This document shows, piece after piece, positions 1-64,000 of a stretch of DNA of 64,000 nt. This DNA comes from a virus, in IMG/VR virus record IMGVR_UViG_3300009408_000001, positions 64,001 through 128,000 of that record; one strand, given 5' to 3'. The notes below the pieces were generated by a model that saw only the letters and a program-made list of their open reading frames with translations, made no database searches and was not told the DNA's origin. The position numbers and the translations under genes are program-made. The number at the start of each line of letters is the position of its first letter. Positions within the stretch are counted from its first letter, which is position 1.

Positions 1-823
1 CATCCCATACTGGTACCAGAGTTAGTGTTGCGTTAACAATAATGTCGGGTACACGTTCTTGCCAGTACTCTGGACTTCTGCCAGTTGTGGAGAGTAGGAA
101 ATCCCGAATGGCTACCATCTGGTTTTCACGTACAGCCGCTTGTCTGCCGTATTCCAACAGTACCCAGGTTAGGACCAGACTTTCCCCTGTGACGGTATCA
201 TACCAGTTAAGCTTAATCGTTGACTGTGCAGTGGGTGGAGATGAACCCTTAGCCACCGAAATGCTTTCTAACATCGTGGTGATGTCTTGCTTAGCCAATG
301 CGGTTTTAAGGTACGTCGCCCCCTGTGCCAGATCCATCACATTCGGAACGGGGGGTATTACCCGTAATTCATGTTCATCGTATTCTGTTTGGAGTGCTTG
401 GTCTGACAACCACACCCGGATATCGACACTGATGCCTTCACTTTCCATCGTCCACGAAATCCAGGACGGTAAGGTTGTGTCAGCCGTGGTTACGGCAGGA
501 CCGGTGTTTGGGTTGTAAAGATCCGCATTGCGACTGCCGAGTTGCGCCGTAAAAGAAATGTCGGGCTGCGCAGTTGTAACAAAGTCGTTCAGGATTCGAA
601 GGGTAGCGGCTTCTATCGCTGCTGTAACAGGCTCATCGTATTTCTCGGTCTTTGATGAAAACACAACCAAAGATACTGCTGGATACCTGGGGTCAGCCAA
701 ATTCGTCTTTGTTGTACTGTAAGTACGACTGTGGATGGAAAGTTCTCCGAGGGGGGATGTGTTTCCTACCTCACCGTCCAGTAAATCGTTGATTATGCAA
801 AACGCCTTTAATGTATAACTCAC
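1..823 (-). CDS. phiKZ-like virion structural protein (3' end runs off the window)
   Basis: Not in the ORF track. GTG at 821-823 with AGGAG 7 nt upstream; open frame read manually to base 1 (MSYTLKAFCIINDLLDGEVGNTSPLGELS...). The N-terminus resembles conserved phiKZ-like virion proteins. Confidence 0.7.
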   Translation of the reverse strand, partial: MSYTLKAFCIINDLLDGEVGNTSPLGELSIHSRTYSTTKTNLADPRYPAVSLVVFSSKTEKYDEPVTAAIEAATLRILNDFVTTAQPDISFTAQLGSRNADLYNPNTGPAVTTADTTLPSWISWTMESEGISVDIRVWLSDQALQTEYDEHELRVIPPVPNVMDLAQGATYLKTALAKQDITTMLESISVAKGSSPPTAQSTIKLNWYDTVTGESLVLTWVLLEYGRQAAVRENQMVAIRDFLLSTTGRSPEYWQERVPDIIVNATLTLVPVWD

Positions 824-886
824 AGCCGTGGCTCCTATTTATGTATAGAATCTTCTTAATTTTAGCATTCGCTGCTAATCTTCTGT

Positions 887-899
887 ACCCAACATTACC
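887..899 (+). promoter_or_regulatory. Putative phage early-type promoter core (ACCCAACATTACC)
   Basis: Shares the CATTACC core with the cassette promoters; intergenic, just upstream of the RBS of 921..1337. Confidence 0.4.
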
Positions 900-920
900 C
901 TTTATTATGGAGATAGTATC

Positions 921-1337
921 ATGTCCAATCATCCTGGCATCAATTATGTAATGAACCGAGAGTTCACAGTGAGCCTTGGTTCATTACTCGGGTTCCTACT
1001 CGTTGCGATCATTGGCTTCATTACTGTCTCCATGGTATTTGGTACTGAACGTGCAGAAGCAACCTCAAAGACACAGATTGAATTACCCACAGTACCCACC
1101 GCTAAAGTGACCGCTGACTTATCCTTAATGGCCATCTTTAACGACTATAACGATCAACTCACCACGATCCACCACGGAGATACACACAATGAAGTTCCTG
1201 CTAACTCTATTGGCAGTGCTGCTAGTAACAGCATGTACGGTTACCCTACCGCCAGTTGCACCGACACCCCCGGTCAAACCACAGCGAGTGGAAGTCACGG
1301 TACTGGTGAAGAACCCAATCCCAGTTGTACAACCTAA
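921..1337 (+). CDS. N-terminally anchored membrane protein (possible i-spanin)
   Basis: GGAG RBS; one hydrophobic helix LGSLLGFLLVAIIGFITVSMVFG; 3' end overlaps a lipoprotein gene. Confidence 0.6.
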   Translation: MSNHPGINYVMNREFTVSLGSLLGFLLVAIIGFITVSMVFGTERAEATSKTQIELPTVPTAKVTADLSLMAIFNDYNDQLTTIHHGDTHNEVPANSIGSAASNSMYGYPTASCTDTPGQTTASGSHGTGEEPNPSCTT

Positions 1338-1611
1338 ACCCAGAGTTCGCACGGTATACAAAGAAAGGGTAGTGTATCGCGATAAGAAAGCTAAAGGGTG
1401 TACATTGTCCTCGGATGACCTGCGGATCATTGGCAGGATCAAGAGCTGGCAGAAGGGTAAGCCAGTCGGACAAACTCAAAAATTAGGGTGGGTGAATAAC
1501 CCACGGGACGCCATCATCTACTTCAAAAGACGAGCACTGTACTCAGAGAAGTTCGTTACAACCTACATGCGGGATGTCGAGGAGGCTATCAAACGTGTTA
1601 AGTGCCATTGA
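1189..1611 (+). CDS. Lipoprotein (possible o-spanin)
   Basis: Signal peptide MKFLLTLLAVLLVTA|C with lipobox VTAC, then a Pro-rich linker; starts inside 921..1337 in another frame. Confidence 0.7.
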   Translation: MKFLLTLLAVLLVTACTVTLPPVAPTPPVKPQRVEVTVLVKNPIPVVQPKPRVRTVYKERVVYRDKKAKGCTLSSDDLRIIGRIKSWQKGKPVGQTQKLGWVNNPRDAIIYFKRRALYSEKFVTTYMRDVEEAIKRVKCH

Positions 1612-2989
1612 GATTCCGGAGAATCGAGTAAAACACTGTGACATCTACACAGACGGCGGAGCGAGACCATCCCGAGGTAAAGGCGGATGGGGATACTGGG
1701 GGCACGATGAGAACGGTACCACCTATTCTGGGTTGGGCTATGTCGGCGACATGGTTACGAATAACCGAGCAGAGCTGACAGGCTTTATACGTGCAATGGA
1801 AACCGCGTTGCACTTACGGTGGCAGAGCTTACACATCTACTCTGACTCGCAGTACGTCCTAAAAGGCTCTAAGTCATTCATCAAGGGGTGGTTACGAAAC
1901 GGTTGGGTAAACGCTAAGGGGGAACCTGTATCTAACAAGGATTTATGGTTAGAGATCATTGCCCTTAAGAAGAAGCTCAAAGAAGAAGGAATCAAGTTTA
2001 AGACCAGTAAGGTCAAAGCACACAGTGGGGTATACGGGAATGAGATGGCAGATGCAAATGCCACTCGTGCGATTGAACGGGGTTCACAGGGTGAGACAGG
2101 TGAGACACTGGACATTGTCTTTAAGGAAGACGAGGTTAGGAAGTTAAAACCGTGTGACTGTAACAAGTTGATCTACGGTAAGACCATCCTCTATACCACC
2201 CGTGTTTCAAACGTACTTGAAGACGGTAGGACCTCTTACCTGTTAAACAGTTTCTCAGGGAAGTTTGAAGAAGGTGTAAGAACCGGACTCTTGGCAGCTG
2301 AGTCAGTGTATGGGTGTGTGTTAACTAAAACACCAGTGACCGCATTAGATGTACTCCGTGACAGACAGGACATTGTAACACCTTCGGACTTTGTTCACCC
2401 TGCGTCGATCTTGTTAGCGAACGTTGTAAAGCCAGCAGTATGGGATGACCTAAAAGAGAACGGTACTCTTCACATTGTAGCACGTAGGCTTAACCTGACG
2501 ACCGCAGATGACATTATGTTAACCTACTTCCACAAACCTGCACGACATGCAATGCGAGGACGACAGTACGCAACGGTTGTTAAAGCACGACTATTGGACT
2601 TATCCAGTGGCAACAACGGTAACATGACTCGGATTGACATAACCGATGAGATATTTAAACCAGTACCATCTGTTCCAGAAACCAATGGAAAGAAGAGTAA
2701 GAAGAAAGTAAAGAAACCCGTACGAGCGCTTGTTCCTTCCGTACGAAAACAAAACCACTGCAAGGTGAACGTACCACATGGCAAGTTAACCATACCAGTC
2801 GTATTAACATGGGGACACGATATCCCTCCTGTAAACAACTTGTCTGCGTTAGGCAAGACTAATCCCGAACTCAAAGTTGAGGTTATCAAGTATGAAGAAG
2901 GAAAGGACAGTTTCAGATACGCGATCTACATCGAAACAAATGATTCAACAGCACTGTACGCCGCAGCATCTAACCTAAGGGTAGCATAG
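1574..2989 (+). CDS. rnh: RNase HI with C-terminal extension (phiKZ gp155-like)
   Basis: IYTDGGA, TNNRAELTG, IYSDSQYV and VKAHSG..GNEMADANA are RNase H motifs; adjacent to UvsX as in phiKZ. Confidence 0.92.
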   Translation: MSRRLSNVLSAIEIPENRVKHCDIYTDGGARPSRGKGGWGYWGHDENGTTYSGLGYVGDMVTNNRAELTGFIRAMETALHLRWQSLHIYSDSQYVLKGSKSFIKGWLRNGWVNAKGEPVSNKDLWLEIIALKKKLKEEGIKFKTSKVKAHSGVYGNEMADANATRAIERGSQGETGETLDIVFKEDEVRKLKPCDCNKLIYGKTILYTTRVSNVLEDGRTSYLLNSFSGKFEEGVRTGLLAAESVYGCVLTKTPVTALDVLRDRQDIVTPSDFVHPASILLANVVKPAVWDDLKENGTLHIVARRLNLTTADDIMLTYFHKPARHAMRGRQYATVVKARLLDLSSGNNGNMTRIDITDEIFKPVPSVPETNGKKSKKKVKKPVRALVPSVRKQNHCKVNVPHGKLTIPVVLTWGHDIPPVNNLSALGKTNPELKVEVIKYEEGKDSFRYAIYIETNDSTALYAAASNLRVA

Positions 2990-2998
2990 CTACCCGTG

Positions 2999-3024
2999 CC
3001 CACCGAGCCATTAGGTTCGGTGGG
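2999..3024. terminator. Hairpin between convergent genes
   Basis: CCCACCGAGCC-ATTA-GGTTCGGTGGG inverted repeat. Confidence 0.6.
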
Positions 3025-3038
3025 TAGGTATGCTGTAC

Positions 3039-3866
3039 TTATACTACATCGTGTAATTTTTTTTGTGCTAGGTCGTACGTGCCCTGTAGTACGGTGACGC
3101 TGTAAACCAGGGCGGATAACATTTCGGTTTCTTCTGCTGCTGCTGTCACTGCCATTGCTAACTTGTTGATGGCTTGTCGGTTCGTTGGAACAACTGACCT
3201 ATCCTTACTGGCTTGCTCTACGAACAGACGTAACATCCTAGATAGATCCTCTTCACCCCGTAGGATCTTTGGAATAGAGATAGCATTTACTTTCTTCTCT
3301 ACCTTGGAGATGACGTCTGCGGTTTTGAGGAAATCGGTTCCAGTGGCGTACGCTTCTGAGAAGGGGACGTTGCCACTACCTGACGAACGAGCACCCTTTC
3401 TTTCAAAGTGTTTTGCCAGGCGTTTCTTATCCTTCTTAACGTCTCGCATTACCAGGTCTTTATCTGTCCAGATTTTAGGAATCTGGTCCGGGTCACCCAT
3501 AACTGCCTTAAGGTACATCTCTAAGGGTTTATACAGTCGAGAATAAATGTCACTATAGTCCTCAACCATGTCTTCCAGAGTGCGGGCGTATGGGAGTACC
3601 ATTGAGCGTAAACCAGTGGGCGCGGCAATCACGATCTCTTCCAGACCAAGGTCATCTACCTTTGGAAGACGTTTACGCAGGTACGATGACACTACGATTG
3701 TGTCGGAAAGGGGAGATAAGGTTTTAGCTGCGTCAGCAAACGCACTGGTAATCTTAACAGTGTATTTGTCCATGAAGCCTACAATGTCGGCGAAACCTTC
3801 CATGGCTACTAGGTCTGGGTAGTCTGCTGGCAGTAACCCACTTGAAAACTCTGCATTAGAGGACAT
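3039..3866 (-). CDS. Putative head protein with short propeptide (phiKZ gp153-like position)
   Basis: Likely start MSSNAEF at 3866 (the ORF-track start at 4025 overlaps uvsX); VAME|GF motif near the N-terminus; lies between RNase H and UvsX. Confidence 0.7.
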   Translation of the reverse strand: MSSNAEFSSGLLPADYPDLVAMEGFADIVGFMDKYTVKITSAFADAAKTLSPLSDTIVVSSYLRKRLPKVDDLGLEEIVIAAPTGLRSMVLPYARTLEDMVEDYSDIYSRLYKPLEMYLKAVMGDPDQIPKIWTDKDLVMRDVKKDKKRLAKHFERKGARSSGSGNVPFSEAYATGTDFLKTADVISKVEKKVNAISIPKILRGEEDLSRMLRLFVEQASKDRSVVPTNRQAINKLAMAVTAAAEETEMLSALVYSVTVLQGTYDLAQKKLHDVV

Positions 3867-3955
3867 GATGTTTCTTCCCTTATTTTGAAAGGACAGCATT
3901 AATAGAATGTACGGAGATTGCTCTCCACCCTGATATACAATACTAAGGAAGCGAC

Positions 3956-5359
3956 ATGCTGAACATGCCACGTGCAAAACGAATAATCCCCAGGTACAAC
4001 ATGGGGTGTACACTGGATATACCAACGGGTTCCTTTGTAAAGGGTCGTCATGGTAATGCTATTTTGAATGGTGGACTTGTACCCGTTAGCGGAATCGTGG
4101 GTCCAGGTAACGTAGGTAAGTCAGAACTGGTTAACTTGTACATGACTACCTTACTGGGTCGGTACGAGAACAGCTTTGGTCACACGTACGATACTGAAGT
4201 ATCCATGCAGTATGAACGACTGGAACGAAGTCTGAGTAAGTACCCTGCCTTCGATGACGTCATTCTGGATGAAGAGAATGATCGGTACCTAATGGTAACT
4301 TCTGACCAACTGTGGGGCGATGAATGGTTCCAGCTCTATAAAGACAAGCTTAAAGAACGCAGTGTGGCTAAATATCCACTTAGAGAAAGTCCGTTCATGG
4401 ACATGTTGGGAAAACCCATCCTGGTTAAAGACCCTTTCTTTTCGGTGATCGATAGTCTGACACAGTTCCAGATAAAGAAACTCGTTGTAGATGGTATTGA
4501 GTCCAAAGCACTAGGTGACAGTAAGAATAACATGTTCTTTGCCCACGACGGTAAAGAGAAGACGTTGCTCATCACACAAACCCCTAACCTAACCGCCAAA
4601 GCGGGTGCCTCACTCATGACAGTCGCTCACGTCGGGGTTAAGATGGAAATTGATACATACGCTGCGCCTCCACCTAAACTCACTCACAGTGGTCGTGGTA
4701 GAAGCACAAAGGGCGTTCCTGAAAAGTATCAGTCCATCAACGGACATGTGATTGAGATCTTAGGCACTGGGATCCTTAACAACAGCAGTAAGGACAAATC
4801 TTGCAGGTACCCGTTACACACGCGTGACCGTGTAGAAGGTGCTGTTGATTTACTCCTGATGCGGGGGGTGTCTACCCGTAATAAGTACGGTCCCTCAGGT
4901 GTAACTTACAACTTTGTTATCTCTCAGTCCGAGGGTATTGACCCCTTGCTTACCGAGTTCCATCACAACAAGATGTATAATACAAACGGCATCGGTTTTG
5001 GAATGCACGGAAACACACAGAACTACGCGCTTGACTTGCTTCCAGAATGTAAGCTTTCTAGAACGGTTATCCGCAAAAAGTTAGCAGAGGTTCCAGAACT
5101 GGGCGTTGCAAATGGCCTTACATGTGACTTACTACAGATGCAGCAACTGTGGGGACCTGACAAGTTAGACCCCGCTATTAACTGTACTCCCCAGGAGTTA
5201 TATGACGACATTAAGAAACTAGGATACGACTGGTCGGAACTTCTTAAAACCAGACGACACTGGGTATACCCAGAGTTTGAAGATAAAGAACTCCCTCAGC
5301 TTACCATCATGGACCTGCTGTTAATGCGGGCTGGCGAATACAAACCATACTGGATGTAA
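3956..5359 (+). CDS. uvsX: UvsX/RecA-like recombinase (phiKZ gp152-like)
   Basis: Walker A GPGNVGKS, YDTE and VIDSLT (Walker B-like); length and synteny match. Confidence 0.85.
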   Translation: MLNMPRAKRIIPRYNMGCTLDIPTGSFVKGRHGNAILNGGLVPVSGIVGPGNVGKSELVNLYMTTLLGRYENSFGHTYDTEVSMQYERLERSLSKYPAFDDVILDEENDRYLMVTSDQLWGDEWFQLYKDKLKERSVAKYPLRESPFMDMLGKPILVKDPFFSVIDSLTQFQIKKLVVDGIESKALGDSKNNMFFAHDGKEKTLLITQTPNLTAKAGASLMTVAHVGVKMEIDTYAAPPPKLTHSGRGRSTKGVPEKYQSINGHVIEILGTGILNNSSKDKSCRYPLHTRDRVEGAVDLLLMRGVSTRNKYGPSGVTYNFVISQSEGIDPLLTEFHHNKMYNTNGIGFGMHGNTQNYALDLLPECKLSRTVIRKKLAEVPELGVANGLTCDLLQMQQLWGPDKLDPAINCTPQELYDDIKKLGYDWSELLKTRRHWVYPEFEDKELPQLTIMDLLLMRAGEYKPYWM

Positions 5360-5360
5360 A

Positions 5361-5723
5361 ATGACTAAAATACCCGACATGCTTACCGTTATACATGGCA
5401 AGTTACTAGACCACGTTGATGACGTAGGTCCGGAAATCTTCATCCGAGACGCAACGAACAGTCTTGGTGACTTAAGTAAAGCGGAGGAATGGTACAGGCA
5501 GGAAGACATTCGCAGTTGGATTGCATTGTACTTCGTGAATCAAGTTGTCAATGCAAACGTGCAAACGGAAGTACCTGGCGTATTTCGCCTTGCGTACGCC
5601 ACCTGTGACACCGACTTCTTAGACATCTTTGAAACATCCGTTCTCCCTGCGTTTGTCAATTTACCGATTGTGGGCGTTGACATTCCACCACCACGAGGAA
5701 GTAAGTATGAGCAATCGTACTAA
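5361..5723 (+). CDS. Hypothetical protein
   Basis: Tightly packed between uvsX and the vRNAP subunit on the same strand. Confidence 0.75.
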   Translation: MTKIPDMLTVIHGKLLDHVDDVGPEIFIRDATNSLGDLSKAEEWYRQEDIRSWIALYFVNQVVNANVQTEVPGVFRLAYATCDTDFLDIFETSVLPAFVNLPIVGVDIPPPRGSKYEQSY

Positions 5724-6381
5724 AGTAGAAGCCCTGTGGATAAAGGCGATTGATTCATACGAAGGAGGAACGGTCTCTACGACAATACTGAAGGACATCT
5801 TAAAGGACATGTCGGACAAAATGTTCGAGGCCCTCATGGCAGACTTCCGGGACGGTAACCAGTTTCCATTCATAATGGAGCCCCCTGGTGGGGAGGTTAA
5901 ACTCAGTCCTGAAAAAGGACAGGCGGCCTGTAAGAAAGCCGGAATCAATTTGTACCAACGGGTTAAGTACACGGACGCAGTTACAGGTGACGTTATCCTT
6001 ACACCGGATGAACACATGTGTTACATGCTTTCTGTTCGTCGACAAAATCAGCACTGGGAAAAGAAGAACTCCATTCCAGAAGGAGATACGACCATTGACC
6101 ACGTAACCGGTCAGGTAACTGGGACAGATAAGGGTTCCCGTTTGTCTATTCCTGAGGTACAAATCCTAGAAGCCAAGGGATTAAAGAAATCCATCCTGGA
6201 GATGATCAAAGTCAACGGGGGCGATAGGGAAGCCTCTCAGTCTATGAAGAAATCCATCCGGGAAACCGGTGGGTTTGCACTAGAGCCAATCATAGAGGCG
6301 GGTACAAAACCCACGGTAACCAAGTCACTTAAAGCGTACCTATTTGCAATGGGTCTGGATAACACGGTAGGTAAACAATGA
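5707..6381 (+). CDS. Virion RNA polymerase beta subunit, C-terminal part (phiKZ gp149-like)
   Basis: ATG at 5707 after GAGGA; motifs LSVRRQNQHWEKKNSIP, DHVTGQVTG..KGSRLSIPE and MIKVNGGD typical of this split subunit. Confidence 0.85.
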   Translation: MSNRTKVEALWIKAIDSYEGGTVSTTILKDILKDMSDKMFEALMADFRDGNQFPFIMEPPGGEVKLSPEKGQAACKKAGINLYQRVKYTDAVTGDVILTPDEHMCYMLSVRRQNQHWEKKNSIPEGDTTIDHVTGQVTGTDKGSRLSIPEVQILEAKGLKKSILEMIKVNGGDREASQSMKKSIRETGGFALEPIIEAGTKPTVTKSLKAYLFAMGLDNTVGKQ

Positions 6382-6872
6382 AAACCAATGTAATCTCAAC
6401 AGTCGAAGTAGAAGAATACCTCGATAAAGCAGTGCGTGTCATGCAAACCCACATGACAATAGAAGAAGTACTGTCCGGTAAGGAGTCTACGTTACCGGCG
6501 TCCATTCTACGTGCCTCTATGGGGGTTCCAATCGACAGCCTGTTGGCATCGCCTGAGACCGCCACTAACTACATCAGTAGACTTGAGAAGTCTGAGAAAG
6601 AGAAGCTGCTTTCTCTGTACAGCCGACTTATGTGTAGGATACCCACCCCCAGTGTAAAAGAAGTATCCGCAGTTTTCGCACAGGGTGCATGGGTACATCA
6701 TGTGGTGTCGTCAAATGACCGGCATCCGGTGGAGACGTTAACTACCTTGGCAGAAGCTAACTTGGTAAAGTACCCGATTCTGTTTGTGTCCGCTTTGTTC
6801 TCTAATCTGTCAGCGGAACAATATACAAAGCTTGGGGTGATTTCATCTAACAAGAGATCGAGGATCCGATGA
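6378..6872 (+). CDS. Hypothetical protein
   Basis: ATGA overlaps with both neighbours. Confidence 0.75.
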   Translation: MKTNVISTVEVEEYLDKAVRVMQTHMTIEEVLSGKESTLPASILRASMGVPIDSLLASPETATNYISRLEKSEKEKLLSLYSRLMCRIPTPSVKEVSAVFAQGAWVHHVVSSNDRHPVETLTTLAEANLVKYPILFVSALFSNLSAEQYTKLGVISSNKRSRIR

Positions 6873-7564
6873 GTTCCCGTCCGAATAGAAAGATCCTTGT
6901 TACCCTTGATTCTCTCCAGGACACATTCTTATCCACCTTATACCTGGCTAACCCAGAAGCAACCATGGCGTGTCTGGAGAACGGTAAGTACCATCGCCGT
7001 TTTTCCAACCGGGCTAGCTTGTTGGACAACCGGTTTGACGACAAGGAGGTTGAACGCCTGTGGAAGAACCGAGGGATGGAGACACTGATGTCGTCCGTCT
7101 GTACGGGGATCGTTCAGGAGATTCAGAAGACGGTGAAAGAGGCTCGTACAGGTGAGGAATCACCTACCCCTACTAAGGTGGAGATACATGTGGACTATGC
7201 TCCGTATCCGCTGGAGGACGGGGAGGTAGCACAGTACGCTCACATCCTGGGTAACCTGTTCGTATGTGATGCTCTCTCTATGGTTAGCTATGGAACGGCT
7301 AACCTTACACCAGCTGGATTGTCTGGATACGACATATGTGTATATCACGAGTACAACGACTGGTTCACCACACACGTAAATACATTACCCAATGGTGAGA
7401 TGCATGAGGTGGAGTTTTGCTTTCCAGAGTTAGTTTCTGCGAAGATGGACGAATGGAAAGATGAGCTACGTGGGTACCTGGCGTTTCATGCCGTGTCTCT
7501 CATGAGTGAGTTCTGTAGACCTAAGTGCATGCCCCTGGCACTGTACAGTGCTCGACACAATTAA
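6869..7564 (+). CDS. Conserved phiKZ-like hypothetical protein
   Basis: Translationally coupled; ILVTLDSLQDTFLSTL N-terminus resembles a family found next to gp149 homologs. Confidence 0.75.
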   Translation: MSSRPNRKILVTLDSLQDTFLSTLYLANPEATMACLENGKYHRRFSNRASLLDNRFDDKEVERLWKNRGMETLMSSVCTGIVQEIQKTVKEARTGEESPTPTKVEIHVDYAPYPLEDGEVAQYAHILGNLFVCDALSMVSYGTANLTPAGLSGYDICVYHEYNDWFTTHVNTLPNGEMHEVEFCFPELVSAKMDEWKDELRGYLAFHAVSLMSEFCRPKCMPLALYSARHN

Positions 7565-7569
7565 GGGAC

Positions 7570-7578
7570 TATATTACC
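7570..7578 (+). promoter_or_regulatory. TATATTACC, phiKZ early-promoter consensus
   Basis: Exact TATATTAC in a short intergenic gap, followed by a hairpin (CCACGC-ACTTAA-GCGTGG). Confidence 0.45.
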
Positions 7579-7618
7579 AATGTGAGCATAGATACCACGC
7601 ACTTAAGCGTGGCATTGT

Positions 7619-7996
7619 TTATGGACTCATCTTCTTCTCAACAAACTCTTCAAAGGTTACTGAGGATACTTCCGTGGATAACTCCCCCTCTATTGGTTCG
7701 AAGGCATCCAGTGCTGACGCGTCAATTCGTTCACCCTCTACTACGTTTGGACCCGGTGGTACCATCCCTGGAGAAGTGGCCTTGGATACCATAAGTAACA
7801 GCGCACCTGCCAGTTCTGTTTTAGCCTTTACACTGTCTCCGTCTACGTTTATTCGGAGTTGTGCGGTAGAGGTTTGTGACATGCTTGACAGGAGCATAAT
7901 CCGTGTTCTCGGGTCAAGGTCATCAGCAGCAAGCGCCAGTCGTTCTCTTTGAACGTAATCTAACATTGTTTGCGGGTCTGTTTTTACCGTACTCAT
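7619..7996 (-). CDS. Hypothetical protein
   Basis: GGAGAACACCA-ATG RBS; protein-like composition. Confidence 0.75.
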   Translation of the reverse strand: MSTVKTDPQTMLDYVQRERLALAADDLDPRTRIMLLSSMSQTSTAQLRINVDGDSVKAKTELAGALLLMVSKATSPGMVPPGPNVVEGERIDASALDAFEPIEGELSTEVSSVTFEEFVEKKMSP

Positions 7997-8026
7997 TGGT
8001 GTTCTCCAGATATAAGGGACCAGGAT

Positions 8027-8545
8027 ATGTTTGGTTTTTTACTGCGTATGGTCCATGTAATCAAGGTAGATTACTACACGTTTACACTACATACGTATCC
8101 AAAGAATATATACTCCCCCGGGCGTACCCGGGTGGAGATGCAATTATGCAAGCTCATCCTAAGTCGTCGAAACGATACGGTTCACCCGTTACACGGGGAA
8201 TACATCACCTGTACAGCCATAAGTCTACCCGGGTATAGGAAGGCACTGGCTAACAACCTAATCGCCTTACAGGGTAATCGTACGAGACTTGGAACAGATG
8301 CCACCTACATGTCCACCTTTCCAGTAAAGCGAAGCCTGGGAGAGTGGTTATGGCCAACACGACGGGACAACAACTACACCTTATCCACCGTAATACACGA
8401 CATACATGCTAGCCTGACGGTCATCATGTCCACGATAGAAAAGGAGGAGGAAGCTCTCACTAGAAAACAACTGGAAACATGGTGTACCGACCTCACTGTA
8501 ATTAACAGTGAGTTAACCCGGGTACTGATTACAGTACCCAATTAA
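8027..8545 (+). CDS. Hypothetical protein
   Basis: ATG at 8027 after AGGA, in frame with the track ORF; divergent from 7619..7996. Confidence 0.65.
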   Translation: MFGFLLRMVHVIKVDYYTFTLHTYPKNIYSPGRTRVEMQLCKLILSRRNDTVHPLHGEYITCTAISLPGYRKALANNLIALQGNRTRLGTDATYMSTFPVKRSLGEWLWPTRRDNNYTLSTVIHDIHASLTVIMSTIEKEEEALTRKQLETWCTDLTVINSELTRVLITVPN

Positions 8546-8563
8546 TTCCCAGGAGAACTCTCT

Positions 8564-9235
8564 GTGGCGAATAGACGAGGTGTATCAAAAATACACCAGA
8601 TGATTGGCGATATACAGTCTGGGCGACAACCCAGACCATCTTCTATACTCCTTAGCCTTGTGTGTAAGAGTTTCTTTTCACTGGAAGTGAATGGTCCAAA
8701 GTGGGAGAAACTGGTTTCACTCTGGCAAGGAGCTAACTCAAAGGTACTAGGAAAGAAAGCCGCTACCTCCTTAAAGGGGAACCTTGAACAGGCAATTACA
8801 CGCGGCGGCATGTCCTGGTCCATATGGTATCGCTTTATACAAACCATGAACGCGGAGCACCGGTTCAAACGCATCAGGTTTACAGTGACATTCACTGACC
8901 GACAGGATAACGACATTTCAGTATGGACCGACCTAGTAGATAGGGAAGTCGGACTGGGAGACGTAGGTTTGTCAGAAGGAACACTTAATCCAGATGTTAA
9001 GGTACTTAACCCTGGGACCACGGTTGTCCCTGGGACGGTATATTTCGTGACTGACTTTAAGGACTCGAAACTTAATGGCCTTAGTCTGAAGTATACGGGT
9101 AACCACCCGGTAGAAGTACTGGACGGTGACCTTACTGGATTATCTCGGGTAGGCAGTATAATCATGACTGCATCTGGGAATATCGACAATAACTGGAGTG
9201 TTGAAAAGAATGCAGATGGAGTCGACAATGAATAA
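8564..9235 (+). CDS. phiKZ-like conserved hypothetical protein (possible DNA-binding)
   Basis: GTG start with AGGAG; GNLEQAITRGGMSWSIWYRFI resembles a recurrent jumbo-phage family. Confidence 0.7.
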   Translation: MANRRGVSKIHQMIGDIQSGRQPRPSSILLSLVCKSFFSLEVNGPKWEKLVSLWQGANSKVLGKKAATSLKGNLEQAITRGGMSWSIWYRFIQTMNAEHRFKRIRFTVTFTDRQDNDISVWTDLVDREVGLGDVGLSEGTLNPDVKVLNPGTTVVPGTVYFVTDFKDSKLNGLSLKYTGNHPVEVLDGDLTGLSRVGSIIMTASGNIDNNWSVEKNADGVDNE

Positions 9236-9680
9236 GGACACCCGTGGGATCATTACTGCGGTTGCGTCAGGTGACTACGATTATGTCTTACACGGGTGTA
9301 ACTGTTTTAACCGATTGGGTCCAGTCGTGGCTAAGTTACTGGCCGATGAATACCCAGAAGTAAAGCGAGCAGACCAGGCAACTGTCTACGGTGATCGGAA
9401 TAAGTTGGGAACCGTATCGTGGGCTAAGGTTGATAACGGGACGGTAATTGTGAACGTGTACTTGCAATACCGGTACGGTCCAGCCAGACAACATCACTTA
9501 GATTACGTTGCCCTACGACGAGCACTCCTATACTTGACAATGGTGTATCCGGACGTCCTAAGTAGCAAAGTAGCATTCCCTAGGATCGGAACGGGAAACG
9601 CCGGTGGTAGGTGGGGGAAGGTTAGGAACATCCTTACTGAATTACTCCCTACATCGGAGCTTACACTTATAACCACGTGA
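9228..9680 (+). CDS. Macrodomain (ADP-ribose binding/hydrolase) protein
   Basis: HGCNCF, IVNVYLQY.YG, LDYVALRRAL and FPRIGTGNAGG motifs. Confidence 0.88.
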   Translation: MNKDTRGIITAVASGDYDYVLHGCNCFNRLGPVVAKLLADEYPEVKRADQATVYGDRNKLGTVSWAKVDNGTVIVNVYLQYRYGPARQHHLDYVALRRALLYLTMVYPDVLSSKVAFPRIGTGNAGGRWGKVRNILTELLPTSELTLITT

Positions 9681-9684
9681 TAAA

Positions 9685-9713
9685 GGAACGCCCTTAGGGG
9701 TGTTTCTTTTTTT
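9685..9713 (+). terminator. Rho-independent terminator
   Basis: GGAACGCCC-TTAG-GGGTGTTTC followed by a T tract. Confidence 0.8.
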
Positions 9714-9727
9714 GGAGTATTCCAGAA

Positions 9728-10696
9728 ATGGCAGCAGAACTCAAGGACTCGGTTTTTACCTCCGGGCCAAACGAAGCACTGGACACGGTGGATGTATACT
9801 CACCAGAAGGACTACTAACCTTAAATAACCTCCTCGGAATACTAGGAGCGGGTGGTGCTACTGATAAGTCATTTGACTACCTGTCCAAGCTACCAGAAGG
9901 AGTGGGATTATCGTTTCCAGTTGGTGACTTACTTGACATGGGGATCTCACCCAATCAGTTAAGGGCACTGTTTCCAAAGGGAGTTCCCACAGGGATAGAC
10001 TTACTCCAGTATTTACGGGATTATCCTGGGCTAGACATGACTGGCTTCCGTGGGTCACTTGCCGCTATTGCTGACCTATATTCACGGGTGGACTTAGATA
10101 ACCTAACCTTAATTGAGTTCGAGCGTCTGGTTTTCTCCGGCATAGAGGGGTCTCACTGGGGACCAGGTGGCAATTACTACCCCGGGATAGAGGTTGCTAG
10201 GCTAGTAGGTCGATTGTCGGAGTTACCTCCTGTCGATGTCATTGTGGCAGTCAGGGAGATCCTCTCTCTTAACCCGGAGGTATCAGTGGCAATGGCTGAC
10301 CACATCCAGGTACTTCTTGCGGCAGTTGGAAACGTGGCTGGTGCTGCTGCTGTTAACGCAAGTGGATTGGGTTCTGGCTCCACACTTGTTGCCAGAATGA
10401 CTGTGGAAAGAGCGTTGGCATCGGTAGCCCACCATGGGCGTACCCCCTCTAAATTGGAGGCAGTGTCCTTTGTTGACTTACTCATCTCGATATTGGCCAC
10501 GTGGGGGTGGGTCATGCGCGGCGGTGTCCTTATTTCTGACCTCACCATTTATGGGTATGCTTCACGCGATGCACTTTACATGATGTTACTCGATCCAAGG
10601 GTAGCCGGTGCAGCGGACATCTGTACCCGCATCAGTGTGGAGAGACATTACGTTCGTGACGTGGTTAACCGTTCCTATCAGTACCTATCCGTATGA
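9728..10696 (+). CDS. phiKZ-like virion structural protein
   Basis: GGAG RBS; N-terminal VFTSGP...DTVDVY motif; convergent with the gp182-like gene. Confidence 0.7.
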   Translation: MAAELKDSVFTSGPNEALDTVDVYSPEGLLTLNNLLGILGAGGATDKSFDYLSKLPEGVGLSFPVGDLLDMGISPNQLRALFPKGVPTGIDLLQYLRDYPGLDMTGFRGSLAAIADLYSRVDLDNLTLIEFERLVFSGIEGSHWGPGGNYYPGIEVARLVGRLSELPPVDVIVAVREILSLNPEVSVAMADHIQVLLAAVGNVAGAAAVNASGLGSGSTLVARMTVERALASVAHHGRTPSKLEAVSFVDLLISILATWGWVMRGGVLISDLTIYGYASRDALYMMLLDPRVAGAADICTRISVERHYVRDVVNRSYQYLSV

Positions 10697-10707
10697 CAAC
10701 ATAGTTA

Positions 10708-10729
10708 CCCCTCCCTTTTTTGGGAGGGG
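10708..10729. terminator. Hairpin between convergent genes
   Basis: CCCCTCCC-TTTTTT-GGGAGGGG. Confidence 0.7.
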
Positions 10730-10736
10730 CTTTATG

Positions 10737-12785
10737 CTACCTGTGCACCGATTTGAACAGTCCAGCGATCGTTCTTCCTGGACCGATACCTGAGAACTGC
10801 GCCGCATGGTGAGTTGGTGACATCCATGCTTCAAAACTGGCCAACTGCTGTCGCCATGCTAACTTTAACTTGGCGGTTCCATAGTACTGGTCGTACAGTG
10901 ACAACCCACTCAGACACGCAAGGTATCGTGTGAAAGCGGTTTCTTCATCGAATGCACTCATGGATAAGAAATCCAATGGTCCCGAAAGGGGAGACAGCGG
11001 CATGTGTGCGAGCTTATCTAGGTTCAGTACTGAAATCGTGATATCGATTCGTGCAGGTATGTTATCTACGGTCCACCCAATTCCACCACCGCCTGAAGTC
11101 ACCGTTACGGAATCAATGATTCCCTTCTCAATGTTGTTCTTACCGTGGTGAAACATACGACATAACAAAGGACTCGTATAAGAATGTTTACCCGTGCTCA
11201 GTGGCATAACTCCCGCAAGAATTGCAGCAAGGGGCACCAGGCGAGTTAACATAACCGAGGTTTTATTCCCATATGGACCGCCTAGTGAGATGGTAAATGA
11301 AGAAGTGGGTAACTGGGTAGTAGACGCTTCCCAGAACTCTGGCATATCTACCATTGCGCTTCCGCCTAAGCCAGCTAAGTTTCCCATGCCAATCGAAGCA
11401 AGGCCACCTTCCATCAAGTTTTTTACAGCGGTGAATGCACTTTCCGCCATGCTAGCTATGGCACCATCCCCAACGTTACCATGTGCGAAGTCAAAGAACT
11501 TACTCCTTGCACCAGAACTGGTGGAGTTAAATGATCCTTCTAGGTCGGACTTTCTAGTGGAGTTAGTCACAGACATCTGTGTGGTGGGTATGTGATCTAC
11601 GTAGAACCCTACCCACATGGAACCATCTTCTAGTTCGGCGAGTAGACTACCGTCTCTGGCTTCCTGATGTACGTCTCCTACCTCTTTGGTAGCGTACGAG
11701 ATTGCGGCGTCCTTATCCCCTGCAATTACGTCTGCGTCCAATTCTGCTCTGGTTAATCCCACACCACGCCCAACACTGCTGTTCTTATAGTAGTTGTTCA
11801 TGTACTTTAAGTAGGTAGGTTGGTTTGCATCCCCCGCATTGGCTTGCATGTAGGTTGCGATACCCGGGGGGTCCATGCGTTCCCGAATGTACTTACGAAT
11901 CGCATCATCATAGGATAACTTATCGTTGTATACCGATGCGTCTGCAATTGACTTAAGTGTTCGGTGGTGGTGATTAGCCAGTCGTTGTGCTCTAGTGGAG
12001 ACCGCGAAGATATCAATCCCCCCATTCTTGTTACGAAAGATGTCTGGCATGAGTCGATTCATGACGGAGACGTCGTCCGTGGACATAGCGTCTCCATATG
12101 AAGCGGGTAAACCTGCAGCAGAAGCCGCTTCCTTAACGGTCTCGATCGACTTGTTTAAGAAGTTAAGCGGAACAGGGGGTTCTACGATTCCCAGGTTAAC
12201 CCCAAGCTTGTTTACAATTGTGGACACAGAGCTCCAGTACAGTGCCATGGTTTGTTTTATGTAGTAGAACGATGAGTTGGCACTGCCCAGTAACATTCCG
12301 ACTACGTTGGTAACCATGTTATTAAGGCCAGCAACCGCCTGCAATGGCAACGTAAGTAAGAACCCTATCGCATACCCTGCTTCAAAGAAGAACCCTCTAG
12401 AGTCACCTGTGTTAGCCAGGCGGGCCATCTGTGTATCATAGTACTTTGAAAAGAATCCAGTTAGACTGTTGTGTTTAGGCAGTCCAAACTGGAAGTACAC
12501 GATTTCAGCGTTGTCGTCAATCACACTGCTGTAATATTCCCCCTGTCCGTCAGACATACCAACCGGTCCGAATCCGGGCATACGTGGGTCAGCAAAGGGC
12601 GTAAACTGTGGTTTGGGGTTCAGCCCAAGGTTACCACCCAGTGATGAATCTGTGTATTTCAAATCTGCACTGGTGTAGTTCCGGTTGGCTTTAGCTCTAC
12701 CCCCCATGACTTTACCAGGGATGAGGTAAACTTGCTGTATCCAATCGTGGTCAGATCGTATCTTTAGAAAATCTGCTGCGGCCAT
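10737..12785 (-). CDS. Virion tail/baseplate protein (phiKZ gp182-like)
   Basis: 682 aa directly downstream of the gp181-like gene; YTDSSLGGNLGLNPKPQFTPFADP and G..YYS..IDDN motifs. Confidence 0.75.
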   Translation of the reverse strand: MAAADFLKIRSDHDWIQQVYLIPGKVMGGRAKANRNYTSADLKYTDSSLGGNLGLNPKPQFTPFADPRMPGFGPVGMSDGQGEYYSSVIDDNAEIVYFQFGLPKHNSLTGFFSKYYDTQMARLANTGDSRGFFFEAGYAIGFLLTLPLQAVAGLNNMVTNVVGMLLGSANSSFYYIKQTMALYWSSVSTIVNKLGVNLGIVEPPVPLNFLNKSIETVKEAASAAGLPASYGDAMSTDDVSVMNRLMPDIFRNKNGGIDIFAVSTRAQRLANHHHRTLKSIADASVYNDKLSYDDAIRKYIRERMDPPGIATYMQANAGDANQPTYLKYMNNYYKNSSVGRGVGLTRAELDADVIAGDKDAAISYATKEVGDVHQEARDGSLLAELEDGSMWVGFYVDHIPTTQMSVTNSTRKSDLEGSFNSTSSGARSKFFDFAHGNVGDGAIASMAESAFTAVKNLMEGGLASIGMGNLAGLGGSAMVDMPEFWEASTTQLPTSSFTISLGGPYGNKTSVMLTRLVPLAAILAGVMPLSTGKHSYTSPLLCRMFHHGKNNIEKGIIDSVTVTSGGGGIGWTVDNIPARIDITISVLNLDKLAHMPLSPLSGPLDFLSMSAFDEETAFTRYLACLSGLSLYDQYYGTAKLKLAWRQQLASFEAWMSPTHHAAQFSGIGPGRTIAGLFKSVHR

Positions 12786-12807
12786 GTGTCATCTTCTCCT
12801 GAGACTG

Positions 12808-12839
12808 CATAAAAAGGTAACCCCCAGAACGGGGGTTAC
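12808..12839 (-). terminator. Terminator after the giant gene
   Basis: GTAACCCCC-AGAAC-GGGGGTTAC with an A tract on the plus strand. Confidence 0.7.
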
Positions 12840-12852
12840 ACACGGGTATATG

Positions 12853-15800
12853 CTATGACTTAAAGTCCACAACCGATTTAAACACCGTAGTGTCTGTGTT
12901 CGGCAGCGCTTTCTTTATGCTGTCATTGCTGTTACCAGAGGAATCACCCTTCACAACGATCGTAGTATCTTTACTGGCAATAGTCTCCAGTTTTTCGATC
13001 ATACGCTCTTGGTTGTTGATCATAGTATTTCTCTGTTCTTCTGCGGCGATACTGAGTGCGATCTGCTGTTTCATCGCACCAACCGTATCATCCCGAGTTC
13101 TAGACGCTAGGTCCATGTGGCGAAGTGCCAACCCATCGGATGCACTTAAGCGTTTCCGGGGAGTTAAACTGACTTCAGCTTCTGGACGACGACGAGTTAC
13201 AGGTACCGGTGTAAATTTAACTGACTCTTGTCTACGGGATGCACGGTACGCCATTTCCTTAGCGTCTTGTTCATCCCGCATCGTTTGCAGTTTACTGGCA
13301 ACCGTAATTCCTTCAGGGGGCTTGGACACAGGCTCCTTAACCGTTACCCTTTCTTCTGGAGGAAGTTGCTTAGCATTTACCCTAGCCACCATGGCGTCAT
13401 GTTCTTCCGATGCAAGCTCATTCCGCGTGGCAGGTGGGGTTGGTTGGTCATCACTAATGAACGTCATGGCCTCCCTAGCAGACAGTTTTGAAAACTGTCT
13501 CATTGTTAGCGGGTGTTTCCCGGACCGTTTCCGGATAGAGTTAACCGCTGTCAATGCCCGTTCTAACCTACTACCCTCTACATTCAGATTCCTTTCTAAA
13601 TCCTTAGAGCGATCGTAAGGTAGGGTACTTGTCCTAGGTTTCTCCGTAGGTGGGGGAGTAACCGAGGAACCGTACTTATTCGCCATCATGGTGTTACCCA
13701 TTGATTTTTTCTCTTCCATAAGCGCACCCACTTCAGTGGCGGACATCGATGCAACCTGCATCATTGACATACCGGGTTTCCCCAGATCAGCCAGGGTGTT
13801 TGACACCATGGTGTACTTACGCTGCATCACACCAATCTCAAGTTGAGACAACCCTTCGGTTGCCTTCTCAATCTCGGCAGCGGTAACTTGGTGCCTAAGT
13901 GAAGTAGGTCGCGTCACAGACGGTGTAACCCGTGTCGTAGGTTGCACAGGAGTAACCCCCGGCATTGTAGGTGCCGTGCCGTACTTATTCGCCATCATGG
14001 TGTTACCTAGGGCCTTTTTCTCTGCAACAAGTGCAGACACGGCCTCCGGTTTCATATCCATGACTTCTTGCATCGTAATCCCAGGTCGACCCAGGTCGGA
14101 TAACATGGCAGATACCATGGTGTACTTACGCTGCATCACGCCAATCTCAACCGGTGTCTTTCCTTCTGACATGGTTTCAATTTCGTCTTTTGTAACGACA
14201 TGTCGTTTTGCAACCACCTTTTCAGGAACAGGAGCAGTAGGAGAACTTCCTTTATCCGATGCAGGGCTGGCAGAATCAGTCAACTTCTGTAGCTTAGCAC
14301 TGGGTGGGGATTGCTTTGCAGCAAGGGTGTCTACCCCTTCGAGGCCATCCGACTGCCCCTCTACCTTACTCCCCTTGGCGATTTCCTCAGCGGTCTTTAT
14401 CTCATTAACCGCTGCTGTTTTGTCCACGGATCTAAAACCGGAAACCGGATCAGTAGTGGGCCCCCACTGTTTAAGGTTCTTCCGCCATTCAAAATGGAGG
14501 TGGTTACCGTCACTAAGTCCTGTGTTTCCAACGGTACCGAGCAACTGGCCCTGGAGGACGGTATCCCCTATATGTAACCCACGTGCGCGTGAGTTCATGT
14601 GGGCATACCGGGTAGATGTCCCATCTGCATGCCTCAGGTAAACGACATTGCCATAACTAGGTGAATAATGCGAACGCATGACCCTACCATCCATAGCAGC
14701 GACGACGGGTGTTCCCTTGGGTGCGGCTATATCTATTCCCTTGTGGAAAGACCGTTCCCCCCCAATGGGGTGTTTACGCCAACCGTACGGAGAACTGATT
14801 CTTCCTTCAGCCGGTATCATCATCTTAGACTTGCGTCCTAGGTCATCCCCACCACCGTATATTACAGAGGCACCAACCAATGCACCCGCAACCAAACCGA
14901 TGGCCTTTTTCTTTCCCTTCTTTTCAGTAGGGGGATTAGGGTCCCGTTCGTTTTCCTTCCTGGCTTTCTCTTCGGCATCGGTTCGTTTCTTATCGTTCCT
15001 AGACTTGTTCTTATCCTCACCAGGTAGTCCTGGTACGAAATCGAAGTCATCTAATTCAGAGTCACTCATAAGGGTTTCTAGCATGCGTCTCGTGTAGTCA
15101 AGTACAATGTCTCGCATGCTGTAAACGGGCTTACCATTGAACGGTGTTGCAAGTACCGCGTATGGGTTGAATCCCCGTTTGATGTCCTTCTCAGTTATCT
15201 GAACCCGATTGATGAACATCGCCTGGTCCTTATCGTCCATCTCATCATCGATGTCAAGTATGTCTACCCCATCGTCTAAACGATACGCTGCTTGGATATG
15301 AGTGTAGAATACGGGAATGAACCGTTTCCGGAACCACGTGTTCCACTCACGACCATGTGCGCGATCGTCCAGAAGCCTATTGAACGCTTCATGGTGCTCT
15401 TCATAGAAGTACGCCGGTTCTTCGTTCAGGGTAGGGGACCCGTTCTTATCCAGATCAATCTCTGACCTTACCTGGTCTTCGAGGGCTCGGATTGCGTAGA
15501 TGAAGTCTTCGTCCTTGAGACTCACCCCGTATTGCAAGAACCTAAGCCCTTCGACAGGTTGTACGTCTGAACCATAGGTTAAATGTTTCGTCAGTTTGTA
15601 CGCGCCCCAGGCGGCCACGCCCACAACCGCAAGGACACCCAGTCCCAACATCAGCGTCCCTACACCCAGTGCCGCAGCAGCCGTGGCTGCTGTGGTGGCA
15701 ACGCTAGTGGCAACGCTAGTGGCTGCCACGGTTGCTGCTACCCTTGCTACCGTTTGCATAACTTTACCTCCAACAGCCTTAGCTGTATCGATCACAACAT

Positions 15801-18800
15801 CCTTAGCCTTATTGACCACTCTACCACCAACATCCATAGCTTTATTGACCACTGCATCCTTAGCTCGGTTGGTATATTCACCAGCCTTCCCGGCGGCCCA
15901 TCCTACTGCGCCCCCTACGCTAGGGATGCTACCCAACGTGTTGGCACGTCGTAAGTTGCGTCGGTTTTGTTCATCTTCCTCCTGTTCTTGATCTTGCCAT
16001 GAACCATCCCGGTCACCGTCGCCATCTGCATCATTCGCGTTGGGACCAGCCGTACTCGCTTCTTGCATCTTAACAAGGTCACTCAACAGTTCAGTCTGAG
16101 TGGACATGTCTTCGCGTTCGTCTTCACCTAACTCTTGGTTCTGTTCGATGAGTGACGTTAACTCGCCAATGGTTCCAAGTAACAGGGCGTTTTCCGGACC
16201 ACTGGATACGCCTGGATTAGAACCCGGTCCATCAGTACCAGTCGTAGTAGGAGTCCCCTGCATCTCTTTCAGATTACTCAGGAGGTTCTCCCTGGACTCC
16301 AGTAACTCTACCTCAGAACTGGGGGTGTTGCGTATGAGTTCCTCTAACTCGGCAATAGATGCTCGCAGTTCTGGAGTGTGTGGCTGTGCGGTAGCTGGTT
16401 CTGGGTTAAGTAAGCGATATTCCTCTTCCGTTAAACCAGCATCGTTTGCACCGGAGGTGCCACTGACGTTGATAGATGTAAGTCCGGATAACCTATTCCT
16501 AATGCGGTCCATACGACTTCCACCGGAGAAGTCAGCATTTGGAACAAATGTTCGACCTGCCACGTCCTCTGTTCCAGGTGTAATAATCTCCGGTCCCACA
16601 TTATCTGAAGGAGTAGGAGGAGTATCCACCTGTTCTTCCACAGCTGCAAGTTCAAGTGCGACGATGTCTTCTTCTGTCAACCCAGCCGCATTAGCACTGG
16701 CGGTGTCAAATGAAGTGGCGTCCCTTAACCTACGGCGCAACCGTTCTAACCGGGTAGTAGTGTAATCAGAGTTCGGTTGGAATACCCGTGGTTCATCGAG
16801 TGGTGGTTCCGAAACCTCTTCTATTCCTGGGCTGGTGGAATCCGAAGTGGGTACATCCAATAGTGCCTCCATACCCGGAAACGGTGTGTTAGCTGCCGCT
16901 TCTGCTTCTGCTAGAGCAACACGAAGTTCCTCAGGCATACCGGTTACCGTTTCTGGTGGAGTTGGACCTTCTTCCATCGCCTGCGCTATCAGAAGATCGT
17001 TCCTTTCGGAAACACTGAGTTCCGACGTACCCACTTCCTGGACCATGGTGTCCGGGCTCGGTGGGTTAACGATTCCCTCTTGGGTGGCAGATACCACTAC
17101 AGGTACTTCCGCCCCAGTGGATCCCTCCCTCATCAGCTCTTCCATCTTAGCATCGTTGATCTGAGCTAAGGTAAGCGGAGTATCTGGGGAGTTGGGAGTA
17201 ATTCCCTCCATGAGATCGGATACCGCTTCTGAATCGGCCCGCTGTGGAACACGGGATGGACCGATGACAGGTGCATCGGTACCAGTACTGTTTCCATCCA
17301 TCAGCTCTTCCATCTTAGCATCGTTGATCTGAGCTAAGGTAAGCGGAGTATCTGGCAGTATTTCTGTTGGCGGTTTTCTTTTCTTGGGGATCGTCAATTC
17401 CAAGGCTTCCATCGCCCCAGAATAATCTTCCGCCTTCCATAGGGCAATTGCCTTCTTAAATACGTCGTCCTTAAGATCGACAGTATCATCCCATGTGAGA
17501 GGGGAACTCCCCTTATCAATGCGCATCCTCAGTTGAACCAAGAGTTCACTCTTCAAAGTGGGGTCCACAAGCTCTGATTCTTCCGTAGTGGTTCCCGGTA
17601 GTTGTACCTCCTCGACAGTATCATCGGGTTCCAACGGGTTGTGTTCCTGTAGTGGAACTGGAGCTAACGTACGACCTGGGGTTTCGTCAACCGGTGACTC
17701 TCCCATGAGTCTGGTGATTTCCAAGTCGTTAACCTGTACGGGTGTCATCTCCACCTTAGAGGACACTTCCTGTTTTTCACCCGGTTGAACTAAGGACACG
17801 GGTACCCGATCGGCACTATTCAAACTCGCTGCCATGAGCGATAACATGTCATCATCATGCCTTTGTGCGAGTTCACGAGGAGTCCCCGGTGACTCCTCTT
17901 CCCCACGGTCTGCTGGTGGGGTTTCTACACTAACGGTATCCTTCCCATCTACAACACGGTCCACTTCAGAATGGACCTGGGTTATAGTTGGTACGGAAGG
18001 GATCCCCGTTGGTGCTTCTTCCATCATAGCGGCGATCTTAGCATCGTTGATCTGAGATAAGGTAAGCGGAGCATCTGGTGCCGCACCTTCCACCTGTACT
18101 ACAGTGGGTTTCACAGGGATGTGTTCCACTGGGACAGGTGTTTCTTCCGTGGTGACCGATGGAGATGCAACCACAGTCGGTTGGGAAACCGGTGCAGGTG
18201 GAGCCTCTTCAGGTTCATCTTCCATCATAGCGGCGATCTTAGCATCGTTGATCTGAGATAAGGTAAGTGTCGTCCCAGGTGTGATGTCGTCCTGTGCGAG
18301 TACTGTGGTCGGTTTAACACTGTCTGTTGTCAGGGTGGTTGGACTAGGTGCGATTGAAAGCGCATCCTTCACTGTTTCCGGTACCACAGGGGCAACGGGG
18401 GTAGTCGGGATAACCACTGGAGAACTACCCGGCAATGGAGCAGGAGTTGCAGGTGCTGGAGTAACCGCCTGTTTTACGCCTTCTGGTTTTGACTCCGTTC
18501 CGGTTAACATTTCCATTGCCAGTGAAACATTCCCTTCCTTGAGTGCAATGGATGCCAGTTCTACAGTGTCACTTACATCGGCGGTGGCTGTCTTAACCAC
18601 CTTACCAATACTGCTGTCTGCAACCTTACCTTTGAGCTCCTTGGCTTTCTTAACCACGGTGCTTTCCGAAATGGTCTTTCCAGCAGTCTCCAGGGCAGAA
18701 CCTACCTCAGAACCCACTTTACTTTCCTTAGCAGACTTAGCAGCGTACTCTGCTGCTTCCTTCATGAACTCTTTAGCAAGCGCATGATCTCCCTCGGCCA

Positions 18801-21800
18801 TGGCTTCCCTAGCCATCTCCAGTGAAGCTGCGGTGTTTTCCTTAACATCCTGTATCCGAATGTAAGTATCTGAGGCCATAATGGTTTCGAGTGTCTCTTC
18901 CTTGAGTTTCTTTGTGTGGGTCACAATGTCCTTAACCGTTTCGGATTCCATGAGTTCTTCTGCTTTAGAGGCTGCGGTCTTAGCCACCTCCTTCGCTTTC
19001 TGACCCAGTGCTGAATCGGACACATCCGCAGCCAAGTCCGATGCCACGTCCACTGCTGAACCCACTGCCTTACCAACCGCAGAGTTACCAACCGCTTTAC
19101 CCACGTCAGATTCGGCTATTTCCTGGCCAACTAACTTAGCCCCATCTGACAAGATGGTACCCACTTCAGCGTAGTTCCCTTTACGAGCCGAGTCGATTGC
19201 CCACTCTGCACTGGTTCCCGCTACTTTCGCAATGTTCGTCGCACGTTTAACCGCGTCAGAGTTTGCGACATCATCCAGTACTTCTGTGGCGTTGGCGACA
19301 ACCGTACTGTGCTTTATGTCTTCCTTAAGTTGCGTCGCTTTCTTTGCGGTGGCCTTGTACGCATCCGTACTCTTAACCGTCTTCTCTACTTGTGCGTACA
19401 CCTTAGCCAGTTCAGACTTGGTCACCTCATCGGTAGCATCCGCCATACCCTGTTTAAGGATAGTCAGTGCTTCTTCCTTGTTACCCTTCTTATACGCCTC
19501 GTAACCCCACTCTAAACTGGTCTTACCAATCTCCGAGATGTTCTTAACACGGGTTACGAAATCAGAACTGGTAATGGTATCAGAAAGGTCTGTCGCTGCG
19601 GTTTTGACTTTCTTAACCGCTTTACTTTCCGATACCTCGGTTGCAAGCTTACCAGTAGCCTTGTACGCTTTGGTCTTGGCTACCTTAGTTTTAACATCCT
19701 TTAAGACACGGGCCAGTTCAGACTTGGTCACATCATCTCTAGCATCCTCCATACCCCGTTTAAGGATCTCGAGTGCTTCATCGGTATTCCCTTTCTTGTA
19801 TGCCTCGTAACCCCACTCTAAACTGGTCCTACCAGTCTCAGAGATGTTCTTAACACGGGTTACGAAATCAGAACTGGTAATGGTACTTACCGTGTCTTTT
19901 GCCATCTGCTTTGCCGACTGTGCTACCTTGCTGTCGGCTACAGCGGTGGCAGTAGAGGATGCGGACTTATACGCCTTACTTGACTTGATGTCCTTTTCCA
20001 GTTCCTTAACTGCTTTAGCGAGTTCAGACTTGGTAACCTGATCAGACGCATCAGACATACCACGTTTAAGGATAGTCAATGCTTCTTCTTTGTTACCAGC
20101 TTCCATTGCCTCATATGCCCAGCCTACCGTAGTCATCCCGATCTCAGATAGGTTAGATACCCTGGTCATCGCGTCTTTCAACGTGGTGCTTTCTACAACA
20201 CTGTCTTTCAAGGTAGTTGCTTTCTCTACTAAGGAGTTAGCAATCTTACTTTCCGTGACGGTGTTCTTCGCAGAATTAAAGAGAGACCCGAGTTTATCAA
20301 TCGCGTTCTCTTTAGGCGCACCCGGTGTAGCAGGGATTACCATTACAGCTGGAGCAGGTGGTGCATCGGGGTCTACCGGCATTGGTTTCCCTTCTGCATC
20401 CAACTGAGGTGCCGCAGGGGCGGCCATTGTCATACCCGCAGGTAAGGTTAAACTCACCGTCGGAGCACTCGTAGAGAACTCCATGATCCGTGTAAGGATC
20501 TTTTTAAGCACTCCAGTCTGTTCATCGATGTGCGGAACAGCGTCGGCTGACATGTAACCGGTACCCACAGAGTCCTTCGACTTCAGCCCCCGGAGTCCTG
20601 CGGCCCCAGCCCCCCTTGTTGCTGAGAAAATACCACGGTTCAGTTTCACAGTGGTTTTGGCCAGCCCCTTGGCAATCGTACTTCCCATGGAAAAGGCCTT
20701 ACCGATCGCTTTCCCGGAGTACCCGGTTAATGCGCGTAGTAATCCACCAGAACCCAACGTTACACCGTTCTTATCAACCAGTCCTTGTTTGATATCGTCA
20801 ACCGTTAAAACGATGTTCTCACCTTCATAGACGTCGCCGTTTATGTCAGTGATTGCTTTTATAGGGCGACCGTCTTTGTCAGTGTACCTACCTGCCAACA
20901 TAAGACGCGACAATAGCCGAGGTGTGCTTTCACCATCAACATACACGTCACGCCGTTTCAGAGATCGACTGGCCGTGTTAAGCAGCCACTTACCAGCACC
21001 ATACGCGCCTTTAATGATTGCTGTCTGTACGCCAAAGACACCACTGACTGCACGGGTAACCGGAGAGAGAAGATCAGAGATAGACTTTCCTCCCTTCTCT
21101 ACCAAACCAGTTTCGATATCGTCTGCTGTTAGGATCACGTTTCCAGTTGCGTTTACAACCGGACCCTTGATGTCCTTAAGTGACTTAATCGGATCACCTG
21201 ACTCTTCATCGAAGTACTTACCCGATTTCATGCCGCGTGCGGTTAAGACCGGTTCAGAATCACCCTTAATGTAAATGTCATCAGTGAAGTAACTGGTAAC
21301 GCCACGGGTTACGGTTTTAACACCCCCTCCGAGGACACTGGCTGCTGCTCCTGCAACTTTACCCATTCCTTTGTAGTAACTACCGAGTAACCCCGTTAAT
21401 GTCCCTACGCCGGATTTCATGGTTCCAAAAACACCAGACGCTAAAGCACCTAATTTAACGCCTCCGCTACCACCTCCAGAAACAACACCTTCCGCAATGG
21501 ACTGAAGGAGTAGGTGTGTGGTTCGTGAGTTGCCATCGATGGATTCCACCACCGAACGGAACCCCGGATCCAAGTCGGAGTATCCTTCGAAAATATCCGC
21601 TGTACTGAAACCACTCGACAGGTGTTCCTTGGCTTTCTCTAAGGCAGTTAACTCTTCCGCTGACTTAGGTGACTCGTCTTCGACTTCCCTAGGTATGGGT
21701 GCTGTTTCAAGTAATGCAGCGGCCCGCTCCAATAGGTCTGAGGTATTGGTTAGTGACGCTGTGGTTGATTCTACCACAACCGCCTCGGTTTCCTCCACTG

Positions 21801-24525
21801 CACTCGGAGTATCCCCGTACTGTAACGCTATCTCTCTGTCATTTCTTTCAGCGGGGGATAACCCTCGTCTGATTCTACCCCATACTCCTTCTCCCTGTTC
21901 AGGTGTTGGTGGAACTGGATCCCCGGATGGAGAAGGGGGTTGAGATGACTCGCTCGCATCACCAGATGGAGAAGTTGGGGTTGGGGTTGGTGGTACCTCT
22001 GCTGGAGTTGGAGTTGGTGACGAAGGATTGGGTTCAGACCTACCGGATAACCAGTTGTCTATTCTACCGAATAGACCGGGTGGAGGTGGGGGTTCCACGT
22101 CGTCCGCATCTGATTCAGAACGGTGTGCATCTGGATCCTCTTCTGTTTCTTCGGCACGTCTCGCACCACCGAAGAAACCAAACAACCGACTGACTACACT
22201 TGTGTCTTCCTCGACTGCGGCTTCTGGTGGAGGTTGTGGAAGTATACGACCATCGTCCTCAATGTGAGCGTACCCTTCCGGACGTGGACCACGGAATCTA
22301 GCACGGTCACGGATATCCCGTTCACCTGCAATGGCACCCATGTGATTCGAAGCGTCTGTCCCTTCTGCGATGTTGGAACCCAGTCTCATGTCGTTCCATG
22401 CTTCGGCGGATATTGCAGAAGACCCGTCCTCCTTATAGGTCAGAAGGCCAAGTCGTTCGAGTGCTTCCCTTTGTCCGTTGTAATGCAGCGATGATGTAAC
22501 CTTATCTGCATCCAGGCTACGGGCCCGCATCCGTTTAAACTTCTTCTGGATCTCCTGCATGTGGCGTCCGTCACGATCGGCGTTAACCGCGTTTAACTTA
22601 CCACTGATCTCCTCACCAATCTCGGCACCGTACTTCTTGGTATAGAAGTCTTCATCGGAAAAGTCACTCACCGCAAACCCAGTACGTTTATCACGGACCA
22701 ACATCATCCGTTCTGCCAGTGCTTCGCGGGCTTCATCAGACAACGTACGGTCTTTATCAAGTTCGTCTACGGCATCGTAGGCTGCACGTTTCTTATGGAC
22801 AACGTCTTCATCAGATACCATCTTCTGCGCGAGAAGGTTGTCATTCTCCTCGGTGGTGATAAATGCTTCTTTCTGAGTAGAATAGACGATTCGATCACCC
22901 GACTCCCCGGCGATCTTAGCAACGGTTTGCAAGATACGGGAGAGGTACCCTGGAATGATCTCGTTGATACTGCGATGGGTTATCGTGTCGAATGACGTAG
23001 CGGTGGATAGGTTGTCTTCCAACTTACCTCCCATTGATAGGTCATCGGAATACGACGGGGCAACTTCCTTAAGGAACTCACCAGCCGCGTTTACCATCTT
23101 TCCAAATGCACCGGGTGTAGAAACTTCCACATCGTCATCATCACCGGGATTGGATGCCAGGTCGCGGGCTTTAGCTCGGGCAGATACTCCGTCGGTTACG
23201 CGTTTGCCAACCCGGGTATCCCCCATTCCAAATGCGTCTACGAACCAGGATATTGCTTTGTCCTTTTTCTTTCCGACATTGGAAGCCATGTTATTTGCAC
23301 CGGCCACCAAGTCCTGGTAGCCCTGCATTTCGGTAACGTCGCCACCCTCTTCTACAAAGGCTTGAAGTGCCGCTGCTTTGTTACCACTGTGGTATCGCAA
23401 CAGGTCATTTAACCTCCCGACGGATTTATTCTTAGCAAAGAACGAACCGAGTTTACGGGCGGCTCTCTCACCGAGTTTACCAGACGCGTATTCTACGGCT
23501 GCACCACCTGCCATTTGACCTGCGCTTGGTCCTCCATCATCATCCCCACTCATTTGTTCAGCCATGTCTGCCGCGCCCTCTATCCCGGAGGATAAAGTTT
23601 CGGCAAAGTCCATGACAACATCTTTAACATTGTTTTTCAGTTCGGAGGTGTACTTAGATGTAAACCGACCAATGCCTTCACTCATATTACCCAACATGCC
23701 ATCTTGCATAATCTCGCCAAGTCGCTCAGTGGCCTTATACTTAACGGTATCAGGTAATCCTGTGTTGTGCTGTATGTTCTGAAGGTGACTAATGTTGGTT
23801 TCGAAGAAGGGCTTTGACACCCCGAGTAAATCCCGCAGTGTGAAGTAAGTGCGATGTTGTAACTCTAATGACTTTCTTTGGTAGTTAACAAGGATGCTAT
23901 CCTGGTACCCTACCAACCTACCAATAGAAACCGCGATCTCTTTATCAACCGCGATTGTCTGGGTATGTCTCAGGTCAGAAGAGTGCTCGGAGGCCTCATC
24001 CCGTTTAACGGTATAATCATCCCTGACGGCATCAACCTCCCTTTCCTGAGTAAAGATCTCAGAAAGGGATGCTTGGATTGCGGATTCATCTGGGTCAACG
24101 TAATCTCTGGAGTAAGAGGTATCTTCTGCAAAGTCCTTTATCCTAGAGGCGATGCCTTCTGGTAGGATCTTCTCGATTACAGACTCTGTACTCCGTAGTG
24201 CGGACTTCATCGAGTCAACAGCGGGCTCTAAAGCCTTTTCGGCGGAATCGTATATCTCCTCGCCTGCTGAAGCGATTTCATCTATGTCATCTAGAGCACC
24301 AGCGTATCCTTTAGGGAGTACGTTTTCTCTGATGGCTCGTCCTGCTGCTTGTGCGGAAGAGGCAGACAAGGCTGTCTCTAATGCACCAGCCTTAACTTGT
24401 CCGGCAATGCTTCGGTCTGATTCGGCGGGGCCATCCGAAAGCCCCTCCATATCTGGGCCATCGCCAAAGTCATCGTCCATGTCGCTCATAAACTCATCTG
24501 GATCAAAATCTAGGTCGTCAGACAT
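12853..24525 (-). CDS. Giant gp181-like tail protein (tape-measure/lysin type) with M23 peptidase domain
   Basis: 3890 aa; divergent from vRNAP beta' as phiKZ gp181 is from gp180. Conserved N-terminal blocks QRKSLELQHRTYF and SINEIIPGYLSRIL; M23 motifs HKGIDIAA and HLHFE at about 14480-14820. Confidence 0.85.
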   Translation of the reverse strand: MSDDLDFDPDEFMSDMDDDFGDGPDMEGLSDGPAESDRSIAGQVKAGALETALSASSAQAAGRAIRENVLPKGYAGALDDIDEIASAGEEIYDSAEKALEPAVDSMKSALRSTESVIEKILPEGIASRIKDFAEDTSYSRDYVDPDESAIQASLSEIFTQEREVDAVRDDYTVKRDEASEHSSDLRHTQTIAVDKEIAVSIGRLVGYQDSILVNYQRKSLELQHRTYFTLRDLLGVSKPFFETNISHLQNIQHNTGLPDTVKYKATERLGEIMQDGMLGNMSEGIGRFTSKYTSELKNNVKDVVMDFAETLSSGIEGAADMAEQMSGDDDGGPSAGQMAGGAAVEYASGKLGERAARKLGSFFAKNKSVGRLNDLLRYHSGNKAAALQAFVEEGGDVTEMQGYQDLVAGANNMASNVGKKKDKAISWFVDAFGMGDTRVGKRVTDGVSARAKARDLASNPGDDDDVEVSTPGAFGKMVNAAGEFLKEVAPSYSDDLSMGGKLEDNLSTATSFDTITHRSINEIIPGYLSRILQTVAKIAGESGDRIVYSTQKEAFITTEENDNLLAQKMVSDEDVVHKKRAAYDAVDELDKDRTLSDEAREALAERMMLVRDKRTGFAVSDFSDEDFYTKKYGAEIGEEISGKLNAVNADRDGRHMQEIQKKFKRMRARSLDADKVTSSLHYNGQREALERLGLLTYKEDGSSAISAEAWNDMRLGSNIAEGTDASNHMGAIAGERDIRDRARFRGPRPEGYAHIEDDGRILPQPPPEAAVEEDTSVVSRLFGFFGGARRAEETEEDPDAHRSESDADDVEPPPPPGLFGRIDNWLSGRSEPNPSSPTPTPAEVPPTPTPTSPSGDASESSQPPSPSGDPVPPTPEQGEGVWGRIRRGLSPAERNDREIALQYGDTPSAVEETEAVVVESTTASLTNTSDLLERAAALLETAPIPREVEDESPKSAEELTALEKAKEHLSSGFSTADIFEGYSDLDPGFRSVVESIDGNSRTTHLLLQSIAEGVVSGGGSGGVKLGALASGVFGTMKSGVGTLTGLLGSYYKGMGKVAGAAASVLGGGVKTVTRGVTSYFTDDIYIKGDSEPVLTARGMKSGKYFDEESGDPIKSLKDIKGPVVNATGNVILTADDIETGLVEKGGKSISDLLSPVTRAVSGVFGVQTAIIKGAYGAGKWLLNTASRSLKRRDVYVDGESTPRLLSRLMLAGRYTDKDGRPIKAITDINGDVYEGENIVLTVDDIKQGLVDKNGVTLGSGGLLRALTGYSGKAIGKAFSMGSTIAKGLAKTTVKLNRGIFSATRGAGAAGLRGLKSKDSVGTGYMSADAVPHIDEQTGVLKKILTRIMEFSTSAPTVSLTLPAGMTMAAPAAPQLDAEGKPMPVDPDAPPAPAVMVIPATPGAPKENAIDKLGSLFNSAKNTVTESKIANSLVEKATTLKDSVVESTTLKDAMTRVSNLSEIGMTTVGWAYEAMEAGNKEEALTILKRGMSDASDQVTKSELAKAVKELEKDIKSSKAYKSASSTATAVADSKVAQSAKQMAKDTVSTITSSDFVTRVKNISETGRTSLEWGYEAYKKGNTDEALEILKRGMEDARDDVTKSELARVLKDVKTKVAKTKAYKATGKLATEVSESKAVKKVKTAATDLSDTITSSDFVTRVKNISEIGKTSLEWGYEAYKKGNKEEALTILKQGMADATDEVTKSELAKVYAQVEKTVKSTDAYKATAKKATQLKEDIKHSTVVANATEVLDDVANSDAVKRATNIAKVAGTSAEWAIDSARKGNYAEVGTILSDGAKLVGQEIAESDVGKAVGNSAVGKAVGSAVDVASDLAADVSDSALGQKAKEVAKTAASKAEELMESETVKDIVTHTKKLKEETLETIMASDTYIRIQDVKENTAASLEMAREAMAEGDHALAKEFMKEAAEYAAKSAKESKVGSEVGSALETAGKTISESTVVKKAKELKGKVADSSIGKVVKTATADVSDTVELASIALKEGNVSLAMEMLTGTESKPEGVKQAVTPAPATPAPLPGSSPVVIPTTPVAPVVPETVKDALSIAPSPTTLTTDSVKPTTVLAQDDITPGTTLTLSQINDAKIAAMMEDEPEEAPPAPVSQPTVVASPSVTTEETPVPVEHIPVKPTVVQVEGAAPDAPLTLSQINDAKIAAMMEEAPTGIPSVPTITQVHSEVDRVVDGKDTVSVETPPADRGEEESPGTPRELAQRHDDDMLSLMAASLNSADRVPVSLVQPGEKQEVSSKVEMTPVQVNDLEITRLMGESPVDETPGRTLAPVPLQEHNPLEPDDTVEEVQLPGTTTEESELVDPTLKSELLVQLRMRIDKGSSPLTWDDTVDLKDDVFKKAIALWKAEDYSGAMEALELTIPKKRKPPTEILPDTPLTLAQINDAKMEELMDGNSTGTDAPVIGPSRVPQRADSEAVSDLMEGITPNSPDTPLTLAQINDAKMEELMREGSTGAEVPVVVSATQEGIVNPPSPDTMVQEVGTSELSVSERNDLLIAQAMEEGPTPPETVTGMPEELRVALAEAEAAANTPFPGMEALLDVPTSDSTSPGIEEVSEPPLDEPRVFQPNSDYTTTRLERLRRRLRDATSFDTASANAAGLTEEDIVALELAAVEEQVDTPPTPSDNVGPEIITPGTEDVAGRTFVPNADFSGGSRMDRIRNRLSGLTSINVSGTSGANDAGLTEEEYRLLNPEPATAQPHTPELRASIAELEELIRNTPSSEVELLESRENLLSNLKEMQGTPTTTGTDGPGSNPGVSSGPENALLLGTIGELTSLIEQNQELGEDEREDMSTQTELLSDLVKMQEASTAGPNANDADGDGDRDGSWQDQEQEEDEQNRRNLRRANTLGSIPSVGGAVGWAAGKAGEYTNRAKDAVVNKAMDVGGRVVNKAKDVVIDTAKAVGGKVMQTVARVAATVAATSVATSVATTAATAAAALGVGTLMLGLGVLAVVGVAAWGAYKLTKHLTYGSDVQPVEGLRFLQYGVSLKDEDFIYAIRALEDQVRSEIDLDKNGSPTLNEEPAYFYEEHHEAFNRLLDDRAHGREWNTWFRKRFIPVFYTHIQAAYRLDDGVDILDIDDEMDDKDQAMFINRVQITEKDIKRGFNPYAVLATPFNGKPVYSMRDIVLDYTRRMLETLMSDSELDDFDFVPGLPGEDKNKSRNDKKRTDAEEKARKENERDPNPPTEKKGKKKAIGLVAGALVGASVIYGGGDDLGRKSKMMIPAEGRISSPYGWRKHPIGGERSFHKGIDIAAPKGTPVVAAMDGRVMRSHYSPSYGNVVYLRHADGTSTRYAHMNSRARGLHIGDTVLQGQLLGTVGNTGLSDGNHLHFEWRKNLKQWGPTTDPVSGFRSVDKTAAVNEIKTAEEIAKGSKVEGQSDGLEGVDTLAAKQSPPSAKLQKLTDSASPASDKGSSPTAPVPEKVVAKRHVVTKDEIETMSEGKTPVEIGVMQRKYTMVSAMLSDLGRPGITMQEVMDMKPEAVSALVAEKKALGNTMMANKYGTAPTMPGVTPVQPTTRVTPSVTRPTSLRHQVTAAEIEKATEGLSQLEIGVMQRKYTMVSNTLADLGKPGMSMMQVASMSATEVGALMEEKKSMGNTMMANKYGSSVTPPPTEKPRTSTLPYDRSKDLERNLNVEGSRLERALTAVNSIRKRSGKHPLTMRQFSKLSAREAMTFISDDQPTPPATRNELASEEHDAMVARVNAKQLPPEERVTVKEPVSKPPEGITVASKLQTMRDEQDAKEMAYRASRRQESVKFTPVPVTRRRPEAEVSLTPRKRLSASDGLALRHMDLASRTRDDTVGAMKQQIALSIAAEEQRNTMINNQERMIEKLETIASKDTTIVVKGDSSGNSNDSIKKALPNTDTTVFKSVVDFKS
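13671..14160 (-). repeat. Two coding repeats, 309-bp period
   Basis: EIGVMQRKYTMVS...GNTMMANKYG occurs twice; DNA identity at 13671 and 13980. Confidence 0.9.
17131..18270 (-). repeat. Four LTL(A/S)QINDAK(M/I)xx(L/M)M coding repeats
   Basis: 57-bp identical pair at 17131/17299 and about 50-bp identical pair at 18017/18218. Confidence 0.9.
19400..20200 (-). repeat. Three tandem 306-bp (102-aa) helical repeats
   Basis: TTCAGACTTGGT anchor at 19411, 19717 and 20023; (SLEW/TVGW)xYEAxxxGNxxEALxILKxGMxDA. Confidence 0.9.
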
Positions 24526-24572
24526 GACAATACTCCTTATATGTTCAAAATATTTGCTAAGAAGGGCCTACT

Positions 24573-26207
24573 ATGAAACAGAAAAAACTCCCGTTTAACA
24601 TTTCCATCCTAACCCCAGACCGTAATAGGATTCGGGGTCTTCTTCCTGTACAGGTGTTGGACATGTACGATAACGTGTCCGGAGAATTCCACCCACAGGG
24701 ACTTTACTCTAATGAAATCTTTGGTCGACCTGGTACACCGGAACGAAGTGAACGCCATGGATTCATGAACTTACGTACTACGTTGTTCCATCCTAAGTTG
24801 TACATCGAGTTAACCCGGTTGAAGTCTCTGTACGGGGATATCTTATCCGGGCGTGGCTTTGCGGTATGGGATAAGAAACTAAGGGACTTTGTTAAGTCAG
24901 ACGTGATCAACGGTGAAACGGGGTATGCTTTCTTCATGGAGCACTTCACCGAGATCAAGTTCGTTCGAAACAAATCGCACCAACGTGACCTCCGGGTTGA
25001 CTTAATCGAAAAATTCAGAGCAGATGCGCTATCGGATTATTGGATCATATTACCTGCTGGATTACGGGATGTCCAGTTGGATGAGGAAGGTCGGCCCATC
25101 GAAGTAGACGTTAATAAGTCTTATCGTAAGCTACTGATGTTAGCCAACACGATCTCAGAGGCGTTTGTGGGCAAGTCTATCCCTATCCTAGATAGAACAC
25201 GACACAGTATGCAGATGACACTACAGGACATCTGGGAATACTTCATGCTCCTGTTCTCTGGTAAGAACGGGTTTATGGAAGCTAAGTTCGGGAGTCGTAA
25301 GATCGCAAACGGTACGACCAATGTGATCTCCTCTATGGACGTGGCTCCTGAATCACTGGATGGTCCGTCTGCGAAAGATGCCAGTGCCAGTACGGTTGGC
25401 TTGTTTCAGTATATGAAAATGACGGATGTTATCATGACTGAGTACGCGATGGTTAAGGGAATCGCAAGTTCATTAATTGAAACGGTTAACGCCACCAGCA
25501 AGTTAATTAATCCTAAGACCCTAAAGTTAGAAAGCCATGACACAACCGAGGTAACCCGTGTGAACTGGGGAACGCTCACGGGTAGACAAGGGTTGGTTAA
25601 CCGGTTTAATGACTCTAGGCACCGCCACAGACCGGTTTGGATTGACGGCAAGTACCTAGCCCTGATTTACAGAGACAACCGTTTCTTCAAAGTACTTTAC
25701 GACATTGATGACCTGCCAGAGTACATGGATAGGTCGAAGGTGTCTCCCTTAACCTGGGCAGAGTACTTTTACATCGAAGCCTGGTCATACAACGACCGTG
25801 TCCGGGGTTTCCTTAACAGGTACCCCATTACAGGAAGCGATAGCATCTACCCGTCTACCATTTATGTTAACACCACCGTGGTCACAAACCGCTTACGGGC
25901 GTTAGACGAATCGTGGGTTCCCGAATATGGAGAAGACTCGGAACTTCCAGAGTTTCCCGATACCGCTGGCGCGAGTGCCTTCATTGATACGTCATCTCCA
26001 CATCCGTTAAAACTGTCTGGCCTGGGTGCGGATTTTGATGGAGATCGGGGTAGCACAACAGGTGTTGCCTCCGATGAGTCAATCGCGGAAATAGACGAAC
26101 ATCTGAACAGTCCAGCCACGTACCTTGCACCAGACGGTACATTACGTATGTCATCTGGTACGGATCTGAATGTTTGGATCTTTAACAACTTTACTGGTTA
26201 CCAGTAA
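24573..26207 (+). CDS. Virion RNA polymerase beta' subunit, N-terminal catalytic part (phiKZ gp180-like)
   Basis: HPQGLYSNEIFG, GFMEAKFGSRKI and catalytic GADFDGD at 26025-26045. Confidence 0.93.
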   Translation: MKQKKLPFNISILTPDRNRIRGLLPVQVLDMYDNVSGEFHPQGLYSNEIFGRPGTPERSERHGFMNLRTTLFHPKLYIELTRLKSLYGDILSGRGFAVWDKKLRDFVKSDVINGETGYAFFMEHFTEIKFVRNKSHQRDLRVDLIEKFRADALSDYWIILPAGLRDVQLDEEGRPIEVDVNKSYRKLLMLANTISEAFVGKSIPILDRTRHSMQMTLQDIWEYFMLLFSGKNGFMEAKFGSRKIANGTTNVISSMDVAPESLDGPSAKDASASTVGLFQYMKMTDVIMTEYAMVKGIASSLIETVNATSKLINPKTLKLESHDTTEVTRVNWGTLTGRQGLVNRFNDSRHRHRPVWIDGKYLALIYRDNRFFKVLYDIDDLPEYMDRSKVSPLTWAEYFYIEAWSYNDRVRGFLNRYPITGSDSIYPSTIYVNTTVVTNRLRALDESWVPEYGEDSELPEFPDTAGASAFIDTSSPHPLKLSGLGADFDGDRGSTTGVASDESIAEIDEHLNSPATYLAPDGTLRMSSGTDLNVWIFNNFTGYQ

Positions 26208-26225
26208 CTCAAGAGGATAGCCCCT

Positions 26226-29200
26226 ATGAAGTACGACCAATACCTTAAGCAATGGACACCACTCCGTATAGACCAACTGGCCACGTTTAAGTCTACTAAA
26301 GACCGTGACCTGGACCTACCGGACTACTCTACAATCCACTACGACAGTGACAGCCCCTCGGATAACGGCATACGTAAGAGCCATCCCCTTCTTAACACCC
26401 ATAAGAAACACATCCGAGTTTACCACGTTACCGACCTGGAGAAGGCACAGGGTAAACCACGAAAGAGGTCCTTTAACTCGAACGGTGCAATCAAACAGTA
26501 CCTACGGGAACGACCCAGGGGTTTCTATAGGACACCTGACCTCAAACGGGTTATGCAGGATAGGAACAGTGCGGTCATCATTGATCGAAGTCTACTCAAA
26601 CACATGTGGGTTTACCAGACCTCCCGTTTGGCCTTTCTGGATGAATGGATTAACGACCTGGCTACCCTAGCGGTTCAGATTAAGAAGGTTAGTACTAACC
26701 GGGTGCAGTTCATCCCAGTCATCTTACCGAAACGTATTCCTGCAATCCAGGAACTCAAGAAGTTGTCTAGCAGCAAGCCAGAAGCTGTAATTCCTGCTTT
26801 GTCTGAAGAACGCATGTTAGACCTCATGTGGTTATGGGACATGGCAACCGGTAATGGAACAAGTGTATCATTACTGGACAATGAACACCTGGAACAATGT
26901 GTCGTGGTCATCATTGATCAAGATGAGGTATTTCAAGTACGGTTATCCAGCTTGGTTACATGGGGAATGGATGAACCCACTAAGTGCTCTATGCTTCTCC
27001 ATAAACGCATGGTTAGCATGGCCAGTAAGCGAATGGAATCTACGGTCGAGGGTAGTACTGAGGGCGATGGGGTAGCACCGGAACCGGTTGGGACGGATCC
27101 TATCTTACTGCCACCAGTGGAAGACAACGTGGGTGAGAACCGCATTAGTTTGATGGTCAATGACCTTGGTAAGTCCGGTAGTTTAACAGTGGCACAACAA
27201 AACCGACTCATCGGACTGGCGTCTTCATATAAGAAGATAAAGAACCCCAGTGGCAAGGGTACCGTCGCAGACGTTATAACTGAGCCCGCGATTGCTAATG
27301 CGGTAGACAGTACCCTCCAAACCTTACCGGACAAAACCAGTGTCATAGATAAGACCTTATTGCGAGCGTCAATTGACACTATGGAAAAAGAAGGTGTCCG
27401 TAACATTCAGAAGGATGTACTTAGTGCTGTGGTCAACATCCAACGGGGTGGAATCATTGTACGGGACATTACCACGGAACGGAAAGATGATGCGTTGAGT
27501 TCAACCACACTGTACAAGGTGAAACTTCAGCCAGTACGTGGAAGCGAATCTACCTTGTCTTTTGAGCTGCCTAATGTAAGTGAGGCGGGTGAGTTTCAGG
27601 TAAACGGTGTCAAGTATCGTTTGGATCCACAACGAGTTGACATACCGATACGTAAGGAAGCACCCTTTAGAACGTCCCTGTCATCGTACATGGCAAAGGT
27701 GTTTGTCACACGTAGTCAGAAGGCGGTCAGTAACTATGGCAGATGGATTCGTTCCAAACTGGCCAAAGATTCCATGGACCATGAGAATGGGGTGGTTACG
27801 GTACTGGTCCTTAATGATAATGTTCTTCCACAGAAGGCATTGTGCAGACATTACACGGCACTGGCCGAGGGCATTGTAGCCATGCGTGCTCATGGGTATC
27901 ACTTTAACTTCGGGTACATCCATCGAGAGGAAACCTTTGGAAAAGAGGTACTTGCTAAGTTAGAGAAAGACGACCGAATTGTTATTGCGTCTGGTAACGA
28001 TGGACACCTGGTGATGGACACGGATGGAATTCTTCACTCTATAGTAAAGGGAAAGGAAACCATGTTATCCAGCTTCCCCGAGTTCATCTCCCCAGGATGG
28101 GGTGAAGGCCCTGCGGAGTATGCCGAGCTTGGTATCTACGGAAAGGGTGTTCCGGTAGGGGTAGCTATTGGGATGATGGTGGGTCTGGAGAAACTTCTAA
28201 AACTTACGAAGTGTACCCACCGCTGGGTTGATTCAGGAAAGGCAGTCAACCTGGAATCCTGGGAATATCGCATTCGTTTTAAGGACGAGTCTCTGGTTGT
28301 GGATAAACGAAACATCCACGCATCCCTCATTGTCGGTGGATACATGGGCATAAAGAAAACCACACCGCTATACGATGTGAGTGCGTTTAATGACCCAGGG
28401 ACATATGGACTAGCCATGGAAAACGAAGGGATTGGAAGACACGTTGGTAAAGAACTCCATCTAATGGTGGATTACTTTGTGGATCCAGTTACCAAAGAGA
28501 TCTTAGAGGAGTACAACGAGCCAACTGAGTTTGTCCCCTTGTTGATCCGTGCTGTAGAGTTGCTCGTCACGGATAACTGGACAGACGAAATGGATCCGGT
28601 GTACATGCGTACTCGTGGTTATGAACGGTTCAGTGGGTTTGTGTACTCTAGGATGTTAGCAGCGGTTCGTGAACAGCGTAACTCCCCTGTACCCGGTAAG
28701 GCGAAGGTAAGTATTCCACCCAGAGAAGTATTGGCTGCGATCTTAGCCGATCAATCGGTTGTACTTGTGGAAGAAACAAACCCGGTACATGCTCTAAAGG
28801 AGAGAGAAGCGGTTACCTTTACAGGTGAGGGTGGACGTAGTCCTAGAACCATGGTTGCTAGAAGTCGTGTCTTTCATAAGCACGATGTTGGTGTTATCTC
28901 GGAAGGAACCCCGGACAGTGCTAAAGTGGGGATTCGGTCCTACCGAACACAGAATGCGAAGTTCACCAGCATGCGGGGTATGTCGGAACGATATGATAAA
29001 AAGGAAGACGGGCTGTCGTCTGCTTTCTCATCTACTGCACTGGTATCCCCTGGTGCCCTCAACAACGATCCCAAGCGGATTAACATGTCCAGCATTCAAT
29101 GGAGTTCTGAAGTAGACTGCATCGGTGGTAAGGTCATGCCAGTTAGAACTGGCGGTGAGATGATCATCGCAAACCGGGCTCCGGATAAGTTTGCTTACAC

Positions 29201-30542
29201 TGCTAAGTCTGCCGGGAAGATAGTCGGGCTGGATGCCGGTTCTATTACACTGAGGTACGACCACGACATTGACTTTAAACCAGGTCGGGTGTTCGAGTCA
29301 GATTACAAAACACATTATGACTTGAACCAAGTGATCTACGATGTGAATGGTAAACGAAGTGCCGAGGTGGTGAACCTTAAGGACTTAGTAACCGGGAAGG
29401 AAAAGAACGACGGTGCAAACTGTGTTCTCTTACTTACGATCGAGGGAAAGGTGGTTGTAGCGGAAGGCGCGTACTTGGTTACGAAAGCGATCAAGGATGG
29501 GAAACGTGCGGTACAGTGTTACATGGCACACGAGGGGATTACTAAGGATGCGGTTATCTCTAAGGCGTCTGCTGCTTCTAAGAAGATCGCAGACGTTTAC
29601 GGTAAGGATGGGGTAGATGATGTAACCTTGCCAGTAGGTACCCACATTGGACGGGGTGCTGGCGCGGTCATTTCTCACAAGATCGTTACTGACTTAAAAG
29701 TGGGACATGTCTTTAAGATAGGTGATGCTATTACCTGGAATGAAGGCCACTTTGCTCGTGACTACGCTAACCCAGGTGGTGTGAGTTTGCGTACGGGTAT
29801 TCCAACCGTAGTGTGCCTTACCGAAGCTTCTGAGACGTATGAGGATTCCTCTGCTATCTCTAAGGAACTGGCACAGGGACTGTCGACCAGCATCGGTAAA
29901 GAAAAGACCCTGCTCATCCGGTTTGACCAGGCCATTAATAACCTTGTGTCCGTAGGCGATGAGATAGAGAGCACGTCTATTTTATGTACCATCGAAGAGT
30001 CCGCTACTGCGGATATCATAGATGAGGACGAATCACTTGCTGGTTTGACAAAGTTGGCAGCCAGCGTTCCCAAGGCGAAGTTTACAGGGGTCATCGACCA
30101 AGTTACAGTGGTCTACATGGGAGATCCAGCTGAGGCAGATGAGTCCGTACAGCGTCTCATCAAGAAAGACAACTCCAGACGCAATGCGTTACGGCGGAAA
30201 CTGACTGAACCCGGTCTTCCTGCGACGGGTGAAATTATGAACTCCACATTTGTGGGTGGTCAACGGGTCACTGCAAATACGATGGCGGTTACCATCGTCA
30301 TCTCGAAAGACGCCGGAATGGTGGTTGGGGATAAACTCGTCGTGGATACGGCTCTCAAGGGAGTACCAGCACGCATTATTGAGGGTGGGGATACTATGGA
30401 AGACGGTACTCCGATTGGAATGTACATGAGCTACAGAACCATCTCGGCTAGGATCATGACTTCTCCTGAGAAGTATGGCCCATACAACTTCGCCTGTGTC
30501 AAACTGGCTAAGACACTATCTGATATTTACTTCGGGACTTAA
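26226..30542 (+). CDS. Virion RNA polymerase beta subunit, N-terminal/main part (phiKZ gp178-like)
   Basis: 1438 aa; NGVKYRLDPQRVDIPIRK, GVISEGTPDSAKVG, TYEDSSAIS and GDKLVV motifs. Confidence 0.93.
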   Translation: MKYDQYLKQWTPLRIDQLATFKSTKDRDLDLPDYSTIHYDSDSPSDNGIRKSHPLLNTHKKHIRVYHVTDLEKAQGKPRKRSFNSNGAIKQYLRERPRGFYRTPDLKRVMQDRNSAVIIDRSLLKHMWVYQTSRLAFLDEWINDLATLAVQIKKVSTNRVQFIPVILPKRIPAIQELKKLSSSKPEAVIPALSEERMLDLMWLWDMATGNGTSVSLLDNEHLEQCVVVIIDQDEVFQVRLSSLVTWGMDEPTKCSMLLHKRMVSMASKRMESTVEGSTEGDGVAPEPVGTDPILLPPVEDNVGENRISLMVNDLGKSGSLTVAQQNRLIGLASSYKKIKNPSGKGTVADVITEPAIANAVDSTLQTLPDKTSVIDKTLLRASIDTMEKEGVRNIQKDVLSAVVNIQRGGIIVRDITTERKDDALSSTTLYKVKLQPVRGSESTLSFELPNVSEAGEFQVNGVKYRLDPQRVDIPIRKEAPFRTSLSSYMAKVFVTRSQKAVSNYGRWIRSKLAKDSMDHENGVVTVLVLNDNVLPQKALCRHYTALAEGIVAMRAHGYHFNFGYIHREETFGKEVLAKLEKDDRIVIASGNDGHLVMDTDGILHSIVKGKETMLSSFPEFISPGWGEGPAEYAELGIYGKGVPVGVAIGMMVGLEKLLKLTKCTHRWVDSGKAVNLESWEYRIRFKDESLVVDKRNIHASLIVGGYMGIKKTTPLYDVSAFNDPGTYGLAMENEGIGRHVGKELHLMVDYFVDPVTKEILEEYNEPTEFVPLLIRAVELLVTDNWTDEMDPVYMRTRGYERFSGFVYSRMLAAVREQRNSPVPGKAKVSIPPREVLAAILADQSVVLVEETNPVHALKEREAVTFTGEGGRSPRTMVARSRVFHKHDVGVISEGTPDSAKVGIRSYRTQNAKFTSMRGMSERYDKKEDGLSSAFSSTALVSPGALNNDPKRINMSSIQWSSEVDCIGGKVMPVRTGGEMIIANRAPDKFAYTAKSAGKIVGLDAGSITLRYDHDIDFKPGRVFESDYKTHYDLNQVIYDVNGKRSAEVVNLKDLVTGKEKNDGANCVLLLTIEGKVVVAEGAYLVTKAIKDGKRAVQCYMAHEGITKDAVISKASAASKKIADVYGKDGVDDVTLPVGTHIGRGAGAVISHKIVTDLKVGHVFKIGDAITWNEGHFARDYANPGGVSLRTGIPTVVCLTEASETYEDSSAISKELAQGLSTSIGKEKTLLIRFDQAINNLVSVGDEIESTSILCTIEESATADIIDEDESLAGLTKLAASVPKAKFTGVIDQVTVVYMGDPAEADESVQRLIKKDNSRRNALRRKLTEPGLPATGEIMNSTFVGGQRVTANTMAVTIVISKDAGMVVGDKLVVDTALKGVPARIIEGGDTMEDGTPIGMYMSYRTISARIMTSPEKYGPYNFACVKLAKTLSDIYFGT

Positions 30543-30543
30543 C

Positions 30544-30753
30544 ATGAAAACATACACGAACACAGTAAAGGCACATCGGACAACCATGTCCCGTGCCACG
30601 TTGGCAAACGTCTTAGCCCTGGGTCGACGGGTTGTAACCAACCTAACCGGCAACGAGTTGGCAAAGGGAGGGGTTTGTCCTGATGAATACCTCGCTTCTA
30701 AACTGAAAGGGTGGCTGAGCGAGGAATCTGCGAAAGTGAGAATGGAATTATGA
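30544..30753 (+). CDS. Small hypothetical protein
   Basis: Fills the gap between vRNAP beta and the next gene, with an ATGA overlap. Confidence 0.6.
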   Translation: MKTYTNTVKAHRTTMSRATLANVLALGRRVVTNLTGNELAKGGVCPDEYLASKLKGWLSEESAKVRMEL

Positions 30754-32210
30754 TTACTCAAGGACAGACTGAAAAGGTACGGGCATCATTGCGTAGCTTA
30801 AGTTGGGAATCCGTGGTTATAACCGCCAAAGCTGGAACACCCCTGGATTGCCTTACCCTTGCCATTGGTACTATCCACGAACCGGATGGTGACGAAGATG
30901 AAGCCGGTAATGAAAAAGCCCTATGTGAGGCAAGTAACTGTGGTGACCACGATCTCGAGTTGACAGAAACCGCAGCATGGGTCACCCGTAAGATCTCTGC
31001 AAGCATTAACTATGCGCGTAACACAATCAACCCACTGGTCACCGACGTCGTTGAAGCATGTGAAGACATTCTCGAACTTCGTAACGATACATGGGAGTCC
31101 ACACACGAGATCATCCCGTTTAAGTTGAGTGAGATTTATTTCCATCCAATCTTTAACGTGTTACTGGATGGTACTACTAACACCCGTGCTACAGGTCACG
31201 CAAGTGTACCCGCTACCATCGTATCCCATCTCGAGAAAACGTACTCCGAAGAAGAGATTATGAAATCTCTCCTAACTGGGGATGAGTCATTTGATACACT
31301 CGTTAGGGATGTAAACCAACACGAGTGGTTGATGAACCTCTCGGGTAGTCGGAACATGACGTCCAACAGTGGGATGTTATCCCCTATTGAACTGAATCGG
31401 CTGTTATTCCGTTTCTTGATATTGGTAGCCATGCGGTCTGGTAAATTGGAAGGCTTCAGTACTCGTGGTTTATCCAATGCAGAGAACTTAGGTTTGGGTA
31501 AAGCGGTTACGTCTATGGGTCACCAACTTAAGGCCCAACTAACCCGCTACCAAGCGATGATCGAGTCGGATACACACTTCATTGCCTCTGTGGAGTATAG
31601 ACGGATCTACGTAAACGAGCGCTCTTACGGCAAGTGGTTGAAAGCAGGTGGTTCTGCTGACAGTATCCTAGGGTTCCTCGATAAGCAGGGCTTAAATGAC
31701 CGTGATCGGGTTAACCTGGTAAATACCGGGACATGGAAAGCATATAGTGAACTCCTCTACAAGTCGCTCAGTGAGCCAGGTGGTTGTCCATTCGCTAAGT
31801 ACCTGTTACGGAAACATCGTACTACCCAGACAGTGAACGCAGGTAAGACCTGTAAGAATGTGGATAAGGCGATCCATGGGATGGTACTCGAGTTCATTCG
31901 CAACCACTACGCTGAAGGAACAGACCCCCGCACTACTCTGGTAACCAAAGCGAATGCCGCATTGGAACACGGTGGTTATCGGGCATCGTATGACATTGAA
32001 TTGTACGTCTTAGGTAAAGTATGTAAGATCCTGTCTGTGGACCAGAACGACGCTTACGCCATCCTACTGAGCATTCGGGAATACATGCAAGCCAACAAGG
32101 AAGCAACCGTACAGGACGCCGCTATTGTTGCAACACTTAACCTGTACTACAACTGGGCCGTAAGCCAACTTGAATGCACCGTCGTTCGTAATGACAACGA
32201 GTTGTACTAA
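30750..32210 (+). CDS. Conserved hypothetical protein (phiKZ gp177-like position)
   Basis: Coupled start at 30750; INYARNTINPLV block; synteny. Confidence 0.75.
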   Translation: MITQGQTEKVRASLRSLSWESVVITAKAGTPLDCLTLAIGTIHEPDGDEDEAGNEKALCEASNCGDHDLELTETAAWVTRKISASINYARNTINPLVTDVVEACEDILELRNDTWESTHEIIPFKLSEIYFHPIFNVLLDGTTNTRATGHASVPATIVSHLEKTYSEEEIMKSLLTGDESFDTLVRDVNQHEWLMNLSGSRNMTSNSGMLSPIELNRLLFRFLILVAMRSGKLEGFSTRGLSNAENLGLGKAVTSMGHQLKAQLTRYQAMIESDTHFIASVEYRRIYVNERSYGKWLKAGGSADSILGFLDKQGLNDRDRVNLVNTGTWKAYSELLYKSLSEPGGCPFAKYLLRKHRTTQTVNAGKTCKNVDKAIHGMVLEFIRNHYAEGTDPRTTLVTKANAALEHGGYRASYDIELYVLGKVCKILSVDQNDAYAILLSIREYMQANKEATVQDAAIVATLNLYYNWAVSQLECTVVRNDNELY

Positions 32211-32929
32211 TGGACGTATCTGTTCTCAAAAGAGATCCCGTTGCTGGGGCCAAATGGTTGAAAGCATCTGGGGACCAGTACGTAGCTACTGTTGACCTGG
32301 ATGTGTATCTTCCTAAGTCCTGGATGTCCGGGGCTTTGGCGAATGCAGGTGAGACCATTACCAGTCTCGCAGTATTCGCTATTGTGGTGGGTAACAAGTA
32401 CGTTTCTTCTGTTTCGTGCTGTAACCTTAACTTTGTACCAGATACAACGTCGGAGATCATGATAGATGATGTTCCTTATCTAGAGCTGCACTATGAGAAA
32501 GGGTCTGCGATTACGACGACCAGTGAGTCGGTTAAGAATGCGCCCATCCTCTTTAACATCTACGATGAGTTTACAGCTAAGGGTAAGAAGCCGTGGTACA
32601 TCGACGGCATTGACGAGGCGAGAATGATGGATACCGCGAGTTATCATGCTGGTGCTACACCGGGTGCTAACCGTGCCATTTTAGAAATGATGGTTGCTTC
32701 TCGTTACCGGATGGCCGGTGATCGAAGTAAGTATTATAAGGAAGGATTTAAAACACAGAAAGAGTACGACGCGGCCATACCCGACGTTATCCCAGCAAGG
32801 TCTGTTACCTACGGGGCGACCAATACCTCAGCTAGGTTAATGGGGTCATATACATCGGATGCCATGAACGCGTCACTTGTCAATCCCAGTGAGAACCTCG
32901 AATCAATAGAGGAACTCCTATTCAGTTAG
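32210..32929 (+). CDS. Conserved hypothetical protein (phiKZ gp176-like position)
   Basis: TAATG coupling; SVTYGATNTSARLMGSY motif; lies upstream of the protease. Confidence 0.75.
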   Translation: MDVSVLKRDPVAGAKWLKASGDQYVATVDLDVYLPKSWMSGALANAGETITSLAVFAIVVGNKYVSSVSCCNLNFVPDTTSEIMIDDVPYLELHYEKGSAITTTSESVKNAPILFNIYDEFTAKGKKPWYIDGIDEARMMDTASYHAGATPGANRAILEMMVASRYRMAGDRSKYYKEGFKTQKEYDAAIPDVIPARSVTYGATNTSARLMGSYTSDAMNASLVNPSENLESIEELLFS

Positions 32930-32938
32930 AGGTGTAAC

Positions 32939-33757
32939 ATGATGAAGTCGAACAGCGGAAGGGGTACCCTTTCCTTGAAGGTTGCTGCTAAACCCAGTCT
33001 CACATACGAGTGCTTGGTTATACATGACCCGTCTAAAAAGAAGAAGTTGAAGAAGTCCAAGGACGGGTGGTACGAAGTCATCGCAGGTGCGTTTAACACC
33101 CCGTCGTATAAAGGCATGGTGTATCCACTTACCCCCATGGTTCGTGACCAGTACACGGGTGACAACGCAATGACCCGCGCGTTGTCAAAGCGGCAATTGT
33201 ACGGCGAAATGGGACACCCTACTCCATTACCTGGACAAAGTATGTTGGACTTTATGGCACGGGTTGCTGTGGTGAACGAAAAGAACTGGGCTACCGTGTA
33301 TCGGAAGCATTCGTTTAAAGAAGCCACCAGTGACACTGGTAAACCATATATCCTTTCTGTGGTGGAGGTCAAACCTTTCGGTACCCATAAAAACGTGGTG
33401 GAGGAGAGTTTCAATGACCCTTCTATAAACTCGGCACTGTCCATGCGCTGTATTACCGATTACCCGGCCATGCGAAATGGTCAGTGGGAGAAAGATATAA
33501 CCAGCCATGTCACTTGGGACTTCGTAGGGGAACAAGGTATGCCGGATGCATGTAAGTACCTGACTCCCTCTATGGAGAGTCTGAGTAGTCCGGTTGTGTT
33601 CACACAAGAAAACACCAATGCTCGTCAGTTAAGTCTGGATGACTACGTTGGTATGGAGTCTTTGGGAACAGGGGTTGAACGCATCCTAACGGACGCGGGG
33701 TGGTTAACCGTGGTTGAACCTACCCGCGTACAACGAAAGGGGTTTTTGTCACTGTGA
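32939..33757 (+). CDS. Prohead maturation protease (phiKZ gp175-like)
   Basis: LYGEMGHP (catalytic His), ALSMRC (Ser) and VTWDFVGEQG (Asp); synteny. Confidence 0.9.
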   Translation: MMKSNSGRGTLSLKVAAKPSLTYECLVIHDPSKKKKLKKSKDGWYEVIAGAFNTPSYKGMVYPLTPMVRDQYTGDNAMTRALSKRQLYGEMGHPTPLPGQSMLDFMARVAVVNEKNWATVYRKHSFKEATSDTGKPYILSVVEVKPFGTHKNVVEESFNDPSINSALSMRCITDYPAMRNGQWEKDITSHVTWDFVGEQGMPDACKYLTPSMESLSSPVVFTQENTNARQLSLDDYVGMESLGTGVERILTDAGWLTVVEPTRVQRKGFLSL

Positions 33758-34131
33758 AAAAATGGTCTGCACTTGCCATGCCCGTGTTACACGGGCGGTC
33801 AGAAGGTTGGACTTACGGACTGCACGTAGGTAAAGTGTGTACGGTACACAGCAATGGGGACGAGACGGTTCTTCGTTGGCTGGACATCGCAGAGGAGATC
33901 GTGTACGCATTCGAATCGGAATACTGTCTTAAGTGCGTCTGTACAGATGGGACGGTGTATACGGTCATTGATGGGAAAATTGTCAACATAGCTGTACCGG
34001 AGTGTGGAGAGGTTGTACACTACGCGAGTAACACACCTGGGTGTCCCTTTTGGGAGACCGAGGAAGGGTGGATGGGATTCTACATTGTAGAACGCAAGAC
34101 AGGGAAGTATCAGATACGATATGTTACATAG
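33754..34131 (+). CDS. Hypothetical protein
   Basis: GTGA overlap with the protease stop. Confidence 0.65.
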   Translation: MKKWSALAMPVLHGRSEGWTYGLHVGKVCTVHSNGDETVLRWLDIAEEIVYAFESEYCLKCVCTDGTVYTVIDGKIVNIAVPECGEVVHYASNTPGCPFWETEEGWMGFYIVERKTGKYQIRYVT

Positions 34132-34132
34132 G

Positions 34133-34160
34133 AGTACCAGGGGCGTATGCCCCTGGTACT
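34133..34160. terminator. 12-bp hairpin
   Basis: AGTACCAGGGGC-GTAT-GCCCCTGGTACT. Confidence 0.7.
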
Positions 34161-34203
34161 TATGCCGTATTTACTAAAACTGGTTTCAATGATTCTTAAA
34201 CAT

Positions 34204-34240
34204 TATATTACCTTAACGATCATAAACAATATTGTTTATG
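34204..34240 (+). promoter_or_regulatory. Early promoter TATATTACC plus 20-bp perfect palindrome
   Basis: TATATTAC at 34204-34211; CATAAACAAT|ATTGTTTATG at 34221-34240. Confidence 0.7.
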
Positions 34241-34280
34241 GCGTCTATCTACTGCTCTTACTGAGCAAAAGGACTTAAAG

Positions 34281-34757
34281 ATGACATACCACATTAACGT
34301 TAAAGAAGTAACCATGTCAACCGAAGAAAAAGAAGAGCTGTTGGAACGGAGGCACACAACGTGGCATTGTACAGGAAACCTGTCGGAGGACAGTAGTGTA
34401 CATCTGGCAAGGGAAGCCTACTTCGCCAAAGGCGGAAATGGGATAGTTGAGTTCACTGTGGAAAACGGTAACCTGGCAATACGTCACCATAGCCTGGACA
34501 CGCCCAACTGTGCCTACCGCATGGTCGGAGGAGCACTCCAATGGTGGGCCCCCTTAAAGGGGGGGTGGGATGAATGCGAGAATGCTTCGGCGTGGCCATT
34601 GTCAGAAATCCCAAAAGATGCATATGGGGACCAGTGGGTTATCCGTACCCGAACCCAAATTCTTGCGGTGCGTGGACTGATATTAAACACCCCTATTCAA
34701 TACGGGGAGACACCAATAGATGCCTGGTGGAAAGCGATCAACACGCTACCATCATGA
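34281..34757 (+). CDS. Hypothetical early protein
   Basis: AAGGA RBS; own promoter and terminator. Confidence 0.75.
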   Translation: MTYHINVKEVTMSTEEKEELLERRHTTWHCTGNLSEDSSVHLAREAYFAKGGNGIVEFTVENGNLAIRHHSLDTPNCAYRMVGGALQWWAPLKGGWDECENASAWPLSEIPKDAYGDQWVIRTRTQILAVRGLILNTPIQYGETPIDAWWKAINTLPS

Positions 34758-34766
34758 TGGTAGATT

Positions 34767-34802
34767 AAAGAAGGAGCCCCATTGCGGGGCTCTTTCTTTT
34801 TT
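34767..34802. terminator. Bidirectional terminator
   Basis: AAAGAAGGAGCCCC-ATTGC-GGGGCTCTTTCTTTTTT. Confidence 0.85.
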
Positions 34803-34903
34803 GTTATTTTCACGACTTAACCTATATCACCCGTATAAGGGAAACAGCATGTACAACCCATTTAAGTCACGCTCCACTGGGCCGTTAGATCACGACTAAT
34901 TAA

Positions 34904-34916
34904 AAACCATATTACC
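34904..34916 (+). promoter_or_regulatory. Early-type promoter AAACCATATTACC
   Basis: Identical 13-mer at 39842 and 58404. Confidence 0.7.
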
Positions 34917-34966
34917 TAAGTGATCTCAAGTACATTACTTAGATCACAACACAATAACTACGCTCA

Positions 34967-35266
34967 ATGAGCACGGAGTATGACATGTTTAAACAAGATT
35001 ATCCACAGATTACACAGTTGCCGGAGCACGTCGACGCACTGGAGCGGGCTCAGGCACTGACAACCCTAAAGTGTGCCTACCAGTCCATTGCCATTCGTGC
35101 GAAATCCGGGGATATTGACAGCAGATACATTAAGTCCTGTAGGAATATCCTTAACACGTTTGGAGATGAGGACACTGGGGAGTGTTACCCCTTTGCCGAT
35201 GAGATAACAACCACTGACTTAACTGCACTCGCAGAGGTGTGGTACGACCTGTGTTTAAAAATGTAA
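34967..35266 (+). CDS. Hypothetical protein
   Basis: Follows the promoter; protein-like. Confidence 0.7.
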   Translation: MSTEYDMFKQDYPQITQLPEHVDALERAQALTTLKCAYQSIAIRAKSGDIDSRYIKSCRNILNTFGDEDTGECYPFADEITTTDLTALAEVWYDLCLKM

Positions 35267-35280
35267 TTGGAGAATCGAGT

Positions 35281-35901
35281 ATGAGCACATCCATATTTTT
35301 GAAACTGTGTCGTAAACACCCTGCTGTTATACAAGGACTGTTGGCACCGTACCACCCCGAAACACTGGACATCCGAACGGCGTGCAGTTTTAGATATGTG
35401 TCAGAAGGAACTTGGCATCATGTGAAGTACCCATGTAGTAACGGAATGCACATTCGTCGCGTTCCAGATACTCTGTTCATGGGTGCATTAATCGAAGGAC
35501 CGACCGTTGCGCCACACCTCACCATGACCATATGCGGACAAGTATACCTTGTTTCAAATGAGCCAGAACTCCTGTATACCCCATCTCAGTTTGGTCTGGT
35601 TATCCCGGGTACTGCTAGAGCAGTACCTGTGGGAAAGCACAGTACTGTTGTAACATGGTGCATGGTAGACAGTGAGAACGAGGTGTATTTACATACGTTA
35701 CTCCTGGGTAAACCTGGAGAGAACCACATGTACGCAGGAACCTACCCACTGGGTGAATACATGGAGGGCGGAACTAGCGTACCTACTGTAATTAAACGGG
35801 TGGATGCGGTACACCACGTTATAGTGTCCAACAACGATATCCCATTTATACACCCCGTATCTTCCACCGGGGTACATATAACGAAAGCACATGTTGCATG
35901 A
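35281..35901 (+). CDS. Hypothetical beta-rich protein
   Basis: GGAG RBS before ATG at 35281. Confidence 0.7.
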   Translation: MSTSIFLKLCRKHPAVIQGLLAPYHPETLDIRTACSFRYVSEGTWHHVKYPCSNGMHIRRVPDTLFMGALIEGPTVAPHLTMTICGQVYLVSNEPELLYTPSQFGLVIPGTARAVPVGKHSTVVTWCMVDSENEVYLHTLLLGKPGENHMYAGTYPLGEYMEGGTSVPTVIKRVDAVHHVIVSNNDIPFIHPVSSTGVHITKAHVA

Positions 35902-36122
35902 TGCTCTCTCCAAAGATACACCACGAGGGCAAACTGAAAACCGCTGTTAATTTCCCTGAAACCGGGGAACTCTTCTTACTCACGGGGACAGACGTAGAAC
36001 GCGTAACACACCTTACAGTGAGGAGGGATAAATGACTGATGCATACCGGTACAGGTTGATCGTCGGTAATTGACTAATACTAATCCCTGACGCCGTCAGG
36101 GAACTACACAGGGGAACGGAAC

Positions 36123-36659
36123 ATGCAGAAATTAGCTACGCGCATTAAGAAAGGTGGAGTTGAGCACGCGATTAACAACGAGTATGTCGACATCACTGAC
36201 TGGGAGGGGTATACCCTATCCTGCTATGACGCCATACCCTTCCAGATGCTAGGGCTGTACGAAGCAGAGGATACTATTTACGGGGTCTGCGAAAGTCACG
36301 TGTTTTGTATCTATCCTGAGAAGGATACTACGTACATTCCCATCTGCGATAAACCCACACCTGGCTTCAAAACAGCAGGGGCATATGGTGACAGTAACGG
36401 AGTACTGGTTGTTAAAACAATGCAATATCCTCCAGGTGGTGAATCAATACTGATGTGTCGTATTGCCCCACTAACTGGGAAGAAGACCCGGGAGGAGTAC
36501 GTCTCAACCGTTAACGTCTTCTGGGAGGAGGACATCGTAGATGTTGTAGTGTTTGGAAAAATGCTATTCACCGTGAATGCAACGGGCGTTTCATCTAGCT
36601 ATGAAGTAACCGTTGAACCGACAAAGGACTCCCCGGGGATCCTTGTCAACGTAGGGTAA
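36123..36659 (+). CDS. Hypothetical beta-rich protein
   Basis: GGGG/GGA RBS; ends at a terminator. Confidence 0.7.
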   Translation: MQKLATRIKKGGVEHAINNEYVDITDWEGYTLSCYDAIPFQMLGLYEAEDTIYGVCESHVFCIYPEKDTTYIPICDKPTPGFKTAGAYGDSNGVLVVKTMQYPPGGESILMCRIAPLTGKKTREEYVSTVNVFWEEDIVDVVVFGKMLFTVNATGVSSSYEVTVEPTKDSPGILVNVG

Positions 36660-36672
36660 GTTACACACAGTT

Positions 36673-36706
36673 AAAGAAACAGCCGGTAAAGGCTGTTTCT
36701 TTTTTT
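36673..36706. terminator. Bidirectional terminator
   Basis: AAAGAAACAGCC-GGTAAA-GGCTGTTTCTTT plus T tract. Confidence 0.85.
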
Positions 36707-36757
36707 GCCCTTCAACCGTATCGTGTATAGGAAGAACTTAAACGGAGAACACCACAC

Positions 36758-39277
36758 ATGCGCATCATCGCCATGGAGCTTATAAAGTACGATCGGTTAG
36801 CACTATCAGGAATAGACCATCTACGCTGGGTTATCACGAGCCCACTGCAACTCATCATTGGATCTAACTCATCAGGTAAGACCTCTGTAATGGAGATGAC
36901 AAACCCACTTCCCGCTAAGAAGGAAGATTTCCGAGAAGGAGGTGGTAAGAAGATATGGATTGAACACCAAGGGAAATATTACTACCTATCCTCAATATTG
37001 TCCCGTTCAATGGTACACAGTTGCGTCTGTTTAGGGGACGAGTTCGATCCACTTGATGACGAGTCAGGGGAAGAGCTAAATGGGTCTGGAATTAGTACAG
37101 TGCAGTCCGAGTTAGCCGAGCGTATCTTTGGATACACACCTTGGTTACACAAGTTACTTACCGGGAAAGTGAAGTTCACATCCTCCAGTACTGGTATGCG
37201 TGAGGAAATACTGGCTAAGGTAAGTGACCTTGACATGCGGTATGCACAGGGCGTATACGACAAGTTAAAAACAACACGGCGTGACTTGATGGGTGCTCTT
37301 AAGCACTGTAACACAAAACGCGAGAATCAAGCATCTGCATTAATGGTACTGGGTGACCTTAAGTCAGAGATTGCAGAATCTGTGGTACTGGAGAGTGGGC
37401 TAAAGGAATTATTTCCACTTACGATCAACACGGACCCAGAAGTGGAAGGGAAACGGTTGTCTTACAACCAAGCGGTTTCCAGTCTAGCGGGTGAGATTGA
37501 GGCATGTAAGAAATTGGCTGTTGCTGGGGATACCCTGGGACATCCGGATATGGACAGTGTCAAGAGTGAACTGGATATGACAGATAAGGTTATCCACACT
37601 ACAGACGGGTTCATCAAGCATCGTTTAAATGAGTTGGCAGAAATACGGAAGCTTAAGTCACGAATAGAAGAAGGCGAAAACGCGTGTAAGCACGAAGACG
37701 GAACGGATGGTTCCTCAGAAGACCTAGAGGCGGTGCTAACGGAACGAAAGGCCAAACTTGTTGCAATGCCTTGTCCAGTTACTGCAACGTACGAGGGAGA
37801 GCTACAGGGGGTCGTTAAAGAACTCGGCCAGTTTGTATACGGTATGCAAAGTCGAGTCAATGTGTCAATCGGGGTGGAGAGTGTCTGTACCAGAGAGGAG
37901 TACGATGCATCTCGAGTGGAATACCAGTCCTATAACATGGCGTTACAGGAGAACACCTCTAAGTTGGATACTGCAAATGGGTACATTACAGAATACCTGG
38001 CGCTTGGTAAGCAGGCAAAGGAATGTGGGTCCTGTGGTACCCTGGTTCAGTTTGATGAACGGGGTAGTGAAGCCTCTGTAAACCGAATCCGTGCTAAGAA
38101 ACGCATTCTGGAAAAGGAACACGACCGCATTAAAGCTTCAATGAGTGACTTAAAGAAAGTGGGAACTGCGCGTGGAGAATACATGCAGTATCACACCCGA
38201 ATACATTTAGCTATGAAAGAAGCGTATCGGTTACATCCACTCTGGTCCATGATGGACGGGGGAATCGAATGGTGTGTAACAAACCACGTTGCGTTTCTTG
38301 AGAAGTGTCGTGTTGAAATCCGTAACCTGGAACTGGTTATTTCGTACAGGGAAGTAGAAACGTCCGTCAAGGCGTTAGAAGACACCATAGCGCTTAGAAA
38401 GATCGCAGGAGATGGAAAGACCGCAGTACGGGAGAAGAAGCTCTCTGTCGAACTAGAGGGGCACTATGCTGCAAGAGATACTCTTTTAGCAAGACGTGCT
38501 AAACTTACCACCGTGTTATCTGACTACACTGCGTTTGCTAACAAGATGAATACTGTAGAGAAAGGAGCCTCTATGGTGGCTACCTTGTTTGCGGCCTACA
38601 CAAATGCAATAGCACACACTGAGGTTGGGAATGCGGTTAAACAAAAACAACGGCGGTTGTCTACCATCATGTCGTCAGTGAGTGAAAGAGACATTGTAGG
38701 AAGGAACGTACAAGAGCTAACAGATGAACAGCGTACCCTGGCGGACCGCATAAAGCACGTTGATAAACTGATGGAAACCCTTTCCCCTAAACACGGGTTA
38801 ATCGGTGAAAAGATGTCTACCTTCGTGGATGGCTTCATGGAACAGGTCAGCGCTGTTATATCTAGGGTGTGGTCCTTCCCAATGGAAATTGGAAAGTGTA
38901 ACATGGAAGAAGGTGGCATGACTTACGTATTTCCCATTGTAAGTGCCAGTCGTGTTGTAAAGGATGTGGGTAAGGGGTCAGAGGGGCAAAAGGAGATTAT
39001 TAACTTTGCATTTACTCTAGTTCTAATGCAATACATGGGCCTTGATGACTACCCTATCTACATTGATGAATTGGGACCCACCTTCGATGAAGTACACAAG
39101 GGAAAGCTAATAGATTACATCATCCACATGATCGATGAAAGAGAGGTGAGTCAGATGTTCATGATAAACCACTTCAGTAGTTTCTACGGTGGACTGACAC
39201 ATAAAGAGACATTGGTGCTAAGTGAAACCAACGTCGTATTGCCTCACGTATATAACGAAGGTGTCACATTCAAGTGA
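36758..39277 (+). CDS. sbcC: SbcC/Rad50-like SMC ATPase (phiKZ gp165-like)
   Basis: Walker A GSNSSGKTS, zinc hook CGSC, signature GSEGQ, Walker B IYIDE, and long coiled coils. Confidence 0.9.
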   Translation: MRIIAMELIKYDRLALSGIDHLRWVITSPLQLIIGSNSSGKTSVMEMTNPLPAKKEDFREGGGKKIWIEHQGKYYYLSSILSRSMVHSCVCLGDEFDPLDDESGEELNGSGISTVQSELAERIFGYTPWLHKLLTGKVKFTSSSTGMREEILAKVSDLDMRYAQGVYDKLKTTRRDLMGALKHCNTKRENQASALMVLGDLKSEIAESVVLESGLKELFPLTINTDPEVEGKRLSYNQAVSSLAGEIEACKKLAVAGDTLGHPDMDSVKSELDMTDKVIHTTDGFIKHRLNELAEIRKLKSRIEEGENACKHEDGTDGSSEDLEAVLTERKAKLVAMPCPVTATYEGELQGVVKELGQFVYGMQSRVNVSIGVESVCTREEYDASRVEYQSYNMALQENTSKLDTANGYITEYLALGKQAKECGSCGTLVQFDERGSEASVNRIRAKKRILEKEHDRIKASMSDLKKVGTARGEYMQYHTRIHLAMKEAYRLHPLWSMMDGGIEWCVTNHVAFLEKCRVEIRNLELVISYREVETSVKALEDTIALRKIAGDGKTAVREKKLSVELEGHYAARDTLLARRAKLTTVLSDYTAFANKMNTVEKGASMVATLFAAYTNAIAHTEVGNAVKQKQRRLSTIMSSVSERDIVGRNVQELTDEQRTLADRIKHVDKLMETLSPKHGLIGEKMSTFVDGFMEQVSAVISRVWSFPMEIGKCNMEEGGMTYVFPIVSASRVVKDVGKGSEGQKEIINFAFTLVLMQYMGLDDYPIYIDELGPTFDEVHKGKLIDYIIHMIDEREVSQMFMINHFSSFYGGLTHKETLVLSETNVVLPHVYNEGVTFK

Positions 39278-39292
39278 CACAGGAGAAACAAG

Positions 39293-39820
39293 ATGTTTGA
39301 AACAGAAATTGTAGACTTGGTAACGTACCACAAATTTACTGGGATATGGGCACTTATCCTTCACCTTATTGCGATATGCATCGGTTGGATTGTCTCCGGG
39401 GGTGTCGTAGATGCACGATTCGACAATCGAAAGATCCTACTGGCAAGTTGTACATACTTCCTATTTGTAACAGGGTACATGTACGCGGTTCCTGGCAACC
39501 TATACAGTGCCACGCTACCGACCTTGTTGGTGTGTGCTGCACTTATCCCATCCTACGTGGTGCGAGTGTCTCCTGGTAGAAGGGTATTCCTAGAGGAAGT
39601 GAAGTTACGGAATAACTTTTCGGCAGTACTGCTTGCACTTGTTGTGATCTACGTCATTGGGATGGAGTTCTTTACCCCACTTAGTTACAAGGAAAGTATT
39701 CCCAGTATGATCGCAGTTGTAATGTTACTCATCGGGATTGTTACATCTCGATTAGGTCAACGGTTATTAGTAGAGTGGCACCGCCTTATTGTCGTGGATA
39801 AGGTTACACCTCCCGAGTAA
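39293..39820 (+). CDS. Integral membrane protein (about 5 TM helices)
   Basis: AGGAG RBS; five hydrophobic segments. Confidence 0.75.
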   Translation: MFETEIVDLVTYHKFTGIWALILHLIAICIGWIVSGGVVDARFDNRKILLASCTYFLFVTGYMYAVPGNLYSATLPTLLVCAALIPSYVVRVSPGRRVFLEEVKLRNNFSAVLLALVVIYVIGMEFFTPLSYKESIPSMIAVVMLLIGIVTSRLGQRLLVEWHRLIVVDKVTPPE

Positions 39821-39841
39821 ACCCGTTCCACGTACATTTAA

Positions 39842-39854
39842 AAACCATATTACC
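39842..39854 (+). promoter_or_regulatory. Early-type promoter AAACCATATTACC
   Basis: Same 13-mer as 34904; followed by a GTGAC...GTCAC hairpin. Confidence 0.7.
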
Positions 39855-39894
39855 TTAGTGACACTACACCCGTAATGTCACAACTACGGAGCCA

Positions 39895-40296
39895 ATGGCA
39901 ATGAATAAGAAAGCGATACAGGGTATGGTAAAAGCAATTAAGACCGACATGTCTGTCGTGGATGGAAACATTACAGGTGGGGAGGACCTGTTCTATTCTC
40001 TCGCGCCAGATGGAGTTACCAAGGAATCCACCGAGGCCCACATGGACCACATAACCCTATACTCTGCCGCTACATTACAAGCGGTTGCAGAGTACGCGAG
40101 TGAAAACCCCGTTGACAATCCGAGTACCATTTGTGGGGAGTTCGCACTGGCACACGGGTTAGACACGAACGTTGTACTCACCCGGGTTGAGGGTGGTTAC
40201 GATCCAATGTTGGAGGTGAAAGTTGGGTTCTGTGACCAAGCGCAAATCGCATATGAAAATGCGTTGCAATGGGTGGAGGACAACTTAGATGAGTGA
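39895..40296 (+). CDS. Hypothetical acidic protein
   Basis: GGAG RBS, downstream of the promoter. Confidence 0.75.
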   Translation: MAMNKKAIQGMVKAIKTDMSVVDGNITGGEDLFYSLAPDGVTKESTEAHMDHITLYSAATLQAVAEYASENPVDNPSTICGEFALAHGLDTNVVLTRVEGGYDPMLEVKVGFCDQAQIAYENALQWVEDNLDE

Positions 40297-40561
40297 TCTT
40301 GAAGTGGGTGCGGATGTGGGTGAGGATGAATATGAAGAGGACGAGCTCCGACAGGGTCTAATAGACGATGCGGAGGAATGGAACAACGGGTGACCGTGTG
40401 TTACCCACTCGGGTGGCCACCTTTGCCGGAATAACGGCACCATTTCGCCACATGACTCGACGCTAACTACTGGGTGGATGAAGAGGGCGAAGTACAATGT
40501 GACGCAGGTGAAGGTCCCTTCAGCCCGGGGATTCTAAACCTGTAGTAAGTAACATAAGCTG

Positions 40562-40673
40562 GAGGCCCTTCACGGGGCCTCTTTCTTTTTGCCGTTTCAG
40601 TCATTATTAAGAACCACATTACCTTACTGATAACACGTCCGTGTTATTTAATCCATTTGGAGATTTAAAGATG
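40562..40673 (+). repeat. Regulatory cassette copy A (terminator + promoter + palindrome + RBS)
   Basis: GAGGCCCTTCACGGGGCCTC-T tract ... CATTATTAAGAACCACATTACCTTACTG-ATAACACGTCCGTGTTAT-TTAATCCATTTGGAGATTTAAAG-ATG. Confidence 0.9.
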
Positions 40674-42281
40674 TCTATTGTAAAAAATGTACCTGCATGC
40701 CCGTATTCCCTACATATCGAAAGAACCGTTAGCAACGGTATTAAATGTGTACGGGTCATTCGCCGTGGAGAGGAGGATAGTGCTGACCTCCTGTACACTT
40801 TACACTCAACGCGTCGCGTTCCGCTGATTGATGATTCGCACCCAGAGTTAACCATTGCTATATTAGGGAATTCGATGTATGTGCTCGGGAAGACCTCTGG
40901 GGTGGTGACCAAAACAACCATTCCAGAAGGATACGTTGCAGCACAACAAACGACCGTGACTGGGTGGATTCCTGAACACATACACGGGCTATCAAACAAA
41001 TTCGCGTTCAAGTTAGAAGGAGGGCAGCGCGTGGTACGCACCATGGAGGCCTGTTTCCCAGGTACAGGTGTTAAGGAAGGGGAGTCAATTCTTGCTCCCT
41101 TCGAGGAGAGACCGGCCGTTCTTCCGACTCCTGACATAGGTCAAGTACGCCGAGTACCGGACGTTGCAGGTAACGTGCTGAAACTCAAAGACTGTGGAGA
41201 CACGGTGGGTGTTCCGTGTCAGGTAGGTGCCCATGACATGCCGACCCTAGTGGGTCGTTATCGTATACTTGAAGACGGTACCCCTGCTCTGATCAACATT
41301 GACGATGTACACCTCATCGGAAAAGAGATCCAGATTCGAAGCATTACGAAGTGTCGTTCTCCAAACCCAATGAACAGCTGTAAAGTGTGCAGTGGAAACC
41401 CACTACTAGTGGTACACACCATGGAGGCCTGTTTCCAAGGTACAGGTGTTAAGGAAGGGGAGTCAATTCTTGCTCCCTTCGAGGAGAGAGCGGCCATTAT
41501 TCCAACCCCTGATATAGAAAAAGTACGCCGTGTAGTGGATGAACAAAAGGGGTGCGTAGGGCGACGTACCCAGGCTGAAGAGGATAATCCGACCATTGAT
41601 TCTATAATCAACGCCGCGAGAGCTCGAGTCGCCGCTGGTGCCAAAAACCAACCACTGGAGAATAAAATGATTACACCCGATTACACAAATGAGGATGGCA
41701 AAGGCTGGACATTCATTCTAGATGGGGATGAACTCTATGTATCCCATGGGGATGACTTCAATCCCAGTGATACTGCTAGCTGTTACATGGTACAGCGGCT
41801 CACTAGTGTACATGCTAGTCCCAATTACCCGGGTGGTAACCGTTGCCAGTTAGGTAGGCACACGGTGTTCGTCAGCACCGAAGGTACACTCCGTCACATT
41901 GATGCAGAGACCGGGGTAGTATCCACTACCCTCTTACCCGGGATCTGTCTGGAAGACCTAGAACAAGAAAGAATTGAACTCCAACTCTCTCTGCCAGAAG
42001 GTGGCACACACCTAGTACCGGACGTTACCGATATCGTTCTGGGACTTATTGAATGTGGAGATACCCTAGGTGTCATCTGTATGAATTGCATACGCTTCAA
42101 CGAGGCCGTCGTATCATTCAGTTCAATCCGTCAGGGTAGTGCTGTCACATATGTGGAAACACACCCCGTGGATGAACAGTGCGAAAACCTCGGGGTTACT
42201 GTTACTTGTACGGATGGGAATCACATGACGTTCATGGTAGGGACCCATGCACATACCCTGCCACTGCATGATCTCAGTTAA
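40671..42281 (+). CDS. Mosaic accessory protein containing an RNAP beta'-like zinc-binding segment
   Basis: ATG at 40671 after the cassette RBS; internal 378-bp-period repeat; DCG...RSITKC-x8-CKVCSG. Confidence 0.75.
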   Translation: MSIVKNVPACPYSLHIERTVSNGIKCVRVIRRGEEDSADLLYTLHSTRRVPLIDDSHPELTIAILGNSMYVLGKTSGVVTKTTIPEGYVAAQQTTVTGWIPEHIHGLSNKFAFKLEGGQRVVRTMEACFPGTGVKEGESILAPFEERPAVLPTPDIGQVRRVPDVAGNVLKLKDCGDTVGVPCQVGAHDMPTLVGRYRILEDGTPALINIDDVHLIGKEIQIRSITKCRSPNPMNSCKVCSGNPLLVVHTMEACFQGTGVKEGESILAPFEERAAIIPTPDIEKVRRVVDEQKGCVGRRTQAEEDNPTIDSIINAARARVAAGAKNQPLENKMITPDYTNEDGKGWTFILDGDELYVSHGDDFNPSDTASCYMVQRLTSVHASPNYPGGNRCQLGRHTVFVSTEGTLRHIDAETGVVSTTLLPGICLEDLEQERIELQLSLPEGGTHLVPDVTDIVLGLIECGDTLGVICMNCIRFNEAVVSFSSIRQGSAVTYVETHPVDEQCENLGVTVTCTDGNHMTFMVGTHAHTLPLHDLS

Positions 42282-42295
42282 CCAAAATAAGGCAT

Positions 42296-42329
42296 AAAAG
42301 AAAGGGCCAAACGGCCCTTTCTTTTTTTT
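42296..42329. terminator. Bidirectional terminator between convergent genes
   Basis: AAAAGAAAGGGCC-AAAC-GGCCCTTTCTTTT. Confidence 0.9.
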
Positions 42330-42349
42330 GCTGTTACCTAACCAAAAGG

Positions 42350-43318
42350 CTAGTTGGTACCGATACCAGGAGAAGGCCAAGTGCCCTGTGAAGGAGCGCC
42401 CTGTCCAATGCGGAACTCGGGAGTATCCACAGCGACTTTGTTCAGCTTGTCGACGTAACCTTCGCCACCAACTCCACCGTATTCGGATGGTGCGACGTAC
42501 ATGCTCTCAACAGCGTCAAACGCTGCTGGTAAGGATGCTGGACGAGAACCCAGTTTAGCAAGCGAATCAAGATGGAATTGTGCCAGTTGAGTAACACGAT
42601 CTCCACGCTGTGCTTCGTTTGTAAACTCATAGGTGTGCTCAACCGTTTCGTTGGCCTCACCCATGACGCGTTTCATCTCACCAGAACCAGTGCTCTTAGG
42701 CATCATGTTGGTACAGATGACTGCACTGGTAATGCGTGACATGTCAATGGATGGCTCGTAGAACAAGCAAGACATTGAACGAGTATCAGGCAAGAACTCC
42801 GGCTTATTAGAATTACGGTAAGACGCTTTGTTGATCAGAGTAGGATGGAACGTATCTGGGTCAATGATCAGTTCACGGATCCACTGGTCAAAGTAGTTCC
42901 AGAAGGCACGACCTTCCAACTCAGGAACAACGAACGCAGGAGCACAACGAACACGTGCTGTCTGGGTAGGTGTCTCATGAACTTCCCCGGCATTACCGAC
43001 TTTATGTTCACCATAGGTGACATCGATCTGTTCCATCAGACCCGTTACTGAAGTAGGCAACACTTCTACGAAGGCTTTCAGCATTTTAACACGCTGAGCA
43101 CCATCACGCATGTAAGTACCCATGAAGGTTGGGGCTTCAAGTAAGACACAATGCATCTTCTGGCGACTGTAGGTAGCAGAAGACATGAAATGTCGTGGAT
43201 CACGCATGTGACCCTGTTGACCACCATGTTCAAAGGACACTGCACGAGTATACCCCTGGGAGATCGTTGCGGCATTTGTTACTAGGGGAGTCGTATATCC
43301 CCGCTCATTATTAGCCAT
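42350..43318 (-). CDS. Tail tube protein (phiKZ gp30-like)
   Basis: Follows the sheath gene; GGQQGHMRDP, CVLLEAP and NMMPKSTG motifs. Confidence 0.85.
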   Translation of the reverse strand: MANNERGYTTPLVTNAATISQGYTRAVSFEHGGQQGHMRDPRHFMSSATYSRQKMHCVLLEAPTFMGTYMRDGAQRVKMLKAFVEVLPTSVTGLMEQIDVTYGEHKVGNAGEVHETPTQTARVRCAPAFVVPELEGRAFWNYFDQWIRELIIDPDTFHPTLINKASYRNSNKPEFLPDTRSMSCLFYEPSIDMSRITSAVICTNMMPKSTGSGEMKRVMGEANETVEHTYEFTNEAQRGDRVTQLAQFHLDSLAKLGSRPASLPAAFDAVESMYVAPSEYGGVGGEGYVDKLNKVAVDTPEFRIGQGAPSQGTWPSPGIGTN

Positions 43319-43329
43319 TGGTTAACTCC

Positions 43330-45360
43330 TTATAAGTCGCTGTAGCGCTTGGCGATTACGTTAACGGTGGAGACAGTTTTCATGCCTTTCGCGTAAACCC
43401 GGTTGTTCTGAGTCCAGCTGTATCCACGCGCTTCATCAGCTTTGGTGTATTCAGCTTTAGGTTTGACCTGGACACGCCCGTCGTAGATGCCTTCGACCAA
43501 CTCAGACATCAGGGTATCAGAAGCAGCCAAGAACGCACCGTCTTCCATGGTACCATTACCGGTCAAGCGACGATGGACAGTGTAAGACTTCTTCAGAACG
43601 TCAACCATGATCAACATGGTGATGTCAGAGTTAAGAACACTGGTGTCGTTGTCATACACGGTCTGCTGTGCAGGCCAGAACAACTGACTCATGTCAGCGT
43701 AACGAGGAGCATTCATGCCCAATTCCCAATCTGCACTTATGACAGACTTAGGTTTCCAACCGTTGCTCACGTCTTTCATTGTATCAAGAACGTTAGCAGG
43801 GAAGACATCGTACGCGTAGACGTTGTTCATGACGCCGTTTGAGGCACCCATGTACTTAGAACGCTTGTTGATGATGTCCATGATGGTAGGAACACGTTTG
43901 CCATACTTACTGGTTTTAAACGTACCAACGCCACCGTAAACTACAGCGCGACAAGTGGGTGTACCATAGAAGGTAGACTCAGGAGTCAGACGTGCGGTAG
44001 AACGAAGAACCGCCATGATGGAACTATCTTCACCACTGGTGTTGTCTTTTTCGCCAACAGTCTGAGTACATGCGCCAATGGAGATATCATCTCGCATTGC
44101 CATGGTGCCCAGGATAGCCTGTTTGGTAGCCATTTCAAAACCGGTGTCATACACGACGGAAATGGGGAATTGTGCGTCATCAACCAAAGGAGCGTTCACA
44201 TTGTCCCACTGGTGCAGACATTCGTCTTTGACCAACAAGTTCAAAGTAGCTTCGTTAACAGTACCGTCTTTACCGCCCTGTACATAGTGGGTGGTAGAAG
44301 CATTCATTGAAATGCTGGTGGCATCCATGCGTGCTGCATAGTGGTCATTACCGTCAATGTCGAGAACATTCATGATGTTAACGAGGTCCGCTTCCACAAT
44401 GGCAGCGTTATGGGTAACTTCCTGGGTCTGAATCAGTGCCAGCACTGCATCGACATTGTCTTGGTAGACATACAGCTCATCCATTGGACCATCGATAGGT
44501 GGGGTACCATCGGGTTCACTATGGGTGTACTCGGTTAAGACTTTTTCGAAATTGTACTCGACGTCGGTTTTGGAGTTAACCACACCGGCTTTCAAGCAGA
44601 AGTCAACATTGGCTTCTTTGGCAATGCTGAACAACGTACGAGGGGTGGAAGTAGCGGTATCGCGTTCCATCCATTCCATACGGTAGACAACGGCACCATT
44701 CTCTTCCATGACAGCTAAGTCAGTAGGAGCAGCAGTGGTTGGACCAGGGAAGCTGAAGCGCATGCCAGTGTTGTTGATGTAATCACCAATTCCGCCTTTC
44801 ATTGCGAACATTGGATACACAGTACTTGTTTGACCACCGGCACCAGTAAGGGTACCCGTCACGTTCAACTCACCGCGAAGATTGGTGATATCAGACAAGG
44901 GTGCAACAGACCATTTTAGACGATAGCCCAAGTTGGTTGCCGTTGGACTCAGGGTTTTAACACCACTGGCATCACGAACAACAGAACCATCGGCATTACG
45001 TACATACGCAGCCAGCGTATCTTCCACGACTTCCAAGAAGAACACCAGTGAACCAGCAGAAGAATCAGCAGGTACAACGCGTTTCAGGAAGATCTTGTTA
45101 CCATTGCCGTTACAGATTTTTGCACCCAACGTTTGATGAGAGAAGTACTTGCTTCTGTCTCCAAAGGTACTGGCACCGTAACTGCGAAGCATTGGTCCGC
45201 CAGAAGTAAGTTGGGGAACCAGTTTACCACGTTCTGACATGATATAAAAAATAGGGCAATGCTGTGGCACTGCTTGCTTTTCAGGCACTAAGGCGCGACC
45301 AGACTCATCTTTGAATCCGTTGTTCAGCGCGTTAGGTGCCGCATTTAGAATTGCAGCCAT
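43330..45360 (-). CDS. Tail sheath protein (phiKZ gp29-like)
   Basis: 676 aa; PQHCPIFY, YFSHQT, VVYDTGF and PESTFYGTPTCRA motifs. Confidence 0.9.
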   Translation of the reverse strand: MAAILNAAPNALNNGFKDESGRALVPEKQAVPQHCPIFYIMSERGKLVPQLTSGGPMLRSYGASTFGDRSKYFSHQTLGAKICNGNGNKIFLKRVVPADSSAGSLVFFLEVVEDTLAAYVRNADGSVVRDASGVKTLSPTATNLGYRLKWSVAPLSDITNLRGELNVTGTLTGAGGQTSTVYPMFAMKGGIGDYINNTGMRFSFPGPTTAAPTDLAVMEENGAVVYRMEWMERDTATSTPRTLFSIAKEANVDFCLKAGVVNSKTDVEYNFEKVLTEYTHSEPDGTPPIDGPMDELYVYQDNVDAVLALIQTQEVTHNAAIVEADLVNIMNVLDIDGNDHYAARMDATSISMNASTTHYVQGGKDGTVNEATLNLLVKDECLHQWDNVNAPLVDDAQFPISVVYDTGFEMATKQAILGTMAMRDDISIGACTQTVGEKDNTSGEDSSIMAVLRSTARLTPESTFYGTPTCRAVVYGGVGTFKTSKYGKRVPTIMDIINKRSKYMGASNGVMNNVYAYDVFPANVLDTMKDVSNGWKPKSVISADWELGMNAPRYADMSQLFWPAQQTVYDNDTSVLNSDITMLIMVDVLKKSYTVHRRLTGNGTMEDGAFLAASDTLMSELVEGIYDGRVQVKPKAEYTKADEARGYSWTQNNRVYAKGMKTVSTVNVIAKRYSDL

Positions 45361-45531
45361 TGTTAATGTCCTTGTTGCTGTCGACAGGACGCGAGTGCCT
45401 AAGTTACTAGGTCCTAGTTAGTCACCGCGCTATGTTAGGCTTGTGATCTTATGCCTCCTCGAGGCGTATCCAACCACCGCATAATATAGCGGTAACTTAT
45501 TTTTTAGATGATCCGCTAATTGGAGAATAAC

Positions 45532-46473
45532 ATGAACGCATACGACACATTACCTGGTGAACCCTATACCGATGAAATCAAAGAGATCAAGGAAGTCATT
45601 GAAACCCAGGTTGCAATGGGTTCGGAAGGAAGATACCGTGAAACTACCGGCGGGTTGAACTACGCTGAAGTGGACAATGAAAAACTAGGTGGTTGGGTAC
45701 ACCCCTTTACCATGGGGGACAAGGTATACGGTGACCCTCGTCCATTCTTAAACTCTCGAGGCGGGGTTCGTTTAAGTACAGACCACGCCTTCTTAACTGT
45801 ACGGATGGCCATGGAACAAGAATGGTCACAGTCTGCTTCTACCTTTGAATCATTTATCACACCCTGTGCTGCGGTGTTCGGACAGTGGGTATCTGGCTCT
45901 GTCTTACAACGGTATGGCCTTACCGCTATTGACGAGGTCACTGTAAAGGTGTTGGCAAGTACATGGTACATTGCAGTTATCCTGGCGGGCATTGAAGTAC
46001 AGAACACTGAAGACAGGTTGAAAAATGACTTGGGTAACTACATCAGTGTGGATGATCTCATTACAATGTCACTTCGTTCACTTGGTTCGCGTGGCGTTGG
46101 AATCCCAGCAGAGTTTACAAATGAGTTACTAGAGAGTAACGACGGTATATTCTGCAAGGCCCTCGTTACGGGATTTCCCAGTATGCAACTCTTGACGGAT
46201 GCCATTACTGACTCTATCTCTACTAAACTGGGTGAGTTTAGTCCACTGGCACTTCGAAGAATTATGGCAGGTGGCAGCTGGTTGGGGTACATGGCGGATA
46301 CTTTCTCGTTGGTGGCAATGGAATACCCACCGATGTTGGTATCTATGTTGTACTTCATTGAGAAGAACCCCAGTTTCCGAAACAAGACCCGCATCGGTCG
46401 GTCCTCTAACATTGTAGGACGCAAGGGTGGTGTGGAAGCATTAGCTAAATCCGTTGGTAGAATCCTCCCATGA
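45532..46473 (+). CDS. Virion structural protein (phiKZ gp28-like position)
   Basis: GGAG RBS; divergent from the sheath; AMEYPPMLVSMLY motif. Confidence 0.75.
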   Translation: MNAYDTLPGEPYTDEIKEIKEVIETQVAMGSEGRYRETTGGLNYAEVDNEKLGGWVHPFTMGDKVYGDPRPFLNSRGGVRLSTDHAFLTVRMAMEQEWSQSASTFESFITPCAAVFGQWVSGSVLQRYGLTAIDEVTVKVLASTWYIAVILAGIEVQNTEDRLKNDLGNYISVDDLITMSLRSLGSRGVGIPAEFTNELLESNDGIFCKALVTGFPSMQLLTDAITDSISTKLGEFSPLALRRIMAGGSWLGYMADTFSLVAMEYPPMLVSMLYFIEKNPSFRNKTRIGRSSNIVGRKGGVEALAKSVGRILP

Positions 46474-48980
46474 TAGACTTACCCAGTTTAATTTATGACA
46501 CAGCTAAGTCGGAGCTGTGGACTAACCCACATAACGACCGACAACTAACCTACAAGCCAACCAGACTCTGTACGATACATGGGTCGGTTGGTTCTGTAAC
46601 CACTCACATGGCAACCCAACGACTTCCAGATGTAACCACCCGTTGGGTGTTATATGACTTTGGTAACCTGCCACTGGAAGGAACAGGAATACAGAGCCTT
46701 AATACCACGTGGTCTACTGGTGAATCAATAATGGTAGACAACGCCATGTTACTCAGTGTGTACTGCAATGGGGTTACGTTTGCGCCTGGTCAGTACCAGA
46801 TGCGACGTACCAGCAGAAAACACGTGTTACTGGCACTGGAGGCCGTACCCAACAGTAGCGCACTGTCGACTCTGGAACCGTTGTTCTTCCGAACGTATTC
46901 CAACGTATGGCACTCTACCTCGGCTAACCCGTATCCTGTACCCGTGTTACCCAGAAGTGTAACCTGCATGGCACCAGCAGATACGACTACGGTTTTATTA
47001 CACCAGGATGAACCGGTGGTGGGTAACCGCATGTTGTTCCACAATGGATATTACGTTTCTGATATTACCAGTAACGACATATCGAACGGGGATACCGTGT
47101 ACCAACTGGATGACTTACCGGGTAACGGATACGTCGACATTCCGGTGAATGACCTGAGTCATTATGTTTCGGACAACGATCGACGTGGCAAGTATGTCGT
47201 GATGCACCCTACCAATGGCACACCCCTGGCAATGGAACCAATGGATGAACTGGAGTTATTCGTTTGTTGTACCACGAAAAGTATAAATGGTGAGAGAGAC
47301 GTTGTTAAAGGTGTCTACTTCGGGAGAACTAAAGTAGGTGACATGCGTATGTTAACCCACCGAGATTACTCCATCGATGTTAGAAAAGTAACAGGATTAA
47401 CAGTGTCCCACCGCACTATCTTTGGAAACCGGGATGTTTTCTTTCGGGTATTTACTCGCAAACACGAAAACGGTAACCTGACAATTCTAGATGGGTCTTA
47501 CCTACTCGACCTCTTTAGACTAGAGGACAAAGATCGGGTTCGGATGATGACTGGAACCGGTGGGTTTAAAGGGTGGAGATGTACTGAACTGGAAAAGGCC
47601 AACTCCATACTGTGGCAGAGTCACGCATGGTGGGAATTAACCCAACCAGATAGTTTGAAGAATACTCTGGCATTGCCAGCGGTAGCCGAGCTTGTAGCTA
47701 CGGGTACCGTGAACGGTAACACACATACCCTTCCCTTCTCCATGCGACTTGGTGGTAAAGCAATTGGTTATGACGTAAACGGTGTTCTCATATCCATAGA
47801 AACCATTCCCGTTGATTCGGATGGTACTGTGATGGCGCTTCCAGTGGGAGTGGTCAATGTGGAGTACATCCCTGGAGAATTCATCACCGATGGTAGGATG
47901 ATTGATGAGCCCATGTACGGTGGTGAGAAAGCCAACTGGTTTAATGAGGTGTACTACTACAATGAAACGGAAGGGGGACAATGGCTACAGGGTCTAATAG
48001 ATAGGGACTACCACATTGATGCTGGTACCGGTGAGGTGTTGTGGGATGAGAGGCTTGCAACCGCAGGGTGGACAAGGCGCACGTGTAAGTACAGTTCTCA
48101 TCGTCGCATACGCACTGCTCCAAACACACTACATTACAAGTACTCCATGTGGGAAACCAACGAACCCGTCATTGCGGTAGGATTGTTTAAGACCGAGGTC
48201 TACATCAATGGCCACCAGCTAGTGGAAGGGATTGAATACACTGTAATTGGGCATTCTTTCCGGGTGAACAGTGCAGAGTACTACAATGGAGACGATCCTG
48301 AAGTTGTCATTGATGTATTCCATTATGGGGTAAGTGACCGTGGGGAAGAGAGAAAGATATCTGGGTTCATCCAACATCGGAAGGCGGTACCCATTACTGG
48401 GGAAGGACTGTTCATTAAAGGACGGAACCGGGTTTGCTTTAACTCTGGTTGTCTGGTAAGTGCGGATAAACTTGGCATACTCGAATCTCCAGGAACGGAG
48501 ACAGACCCAGCATACAGAGAAGGCTCATTGTGGGCAGCGGAAACAAGACCTATGTTACACAGTCGTTGGGGATTGCGTGCGTTTGGGGAGGAAGACGGGT
48601 ACTCTGAAATAATCAGTCGATCTGTGTTCAGACATATTCCAAAGCCGGATTTATCTGGACTGCTTACCATTCCCAAGCAACACCTCTTGTTCTCTCCGTT
48701 CATCAAGCGGGTAGTATGGTTGCTTATAAATAAGACACTGGATGTTTCCGTATTGGGAACCAGTCGATCATCAGTACAGTCCGCAATGGTACCCTATCTA
48801 GACCTACTAGCAGAAGACCCTACCTCACGATTAAGTTCGGATGGTCAACTTGGGATATCCCCCCTGCCGGAGTCTACCGTAACAACCATCTCAGGCAGTG
48901 AGATGGCCTTTCTTAGAGAAGTCGTTGCACTGTACTACAACGGTAACGTAACATTAAACCTCCACCTTCGGGTGGTGTAA
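46470..48980 (+). CDS. Virion/baseplate protein (phiKZ gp27-like position)
   Basis: 836 aa; RMLTHRDYSI, VYINGHQLVEGIEY and HLLFSPFI motifs. Confidence 0.75.
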   Translation: MIDLPSLIYDTAKSELWTNPHNDRQLTYKPTRLCTIHGSVGSVTTHMATQRLPDVTTRWVLYDFGNLPLEGTGIQSLNTTWSTGESIMVDNAMLLSVYCNGVTFAPGQYQMRRTSRKHVLLALEAVPNSSALSTLEPLFFRTYSNVWHSTSANPYPVPVLPRSVTCMAPADTTTVLLHQDEPVVGNRMLFHNGYYVSDITSNDISNGDTVYQLDDLPGNGYVDIPVNDLSHYVSDNDRRGKYVVMHPTNGTPLAMEPMDELELFVCCTTKSINGERDVVKGVYFGRTKVGDMRMLTHRDYSIDVRKVTGLTVSHRTIFGNRDVFFRVFTRKHENGNLTILDGSYLLDLFRLEDKDRVRMMTGTGGFKGWRCTELEKANSILWQSHAWWELTQPDSLKNTLALPAVAELVATGTVNGNTHTLPFSMRLGGKAIGYDVNGVLISIETIPVDSDGTVMALPVGVVNVEYIPGEFITDGRMIDEPMYGGEKANWFNEVYYYNETEGGQWLQGLIDRDYHIDAGTGEVLWDERLATAGWTRRTCKYSSHRRIRTAPNTLHYKYSMWETNEPVIAVGLFKTEVYINGHQLVEGIEYTVIGHSFRVNSAEYYNGDDPEVVIDVFHYGVSDRGEERKISGFIQHRKAVPITGEGLFIKGRNRVCFNSGCLVSADKLGILESPGTETDPAYREGSLWAAETRPMLHSRWGLRAFGEEDGYSEIISRSVFRHIPKPDLSGLLTIPKQHLLFSPFIKRVVWLLINKTLDVSVLGTSRSSVQSAMVPYLDLLAEDPTSRLSSDGQLGISPLPESTVTTISGSEMAFLREVVALYYNGNVTLNLHLRVV

Positions 48981-48990
48981 GGAGTAAATT

Positions 48991-50658
48991 ATGGGTGGAG
49001 TAGTAGTACGAGACGTCCGACTTAGGGGACGCGTTTTACATCTGGATGAAATCTGGATGGGTATAGAGGGCACGATTAACGATGGTCTGATCGTTGCTAA
49101 CATTGATGATGTGATCATGGGACCCGGTGGCATTTGGAGGGTCGCGTTGGTTGACGAGGTAACGTCCATTCCGGTGTTGGTGTCCATGATAGATGAATTG
49201 AGTGGCAAGAGCAGTACGCTCAGTTCGGATGTATTGGACGATGGGTTACGCCACTACCCTGCAGCCATCACCAGTCGTTTGTTTTTATCCACGGCGACCG
49301 AACCCTACACGATAACGTTGGATGCTACATTTCAGGTACGTGGGGCAGACGCGTCTCACCTCCGTCTCTTTTATGGCACGGATACCAGTTCAAAGGGAAA
49401 GGCAATAAGTCACAGTTTGGATACAAACGGCAAGATCCTGAGTGACCTTGTTGACTTACAGCCACTCGATCCGAATAACCTAGCCATCAAACGCCCTGGT
49501 GCAATGTACACGACCTTTAACATGCAAGACGGTGATACCTGTACCGCCGTATCTTACTCTGCGGATGGGAGAATCCATGATGAGCGGAGACTCGTGGTTA
49601 TCAACGCAGGTAGCATTGCTCCATTTGACACCAATGGGGTTTACCTAGAAGACATTAGTATTGAAAGTCCACTATTGTCTGCGACAGACCCACTGGTCAT
49701 CGAGAACCCGGTTAACCATACCTTTGACACGGCACTGATTACCGCGAAGTTACATTACAGTAACGGGGATGTGATACATCACCCTATAGACGGTAACAAA
49801 GCCATTCTGTTTGGCCTTTCTAACTTTGACAGTGGACGCGTAGGTAAGCCTGTGGAGTTAATGATAAGTTACTACCCGGGGCCAAGTGAACCAGCCATTA
49901 ACTTGAAAGGTGTGCTTCGTCCTAACTTATCGAAGACGTATACCCTGTCAAACGTAGCTACTGAAGGGGATTACTCCCTTAAGGTATACGCCATTCCATA
50001 TCGGGTTGCAGACAAGTGGGCAGTACGATGGATCCTAACAGATGCAGCCTATGGGGTAGCATTAGACGTCAGTGCTCATACCACGGTACTCAACGACACA
50101 AACCGGGCATTTAACTTCGATAACGATGGAGTATTGCAACGGATGTTAGTGACAGTTAACGTGGGTGAGGCAAACAGCATCAAATACCCAGGACACATTC
50201 ACACCCAGAAATTGGATATTTCGTTCCCCAGTTTCAGCACCATCGATCACAGTAGCTGGGTCATGGATTACGGAATTGACGGGAACACCGTGTTTGGTAA
50301 GGACCTGTACGCTACGGTAAATCAAACGGGTGAAAAGGGATACAAGGTCGATTGTAACCTACCTGATATGAACACCTGGTTGGACACCTTGTACCGTGGT
50401 GTTGATCCAGTGTACGATCCTGCATCCTATGGGACAGCACCGGTACCGACACACGTGCGTGTGGAACACGGGGGTCCAGATGGAAGAAAGGTCATCGGGG
50501 AGTTCCCTGTAGATGAGTGGGACCTTGTGCATTACATGGGGTCCTCTGGTACATGGGAAGACACAATGTCGATGAGTCTGGTATGGCTTGTTAAGACAGT
50601 GGATACTACCCTGACCCTGGCCATGTCTCCTCTTCAAATAAAATACCTTCTGGTATAA
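48991..50658 (+). CDS. Virion/baseplate protein (phiKZ gp26-like position)
   Basis: 555 aa upstream of terminase; VLHLDEIW and ITAKLHYSNG motifs. Confidence 0.75.
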   Translation: MGGVVVRDVRLRGRVLHLDEIWMGIEGTINDGLIVANIDDVIMGPGGIWRVALVDEVTSIPVLVSMIDELSGKSSTLSSDVLDDGLRHYPAAITSRLFLSTATEPYTITLDATFQVRGADASHLRLFYGTDTSSKGKAISHSLDTNGKILSDLVDLQPLDPNNLAIKRPGAMYTTFNMQDGDTCTAVSYSADGRIHDERRLVVINAGSIAPFDTNGVYLEDISIESPLLSATDPLVIENPVNHTFDTALITAKLHYSNGDVIHHPIDGNKAILFGLSNFDSGRVGKPVELMISYYPGPSEPAINLKGVLRPNLSKTYTLSNVATEGDYSLKVYAIPYRVADKWAVRWILTDAAYGVALDVSAHTTVLNDTNRAFNFDNDGVLQRMLVTVNVGEANSIKYPGHIHTQKLDISFPSFSTIDHSSWVMDYGIDGNTVFGKDLYATVNQTGEKGYKVDCNLPDMNTWLDTLYRGVDPVYDPASYGTAPVPTHVRVEHGGPDGRKVIGEFPVDEWDLVHYMGSSGTWEDTMSMSLVWLVKTVDTTLTLAMSPLQIKYLLV

Positions 50659-50662
50659 CGGA

Positions 50663-50686
50663 CCTACCTGGGGAGACCCAGGTAGG
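50663..50686 (+). promoter_or_regulatory. 10-bp GAGA-tetraloop hairpin upstream of terminase
   Basis: CCTACCTGGG-GAGA-CCCAGGTAGG with no U tract. Confidence 0.5.
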
Positions 50687-50698
50687 GTGGGACCTTGT

Positions 50699-52849
50699 AT
50701 GATTTTATTTCTGGATGATTGGAAGAAGTACCCCGGTGCCATTGCTGATACAAAGACGACCAACCAGTCCTTCCTACGAATGGCCTCTGTTTACAGGGCG
50801 AGTGGGGTTAAGAATTATTACTGGCACCTAGCGTTATTTGACCGACGGTTACAAGGAATCGACCCACATGACCCTAACTTAACCCAAGAACAGATTGCAT
50901 GGATAGCTGTAGAATGTACAGTTAACCCTATTTACACCTTACGGGAAATGATTAGGGTACCCTCACATGGTTCTCCTATTCCTAAGAAGTTCATTGCCAA
51001 CAGGGGTAACCTTGCCGTAATTTGGGCTTACATGGTACACATTGACGTGTACAACATCCAACCCAGACAAACAGGGAAGTCTGCATCAATCGATTGCTGG
51101 TGGGTTGTACTGCTTATAACAAACGCATACAGCTTTAAGGTGCAGTTGTTTACTGAGAAGGAGAAACTGCGTAGGGAAAATGTAATCCGGCTCAAGGATA
51201 TACGAGATTTGTTACCTTCGTATATAAACGCAACGGAACCGGGTAAGGACATGGACAACCATGAGACCGTTACGCTGGTTGGTAGAAAGAATCGGTACAT
51301 TACTGCGATTGGTAATGCCAGTACTGCTAAGGCCCGTAGTTTGGGTCGTGGCATGTCCTCTGGTACTATCCAACCAGATGAGTTTGCGTACATCCCAAAT
51401 GTGCACATCTCTATGTCGGTTGCTAAAGGTTCCTCTACTGCTGCACGTGCTGATGCCAGGATGAACGGTTCTCCTTACGGAAACGTGTTTACAACAACGG
51501 CGGGTTTACCGGATACAGTGGAAGGGGCATACGCATACAAGGCAGTCATGAATGCCATGGTGTGGGATGAGAAACTCTTTGACTGCAATGACATTGATGA
51601 TTGTCAAGTGGTTGTTAAGAAACACAGTCGTTCACTGGGACCTTCATTGAACGTAACCATGTCACATACCCAACTGGGACTAAGTGACCAGTGGCTAGAG
51701 GACGCGATCGCTAATGCAGAGGGTGACCCTGCTACCATTAACCGAGATTTCTTTCAGATATGGCAACCAGGCAGTGGACATTCTCCACTCAGTAATGACG
51801 TACTCAAGGTCATTCGATCCGGTGTAAAGCAACCTTGTTTTACAGAACGTACTCGGGAACACTACTTTATCAAGTGGTACATTCAAGAGAGTGAAGTACT
51901 ACGGATTATGAACAGTACGAACACAGTAGCTACCCTTGATTCGGGGAATGCAGTTGGTCAAGATGCAAATGCCGTGGTTATAATGGATGTCCGTGACATG
52001 TCCATACTGGCTACCTGTGAAGTAACGGAAGCCAGCCTGCTACACTATGGCCAATGGTTAGGTAACCTAATGGTCCGTTTTCCTAAGATGACACTGGTGC
52101 CAGAGAACAAATCCTCTGGGCAAGCCATCATCGATATCGTATCTGCGGTATTGGAAACTGCCGGACAGGATCCATTCAAGCGGATCTTCAATAGGGTAGT
52201 AGAAGAACGTGGTGCAAACCCAAATGCGTTCGCTCTGTTAACCCAACACGGGAGAAACCGTGGTACTGAAGTTTATGATCGACTGAAGAAGAAAATGGGG
52301 TTCATGACAACCGCCAGTACTCGAGAGTTCCTTTACTCTACAGTACTGCACCGTGCAACCAAGTCGACAGGACATCGGGTTGTAGATGAGACACTCTCTA
52401 AGCAACTCGGTACGTTGGTATATAAGCATAGTCGTGTGGATCACCCACCCGGTGGACATGATGACATGGTGATTAGCTGGTTACTAGGACACTGGTTCGT
52501 TAACTATGCTACTGACTTACGTCACTATGGGATTGAACGTGGTGTTGTGTTATCCAAGGTGTCTGCTGAAGGAGCATTACTGTCACCGGAAGAACAGGCA
52601 AAGAAAGATGCACAACAATACTTACGAGCACACATTGAGGTTAAGAAGAAAGAACTGCGTAAGAAACTTACACCTACACAGTACGCTAGGGCCGAACGGG
52701 AGTTAGCGATCCTGACTGCCAAGACAGAACGTGATGGGGGAGAGGTTGTATCCATGGATGAGCTTCTCGTTGAAGTGAAGGAGCACACCCACAAACGGGC
52801 ATCCGTTAGAGATGCGTTAGCTAACCTGAGGCTGCGGAAAGCGGTATAG
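50699..52849 (+). CDS. terL: Terminase large subunit (phiKZ gp25-like)
   Basis: Walker A PRQTGKS, Walker B QPDEFAY, TTTAG, nuclease LDSGNAVGQD and GHDDMVISW. Confidence 0.93.
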   Translation: MILFLDDWKKYPGAIADTKTTNQSFLRMASVYRASGVKNYYWHLALFDRRLQGIDPHDPNLTQEQIAWIAVECTVNPIYTLREMIRVPSHGSPIPKKFIANRGNLAVIWAYMVHIDVYNIQPRQTGKSASIDCWWVVLLITNAYSFKVQLFTEKEKLRRENVIRLKDIRDLLPSYINATEPGKDMDNHETVTLVGRKNRYITAIGNASTAKARSLGRGMSSGTIQPDEFAYIPNVHISMSVAKGSSTAARADARMNGSPYGNVFTTTAGLPDTVEGAYAYKAVMNAMVWDEKLFDCNDIDDCQVVVKKHSRSLGPSLNVTMSHTQLGLSDQWLEDAIANAEGDPATINRDFFQIWQPGSGHSPLSNDVLKVIRSGVKQPCFTERTREHYFIKWYIQESEVLRIMNSTNTVATLDSGNAVGQDANAVVIMDVRDMSILATCEVTEASLLHYGQWLGNLMVRFPKMTLVPENKSSGQAIIDIVSAVLETAGQDPFKRIFNRVVEERGANPNAFALLTQHGRNRGTEVYDRLKKKMGFMTTASTREFLYSTVLHRATKSTGHRVVDETLSKQLGTLVYKHSRVDHPPGGHDDMVISWLLGHWFVNYATDLRHYGIERGVVLSKVSAEGALLSPEEQAKKDAQQYLRAHIEVKKKELRKKLTPTQYARAERELAILTAKTERDGGEVVSMDELLVEVKEHTHKRASVRDALANLRLRKAV

Positions 52850-52851
52850 TG

Positions 52852-52874
52852 ATCGGACCCCACTGGGGTCCGAT
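52852..52874. terminator. Hairpin after terminase
   Basis: ATCGGACCCC-ACT-GGGGTCCGAT. Confidence 0.65.
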
Positions 52875-52926
52875 TCATTTATGTTCTTACCTCAACAGGG
52901 AGTACTATACTCAACAGGAGTTAACA

Positions 52927-53187
52927 ATGTACGATACAATACCGGAACCACACAACGGCTCTAGACTGCTCACAATTAAGGAGTTAAACGACATGTACTT
53001 AGCTAGGTGCAGGGATATGTCGAACAACAGTATCCCAGAACGTCTTTTACACATAGCAGAAGCAGTACAGACCATAACGAAAGAAATGGCTTCTAGGAAC
53101 AATGTATCTGGGATGACTGCGGTTATGTCAAAGTGTAGCTATAACTTACATACAGAGAAACAGCATGAACATGGAAGACCCGACTAG
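52927..53187 (+). CDS. Hypothetical protein
   Basis: AGGAG RBS before ATG at 52927. Confidence 0.65.
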   Translation: MYDTIPEPHNGSRLLTIKELNDMYLARCRDMSNNSIPERLLHIAEAVQTITKEMASRNNVSGMTAVMSKCSYNLHTEKQHEHGRPD

Positions 53188-53254
53188 TCGACAAGATTCC
53201 ATCGCCCTGCTATTTGATGACCTATATGTCAGAGTACGTGCAATTTAACGGACC

Positions 53255-54016
53255 ATGGCATCCCTAACACGAAATAACTATCGTTCCTATTCTGGAACGC
53301 ACAACGGAACATTACCTATGTGTGAACAAGCGTTTAAAGAAGTTGTTGAAGCAGTGTTGGAATTCTCAAAAGAGAATGAAGAGGTTCGACTTAAGGACCC
53401 AGTGTGTTGTGAACGTACCCCGGATTGGAACATGGCCGGTGCAAGAGAGACCTCTGAGTTCCTTGGAACACTTGGTTTGGAGTGGTACAGTCCTATCGAA
53501 GCTGATCTGATCGAGTCACAGTTGGAGATCATTGACGTTCTAATTTGCATGGTACATCGCATGATAGAACAAACCGAAGAGCCTGAAGATGTAGCGTCCG
53601 AGTTAAAGGACATGTGGCTTGAATGCAAGTCCCATAACCTCGAGTACATGTCCATGCGGGACATGGCACTGAGCCTCATGCGTTCATTTATTAATGTGAA
53701 AGCCATAATGGTGATTACATTACTGTTCTTGACGAACATCATGAAACGTCTAGAGATGGAACCCGCTATGATCAGTGGGTTACTGGTAGGTAAGCTTATC
53801 CTCATTCGGTTCAGACACGCCTACGGTTTCCGAGAGGGTGCGTATGACAAGAACTGGAACGGAGTATCGGACAGTAAGGTAGTGTACCAGTTTCTCATGG
53901 GGACCAACATGGACCCTACGCGTTTACGAGAGCACCTGGCTTCTGAGTACAGCAAGTACCTTAAAACCATTGTACCCAGGACTGACACATCGCCATGGCT
54001 CTGTTTAAGCAGATGA
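53255..54016 (+). CDS. Dimeric (all-alpha) dUTPase/dCTPase-like protein with degenerate motifs
   Basis: LEIIDVL and GKLILIRFRHAYGFREGAYDKNWNGVSD resemble dimeric dUTPase motifs (ELVD, KNxLNxFRQxxGYxxGxYxKxW.G.EDN). Confidence 0.65.
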   Translation: MASLTRNNYRSYSGTHNGTLPMCEQAFKEVVEAVLEFSKENEEVRLKDPVCCERTPDWNMAGARETSEFLGTLGLEWYSPIEADLIESQLEIIDVLICMVHRMIEQTEEPEDVASELKDMWLECKSHNLEYMSMRDMALSLMRSFINVKAIMVITLLFLTNIMKRLEMEPAMISGLLVGKLILIRFRHAYGFREGAYDKNWNGVSDSKVVYQFLMGTNMDPTRLREHLASEYSKYLKTIVPRTDTSPWLCLSR

Positions 54017-54136
54017 TGTAGGGTCTTAACTAGAGCTATCAATAGGAGAACACACGTAACTAAAGAATACGTTGAAGATCACGTAAAGGAAATACATAAA
54101 CGGGTATCCCCGTGTAATTTGACCTAATGACCGCAT

Positions 54137-54170
54137 AAAGAAGAGGCCCTTAACGGGGCCTCTTCTTTTT
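54137..54170. terminator. Bidirectional terminator (GAGGCCC family)
   Basis: AAAGAAGAGGCCCTTAACGGGGCCTCTTCTTTTT. Confidence 0.9.
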
Positions 54171-55785
54171 ATGTATAATGCTTGTAGGTTAGAATGCGGA
54201 GTGCTAAATAGACCAGTACCGCTATACGCGCAGGAGCGGTCGTAGAGCTGGACTTGTGCGCAATAGGTGATCTACTTAGGATATGTTCCATTTCGTCCCT
54301 TACGTACAGGATATCGGCATTTGTAACCTGTGATGACCGGAACATGTTCCTTAAGTTAACGACCAGGTGGATCATGGTATCTCCTGTCTTACCATTCTCC
54401 CGGTAGTAGTCGGTTATGTAGAGGATCATTTTTTTTACCATCTGGTGGATATCAAAGTACTTTGTATCCTCGTGGTGTTCCGATATGAAAGCCAACAGGA
54501 CCTTAACGTGTTTCATCTGCACAGTAGGAACCATGGCTAATGTCTGATCTAACAGATCGTCCTTAACCAAGTCAATCGGGTCTGCAATCACCCGGTCCAT
54601 TAGACGTACCAGAGTGTCGCTGTCGTCGACGTACTCCCGAATGGTTATCTCACCCTCCCTAGACACATAAGAAGACTGTGACATGACCCTGGTCTCCTTC
54701 TTAAGGAGATCGTGGTACAGTATGTTGATCTTCACCACCAACTTACGAATTCGTGTCTGGGTATCTGCCACTGCGTACAGAATCCGATCATCCGGTGCAA
54801 AGTCCATGAACGCCTTGTGATGCACACACGCCTTAGAACTCATGACTTCTGCACGGTGGTTAATGACCCCGCCCCAGGTATGGTACTTCTTAAGCAAAGA
54901 CTTCTTACTCAATGATTCGTACAGGGCCATTGCTACACTCTCTTGTGCAGCGTACTTATACGAGCGAGACATAAGCGAAGATAGGAACTTGTTATGCATC
55001 ATCCTCCATACTGCCTGAGAGGCGTACTGCTTGTCTTTGTCAGACAACTTAGGGTTGGTTAGAAATCGGTGTGCCAAGTAGACGTACGACATGTTCAATG
55101 CGGAACCGGTTACTTCCCACCCTGGGTTTACTTCTCTTTGATCGTGGTAATCGTCTACCAGTGCGCTCCAGTCGTCTACCCCTAGTATTTCCTCGATCCA
55201 AAGACGATCGTCGATTGAGGGGGCGTAGCGGAACTTATAGACCCCTACCAAGTTAGACCCCAGGAACTTTATGTTATCTTCTGACTTTGTTTCGAAGGCA
55301 TACACGTGTTCCATTACTTTCTGTGCGAACTTTCGATCAAAGGTAATGTGTTTTAGGTAATCCGTAAATACGGCTTTGATTGATTTGAACCTGCCTTTGG
55401 GATCTCGTTTCCATTCGGATTTGTCCTCGCTAGCCAGTGCCCTGAATTCTTTCCAGGTCCGGCTGGGTTTGTCTTGTCGGAAAGCCTCCATCGCTACGGC
55501 CATTTGTTCACCGGCTTCGTCTACATCATCTTCCGTATCATAGTTTGCATCACGGCCAGTGGCCTCATGCCAGGATGAAATATACTGGGTTTTTTTTACG
55601 TAAGTAGCGTAGTTGATGGTTGCGGAGATGTCCGTTTCCCACACGAGGTCGTCTGTGTCCACGTCCAGGGTGTACAGCCACACTGCCTTGTCTTGGGATG
55701 GGTTTGTTCCAGCGCCGTCTCCTGCGCGTTCTATGGCCTCTCCGGGTTGACTATACACCACCGTCTCAGATGGGAAACGAGTCAT
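54169..55785 (-). CDS. Conserved phiKZ-like virion (head) protein with acidic propeptide
   Basis: Conserved core from KSIKAVF...FLGSNLVGVYKF; N-terminal acidic region ending in VAME|AF. The start at 55785 is a best guess. Confidence 0.7.
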   Translation of the reverse strand: MTRFPSETVVYSQPGEAIERAGDGAGTNPSQDKAVWLYTLDVDTDDLVWETDISATINYATYVKKTQYISSWHEATGRDANYDTEDDVDEAGEQMAVAMEAFRQDKPSRTWKEFRALASEDKSEWKRDPKGRFKSIKAVFTDYLKHITFDRKFAQKVMEHVYAFETKSEDNIKFLGSNLVGVYKFRYAPSIDDRLWIEEILGVDDWSALVDDYHDQREVNPGWEVTGSALNMSYVYLAHRFLTNPKLSDKDKQYASQAVWRMMHNKFLSSLMSRSYKYAAQESVAMALYESLSKKSLLKKYHTWGGVINHRAEVMSSKACVHHKAFMDFAPDDRILYAVADTQTRIRKLVVKINILYHDLLKKETRVMSQSSYVSREGEITIREYVDDSDTLVRLMDRVIADPIDLVKDDLLDQTLAMVPTVQMKHVKVLLAFISEHHEDTKYFDIHQMVKKMILYITDYYRENGKTGDTMIHLVVNLRNMFRSSQVTNADILYVRDEMEHILSRSPIAHKSSSTTAPARIAVLVYLALRILTYKHYT

Positions 55786-55860
55786 TGCTTCTTCTTTAAC
55801 TGCAACGTACATGTACATATGTGGGTTCCCTATGGTAAGTATAGGATCCGACGTATTTCA

Positions 55861-55920
55861 AAACAATATTACCTTACTGATAACACGTCCGTGTTATTTA
55901 TTCTAATTGGAGCTTTACTT
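55861..55920 (+). promoter_or_regulatory. Regulatory cassette copy B (no terminator)
   Basis: AAACAATATTACCTTACTG-ATAACACGTCCGTGTTAT-TTATTCTAATTGGAG. Confidence 0.85.
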
Positions 55921-56742
55921 ATGAACAAACCTGTCTTTTTCAATCGTAATGTTCCCCTTGATGAATTCAAGGATCTCTTCGAAACAAAACTGGTGCCGGT
56001 TGAACTGGGTCGACATTACCTGCGTCCACCACAGGCAACCATGACCTCCTCGTGGGTAGCCGGTACTGACGTAATTCGCCATGTCACTGTACCCGGGTAT
56101 GACCACGATTGGGCGATGGTGTACGGTAGCATTGTAACCGAGACAGTACACATTGTTCCCCTGATCCCTCACATGGACGGTGTTACCCAGAGTATCCTGT
56201 TACTATTGGTAGACCACCGAAATTGCACACTGGACCTTGTAGAGGTAGTTTACACCGAGGAGCCGATTCACACCCTAACCGGGGAGGACATCATAGCACG
56301 TGTATCTGCGTACCTTCAAGCCGAACGTGAGAATGTGCTTTTATTGGAACGCGTTGAAGCAGACGATGGGTTTACGAACTGGCCCGACCCCGATGTGTTC
56401 CAAATCGAAGGCGGTACCCTGAGCGGACTTGCACACGCCATTGAAAGGGGGGGTAACCCCATGCTAGCGAAACATGTCCGGGAAACCCTGGTCGGGATGC
56501 AGGGTGATGGGAATACCGACCCTACAACTATGACATGGGATGCCACGGAGTATTTACGGATGTGGGGTAGTCCTGCGTCCACGGTGGAAACGGGAGAACC
56601 CGAGGGTGAATCCCAGAGACATAGTTTGGACGATGAAGTGGAACCTAATAGCGTAACCTGGGCACTGGACGATGCCACTGTGTCGGCCATTGCAGCATTG
56701 CTGATTGAAGCCCACCTACCGGAGGACCAGGGCGATGACTGA
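55921..56742 (+). CDS. Hypothetical early protein
   Basis: ATG at 55921 after the cassette RBS. Confidence 0.75.
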   Translation: MNKPVFFNRNVPLDEFKDLFETKLVPVELGRHYLRPPQATMTSSWVAGTDVIRHVTVPGYDHDWAMVYGSIVTETVHIVPLIPHMDGVTQSILLLLVDHRNCTLDLVEVVYTEEPIHTLTGEDIIARVSAYLQAERENVLLLERVEADDGFTNWPDPDVFQIEGGTLSGLAHAIERGGNPMLAKHVRETLVGMQGDGNTDPTTMTWDATEYLRMWGSPASTVETGEPEGESQRHSLDDEVEPNSVTWALDDATVSAIAALLIEAHLPEDQGDD

Positions 56743-57010
56743 GAAGTCGGGTAATAATGCGAGTCGTACCGAAAAGGGATTCGACATCGTAGTTGATGCA
56801 TTGTCTGACGTACCAGAGGTGTATGTACGCCATATGAACGAACATCTTTTAACAGATAAAGGAAAGAGTAATATGAAAAACAACGCCTACGGGAGTGGGG
56901 TTCTCCCCCGGACATGGGGGTCTAATAGATCCGTGGCAACCAGACCGAACAACCATAAGCAAGGGGGACCCGTACAGTCTCGTGGAAAGGGCAAAAGTAA
57001 GCGGTACTAA
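56735..57010 (+). CDS. Small basic-tailed protein
   Basis: GGAGGA RBS; ends in SRGKGKSKRY*. Confidence 0.65.
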   Translation: MTEKSGNNASRTEKGFDIVVDALSDVPEVYVRHMNEHLLTDKGKSNMKNNAYGSGVLPRTWGSNRSVATRPNNHKQGGPVQSRGKGKSKRY

Positions 57011-57052
57011 CCCAAGGGGATTGACCTGTGTAAAAGCGATAAGTGTGAAACA

Positions 57053-57360
57053 GGTGGAGATGAACCCTTTAGAGACCCGTTCGATGAACGCATCAAACAC
57101 TATACCAGTGTATACGACATCGGGTCCTCACACCCCCTATACTTGAACAGCCCTTCTGAGTACACGGTTACACGTAAGACTTACCTTACTACCTTACCAG
57201 GTCCTCGTATGTCTAAAGGTAAAGGTAAGGTTAAACGGTACTGATATACCTTCACTTCTTTCACTTCTATTATTAATAAAGGAGGTACCTATAGTGTAGA
57301 CGTCATACGCACCTATCCTGTAAAAGGGATAGGGGTGGAGATGAACCCTTTAGAGACCCG
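57053..57360 (+). repeat. 27-bp direct repeat GGTGGAGATGAACCCTTTAGAGACCCG
   Basis: Copies at 57053-57079 and 57334-57360, each preceded by a TGTAAAAG(C/G)GATA block. Confidence 0.95.
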
Positions 57361-57391
57361 AAGGGTCTAATAGATAAGTGAACGAAGTGAA
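57251..57391. ncRNA. Candidate structured non-coding element
   Basis: 57251-57272 pairs with 57368-57391 (21 bp, one mismatch, one 2-nt bulge); internal hairpins at 57312-57333 and 57355-57367; no ORF. Confidence 0.4.
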
Positions 57392-57674
57392 CTCCTTACT
57401 ACCTAACCATAACAGTTACTAGAGTAGTTAAGGTAATGACAATAGAGGACTAAAGGGTAGTACTGACTATACCCTATACATGAAGGTAACTATACACTAC
57501 CTTTAATGTAATGGTTACTACTTGACATACGGGATTAGACCTGATTAAGGATAAGGGATAGATAGACTTAACATAGATACATGATAGTAATACATGTAAG
57601 CTATGAGGTAATGAGATACACTGAAGTGATAAGGGTAAGTAATGATGCTTACTCTAAACTAGGGGAATGCGAAA

Positions 57675-58154
57675 ATGAGTAATACAGTGGTTAAAGGGGT
57701 TGTACCACTTCTTAGCTTACATGACCCCATTCGTCCACCTGTAGAGGACTGTGACCTATACACCGGACCTAACGGAGACCAGATCATCGTAATGCCCGAT
57801 GGCAACCACCTGCTTATTCGGCATAGCGAACACTATACGCTGCCTTACGTCATTGACTTACCCCTTACCTTGGATATCCACGCTAGGTCGGATAAGTGGA
57901 GACGGGGGTGGGAAGACACTCACTTACAAGTTAGAGAACAGGTGTTGACTATAACGACATGGGGTTCCCATAGTAGTCGTCGAGTTTTAGTTAGGAACCG
58001 CCCCATCTTGGGAATGGTTCCTCTTTCTGGGAAACGCTTACCTAAACAACAAGTCTGTATGTTAAAGGATCGTTCCCTTATCCTTGTTAACCCAGAGACA
58101 GCGGAAATAACTGAGCTGTATACACAGAAACCTACCGGGCGTAAAGAGCAATGA
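57675..58154 (+). CDS. Hypothetical protein
   Basis: AGGGG RBS; coupled to the next ORF. Confidence 0.7.
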   Translation: MSNTVVKGVVPLLSLHDPIRPPVEDCDLYTGPNGDQIIVMPDGNHLLIRHSEHYTLPYVIDLPLTLDIHARSDKWRRGWEDTHLQVREQVLTITTWGSHSSRRVLVRNRPILGMVPLSGKRLPKQQVCMLKDRSLILVNPETAEITELYTQKPTGRKEQ

Positions 58155-58348
58155 ATGCTGAAGGGGTACACATGTACCCCCTTGTGGGAGAACGCAGCTG
58201 TGAGGGCATTCTAGAGGGTACAGTACGTATAGAAAGGGACCTGCCACAGTACAACCAATACGATTTACTGGATAATGGTTCGAACGTAGGTGTCAACGTA
58301 TCCCGATATACGAACCAAAGTCAGTTACATATCCCAGTAACAGCATAA
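58151..58348 (+). CDS. Small hypothetical protein
   Basis: ATGA overlap; ends at a terminator. Confidence 0.6.
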   Translation: MNAEGVHMYPLVGERSCEGILEGTVRIERDLPQYNQYDLLDNGSNVGVNVSRYTNQSQLHIPVTA

Positions 58349-58352
58349 GCAG

Positions 58353-58440
58353 GAGGCCCCGTTAAGGGCCTTTTCTTTTTTCTTTGCCCTCACGCATATT
58401 TCAAAACCATATTACCTTACTGATAACACATCCGTGTTAT
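58353..58440 (+). promoter_or_regulatory. Regulatory cassette copy C (terminator with inverted loop, promoter, palindrome)
   Basis: GAGGCCCCGTTAAGGGCC-T tract; AAACCATATTACC; ATAACACATCCGTGTTAT at 58423-58440. Confidence 0.85.
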
Positions 58441-58549
58441 TGATTCTAATTGGATATCGAACACGTGTTCGATGATAGAGTGCACGGACTACTGAAGGAA
58501 GACCAGTCCATGGTATCTATTTACATCCAAGCCACCTGAGGATAAGTAA

Positions 58550-58726
58550 TTGTTCCTGTACATCCCTAAAAAGAAACCAGTTCCTAAACGTGGAGATATC
58601 ATCTCCACCCGGGGTAATGTAACCTACGTTCGTTTTAAGGTAGAACCCCGCCGGTTCATTAAGGGGTCTAGTGAAAAATGCGTCAGGGTTAACCCTGACA
58701 AGGACGATACCGATAAACCAACATAA
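58550..58726 (+). CDS. Possible small basic protein (TTG start)
   Basis: GAGGA upstream; 58-aa ORF ending just before a terminator. Confidence 0.35.
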   Translation: MFLYIPKKKPVPKRGDIISTRGNVTYVRFKVEPRRFIKGSSEKCVRVNPDKDDTDKPT

Positions 58727-58730
58727 ATAG

Positions 58731-58820
58731 GAGGCCCTTCACGGGGCCTCTTTTTTATTTGCGTTCCAGCCATTATTAAGAACCACATTGTTATTTAATT
58801 CATTTGGAGATTTAAAGATG
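58731..58820 (+). repeat. Regulatory cassette copy D with 22-bp internal deletion
   Basis: Matches copy A on both sides but lacks ACCTTACTGATAACACGTCCGT. Confidence 0.85.
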
Positions 58821-59480
58821 AATAACCGCTTAGAAACAAAAGTCTGTGTAGGCCCCTATCTAATATCCGTATCAAAGGGGACAGTATGCATAACTGCTAT
58901 GGATTCTGTACCCTCCGAAATGGGGAAACCCAAGTTTAAAGACGCAGTTGGAATTATCCCGGGTGCCGGAAGTCGTGTTTACATTGTGTGTTCCTCCGGA
59001 CGCAAGGAACTGGCCATTCGGGAATACAATGTGTATGGGAATGAGTCCGTCGATGTAGAACTAGCCATGGCGACTTGCACTCGTCTAGGTATGGAAGAAG
59101 CCGGACCTTACTCGTGTACCCGGGTACACGATGGGATTTTGTACCACAGTAGGGACATGTCCGAATCCCAGACAATGGTACCGGTACCCATTGGGGTCGG
59201 TTTAAAGGTGCGTGGTTTGATTGGTAACCTCTCCACCCCTACGGTGGTCATATTGGAAGATGGTACCGTTCTGTCGCTGACTGCCAATGGAAAACTAACG
59301 TTCTTATTTACAACGGTTAATCCGTACGAAGATGAACTTGCAGTACACCATTACAGTAAGCCCACGAACGATGGAGATCCTGGACAAATAGTACAGTGGT
59401 GGAAATCTTACCATGAACTAACGACACTGGCTTCAAAGTACTACGACAACATAGTCCCTTCCAAGAAAAACATAACCTAG
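58818..59480 (+). CDS. Hypothetical beta-rich protein
   Basis: ATG after the cassette RBS. Confidence 0.75.
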   Translation: MNNRLETKVCVGPYLISVSKGTVCITAMDSVPSEMGKPKFKDAVGIIPGAGSRVYIVCSSGRKELAIREYNVYGNESVDVELAMATCTRLGMEEAGPYSCTRVHDGILYHSRDMSESQTMVPVPIGVGLKVRGLIGNLSTPTVVILEDGTVLSLTANGKLTFLFTTVNPYEDELAVHHYSKPTNDGDPGQIVQWWKSYHELTTLASKYYDNIVPSKKNIT

Positions 59481-59489
59481 GAGAACAAC

Positions 59490-60470
59490 ATGACAAAATG
59501 TGAAGTATATGCAAATCACAAATTCGAAGGATACCTTCGGTTCAGTCAAGATTACATTGTCCTTCTTACCCCCTGTATGGATGATACCATCCGCTGGCAT
59601 AATGTCGTGCCCCCAGAAGGAGTAGATGTAGAGGTACACATTAAGGTAACCCAGGAAATGTTCGCGGCAGAAGGTGTCAAAGCCCTTGATAGACTGTTTA
59701 AACGAGTAACCCCTGAAGAACGGGAAGCCGTGCTTAACGCACACGGTTACGTAGACCTATATGGCGCATCGTACATGGTACACAACGGAACCCTATATTA
59801 CTTCATGGGCGATAACGTGTACACTGTCTTTGAGTTTTATCCCGTTACGGGGATTGTCCGTGATGGTTTGAGTGTGGTTACCACACAATCTTTCAAAGGC
59901 AAACCAATCGGACAGTACCGGGTAAGTCCAGAAAAGCCAGTACCCTTGTTGTTGGACCAAGACAACGAGCTGAACATTCCTAACTTACTCCCTTCCACTA
60001 CCTCCCTCTTGGATTTACAGCAGTTGGTCCGAGTCCCAGTGAGGCGACATTCCGGTGTGGCCAACTGGAACGTGGACATCACAAGAGCAGATACTACAGC
60101 GCACGTGATGCGTATTCACCATGACGATACTGATCTCGAATTTGAAATCGTTAATGGTTCGGTAACGGTGACTTCAGGCGGAGGCATTAGTGAAATAAAG
60201 ATTCAAGATGACCGGGTTGCATATTCCCTATGTCCAGTTGGTAACGACCGGTTATTAATCACATGTACGGATAATACAGTTTGGGAAACCTCTGTCGAGG
60301 GTGAAGTGATGTTAGCAACCCACCCATATGTTCCAGGCTACACGGTAACTGCGGTGTGTACCTTGGACCCTACGGAAGAAGACCCAGCGTGTTTCCGGGT
60401 TGACGCCATTCGTGTGGTAGACGGTGTGTTGGTACGGGGGTTCAACCTGGGTTATCTATTCTTTAGTTAA
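59490..60470 (+). CDS. Hypothetical beta-rich protein
   Basis: AGGAG RBS; 326 aa. Confidence 0.8.
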   Translation: MTKCEVYANHKFEGYLRFSQDYIVLLTPCMDDTIRWHNVVPPEGVDVEVHIKVTQEMFAAEGVKALDRLFKRVTPEEREAVLNAHGYVDLYGASYMVHNGTLYYFMGDNVYTVFEFYPVTGIVRDGLSVVTTQSFKGKPIGQYRVSPEKPVPLLLDQDNELNIPNLLPSTTSLLDLQQLVRVPVRRHSGVANWNVDITRADTTAHVMRIHHDDTDLEFEIVNGSVTVTSGGGISEIKIQDDRVAYSLCPVGNDRLLITCTDNTVWETSVEGEVMLATHPYVPGYTVTAVCTLDPTEEDPACFRVDAIRVVDGVLVRGFNLGYLFFS

Positions 60471-60489
60471 CCGACGACGACATAAATAA

Positions 60490-60601
60490 GAGGCCCTTAA
60501 CGGGGCCTCTTTCTTTTTTACCGTTTCAGACATTATTAAGAACCACATTACCTTACTGATAACACCTCCGTGTTATTTAATCCATTAGGAGATTTACCAT
60601 G
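60490..60601 (+). repeat. Regulatory cassette copy E
   Basis: Near-identical to copy A over about 110 bp; palindrome ATAACACCTCCGTGTTAT at 60559-60576. Confidence 0.9.
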
Positions 60602-61246
60602 GCTACATTGCTAAAAGTATTCCACATTATCGACCCGTCTGACTCATCGCCAGTTGTCCAACAATTATCTTTCGCGGTGGCAGATACTGACTACACGGTA
60701 GGCGCAGAAGTAATAGGCCACTTGGTGTTAACTTCTTCCATTGCCCAAGTTCGTCCATGGGAAGCACTGGAATGCAGGGTGGTACTTACCACCCCAGATC
60801 TAGTCAAGCTCACACTAACCCGAAAGGAGAACCCGGAAGACGTACATGCTCTCCTCTTTTCGATCGTGCTGGACGCCCTAGAATCAGAACCATCACATAG
60901 TCCTGATCTACGTCGGTACGCAGAGAACCCACAGATGCCTCATCCGGTGTTCCCGTCAATTCCGCCTAGTCCGCACGGTAACCAACCACAACCATTCCAG
61001 AGTTACTGCCATCCCCAACCCCATGTTCATCCTTCTGACTCAGTCTATTCAGCAAAGGGTGCTTTAGATTCCGCAATGGGTGATTTAGATTCCGCAATGG
61101 GTGATTTAGATTCCTCAATGGTTGCTTTAGATAAGTTTATAAATGGACCGAAACAGGGTCCTGCCCCTTCAGGTAAAACCCCCGCCAAACCTACAGAGGA
61201 AGTGAGAGAAACTGACCCGGCTTCTAAGAAACCCACCACGCATTAA
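60599..61246 (+). CDS. Hypothetical protein with Pro/Gln/His-rich linker and heptad repeat
   Basis: AGGAG RBS in the cassette. Confidence 0.8.
   Translation: MATLLKVFHIIDPSDSSPVVQQLSFAVADTDYTVGAEVIGHLVLTSSIAQVRPWEALECRVVLTTPDLVKLTLTRKENPEDVHALLFSIVLDALESEPSHSPDLRRYAENPQMPHPVFPSIPPSPHGNQPQPFQSYCHPQPHVHPSDSVYSAKGALDSAMGDLDSAMGDLDSSMVALDKFINGPKQGPAPSGKTPAKPTEEVRETDPASKKPTTH
61064..61132 (+). repeat. 21-bp tandem repeat, about 3.3 copies (LDSAMGD)
   Basis: TTAGATTCCGCAATGGGTGAT twice, then a degenerate third copy. Confidence 0.9.
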
Positions 61247-61289
61247 TAAACAACACGGGTGCTAACCCACCCGTGTACTTGGAGAACAC

Positions 61290-61775
61290 GTGAATACCTT
61301 ACAAATGCTGCAAGTCGACACCATTCTTTTTTCTACTCTTCTCGCCAACGCCCTACCTGTTGGGCACAAAGATAGGCAAGAAGCATTCTTAACCGCCCGT
61401 GCAGTAGAGAGGTCTCTAAAGGGTTCATCTCCACCGGAGTTGATTGATGTACGTGTCCAAAACATCTCCACCCGCAGTAAACTGGACTCCACATTGGATA
61501 ACCTAGACACATTGCAATCGACCTTACCTAGGGTAGATAGGTTACGCGAATTAGTAACTCGGTTAAAGGGAGCTACTGTTACCCTGTCCCTAAAGGAAGA
61601 AACCGTAGTAAAACATGCGGTTGCCCTCATTGGGTCACATTCCATGGTACCTCGTACTTTGTTACAGCGAGGTTTGGTTAAGACCGAGGAAGCGTGGCGT
61701 CGGGTTTCCGAGAAGCAACGAGAGAAAGATACAGAAGTAACCCACCGTAACCACCTACCTACCTGGGCAAAGTAA
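61290..61775 (+). CDS. Hypothetical helical protein
   Basis: GGAGAACAC-GTG RBS. Confidence 0.7.
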   Translation: MNTLQMLQVDTILFSTLLANALPVGHKDRQEAFLTARAVERSLKGSSPPELIDVRVQNISTRSKLDSTLDNLDTLQSTLPRVDRLRELVTRLKGATVTLSLKEETVVKHAVALIGSHSMVPRTLLQRGLVKTEEAWRRVSEKQREKDTEVTHRNHLPTWAK

Positions 61776-61951
61776 CCCATTGTATGTATAAGCTATTCTC
61801 CTGAGTAGTCCATTTGTGGTGGATGGAAACAGGCCTCAGGCGAGCACATGTATATGTGACATTCACACCCTTCCGTGTATCGGAAACGTTGTGCGACATG
61901 TACCGCTGTGTCCATATGTCTGAGAACCTGTTGGTAAATGGTGGTACTTGA

Positions 61952-61982
61952 GAGGCCCTTCACGGGGCCTCTTTCTTTTTTT
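61952..61982 (+). terminator. Terminator (GAGGCCC family)
   Basis: GAGGCCCTTCACGGGGCCTC plus T tract. Confidence 0.9.
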
Positions 61983-61986
61983 GCCG

Positions 61987-62715
61987 TTAACGCGGTACAA
62001 ACATACCGGTGTACGTCTGGGCTTGTTTCTTATCTGCAAACACGTTTATTTTTTTCCATCGTTTCATCTCCGTCTCTTCGTACAGTTCAAATGAGTCAGC
62101 GTACTCGTCTACAATACTTCGTATGTGTTCACTCATGTTACCGTGGCTGAAGGCACTGAACCCGGTTGACAACGATAACTCCTTATGAACATAACCCTTC
62201 GCTGCCAACACACACAGTTTACCAAACTGCATCTGACTGGATACTGGTAGGTTGTGTAAGTTGGCATCGTGTGATAAGATGTAGCGTAATGCCACATGGG
62301 GGGATAACATTGTTTGAGGGGTAGCAATGGTGTTCGGCCCTACCAGGTAAACCTTTTCCGTACCCGGATGATTTGCATTCCCCATGGTACCTTCTGGGTG
62401 GATCGGTCCACGGTTAATAATAGCCAGTGGCTGTAAGATACTCCTCCCGTTTAACAGATCACTGGGTATAACCCACTGTGTCCCAGTTGGGTAGGTCTGG
62501 CGCGGGATGTTGGTTAAGTCCATTACCAATCGTTCACCAGTTACCATGAGTACATCTTTGAGTACAATGCCTCGTATGATCTCACTTACGATGCGGTCAT
62601 CGAGAGAGGCGATTTCGTATTGTCCTACGTTACGCCCGAATAAAGTCCGTTGAAGGATCTCTGTGTTTATCTCCCGGTAGATCCGGTCCAGACCATACTG
62701 AATGTGCGCCGACAT
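61987..62715 (-). CDS. Conserved phiKZ-like hypothetical protein
   Basis: AAGGAG RBS; IQYGLDRIYREI...SLDDRIVSEIIRGIVLKD and FGKLCVLAAKGYVH motifs typical of a jumbo-phage core family. Confidence 0.75.
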   Translation of the reverse strand: MSAHIQYGLDRIYREINTEILQRTLFGRNVGQYEIASLDDRIVSEIIRGIVLKDVLMVTGERLVMDLTNIPRQTYPTGTQWVIPSDLLNGRSILQPLAIINRGPIHPEGTMGNANHPGTEKVYLVGPNTIATPQTMLSPHVALRYILSHDANLHNLPVSSQMQFGKLCVLAAKGYVHKELSLSTGFSAFSHGNMSEHIRSIVDEYADSFELYEETEMKRWKKINVFADKKQAQTYTGMFVPR

Positions 62716-62750
62716 AATTTGTCTCCTTATAAGTACATACGATCCACTAC

Positions 62751-62762
62751 AAGCACATTACC
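62751..62762 (+). promoter_or_regulatory. Early-type promoter core AAGCACATTACC
   Basis: CACATTACC core, intergenic, followed by an imperfect hairpin. Confidence 0.55.
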
Positions 62763-62816
62763 TTTTAGACCGGGGTTAAATAAAGTAGAGCCATCCACCG
62801 GGTAAAAGGGATAAAT

Positions 62817-63434
62817 ATGTCTAACCAAACAATGCCGATCACGTATGTAGAAACATACGTACCCACCATAGGGTGGAAACAACTGGAACATTCGCTTAAT
62901 CTGGAACAAACCAGAAGCCTTTCATATTGGCTAACGGGTTATGGTAAGTGTAGCTACATGTACGGTGACCCAGACGGTAACGATCTAGTTGCATTACAGT
63001 TAGATAGGGGGCTCCCTTCTGGAAACCCATATTCGATAGACAGGTATGGTGTCTGTGTATTATCGCCTCCTGCCGGAAAGGAACACCTGGGTGACTATGG
63101 GTTCGGTTGGTTAACCTCAACGGAAGTAATCGAAGCACATGTTACACTACCCATGTATACTGGGAGAGGCATTATTTCCATAGCGGACTACAACGACATG
63201 CAAGAAGGAGACGCGCCCCCAGGCATCCCCGATATTTACCTAGCCGGGGACATGGTCGTGGTGTCTACCCCGGGTACAATAACCGAGTTAACGACGCACG
63301 TTAACGTCGAATGGAAAATCGACGTAAGTGCAGAGTTCAAACCCTTCGTAGACAGCCTAAAGAAACTGCATTACGAGGTGGGAGAAGTCCGACTTATCTT
63401 CGGATACGTGAAAACCAGGTCCAACCATTATTAA
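62817..63434 (+). CDS. Hypothetical protein
   Basis: AAGGGA RBS; stop codon falls inside cassette copy F. Confidence 0.7.
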   Translation: MSNQTMPITYVETYVPTIGWKQLEHSLNLEQTRSLSYWLTGYGKCSYMYGDPDGNDLVALQLDRGLPSGNPYSIDRYGVCVLSPPAGKEHLGDYGFGWLTSTEVIEAHVTLPMYTGRGIISIADYNDMQEGDAPPGIPDIYLAGDMVVVSTPGTITELTTHVNVEWKIDVSAEFKPFVDSLKKLHYEVGEVRLIFGYVKTRSNHY

Positions 63435-63497
63435 GAACTACATTACCAACATGATAACACGTCCGTGTTATTCTTTCCATTTGGAGCTACATCTAAC
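63425..63497 (+). promoter_or_regulatory. Regulatory cassette copy F (drives phuZ)
   Basis: CCATTATTAAGAACTACATTACC...ATAACACGTCCGTGTTAT (63454-63471)...CCATTTGGAG. Confidence 0.85.
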
Positions 63498-64000
63498 ATG
63501 AGCAAAAACACCACAGAAAAACGAACCGTTGTAACCGTATATGGTTGTGGCGGTACTGGCGTGAACCATATCTTGCATTCCACTGGCACCCCGTTGGCTG
63601 AGCAGGAAAGTGGGCTTTACCCCATGATGAAATATGTCGGGATTGATTCGTCGGCATCTAACTGTCGCAACTACATGGATGCAGCAGACGCCGCTGGTAT
63701 TCCAATTCACCTGTTAGCAGGTGAGATGGGGTTCGGTATGAATCGCCCTCAGGCTGTAAAGAAGTGCAGTCCCCACATCATTCCAATCTTACGGGATTAC
63801 CCACCTACCGATTTCAACATCCTGATTGGGTCTGCTGGTGGAGGAACAGGTTCAGTATTAGTCCCACTGATTGCTAACCAGTTACTGGAACGGAATATTC
63901 CATTCATCATCATGTTGGTTGGTTCCCGGTGTACATCAAGGGAAGCACAGAACACACTAGATACCCTCACCGGTATCCGCAATGCAGCTCGGAAACACCA
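63498..64000 (+). CDS. phuZ: Phage tubulin PhuZ (5' part; runs off the window)
   Basis: Manual translation MSKNTTEKRTVVTVYGCGGTGVN...GIDSSASN...GFGMNR...SAGGGTGSV...REAQNTLDTL contains tubulin/FtsZ GTPase motifs. Confidence 0.9.
   Translation, partial: MSKNTTEKRTVVTVYGCGGTGVNHILHSTGTPLAEQESGLYPMMKYVGIDSSASNCRNYMDAADAAGIPIHLLAGEMGFGMNRPQAVKKCSPHIIPILRDYPPTDFNILIGSAGGGTGSVLVPLIANQLLERNIPFIIMLVGSRCTSREAQNTLDTLTGIRNAARKH

Follow-up and report, generated by a model that had tools for sequence, protein, structure and literature searches.

The 10-mer GGTGGAGATG, dispersed over an uncultured phiKZ-like jumbo phage (a near-complete contig of 197.5 kb), is a signal at the level of the nucleic acid that is explained neither by one peptide nor by codon usage or composition. 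Judged from the sequences of its copies, it appears to be the invariant left core of a young, lineage-specific family of exact short repeats of 10-27 nt. It is not a polar chromosome-organising site. Base pairing in trans between an antisense RNA and phage transcripts is the most plausible reading of the family, which we put forward tentatively.

A 10-mer enriched beyond composition and codon usage

The genome holds 13 exact copies of GGTGGAGATG versus 0.5-1.8 expected under Markov models of orders 1-5, and nine of them lie in the window (the whole 64-kb stretch of DNA analysed), where dinucleotide shuffles yield 0.21. These nine were recovered at the positions and on the strands given in the original prediction, which had also claimed an excess over chance and a scatter over frames and strands that one peptide does not explain. 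Both claims are borne out: the genome count beats Markov and codon-preserving shuffles, and the copies are read as VEM, GWRC, GSSPP, IST or HLH. The 12 in-gene copies compare with 1.29 in synonymous-codon shuffles and 0.73 in codon-order shuffles (shuffle maximum, 6), and they divide into 6 sense and 6 antisense copies versus 0.8 and 0.5 expected under the codon null. Single-mismatch neighbours of the 10-mer occur 0-4 times each, revealing sharp constraint at all ten positions. The fraction of copies inside ORFs, 12 of 13, equals the coding fraction, with no preference for promoters.

Two coding-related candidates were rejected. A peptide explanation conflicts with the differing frames, and GGDEP can be read only where the ORF is short or antisense and its codon score is negative. 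Mimicry of a ribosome-binding site is not supported either, as the phage consensus is AGGAGA and the 10-mer is not located upstream of start codons; GGTGGAG precedes 2 of 209 predicted starts. Chance combined with codon usage, that is, a word made frequent by common codons (GTG GAG ATG or GGT GGA GAT), is very improbable and is refuted for the family as a whole, being viable only for some sense-strand 10-mers. In its favour, VEM in one common frame is the reading of four of five sense copies, shared words are about twice as numerous as in shuffles both here and in a related genome, and removal of the eight family copies leaves 5 versus ~1.8 expected. However, 13 copies were counted where 1.3-1.8 are expected and shuffles never exceeded 6, a 15-mer of the family is seen 6 times versus 0.005 expected, and the five related genomes contain no copies, with 0-1 for the reversed-word control. 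Background probably accounts for part of the five copies in sense orientation, which comprise four bare 10-mers and a 12-nt copy.

Nested exact repeats confined to one lineage

Exact repeats anchored on their left by the 10-mer end abruptly at 27, 27, 25, 18, 17, 15, 12, 12, 11, and 10 nt. The 15-mer GGTGGAGATGAACCC is common to six copies, a 25-mer to three, and a 27-mer to two of these three, while similarity between copies drops to chance level beyond the break points. The flanks of the 10-mer copies have nothing in common, MAFFT alignment of the 27-mer flanks did not reveal convincing homology, and no local RNA or DNA structure common to all 10-mer sites was found. Such nested exact tracts with abrupt ends fit contiguous base pairing or copying rather than degenerate protein sites. 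Outside promoter/terminator cassettes, tandem repeats, and paralogues, no dispersed in-gene 14-mer family other than that of the 15-mer reaches four copies.

Several known element types were tried and rejected. The inverted arms of the 57.3-kb element (see below) have no further structured copies, as a MITE-like element would; no tRNA or Rfam family passed the gathering thresholds, and the E-value threshold yielded only a sub-threshold sraL match over a terminator. PhiKZ-type early promoter cassettes (ATTAC core followed by a ribosome-binding site and start codon) are represented by families D2, D3, and D8, which are distinct sequences. Host-gene paralogy was discarded because the g7601 and 61290 proteins share only GSSPP by BLASTP. 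Searches of the 197.5-kb record for a cognate homing endonuclease or reverse transcriptase (HNH, HNH_3, RVT_1) gave no match.

The nearest relatives share 37-52% amino acid identity with this phage (49-52% for the best homologues), and none of five related records, among them two complete genomes collinear with it, has a copy of the 10-mer. Given this absence from the nearest relatives, phiKZ-like phages do not share the 10-mer as a conserved organising site. Scanning IMG/VR with the 15-mer returned, among the matches listed, only single matches at chance level; a protein scan for close relatives found nothing close, and the 25-mer is absent from JGI metagenome contigs. Two further assemblies turned out to be the same phage (99.98% identity). 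Our literature searches on phiKZ-like phages retrieved no description of a dispersed sequence signal besides promoters and terminators.

Strand order and clustering of the copies

The original prediction interpreted the 10-mer as a polar DNA site with an orientation switch near 58.6 kb. Its nucleic-acid part stands, since codon usage, composition, and a single peptide are insufficient, and its polar part fails. The 13 copies follow the strand order −, +, −, +, +, −, +, +, +, −, −, −, + along the genome. One switch point does accommodate 8 of the 9 window copies, and the head-to-head pair GTGGAGAT-ATC-ATCTCCAC is present there, at 58590-58608, as predicted; however, 25% of random strand assignments fit as well (P=0.25), the best single switch genome-wide accommodates 9 of 13 (P=0.78), and the first site beyond the window end (genome position 128457, inside phuZ) is again on the + strand. 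The polarity expected in the rest of the genome is therefore absent. A KOPS-, Ter- or Chi-like site that switches at 58.6 kb and guides translocation, replication or packaging machinery has next to no probability; relatives have no copies, and collinearity with a relative whose assembly self-closes gives no indication of fixed ends. What looks like a switch arises from two + copies in non-coding DNA of an early operon on the + strand, with three complementary copies further downstream in + transcription units. The first reading is thus corrected with regard to its KOPS-like polarity.

Clustering, by contrast with polarity, was correctly anticipated: five of the nine window sites lie in 57-61.5 kb, and the grouping of 5 sites within 4.4 kb exceeds chance (P=0.0016). 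The cluster contains the pairs 57053/57334, 58590/58600 (palindrome), and 61426/61463, and maps 2-6.5 kb upstream of phuZ, which itself includes another copy. An iteron-type origin, with at least three close direct repeats in non-coding DNA beside an initiator gene, was rejected on the basis of spacings of 281, 1255, 11 (inverted), 2826, and 37 bp and of the location of most copies inside ORFs.

Repeat copies in an early locus and inside genes

The early operon and its surroundings comprise the following features:

55848..58380, + strand: early-type transcription unit with both 27-mers, from a promoter cassette (~55848-55917) to a terminator (58351-58380); families D2-D4
57053..57079, + strand: full-length 27-nt copy GGTGGAGATGAACCCTTTAGAGACCCG, in the gene-free stretch 57011-57244 inside the early operon
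57246..57396, + strand: 151-nt element closed by a predicted 22-bp stem, the repeat being flanked by two hairpins (-51.4 kcal/mol, z=-4.0)
57334..57360, + strand: second full-length 27-nt copy, inside this ORF-free structured element
58590..58609, no strand assigned: head-to-head pair GTGGAGAT-ATC-ATCTCCAC(C); the − strand 10-mer occupies 58600-58609, with 12 nt identical to the copy at 57333
63465: start of phuZ

No + terminators occur between the two ends of the early unit. The gene-free stretch begins after the in-frame stop of ORF 56705-57010, and the JGI annotation places no gene in 57011-57674. Along the 25-mer, the predicted unpaired probability ranges from 0.04 to 0.95, leaving it open only in part. 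The 58590..58609 pair forms a predicted 8-bp hairpin within a gene-less promoter-to-terminator cassette (58425-58760, z=-3.3). Among the ten proteins of 55.9-63.4 kb, which are ORFans and might include a novel binder, DUF7484 is the only Pfam/PHROG family found and no DNA-binding family was detected; a protein-atlas look-up of a neighbouring ORFan gave noise-level scores only.

Window copies inside genes, and the gene that carries two of them, are:

233..250, + strand: 18-nt copy, antisense to a conserved virion structural protein gene (phrog_3293, − strand)
8131..8140, + strand: bare 10-mer, sense in accessory ORF 7970-8545, read as VEM
17745..17756, − strand: 12-nt copy, sense in a 3890-aa gene, read as KVEM
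47572..47581, + strand: bare 10-mer, sense in DUF7193 gene 46470-48980, read as GWRC
61290..61775, + strand: 161-aa early ORFan gene with two antisense copies
61411..61435, − strand: 25-nt copy, antisense to gene 61290-61775
61463..61473, − strand: 11-nt copy GGGTGGAGATG, likewise antisense to gene 61290-61775, at a distance of 37 nt to the 25-mer

Codon score, PHROG match, and JGI gene calls served to assign the strand of the genes at the 15-mer sites. For gene 61290-61775, the + strand is favoured by a codon score of 0.136 versus -0.033 per codon, a JGI call, and a + terminator at 61950. All four in-gene copies of at least 15 nt are antisense to their gene, as are six of the seven with a match of at least 11 nt. 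In the virion protein, the 233..250 copy encodes GSSPP in place of DGDPE, GTDPC, DKDPC, NGFPE or GNDPM in homologues, with no indel. The repeat thus overrides homologue-type residues in a conserved protein, which points to constraint on nucleotides and not on protein.

A putative antisense RNA and its rivals

With the 27-mers on the transcribed strand and the long in-gene copies antisense, RNA from the locus would be perfectly complementary to four phage mRNAs. This putative RNA matches 25, 18, 17, and 15 nt in targets that comprise an early ORFan, a virion structural protein, and two accessory genes, and also 12-nt and 11-nt sites in neighbouring early transcripts; each of these contiguous, perfect matches is antisense to the likely gene. 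Predicted RNA duplexes range from -51 to -25 kcal/mol, the former value corresponding to the 25-nt copy at 61411 paired with RNA from 57053 or 57334. The ORF-free locus at 57.0-57.7 kb might hence specify a trans-acting antisense RNA or a sponge that would pair with phage transcripts and alter their stability or translation, a 25-bp duplex being of a length that would suffice for RNase III; the pairing sites may have been born by short-patch copying and then retained. We regard as doubtful, though worth proposing, that this locus is a trans-acting hub whose 25-27-nt repeat pairs with at least four early and late phage mRNAs, including that of the virion gene.

Antisense pairing is favoured by an enrichment that survives codon-preserving nulls, with a core sharp at ten positions, and by two structural predictions, namely the second 27-mer in an ORF-free element inside a promoter-to-terminator early unit and the core as a hairpin in a second gene-less cassette. 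Against it, the orientation statistic (4/4 or 6/7) is weak, with P ~0.06, and sense copies also exceed the codon null (5-6 versus 0.8), which a double-strand DNA signal suits better. Folding is predicted to leave the repeat open only in part, the targets are placed 50-590 nt into genes (one at the 3' end), away from ribosome-binding sites, and perfect 15-25-nt matches exceed what selection for pairing needs. As copies are absent from the nearest relatives, neither conservation nor covariation is demonstrable for the pairing.

The copies could alternatively be functionless footprints of gene conversion or template switching, one short patch having been copied repeatedly, together with a few codon-driven background 10-mers. 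We consider this possible but unlikely. Its exact tracts end abruptly, and seven of the eight core family copies reside in lineage-specific accessory DNA without a homologue in the collinear relative. Comparable patches exist: early gene 60599-61246 repeats, in antisense, 20 nt of a conserved virion-gene segment, 11086 and 60155 have a 30-nt patch (27/30) in common, and the five differences between independent assemblies all fall within 103 bp, resembling a conversion patch. Nevertheless, a neutral process should yield random two-copy families, not 6-8 copies with one left edge, and the virion-gene patch was swapped at equal length and in frame in a conserved protein. Moreover, a relative (G001) has a similar excess of shared short words over shuffles (~1.9x vs ~2.5x) and no such family. 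For the same reason, a short-patch excess was rejected as a special trait of this phage. About equally unlikely is binding of a phage-encoded protein to the repeat as a non-polar site in double-strand DNA. Such a protein might be a transcription factor for the early accessory island or serve in packaging or replication, or the repeat might be a centromere-like site near phuZ; on this view, binding would be strongest at the 25-27-bp copies and weaker at the 10-mers. Enrichment in both orientations, the sharp core, the significant clustering with paired sites, and the vicinity of phuZ all argue for it. However, the copies show no promoter preference, and instead of graded similarity across a footprint they form discrete classes in which a perfect match gives way to unrelated sequence. 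The ten neighbouring proteins lack a detectable DNA-binding family, collinear relatives that retain phuZ and its flanking genes lack the motif, and the close tandem spacing typical of iterons or tubC is missing.

Significance and comparison with known systems

Nucleus-forming jumbo phages produce early and late transcripts with different polymerases in different compartments, and regulation after transcription initiation is nearly unexplored in phiKZ-like phages. RNA-RNA pairing, if true, would offer a directly testable case in which an embedded antisense RNA adjusts early and virion genes of the lytic jumbo phage that encodes it, and the hub, if real, would be the first regulatory network of RNA-RNA pairing reported for a nucleus-forming jumbo phage. 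A protein-binding site would instead point to an unknown DNA-binding factor near phuZ. The significance is limited by the confinement of the family to one uncultured lineage without close relatives or known host.

Like KOPS, Chi, and Ter, the 10-mer is a short over-represented word, mostly in genes, that the coded protein does not explain; unlike them, it has no strand polarity and 13 copies only, half of which extend to 15-27 nt, with none in relatives. Its clustered sites, one palindromic and some in coding regions near the tubulin-like phuZ, recall parS, tubC of TubZRC, and the dispersed centromere sites of prophage N15, but they are asymmetric, do not build a tight tandem array, have no detected ParB- or TubR-like neighbour gene, and are not conserved in relatives with phuZ. 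The mobile regulatory PeSL (promoter-early stem-loop) cassettes of T4-type phages have a parallel in the repeated promoter/terminator cassettes (families D2-D8) that make up this island and bound its accessory genes. The 10-27-mer family does not belong to these cassettes and sits inside ORFs and the non-coding locus. The c4 RNA of phages P1 and P7 is processed from its target's operon and pairs through short complementary blocks. The putative RNA described here resembles it as an operon segment, probably non-coding and predicted to be structured, with blocks complementary to mRNAs of its own phage, including the neighbouring early unit. It differs in belonging to a lytic nucleus-forming phage and in its perfect blocks of 15-25 nt, which would address at least four unrelated genes genome-wide at targets off ribosome-binding sites.

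Abundance and distribution of the 10-mer

The window belongs to a single virus record of 197,530 bp (bases 64001-128000; bare coordinates below are window positions, whereas "genome" marks record positions). The record encodes phiKZ-type split RNA polymerase beta subunits, a tail sheath, a terminase, DUF7193, a PhuZ tubulin and several phiKZ virion proteins. The phage is uncultured and falls among the nucleus-forming jumbo phages as a distant member, with a protein identity of only ~30-35% to the best-matching sequenced phages. CheckV scores the record at 71% completeness. End-to-end, gene-by-gene collinearity with a 204-kb relative of self-closing assembly, of which ~2.4 kb is unmatched at the contig ends, indicates that the 197.5-kb contig is close to complete, with a circular permutation relative to that genome; genome-wide counts were therefore taken as essentially complete. 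A 3890-aa ORF (12853-24525, − strand) contains several internal repeat families, including 306-nt units at 19406-20191 and 75-nt units at 17113-18279, and matches the relative only partially.

All nine copies of the dispersed 10-mer proposed for the window were recovered at the predicted positions and strands, as was the head-to-head pair GTGGAGAT-ATC-ATCTCCAC at 58590-58608. The expectation in the window is 0.21 copies (dinucleotide shuffles). The whole genome holds 13 copies, against 0.5-1.8 expected under Markov orders 1-5. The word ranks among the most frequent 10-mers of the genome, behind terminator and early-promoter words. Codon-preserving nulls were built on 209 ORFs picked by codon log-odds score (93.6% coding). 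Twelve in-gene copies were observed, versus 1.29 expected upon shuffling synonymous codons within genes and 0.73 upon shuffling codon order (shuffle maximum ≤6). For shared words generally, the codon-shuffle null underestimates counts about two-fold, here and in the relative, and the excess stands after this correction. The 30 single-mismatch neighbours occur 0-4 times each versus 13 exact copies; therefore, all ten positions are constrained.

The clustering of the word was borne out (five sites within 4.4 kb, P=0.0016). On the other hand, its reading as a polar, KOPS-like site switching orientation at 58.6 kb proved wrong. Genome-wide, the strand order is − + − + + − + + + − − − +, to which a single switch fits at best 9/13 sites, a value equalled by 78% of strand permutations; within the window, 25% of random assignments reach the 8/9 fit. 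Moreover, the first site past the window end (genome 128457, in the tubulin-like gene phuZ) is again on the + strand, and copies are balanced with respect to transcription (six sense, six antisense, one intergenic). What looks like a local switch is a pair of copies within a single + strand transcript, with three copies of the complementary sequence in + strand transcripts further downstream.

The 10-mer anchors a family of exact repeats

Longer exact repeats are anchored on their left side by the 10-mer: GGTGGAGATGAACCC is common to six copies (0.005 expected), a 25-mer to three and 27 nt to those at 57053 and 57334, against which exact tracts were measured.

Exact tracts of the repeat copies
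57053 and 57334: 27 nt, reference copies
61411-61435, − strand: 25 nt
233-250: 18 nt
genome 41936-41952, − strand: 17 nt
genome 7852-7866, − strand: 15 nt
58599-58610, − strand: 12 nt
17745-17756, − strand: 12 nt
61463-61473, − strand: 11 nt
remaining copies: 10 nt

Past the tract end, every copy resembles the 27-mer at chance level; thus, copies are perfect and then unrelated. Among 14-mers present at least three times, this is the sole dispersed in-gene family with at least four copies once promoter/terminator cassettes, intragenic tandem repeats and paralogues are excluded. Cassettes and tandem repeats are also present in a relative's genome (G001), where no comparable repeat family was found.

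The 10-mer is missing from all five related IMG/VR records (0-1 copies for the reversed-word control), of which two carry a terminal-repeat flag and so are complete, and the 25-mer was not found in JGI metagenome contigs. For two different proteins, the closest homologues share 49-52% identity. Two other assemblies represent the same phage at 99.98% identity and retain every copy, which rules out an assembly artefact. Absence from relatives and retention across assemblies therefore identify the family as genuine, young and lineage-specific; it is also statistically robust. Literature searches returned published phiKZ promoter and transcript maps but nothing describing a word of this kind.

Across 21.6 kb and 11.7 kb compared with a JGI and a Logan contig, the only five differences from these two independent assemblies are confined to a 103-bp stretch of the DUF7193 gene (48551-48653), suggestive of a short patch of recombination or conversion.

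Full-length copies lie in an island of early-type cassettes

The 55.8-62 kb region is an island of early-type cassettes, each with an ATTAC-core conserved promoter, leader, ribosome-binding site and GC-rich terminator. The island (55818-61987) is bounded by the conserved genes phrog_2921 and DUF7484/phuZ. None of the genes between them has a homologue in the collinear 204-kb relative, and the island is accessory and hypervariable; the relative has different DNA of ~9.7 kb at this position. DUF7484 was the only Pfam/PHROG match among ten island proteins. Terminators on the + strand map at 58351, 58729, 60488 and 61950, and none was found between the promoter (~55848) and 58351.

Within this first unit, 57011-57674 is gene-free by both the JGI gene caller and codon scoring, and its transcribed strand carries both 27-mers. 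A 151-nt segment surrounding the second one (57246-57396) has a predicted fold of −51.4 kcal/mol (z=−4.0), in which a 22-bp closing stem encloses two hairpins flanking the repeat; only part of the repeat is single-stranded in the predicted ensemble. The next unit (58425-58760) has no called gene, a predicted fold of z=−3.3 and the head-to-head core words as an 8-bp hairpin. The third ends in an ORFan gene (61290-61775) with the 25-mer and the 11-mer on its antisense strand; codon score (0.136 vs −0.033 per codon), the JGI call and the terminator favour its + strand.

Two successive in-frame stops (56981-57010 and 57215-57244) are each preceded by a basic tail, GKGK(S/V)KRY, with no other occurrence in the genome. 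Between the stops the frame is open and its codon score is gene-like (0.13 per codon); the arrangement may result from stop readthrough or from displacement of a 3' end.

Long in-gene copies are antisense

All four in-gene copies of at least 15 nt are antisense to their gene.

Genes with an antisense copy of at least 15 nt
61290-61775: early ORFan
− strand: virion structural protein (phrog_3293, E=9e-68)
genome 7601-8203: gene
genome 40823-41968: gene

In the phrog_3293 protein, the repeat is translated as GSSPP, with no indel, at a position occupied in homologues by DGDPE, GTDPC, DKDPC, NGFPE or GNDPM. The nucleotide word thus displaced residues kept by relatives, which argues against a peptide as its cause. 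On the sense strand, five genes have a copy, of 12 nt in one case and a bare 10-mer in the other four; in four of the five it reads VEM in the same frame. Leaving out the eight family copies, five remain versus ~1.8 expected, a marginal excess, and some sense-strand copies are probably background.

A second short family, (A)GGGTCTAATAGA(T), has five copies, three of them within 420 nt of a same-strand GGTGGAGATG copy, and all readable as G-L-I-D, encoded each time with the rare codons CTA and ATA.

Copies of (A)GGGTCTAATAGA(T)
56918-56930
57362-57376
40353-40365
47989-48003
genome 45133-45144, − strand

A 20-nt perfect inverted match links virion gene 48991-50658 (at 50271-50290) to early ORFan gene 60599-61246 (at 60945-60964), so that their + strand mRNAs are complementary. 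The virion segment is conserved (YGIDGNTVF; YGCDGMTVY in the relative), and a third, 17-nt copy lies in sense orientation in another gene (genome 186091-186107). Likewise, 11086-11115 and 60155-60184 are identical at 27/30 nt in the same coding sense, in virion-associated gene 10737-12785 (− strand) and early ORFan gene 59490-60470.

Candidate mechanisms

The reading that ranks first, slightly ahead yet tentative, is that RNA from the early ORF-free locus would pair in trans, as antisense, with phage mRNAs. It is suggested by the full-length copies sitting in non-coding early-transcript segments, the second in a strongly folding element, by all long in-gene copies being antisense, and by contiguous, edge-anchored matches with predicted duplexes of −51 to −25 kcal/mol. 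However, the orientation statistic is weak, sense and antisense 10-mers are equally enriched, and the repeat is partly occluded in the predicted fold.

Abrupt tract ends would also fit functionless short-patch copying, and so would the 20-nt inverted match between a virion gene and early gene 60599-61246, the patch common to 11086 and 60155, and the packing of inter-assembly differences. We rank this reading somewhat lower: it leaves unexplained 6-8 copyings of one sequence with one fixed edge, and the general patchwork tendency is no stronger here than in the relative. Searches of the record found neither a reverse transcriptase nor an HNH nuclease able to drive targeted copying. Ranked alongside it is a non-polar protein-binding DNA site, which would account for the symmetry between strands and for sites occurring in clusters and pairs but not for the copies' lack of preference for intergenic DNA; no known DNA-binding family was found among the ten island proteins. 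Nor does it suit the all-or-nothing similarity: repeats anchored at one edge, perfect and then unrelated, would not resemble a degenerate protein-binding consensus.

Follow-up and report, generated by a model that had tools for sequence, protein, structure and literature searches.

What does it mean that a 25-nt segment present twice at 57.0-57.7 kb of a phage genome returns as its exact reverse complement inside a protein-coding gene further along the same DNA? The stretch analysed (the window) comprises 64,000 nt with its own numbering and belongs to a 197,530-bp, 71 % complete record of an uncultured nucleus-forming jumbo phage; family members beyond the window are given as G000: positions (Table 1). 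The sequence-only reading had regarded the locus as non-coding and proposed that its plus-strand RNA could act as a trans antisense or guide on several mRNAs. The exact 25-mer was confirmed at all three places, with no match in any of 100 shuffles, and the whole record contains no longer exact inverted repeat.

Table 1. Features of the 25-mer locus, its transcription units and the dispersed copies
Feature	Position	Strand	Remarks
5'-part copy, perfect, 17-18 nt	233..250	+	antisense to minus-strand virion structural gene, read as KGSSPP
Promoter/leader cassette, repeated	55860..55920	+	heads unit of genes A and B, ORF2, structured element, genes C and D
Gene A	55921..56742	+	
Gene B	56735..57010	+	
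ORF2	57011..57244	+	unannotated open frame, 77 codons, in the frame of gene B directly after its TAA stop
Copy 1 of 25-mer	57053-57077 (27-nt identity 57053..57079)	+	inside ORF2, read as GGDEPFRDP
Structured element	57251..57391	+	20-bp terminal stem, arms 57251-57272 and 57368-57391
Copy 2 of 25-mer	57334-57358 (27-nt identity 57334..57360)	+	inside decayed mini-ORF, between two hairpins
Gene C	57675..58154	+	
Intrinsic terminator	58351..58374	+	end of A-D unit
Terminator plus promoter cassette	60488..60596	+	heads unit of 60599..61246 and 61290..61775
Gene with inverted copy	61290..61775	+	161 aa, second gene of cassette-bounded + unit
Inverted copy of 25-mer	61411..61435	-	inside + gene 61290..61775, there read RSLKGSSPP (codons 41-49)
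Terminator of 60599-61775 unit	61950-61981		
5'-part copies, exact GGTGGAGATGAACCC	G000:7852 and G000:41936-41937	-	beyond window
3' piece, exact AACCCTTTAGAGAC, 14 nt	G000:40746	+	beyond window

A dispersed family of short perfect copies

A genome-wide search for further targets left the 25-mer at three copies and added shorter perfect pieces in four further places: its first 15-18 nt are perfect in three further genes and its last 14 nt occur once more. The pieces at G000 positions had escaped the sequence-only reading because they lie beyond the window. The family has 7-8 members (27, 27, 25, 18, 17 and 15 nt, plus the 14-nt 3' piece), the identity of the two direct copies extending to 27 nt, and is the largest short-repeat family of the genome. 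The match of 17 nt at 234-250, or 18 nt against copy 2, is real and the minus-strand virion structural gene over it corresponds to phrog_3293. The match of 15/18 nt at 12387-12404, previously named as another target, exists at chance level and carries no weight because chance alone should produce about one (estimate). Pieces of 10-12 nt at 61463 and 58598 were rejected as members, the 10-mer being common in both polarities.

A chance or compositional effect of frequent codons (GTG GAG ATG) is extremely improbable as the origin of this family. It draws on the strong over-representation of GTGGAGAT and GGTGGAGATG in both polarities (35 occurrences of the 8-mer where ~6 are expected, the sense copies often reading VEM), but Markov models of order 0 to 6 predict between 3e-10 and 6e-9 copies of the 25-mer, the order-6 model giving 6e-9, against three observed, and for the 15-mer the order-6 model predicts 7e-3 against six observed. 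Chance is thereby refuted for members of at least 15 nt and holds just for pieces of up to 12 nt and for the 15/18 match. The mismatch spectrum of the 15-mer, with six perfect matches, none with one mismatch and then only chance-level matches with 2-3 mismatches, fits copying and not gradual tuning.

Every member lies within sequence that is coding or was so until recently, and the reversed copies mostly read as a Gly/Ser/Pro-rich stretch, GSSPP. The 5' pieces all begin at one base, the first base after a hairpin. Compared with six homologs, the copy in the virion gene brings no insertion and replaces nothing, which makes this copy either the source or a recipient that was converted in register. 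The direct copies are 281 nt apart without further repeats, so that a regular repeat-spacer spacing of the CRISPR type is absent. A diversity-generating retroelement would need a reverse transcriptase and a template/variable repeat pair with differences at adenines, but the record gave no RVT_1 match, and the copies span just 25 nt and do not differ.

With five proteins as queries no relatives of the phage were found, the nearest terminase being just 37-44 % identical. The exact 25-mer had no match in viral_contigs, metagenome_contigs or genome_contigs, and in viral contigs the 15-mer gave only single, chance-level matches in unrelated contigs. Megablast and tblastn against GenBank phages gave no match, and neither did run X3; a search for RNA runs listing the phage sequence found none. 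A search for tRNA and tmRNA also found none.

Coding context and transcription of the locus

The description of the locus as non-coding was not clearly borne out, since the open frame around copy 1 has full coding signal and its decayed in-frame duplicate contains copy 2; whichever explanation holds, plain non-coding DNA would be the wrong annotation for 57.0-57.7 kb. ORF2 has a codon score of 0.209 (0.214 for gene B) and a tail, SKGKGKVKRY, similar to the SRGKGKSKRY tail of gene B; it has no ATG, GTG or TTG start, and a search for homologs gave only ORF2 itself or noise. The sequence hosting copy 2 is an in-frame tandem duplicate of ORF2, now frameshifted, and written as codons the two copies read LCKSDK(CET)GGDEPFRDP and SCKRDR---GGDEPFRDP, with a 9-nt in-frame indel. 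The 27-mer shows 0 differences between them, as opposed to 2 in the adjacent 15 homologous bases (p ~0.02, estimate).

The terminal stem of the structured element encloses the AAAGGAGGT ribosome-binding site, GTG-TAG at 57294-57299 and copy 2, and as RNA the element folds with z = -4.6 on the + strand and -3.4 on the - strand. Copy 2 is flanked by hairpins at 57312-57333 and 57354-57368, and the units of both copies fold alike into a hairpin, ~16 single-stranded nt (25-mer positions 5/7-20) and a second hairpin; for the copy 2 unit z is -3.0 on + and -1.9 on -. Rfam searches came back empty, both for the window at the gathering score and for 56700-57800 at E <= 1. Neither strand of 57000-57700 contains a terminator, and the locus has no cassette promoter. 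From the upstream cassette (~55860-55900) to the terminator at 58351-58374 there is one + unit with no terminator between, and it contains both copies. We infer that copies 1 and 2 are transcribed on the + strand within this early operon.

The assignment of gene 61290..61775 to the coding strand was corroborated by an identical JGI gene call, by its GGAG ribosome-binding site and by codon scores of +0.178 for the gene and -0.03 for the minus ORF that overlaps it. The minus ORF 61262..61780, which carries the 25-mer in frame as GGDEPFRD, was considered as a real gene or an alternative C-terminus and rejected on codon scores; the minus frame across the target at 61411 scores -0.15 and is a non-coding shadow of a kind common in this genome. 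The 61290..61775 protein has no homolog anywhere, as searches gave only itself or noise, and the same outcome was obtained for the DUF7484 neighbour and the ORF at G000:7601. Pfam and PHROGs were silent on the local genes except for DUF7484 and the virion protein, and genes A and C had no match in the ESM Atlas.

Genome-wide islands and competing explanations

Perfect islands of 16-41 nt shared by unrelated genes are in 2-5-fold excess in every orientation and frame, and inverted 16-mers number 29 vs ~5 in Markov-5 simulations. The control jumbo phage BONAISHI (100 kb) equalled its own simulation and showed no island excess. The inter-gene islands are spread over sense same-frame (25), sense other-frame (14) and antisense (20) arrangements, and no RNA polarity rule fits this spread. 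All islands have sharp edges and unrelated flanks. Apart from the 25-mer family they form pairs or triples, save two groups of 4-5 members (paralogs or ribosome-binding-site/start sequences).

The explanation we consider best, at a probability of roughly 45 %, is that the 25-mer family arose by short-patch copying at the DNA level, with antisense pairing as a possible by-product. From the observed copies, their sharp boundaries and coding context and the genome-wide excess, we infer both the mechanism and the direction of copying: the 25-mer would lie at the core of a family of short, exact and dispersed DNA copies that arose by template switching or short-tract conversion during recombination-dependent replication, and the same process would have scattered the 16-41-nt islands across the genome, above all in fast-evolving orphan genes. 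The GSSPP stretch is assumed to be tolerated in the encoded proteins. Since similar islands occur genome-wide with no polarity rule, a DNA-level origin is possible with no RNA function. The antisense relation of the two early + transcripts would then be a by-product, a 25-bp RNA duplex being predicted if both are made together. The 25-mer looks more like the footprint of short-patch copying than like a proven regulatory RNA, and RNA-RNA pairing is physically plausible. Random patching alone is insufficient for the spread of the 25-mer because the other islands are mostly pairs or triples, as against its 7-8 members. The shared start base of the 5' pieces at a hairpin edge, the identity of the 27-mer beside 2 differences in the adjacent 15 homologous bases and the virion-gene copy with neither insertion nor replacement were counted against copying, as was the fact that no patch-copying enzyme or mechanism was identified.

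The main rival, a real antisense regulator, is possible though doubtful. It proposes that the + early transcript with its two 25-mers pairs with the 61290..61775 mRNA over 25 nt, perhaps after RNase III-type release of a ~100-140-nt structured piece (57251-57391). Three further phage mRNAs, including that of a virion protein, would pair with the first 15-18 nt, and the duplexes would be cleaved or the paired RNAs degraded together; the matches would come from patch copying and be kept by selection. The two copies share a cassette-bounded + unit free of internal terminators, but they have no promoter or terminator of their own, no Rfam match and no RNA run. Pairing would be favoured by a predicted duplex of -48.7 kcal/mol vs an opening cost of ~12 + 9 (~21) kcal/mol, by a seed complementary at 25/25 positions that lies between hairpins with a mean unpaired probability of ~0.4, by the hairpin-flanked fold common to both copy units and by a predicted 20-bp terminal stem resembling an RNase III substrate. 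The target site, however, is mid-gene and away from the ribosome-binding site, copy 1 lies in translated-looking sequence, copy 2 is a decayed mini-ORF with a strong ribosome-binding site, and perfect 15-25-nt matches are atypical for trans-acting sRNAs. The rank of the family as the largest of its kind and the left boundary of the pieces at a hairpin base also speak for a regulator. The claim of a common polarity was upheld in that 4/4 reversed copies of at least 15 nt outside the locus have their complement on the mRNA strand; yet the bias is only 4/4 and partly explained by tolerance of the encoded peptides, the 14-nt 3' piece has the wrong polarity, one claimed target is at chance level, and the argument is weakened because the locus copies also count as coding sequence. 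The proposed trans antisense RNA is thus partly supported, by plausible + transcription, a strong duplex and, in copy 2, a seed between hairpins, set against a locus that is not simply non-coding and a DNA-level alternative. An unlikely variant makes the RNA of the structured element a hub that either regulates the phage's own mRNAs through 15-25-nt perfect matches or templates short DNA patches. Its single-stranded 5' stretch would begin right after the hairpin and its targets would include the virion protein mRNA; the template version would account for why the copies share a start base yet end at different points. It is improbable that the 25-mer is a protein-recognised DNA site for recombination, inversion or a nuclease, full and half sites being past exchange products and the 4-kb segment 57078-61410 one that could flip. 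The inverted full sites are spaced 4.05 and 4.33 kb, the boundaries are sharp, and the 5' piece at G000:41936 (-) and the sole 3' piece at 40746 (+) are inverted, 1.2 kb apart and overlap by AACCCT, as exchange inside the core would give (co-location p ~0.02-0.04, estimate). Against such a site, the 71 %-complete record has no Resolvase (PF00239), Phage_integrase (PF00589) or RVT_1 match, the 25-mer has almost no dyad symmetry, and the source-run contigs, from which rare forms drop out, are colinear and none switches strand at the 25-mers. Inversion would also not yield sensible genes, the minus frame being a non-coding shadow, and sites within ORFs and free of degenerate variants are unusual for protein binding.

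Comparison with known systems

A trans-encoded sRNA is expected to have its own promoter and intrinsic terminator, whereas the 25-mer locus has neither and lies within a longer + unit; a cis-antisense RNA is encoded opposite its target, whereas the 25-mer partners are separated by 4.05 and 4.33 kb and would both be transcribed from the + strand. Mobile regulatory cassettes of the PeSL type, with modular shuffling in T4-type phages, were reportedly described by Arbiol et al. in 2010. As with these, the accessory genes here sit between repeated terminator-promoter-leader cassettes, but the 25-mer family lies inside ORFs and not at cassette junctions, and its members are 15-27 nt long, occur in both orientations and have no flanking homology. 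The short immunity RNAs P1 c4 and P4 CI are cut from a longer phage transcript and match repeated targets on the same strand of the same genome, as the candidate RNA here would; unlike the present case, they are immunity systems of temperate elements acting near the RNA gene.

Precedents for antisense action are the trans-acting sRNA DicF of the Qin prophage, which is processed out of a polycistronic operon transcript, and lambda OOP RNA, with RNase III cleavage of cII mRNA (PMC12197685). Like DicF, the candidate RNA would lie in a multi-gene transcript, next to a long predicted stem that may be processed, and would have targets elsewhere, but DicF is a proven RNA that pairs imperfectly at the ftsZ ribosome-binding site, whereas here the match is a perfect 25 nt, mid-gene. 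With OOP and other cis-antisense RNAs (PMC12197685) it shares long perfect complementarity, a would-be RNase III substrate, but these are transcribed opposite their targets and here the partners are on the same strand 4 kb apart. As in Mu G, P1 C (Gin/Cin) and the shufflons, short inverted repeats in coding sequence flank a segment of ~4 kb; unlike in those systems, no recombinase was found in the record, the site is not dyad-symmetric, the alternative frames have no coding signal and the assemblies contain no second orientation.

To our knowledge, hardly any RNA-based regulators are known from lytic jumbo phages. In phiKZ a single sRNA was only predicted, and northern blot did not confirm it (PMC8244752). 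Functional pairing would make this phage a rare example of a virulent phage that tunes its own genes by means of a long, perfectly matching antisense stretch within an early mRNA; the hub, in either version, would amount to a novel type of self-directed nucleic-acid circuit, here in a nucleus-forming jumbo phage. If the DNA-level explanation is true, the family is a clear marker of short-patch copying, a process that would use pieces of the phage's core genes to build and reshuffle its orphan accessory genes and so bear on the origin of new phage genes. The accessory genes between the repeated cassettes are the richest in copied patches, and three consecutive orphan genes (59490-61775) each carry one of the four longest inverted islands.

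The 25-mer and its family

The sequence-only reading had noted a 25-nt segment that is exactly complementary to part of a coding gene, and this observation was confirmed far beyond chance, the interpretation attached to it only in part. The 25-mer GGTGGAGATGAACCCTTTAGAGACC occurs in three exact copies; the direct copies 1 and 2 are identical over 27 nt, and the inverted pair is the longest exact inverted repeat of the entire record. None of 100 shuffled windows contained any match to it, and 3e-10 to 6e-9 copies were expected from Markov models (orders 0 to 6) trained with the 25-mer family masked.

The 15-mer GGTGGAGATGAACCC is present six times in the record, including the full copies, against an order-6 Markov expectation of 7e-3. 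Its mismatch profile comprised six perfect matches, none with one mismatch, and matches with two to three mismatches at chance level only. All 5' pieces, partial copies of the first 15-18 nt, begin at the identical base. One of them is the previously reported 17-nt match at 234-250, which is real and grows to 18 nt when compared with copy 2; the 15/18 match at 12387-12404 is also present, but chance alone was estimated to give about one such match. Chance origin was excluded for family members of at least 15 nt. When all repeats of at least 14 nt were clustered, cassette repeats being left out, the family formed the largest cluster of the genome (7-8 members); other clusters with more than three members (4-5) were paralogs or ribosome-binding-site/start sequences, and the remainder were pairs or triples. 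The 3' piece (G000:40746-40759) and a 5' piece (G000:41936-41951) lie inverted, 1.2 kb apart, around the orphan ORF 40823..41968.

Coordinates of the features (G000: marks whole-record positions, other numbers are window positions)
Feature	Position	Strand	Remark
25-mer, copy 1	57053-57077	+	in ORF2
25-mer, copy 2	57334-57358	+	
25-mer, inverted copy	61411-61435	-	in target gene 61290..61775
5' piece	G000:7852	-	15 nt
5' piece	G000:41936	-	16-17 nt
5' piece	233-250	+	17-18 nt
3' piece AACCCTTTAGAGAC	G000:40746	+	last 14 nt; single extra occurrence
Repeated promoter/leader cassette	about 55860-55920	+	heads unit
Gene A	55921..56742	+	after cassette
Gene B	56735..57010	+	after A
ORF2	57011-57244	+	open frame, unannotated
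Stretch without called genes	between B and C		664 nt
Gene C	57675..58154	+	followed by gene D
Terminator	58351-58374	+	ends unit
Perfect 20-nt inverted island	60945-60964 with 50271-50290		unrelated genes; third member, 16-17 nt, at G000:186091
Perfect 20-nt inverted island	60162-60181 with 11089-11108		unrelated genes
Perfect 20-nt inverted island	20002-20021 with G000:171835-171854		unrelated genes

The record (197,530 bp, 71% complete, with the window at G000:64001-128000) was assembled from a hydrothermal-vent metagenome and represents a jumbo phage of the nucleus-forming type, encoding chimallin and its own RNA polymerases according to Pfam marks. The nearest terminase is only 37-44% identical, and no close relative was present in any collection searched. 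Exact-match searches of sequence collections did not find the 25-mer outside the record, and homology and profile searches found no homologs of the proteins around its loci.

Coding context of the copies

The inverted copy does lie inside the target gene, as proposed, and the coding strand there is that of this gene: its codon score is +0.178, the minus ORF that overlaps it scoring about -0.03, a GGAG ribosome-binding site precedes its GTG start, and the JGI gene call agrees. The minus frame across it is a shadow frame; antisense frames are open for at least 150 codons in 27 of 140 genes. Between genes 60599..61246 and 61290..61775 a GC-rich 9-bp hairpin (61253-61276) has no T-run on the + strand and so is a possible signal for processing or attenuation.

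The direct copies had been assigned to a non-coding locus, but the coding signal of ORF2 and the codon alignment of copy 2 show that it is not purely so. Since the cassette lies upstream and the terminator search found none between it and 58351-58374, its layout leads us to expect both 25-mers on a + strand early transcript. ORF2 continues stop-free for 77 codons in the frame of gene B, directly past the TAA stop of B, and scores 0.209 versus 0.214 for B, the remaining five frames scoring poorly. Its tail SKGKGKVKRY resembles that of B (SRGKGKSKRY), and this basic tail was not found elsewhere in the genome. The ORF2 frame lacks an ATG, GTG or TTG start and could be explained by read-through, by a nonsense mutation of recent origin or by initiation at a CTG (57026, following AAGGGG); the homology search found no homologs. 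Copy 1 is read as GGDEPFRDP, and with the upstream bases the two copies align as codons, LCKSDK(CET)GGDEPFRDP versus SCKRDR---GGDEPFRDP, with a 9-nt in-frame indel. Upstream of copy 2 (57279-57299) a strong AAAGGAGGT ribosome-binding site is followed by six bases, GTG and an immediate TAG, and the homologous peptide frame runs on with a one-base shift. Copy 2 resembles a tandem duplicate of a mini-gene that has been frameshifted.

Island ends are densest genome-wide in 57.0-57.4 kb. The sequence GGGTCTAATAGAT occurs three times, always on the + strand, at 56918-56930 (gene B), 57363-57375 (just past copy 2) and 47990-48002 (the 836-aa gene 46470..48980). In a second strain of low depth (run X2), the match of one contig starts at 57674; upstream of that point the contig has 90 bases of unlike sequence, among them an AGGAGG ribosome-binding site, which suggests that some strains have other sequence in place of the right part of the gene-free stretch. 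In a low-depth second strain 57211-57477 and 61281-61465 are both retained, each with a single difference; that of the second piece, at 61388, is outside the island.

Short islands across the genome

Exact short repeats exceed Markov-5 simulations genome-wide: inverted 16-mers, for example, number 29 versus about 5 simulated, and 20-mers three versus none. For the control jumbo phage BONAISHI, compared over 100 kb, real and simulated counts agreed. The non-cassette islands are sharp-edged with unrelated flanks; among them are 20-mers, a 21-mer and a 41-mer that has a single mismatch (G000:33378-33418 and G000:94632-94672, the latter 30632-30672 in the window). Gene-to-gene islands comprised 25 sense same-frame, 14 sense other-frame and 20 antisense cases, all three classes being above the level estimated from simulations, with no polarity rule. 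Of the four longest inverted islands, one is found in each of the adjoining orphan genes 59490..60470, 60599..61246 and 61290..61775, and two of the three perfect 20-nt ones lie in the orphan genes beside the target gene. The partners of these islands lie in the ORF2 locus and in genes 10737..12785 and 48991..50658, whose size and position suggest core virion genes.

Polarity, pairing and the competing readings

The excess of islands, their sharp edges and their clustering in orphan genes point to short-patch copying at the DNA level. We tentatively prefer (probability about 0.45) to regard the 25-mer family as a dispersed short-repeat family made by such copying among coding sequences, which would write short perfect pieces mostly into orphan genes; antisense pairing of 25-mer RNAs may then be a by-product. 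The match at 234-250 lies in a virion structural protein gene (phrog_3293), whose KGSSPP aligned without a gap to residues present in six homologs. The match is not an insertion; hence the conserved virion gene either supplied the 5' part or was itself converted in register.

That pairing is actually used, as in the trans antisense or guide RNA proposed earlier, is the main rival, possible though rather doubtful. It explains better than patch copying the size of the family, the common start at the hairpin base and the perfect conservation of the copies. The computed 25-mer/target duplex reaches -48.7 kcal/mol; about 12 kcal/mol would be spent on opening the locus copy and about 9 kcal/mol on opening the target. 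Both units, when folded in isolation on the + strand, have a predicted common layout of hairpin, about 16 single-stranded nt and hairpin, the single-stranded part being positions 5/7-20 of the 25-mer; the copy 2 unit gave z = -3.0 on the + and -1.9 on the - strand, and the copy 1 unit was not significant. The region 57245-57400 folds at -51.4 kcal/mol on the + strand (z = -4.6 versus shuffles; -3.4 on the - strand), and the copy 2 mini-ORF sits within a predicted 20-bp terminal stem formed by 57251-57272 and 57368-57391. No Rfam match was found at the locus. The polarity shared with the mRNAs stands for the four reversed copies, in all of which GGGTTCATCTCCACC falls on the mRNA strand, three reading GSSPP in one common frame and one VHLH near a stop codon. 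The argument is weaker than it looks, because the locus copies are themselves coding or formerly so (a 1 versus 4 split among independent coding members), and because the opposite orientation yields a stop codon in one frame while GSSPP looks, we assume, like a harmless Gly/Ser/Pro-rich stretch.

A protein-recognised recombination or inversion site is improbable. The 3' piece at G000:40746 and the 5' piece at G000:41936 have the overlap AACCCT in common, the kind of remnant expected from an exchange within a core; however, matches to Resolvase, Phage_integrase and RVT_1 were not found in the 71% complete record, contigs of the likely source run are colinear, with breaks at cassette repeats only and no strand-changing joint found at 25-mers, and the minus frame across the target (-0.15) is a shadow. 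Explanations other than these have a small chance. A palindrome, GTGGAGAT-ATC-ATCTCCAC, lies at 58588-58612 within the 58-aa ORF 58550..58726, and GTGGAGAT is about six-fold over-represented genome-wide in both polarities.
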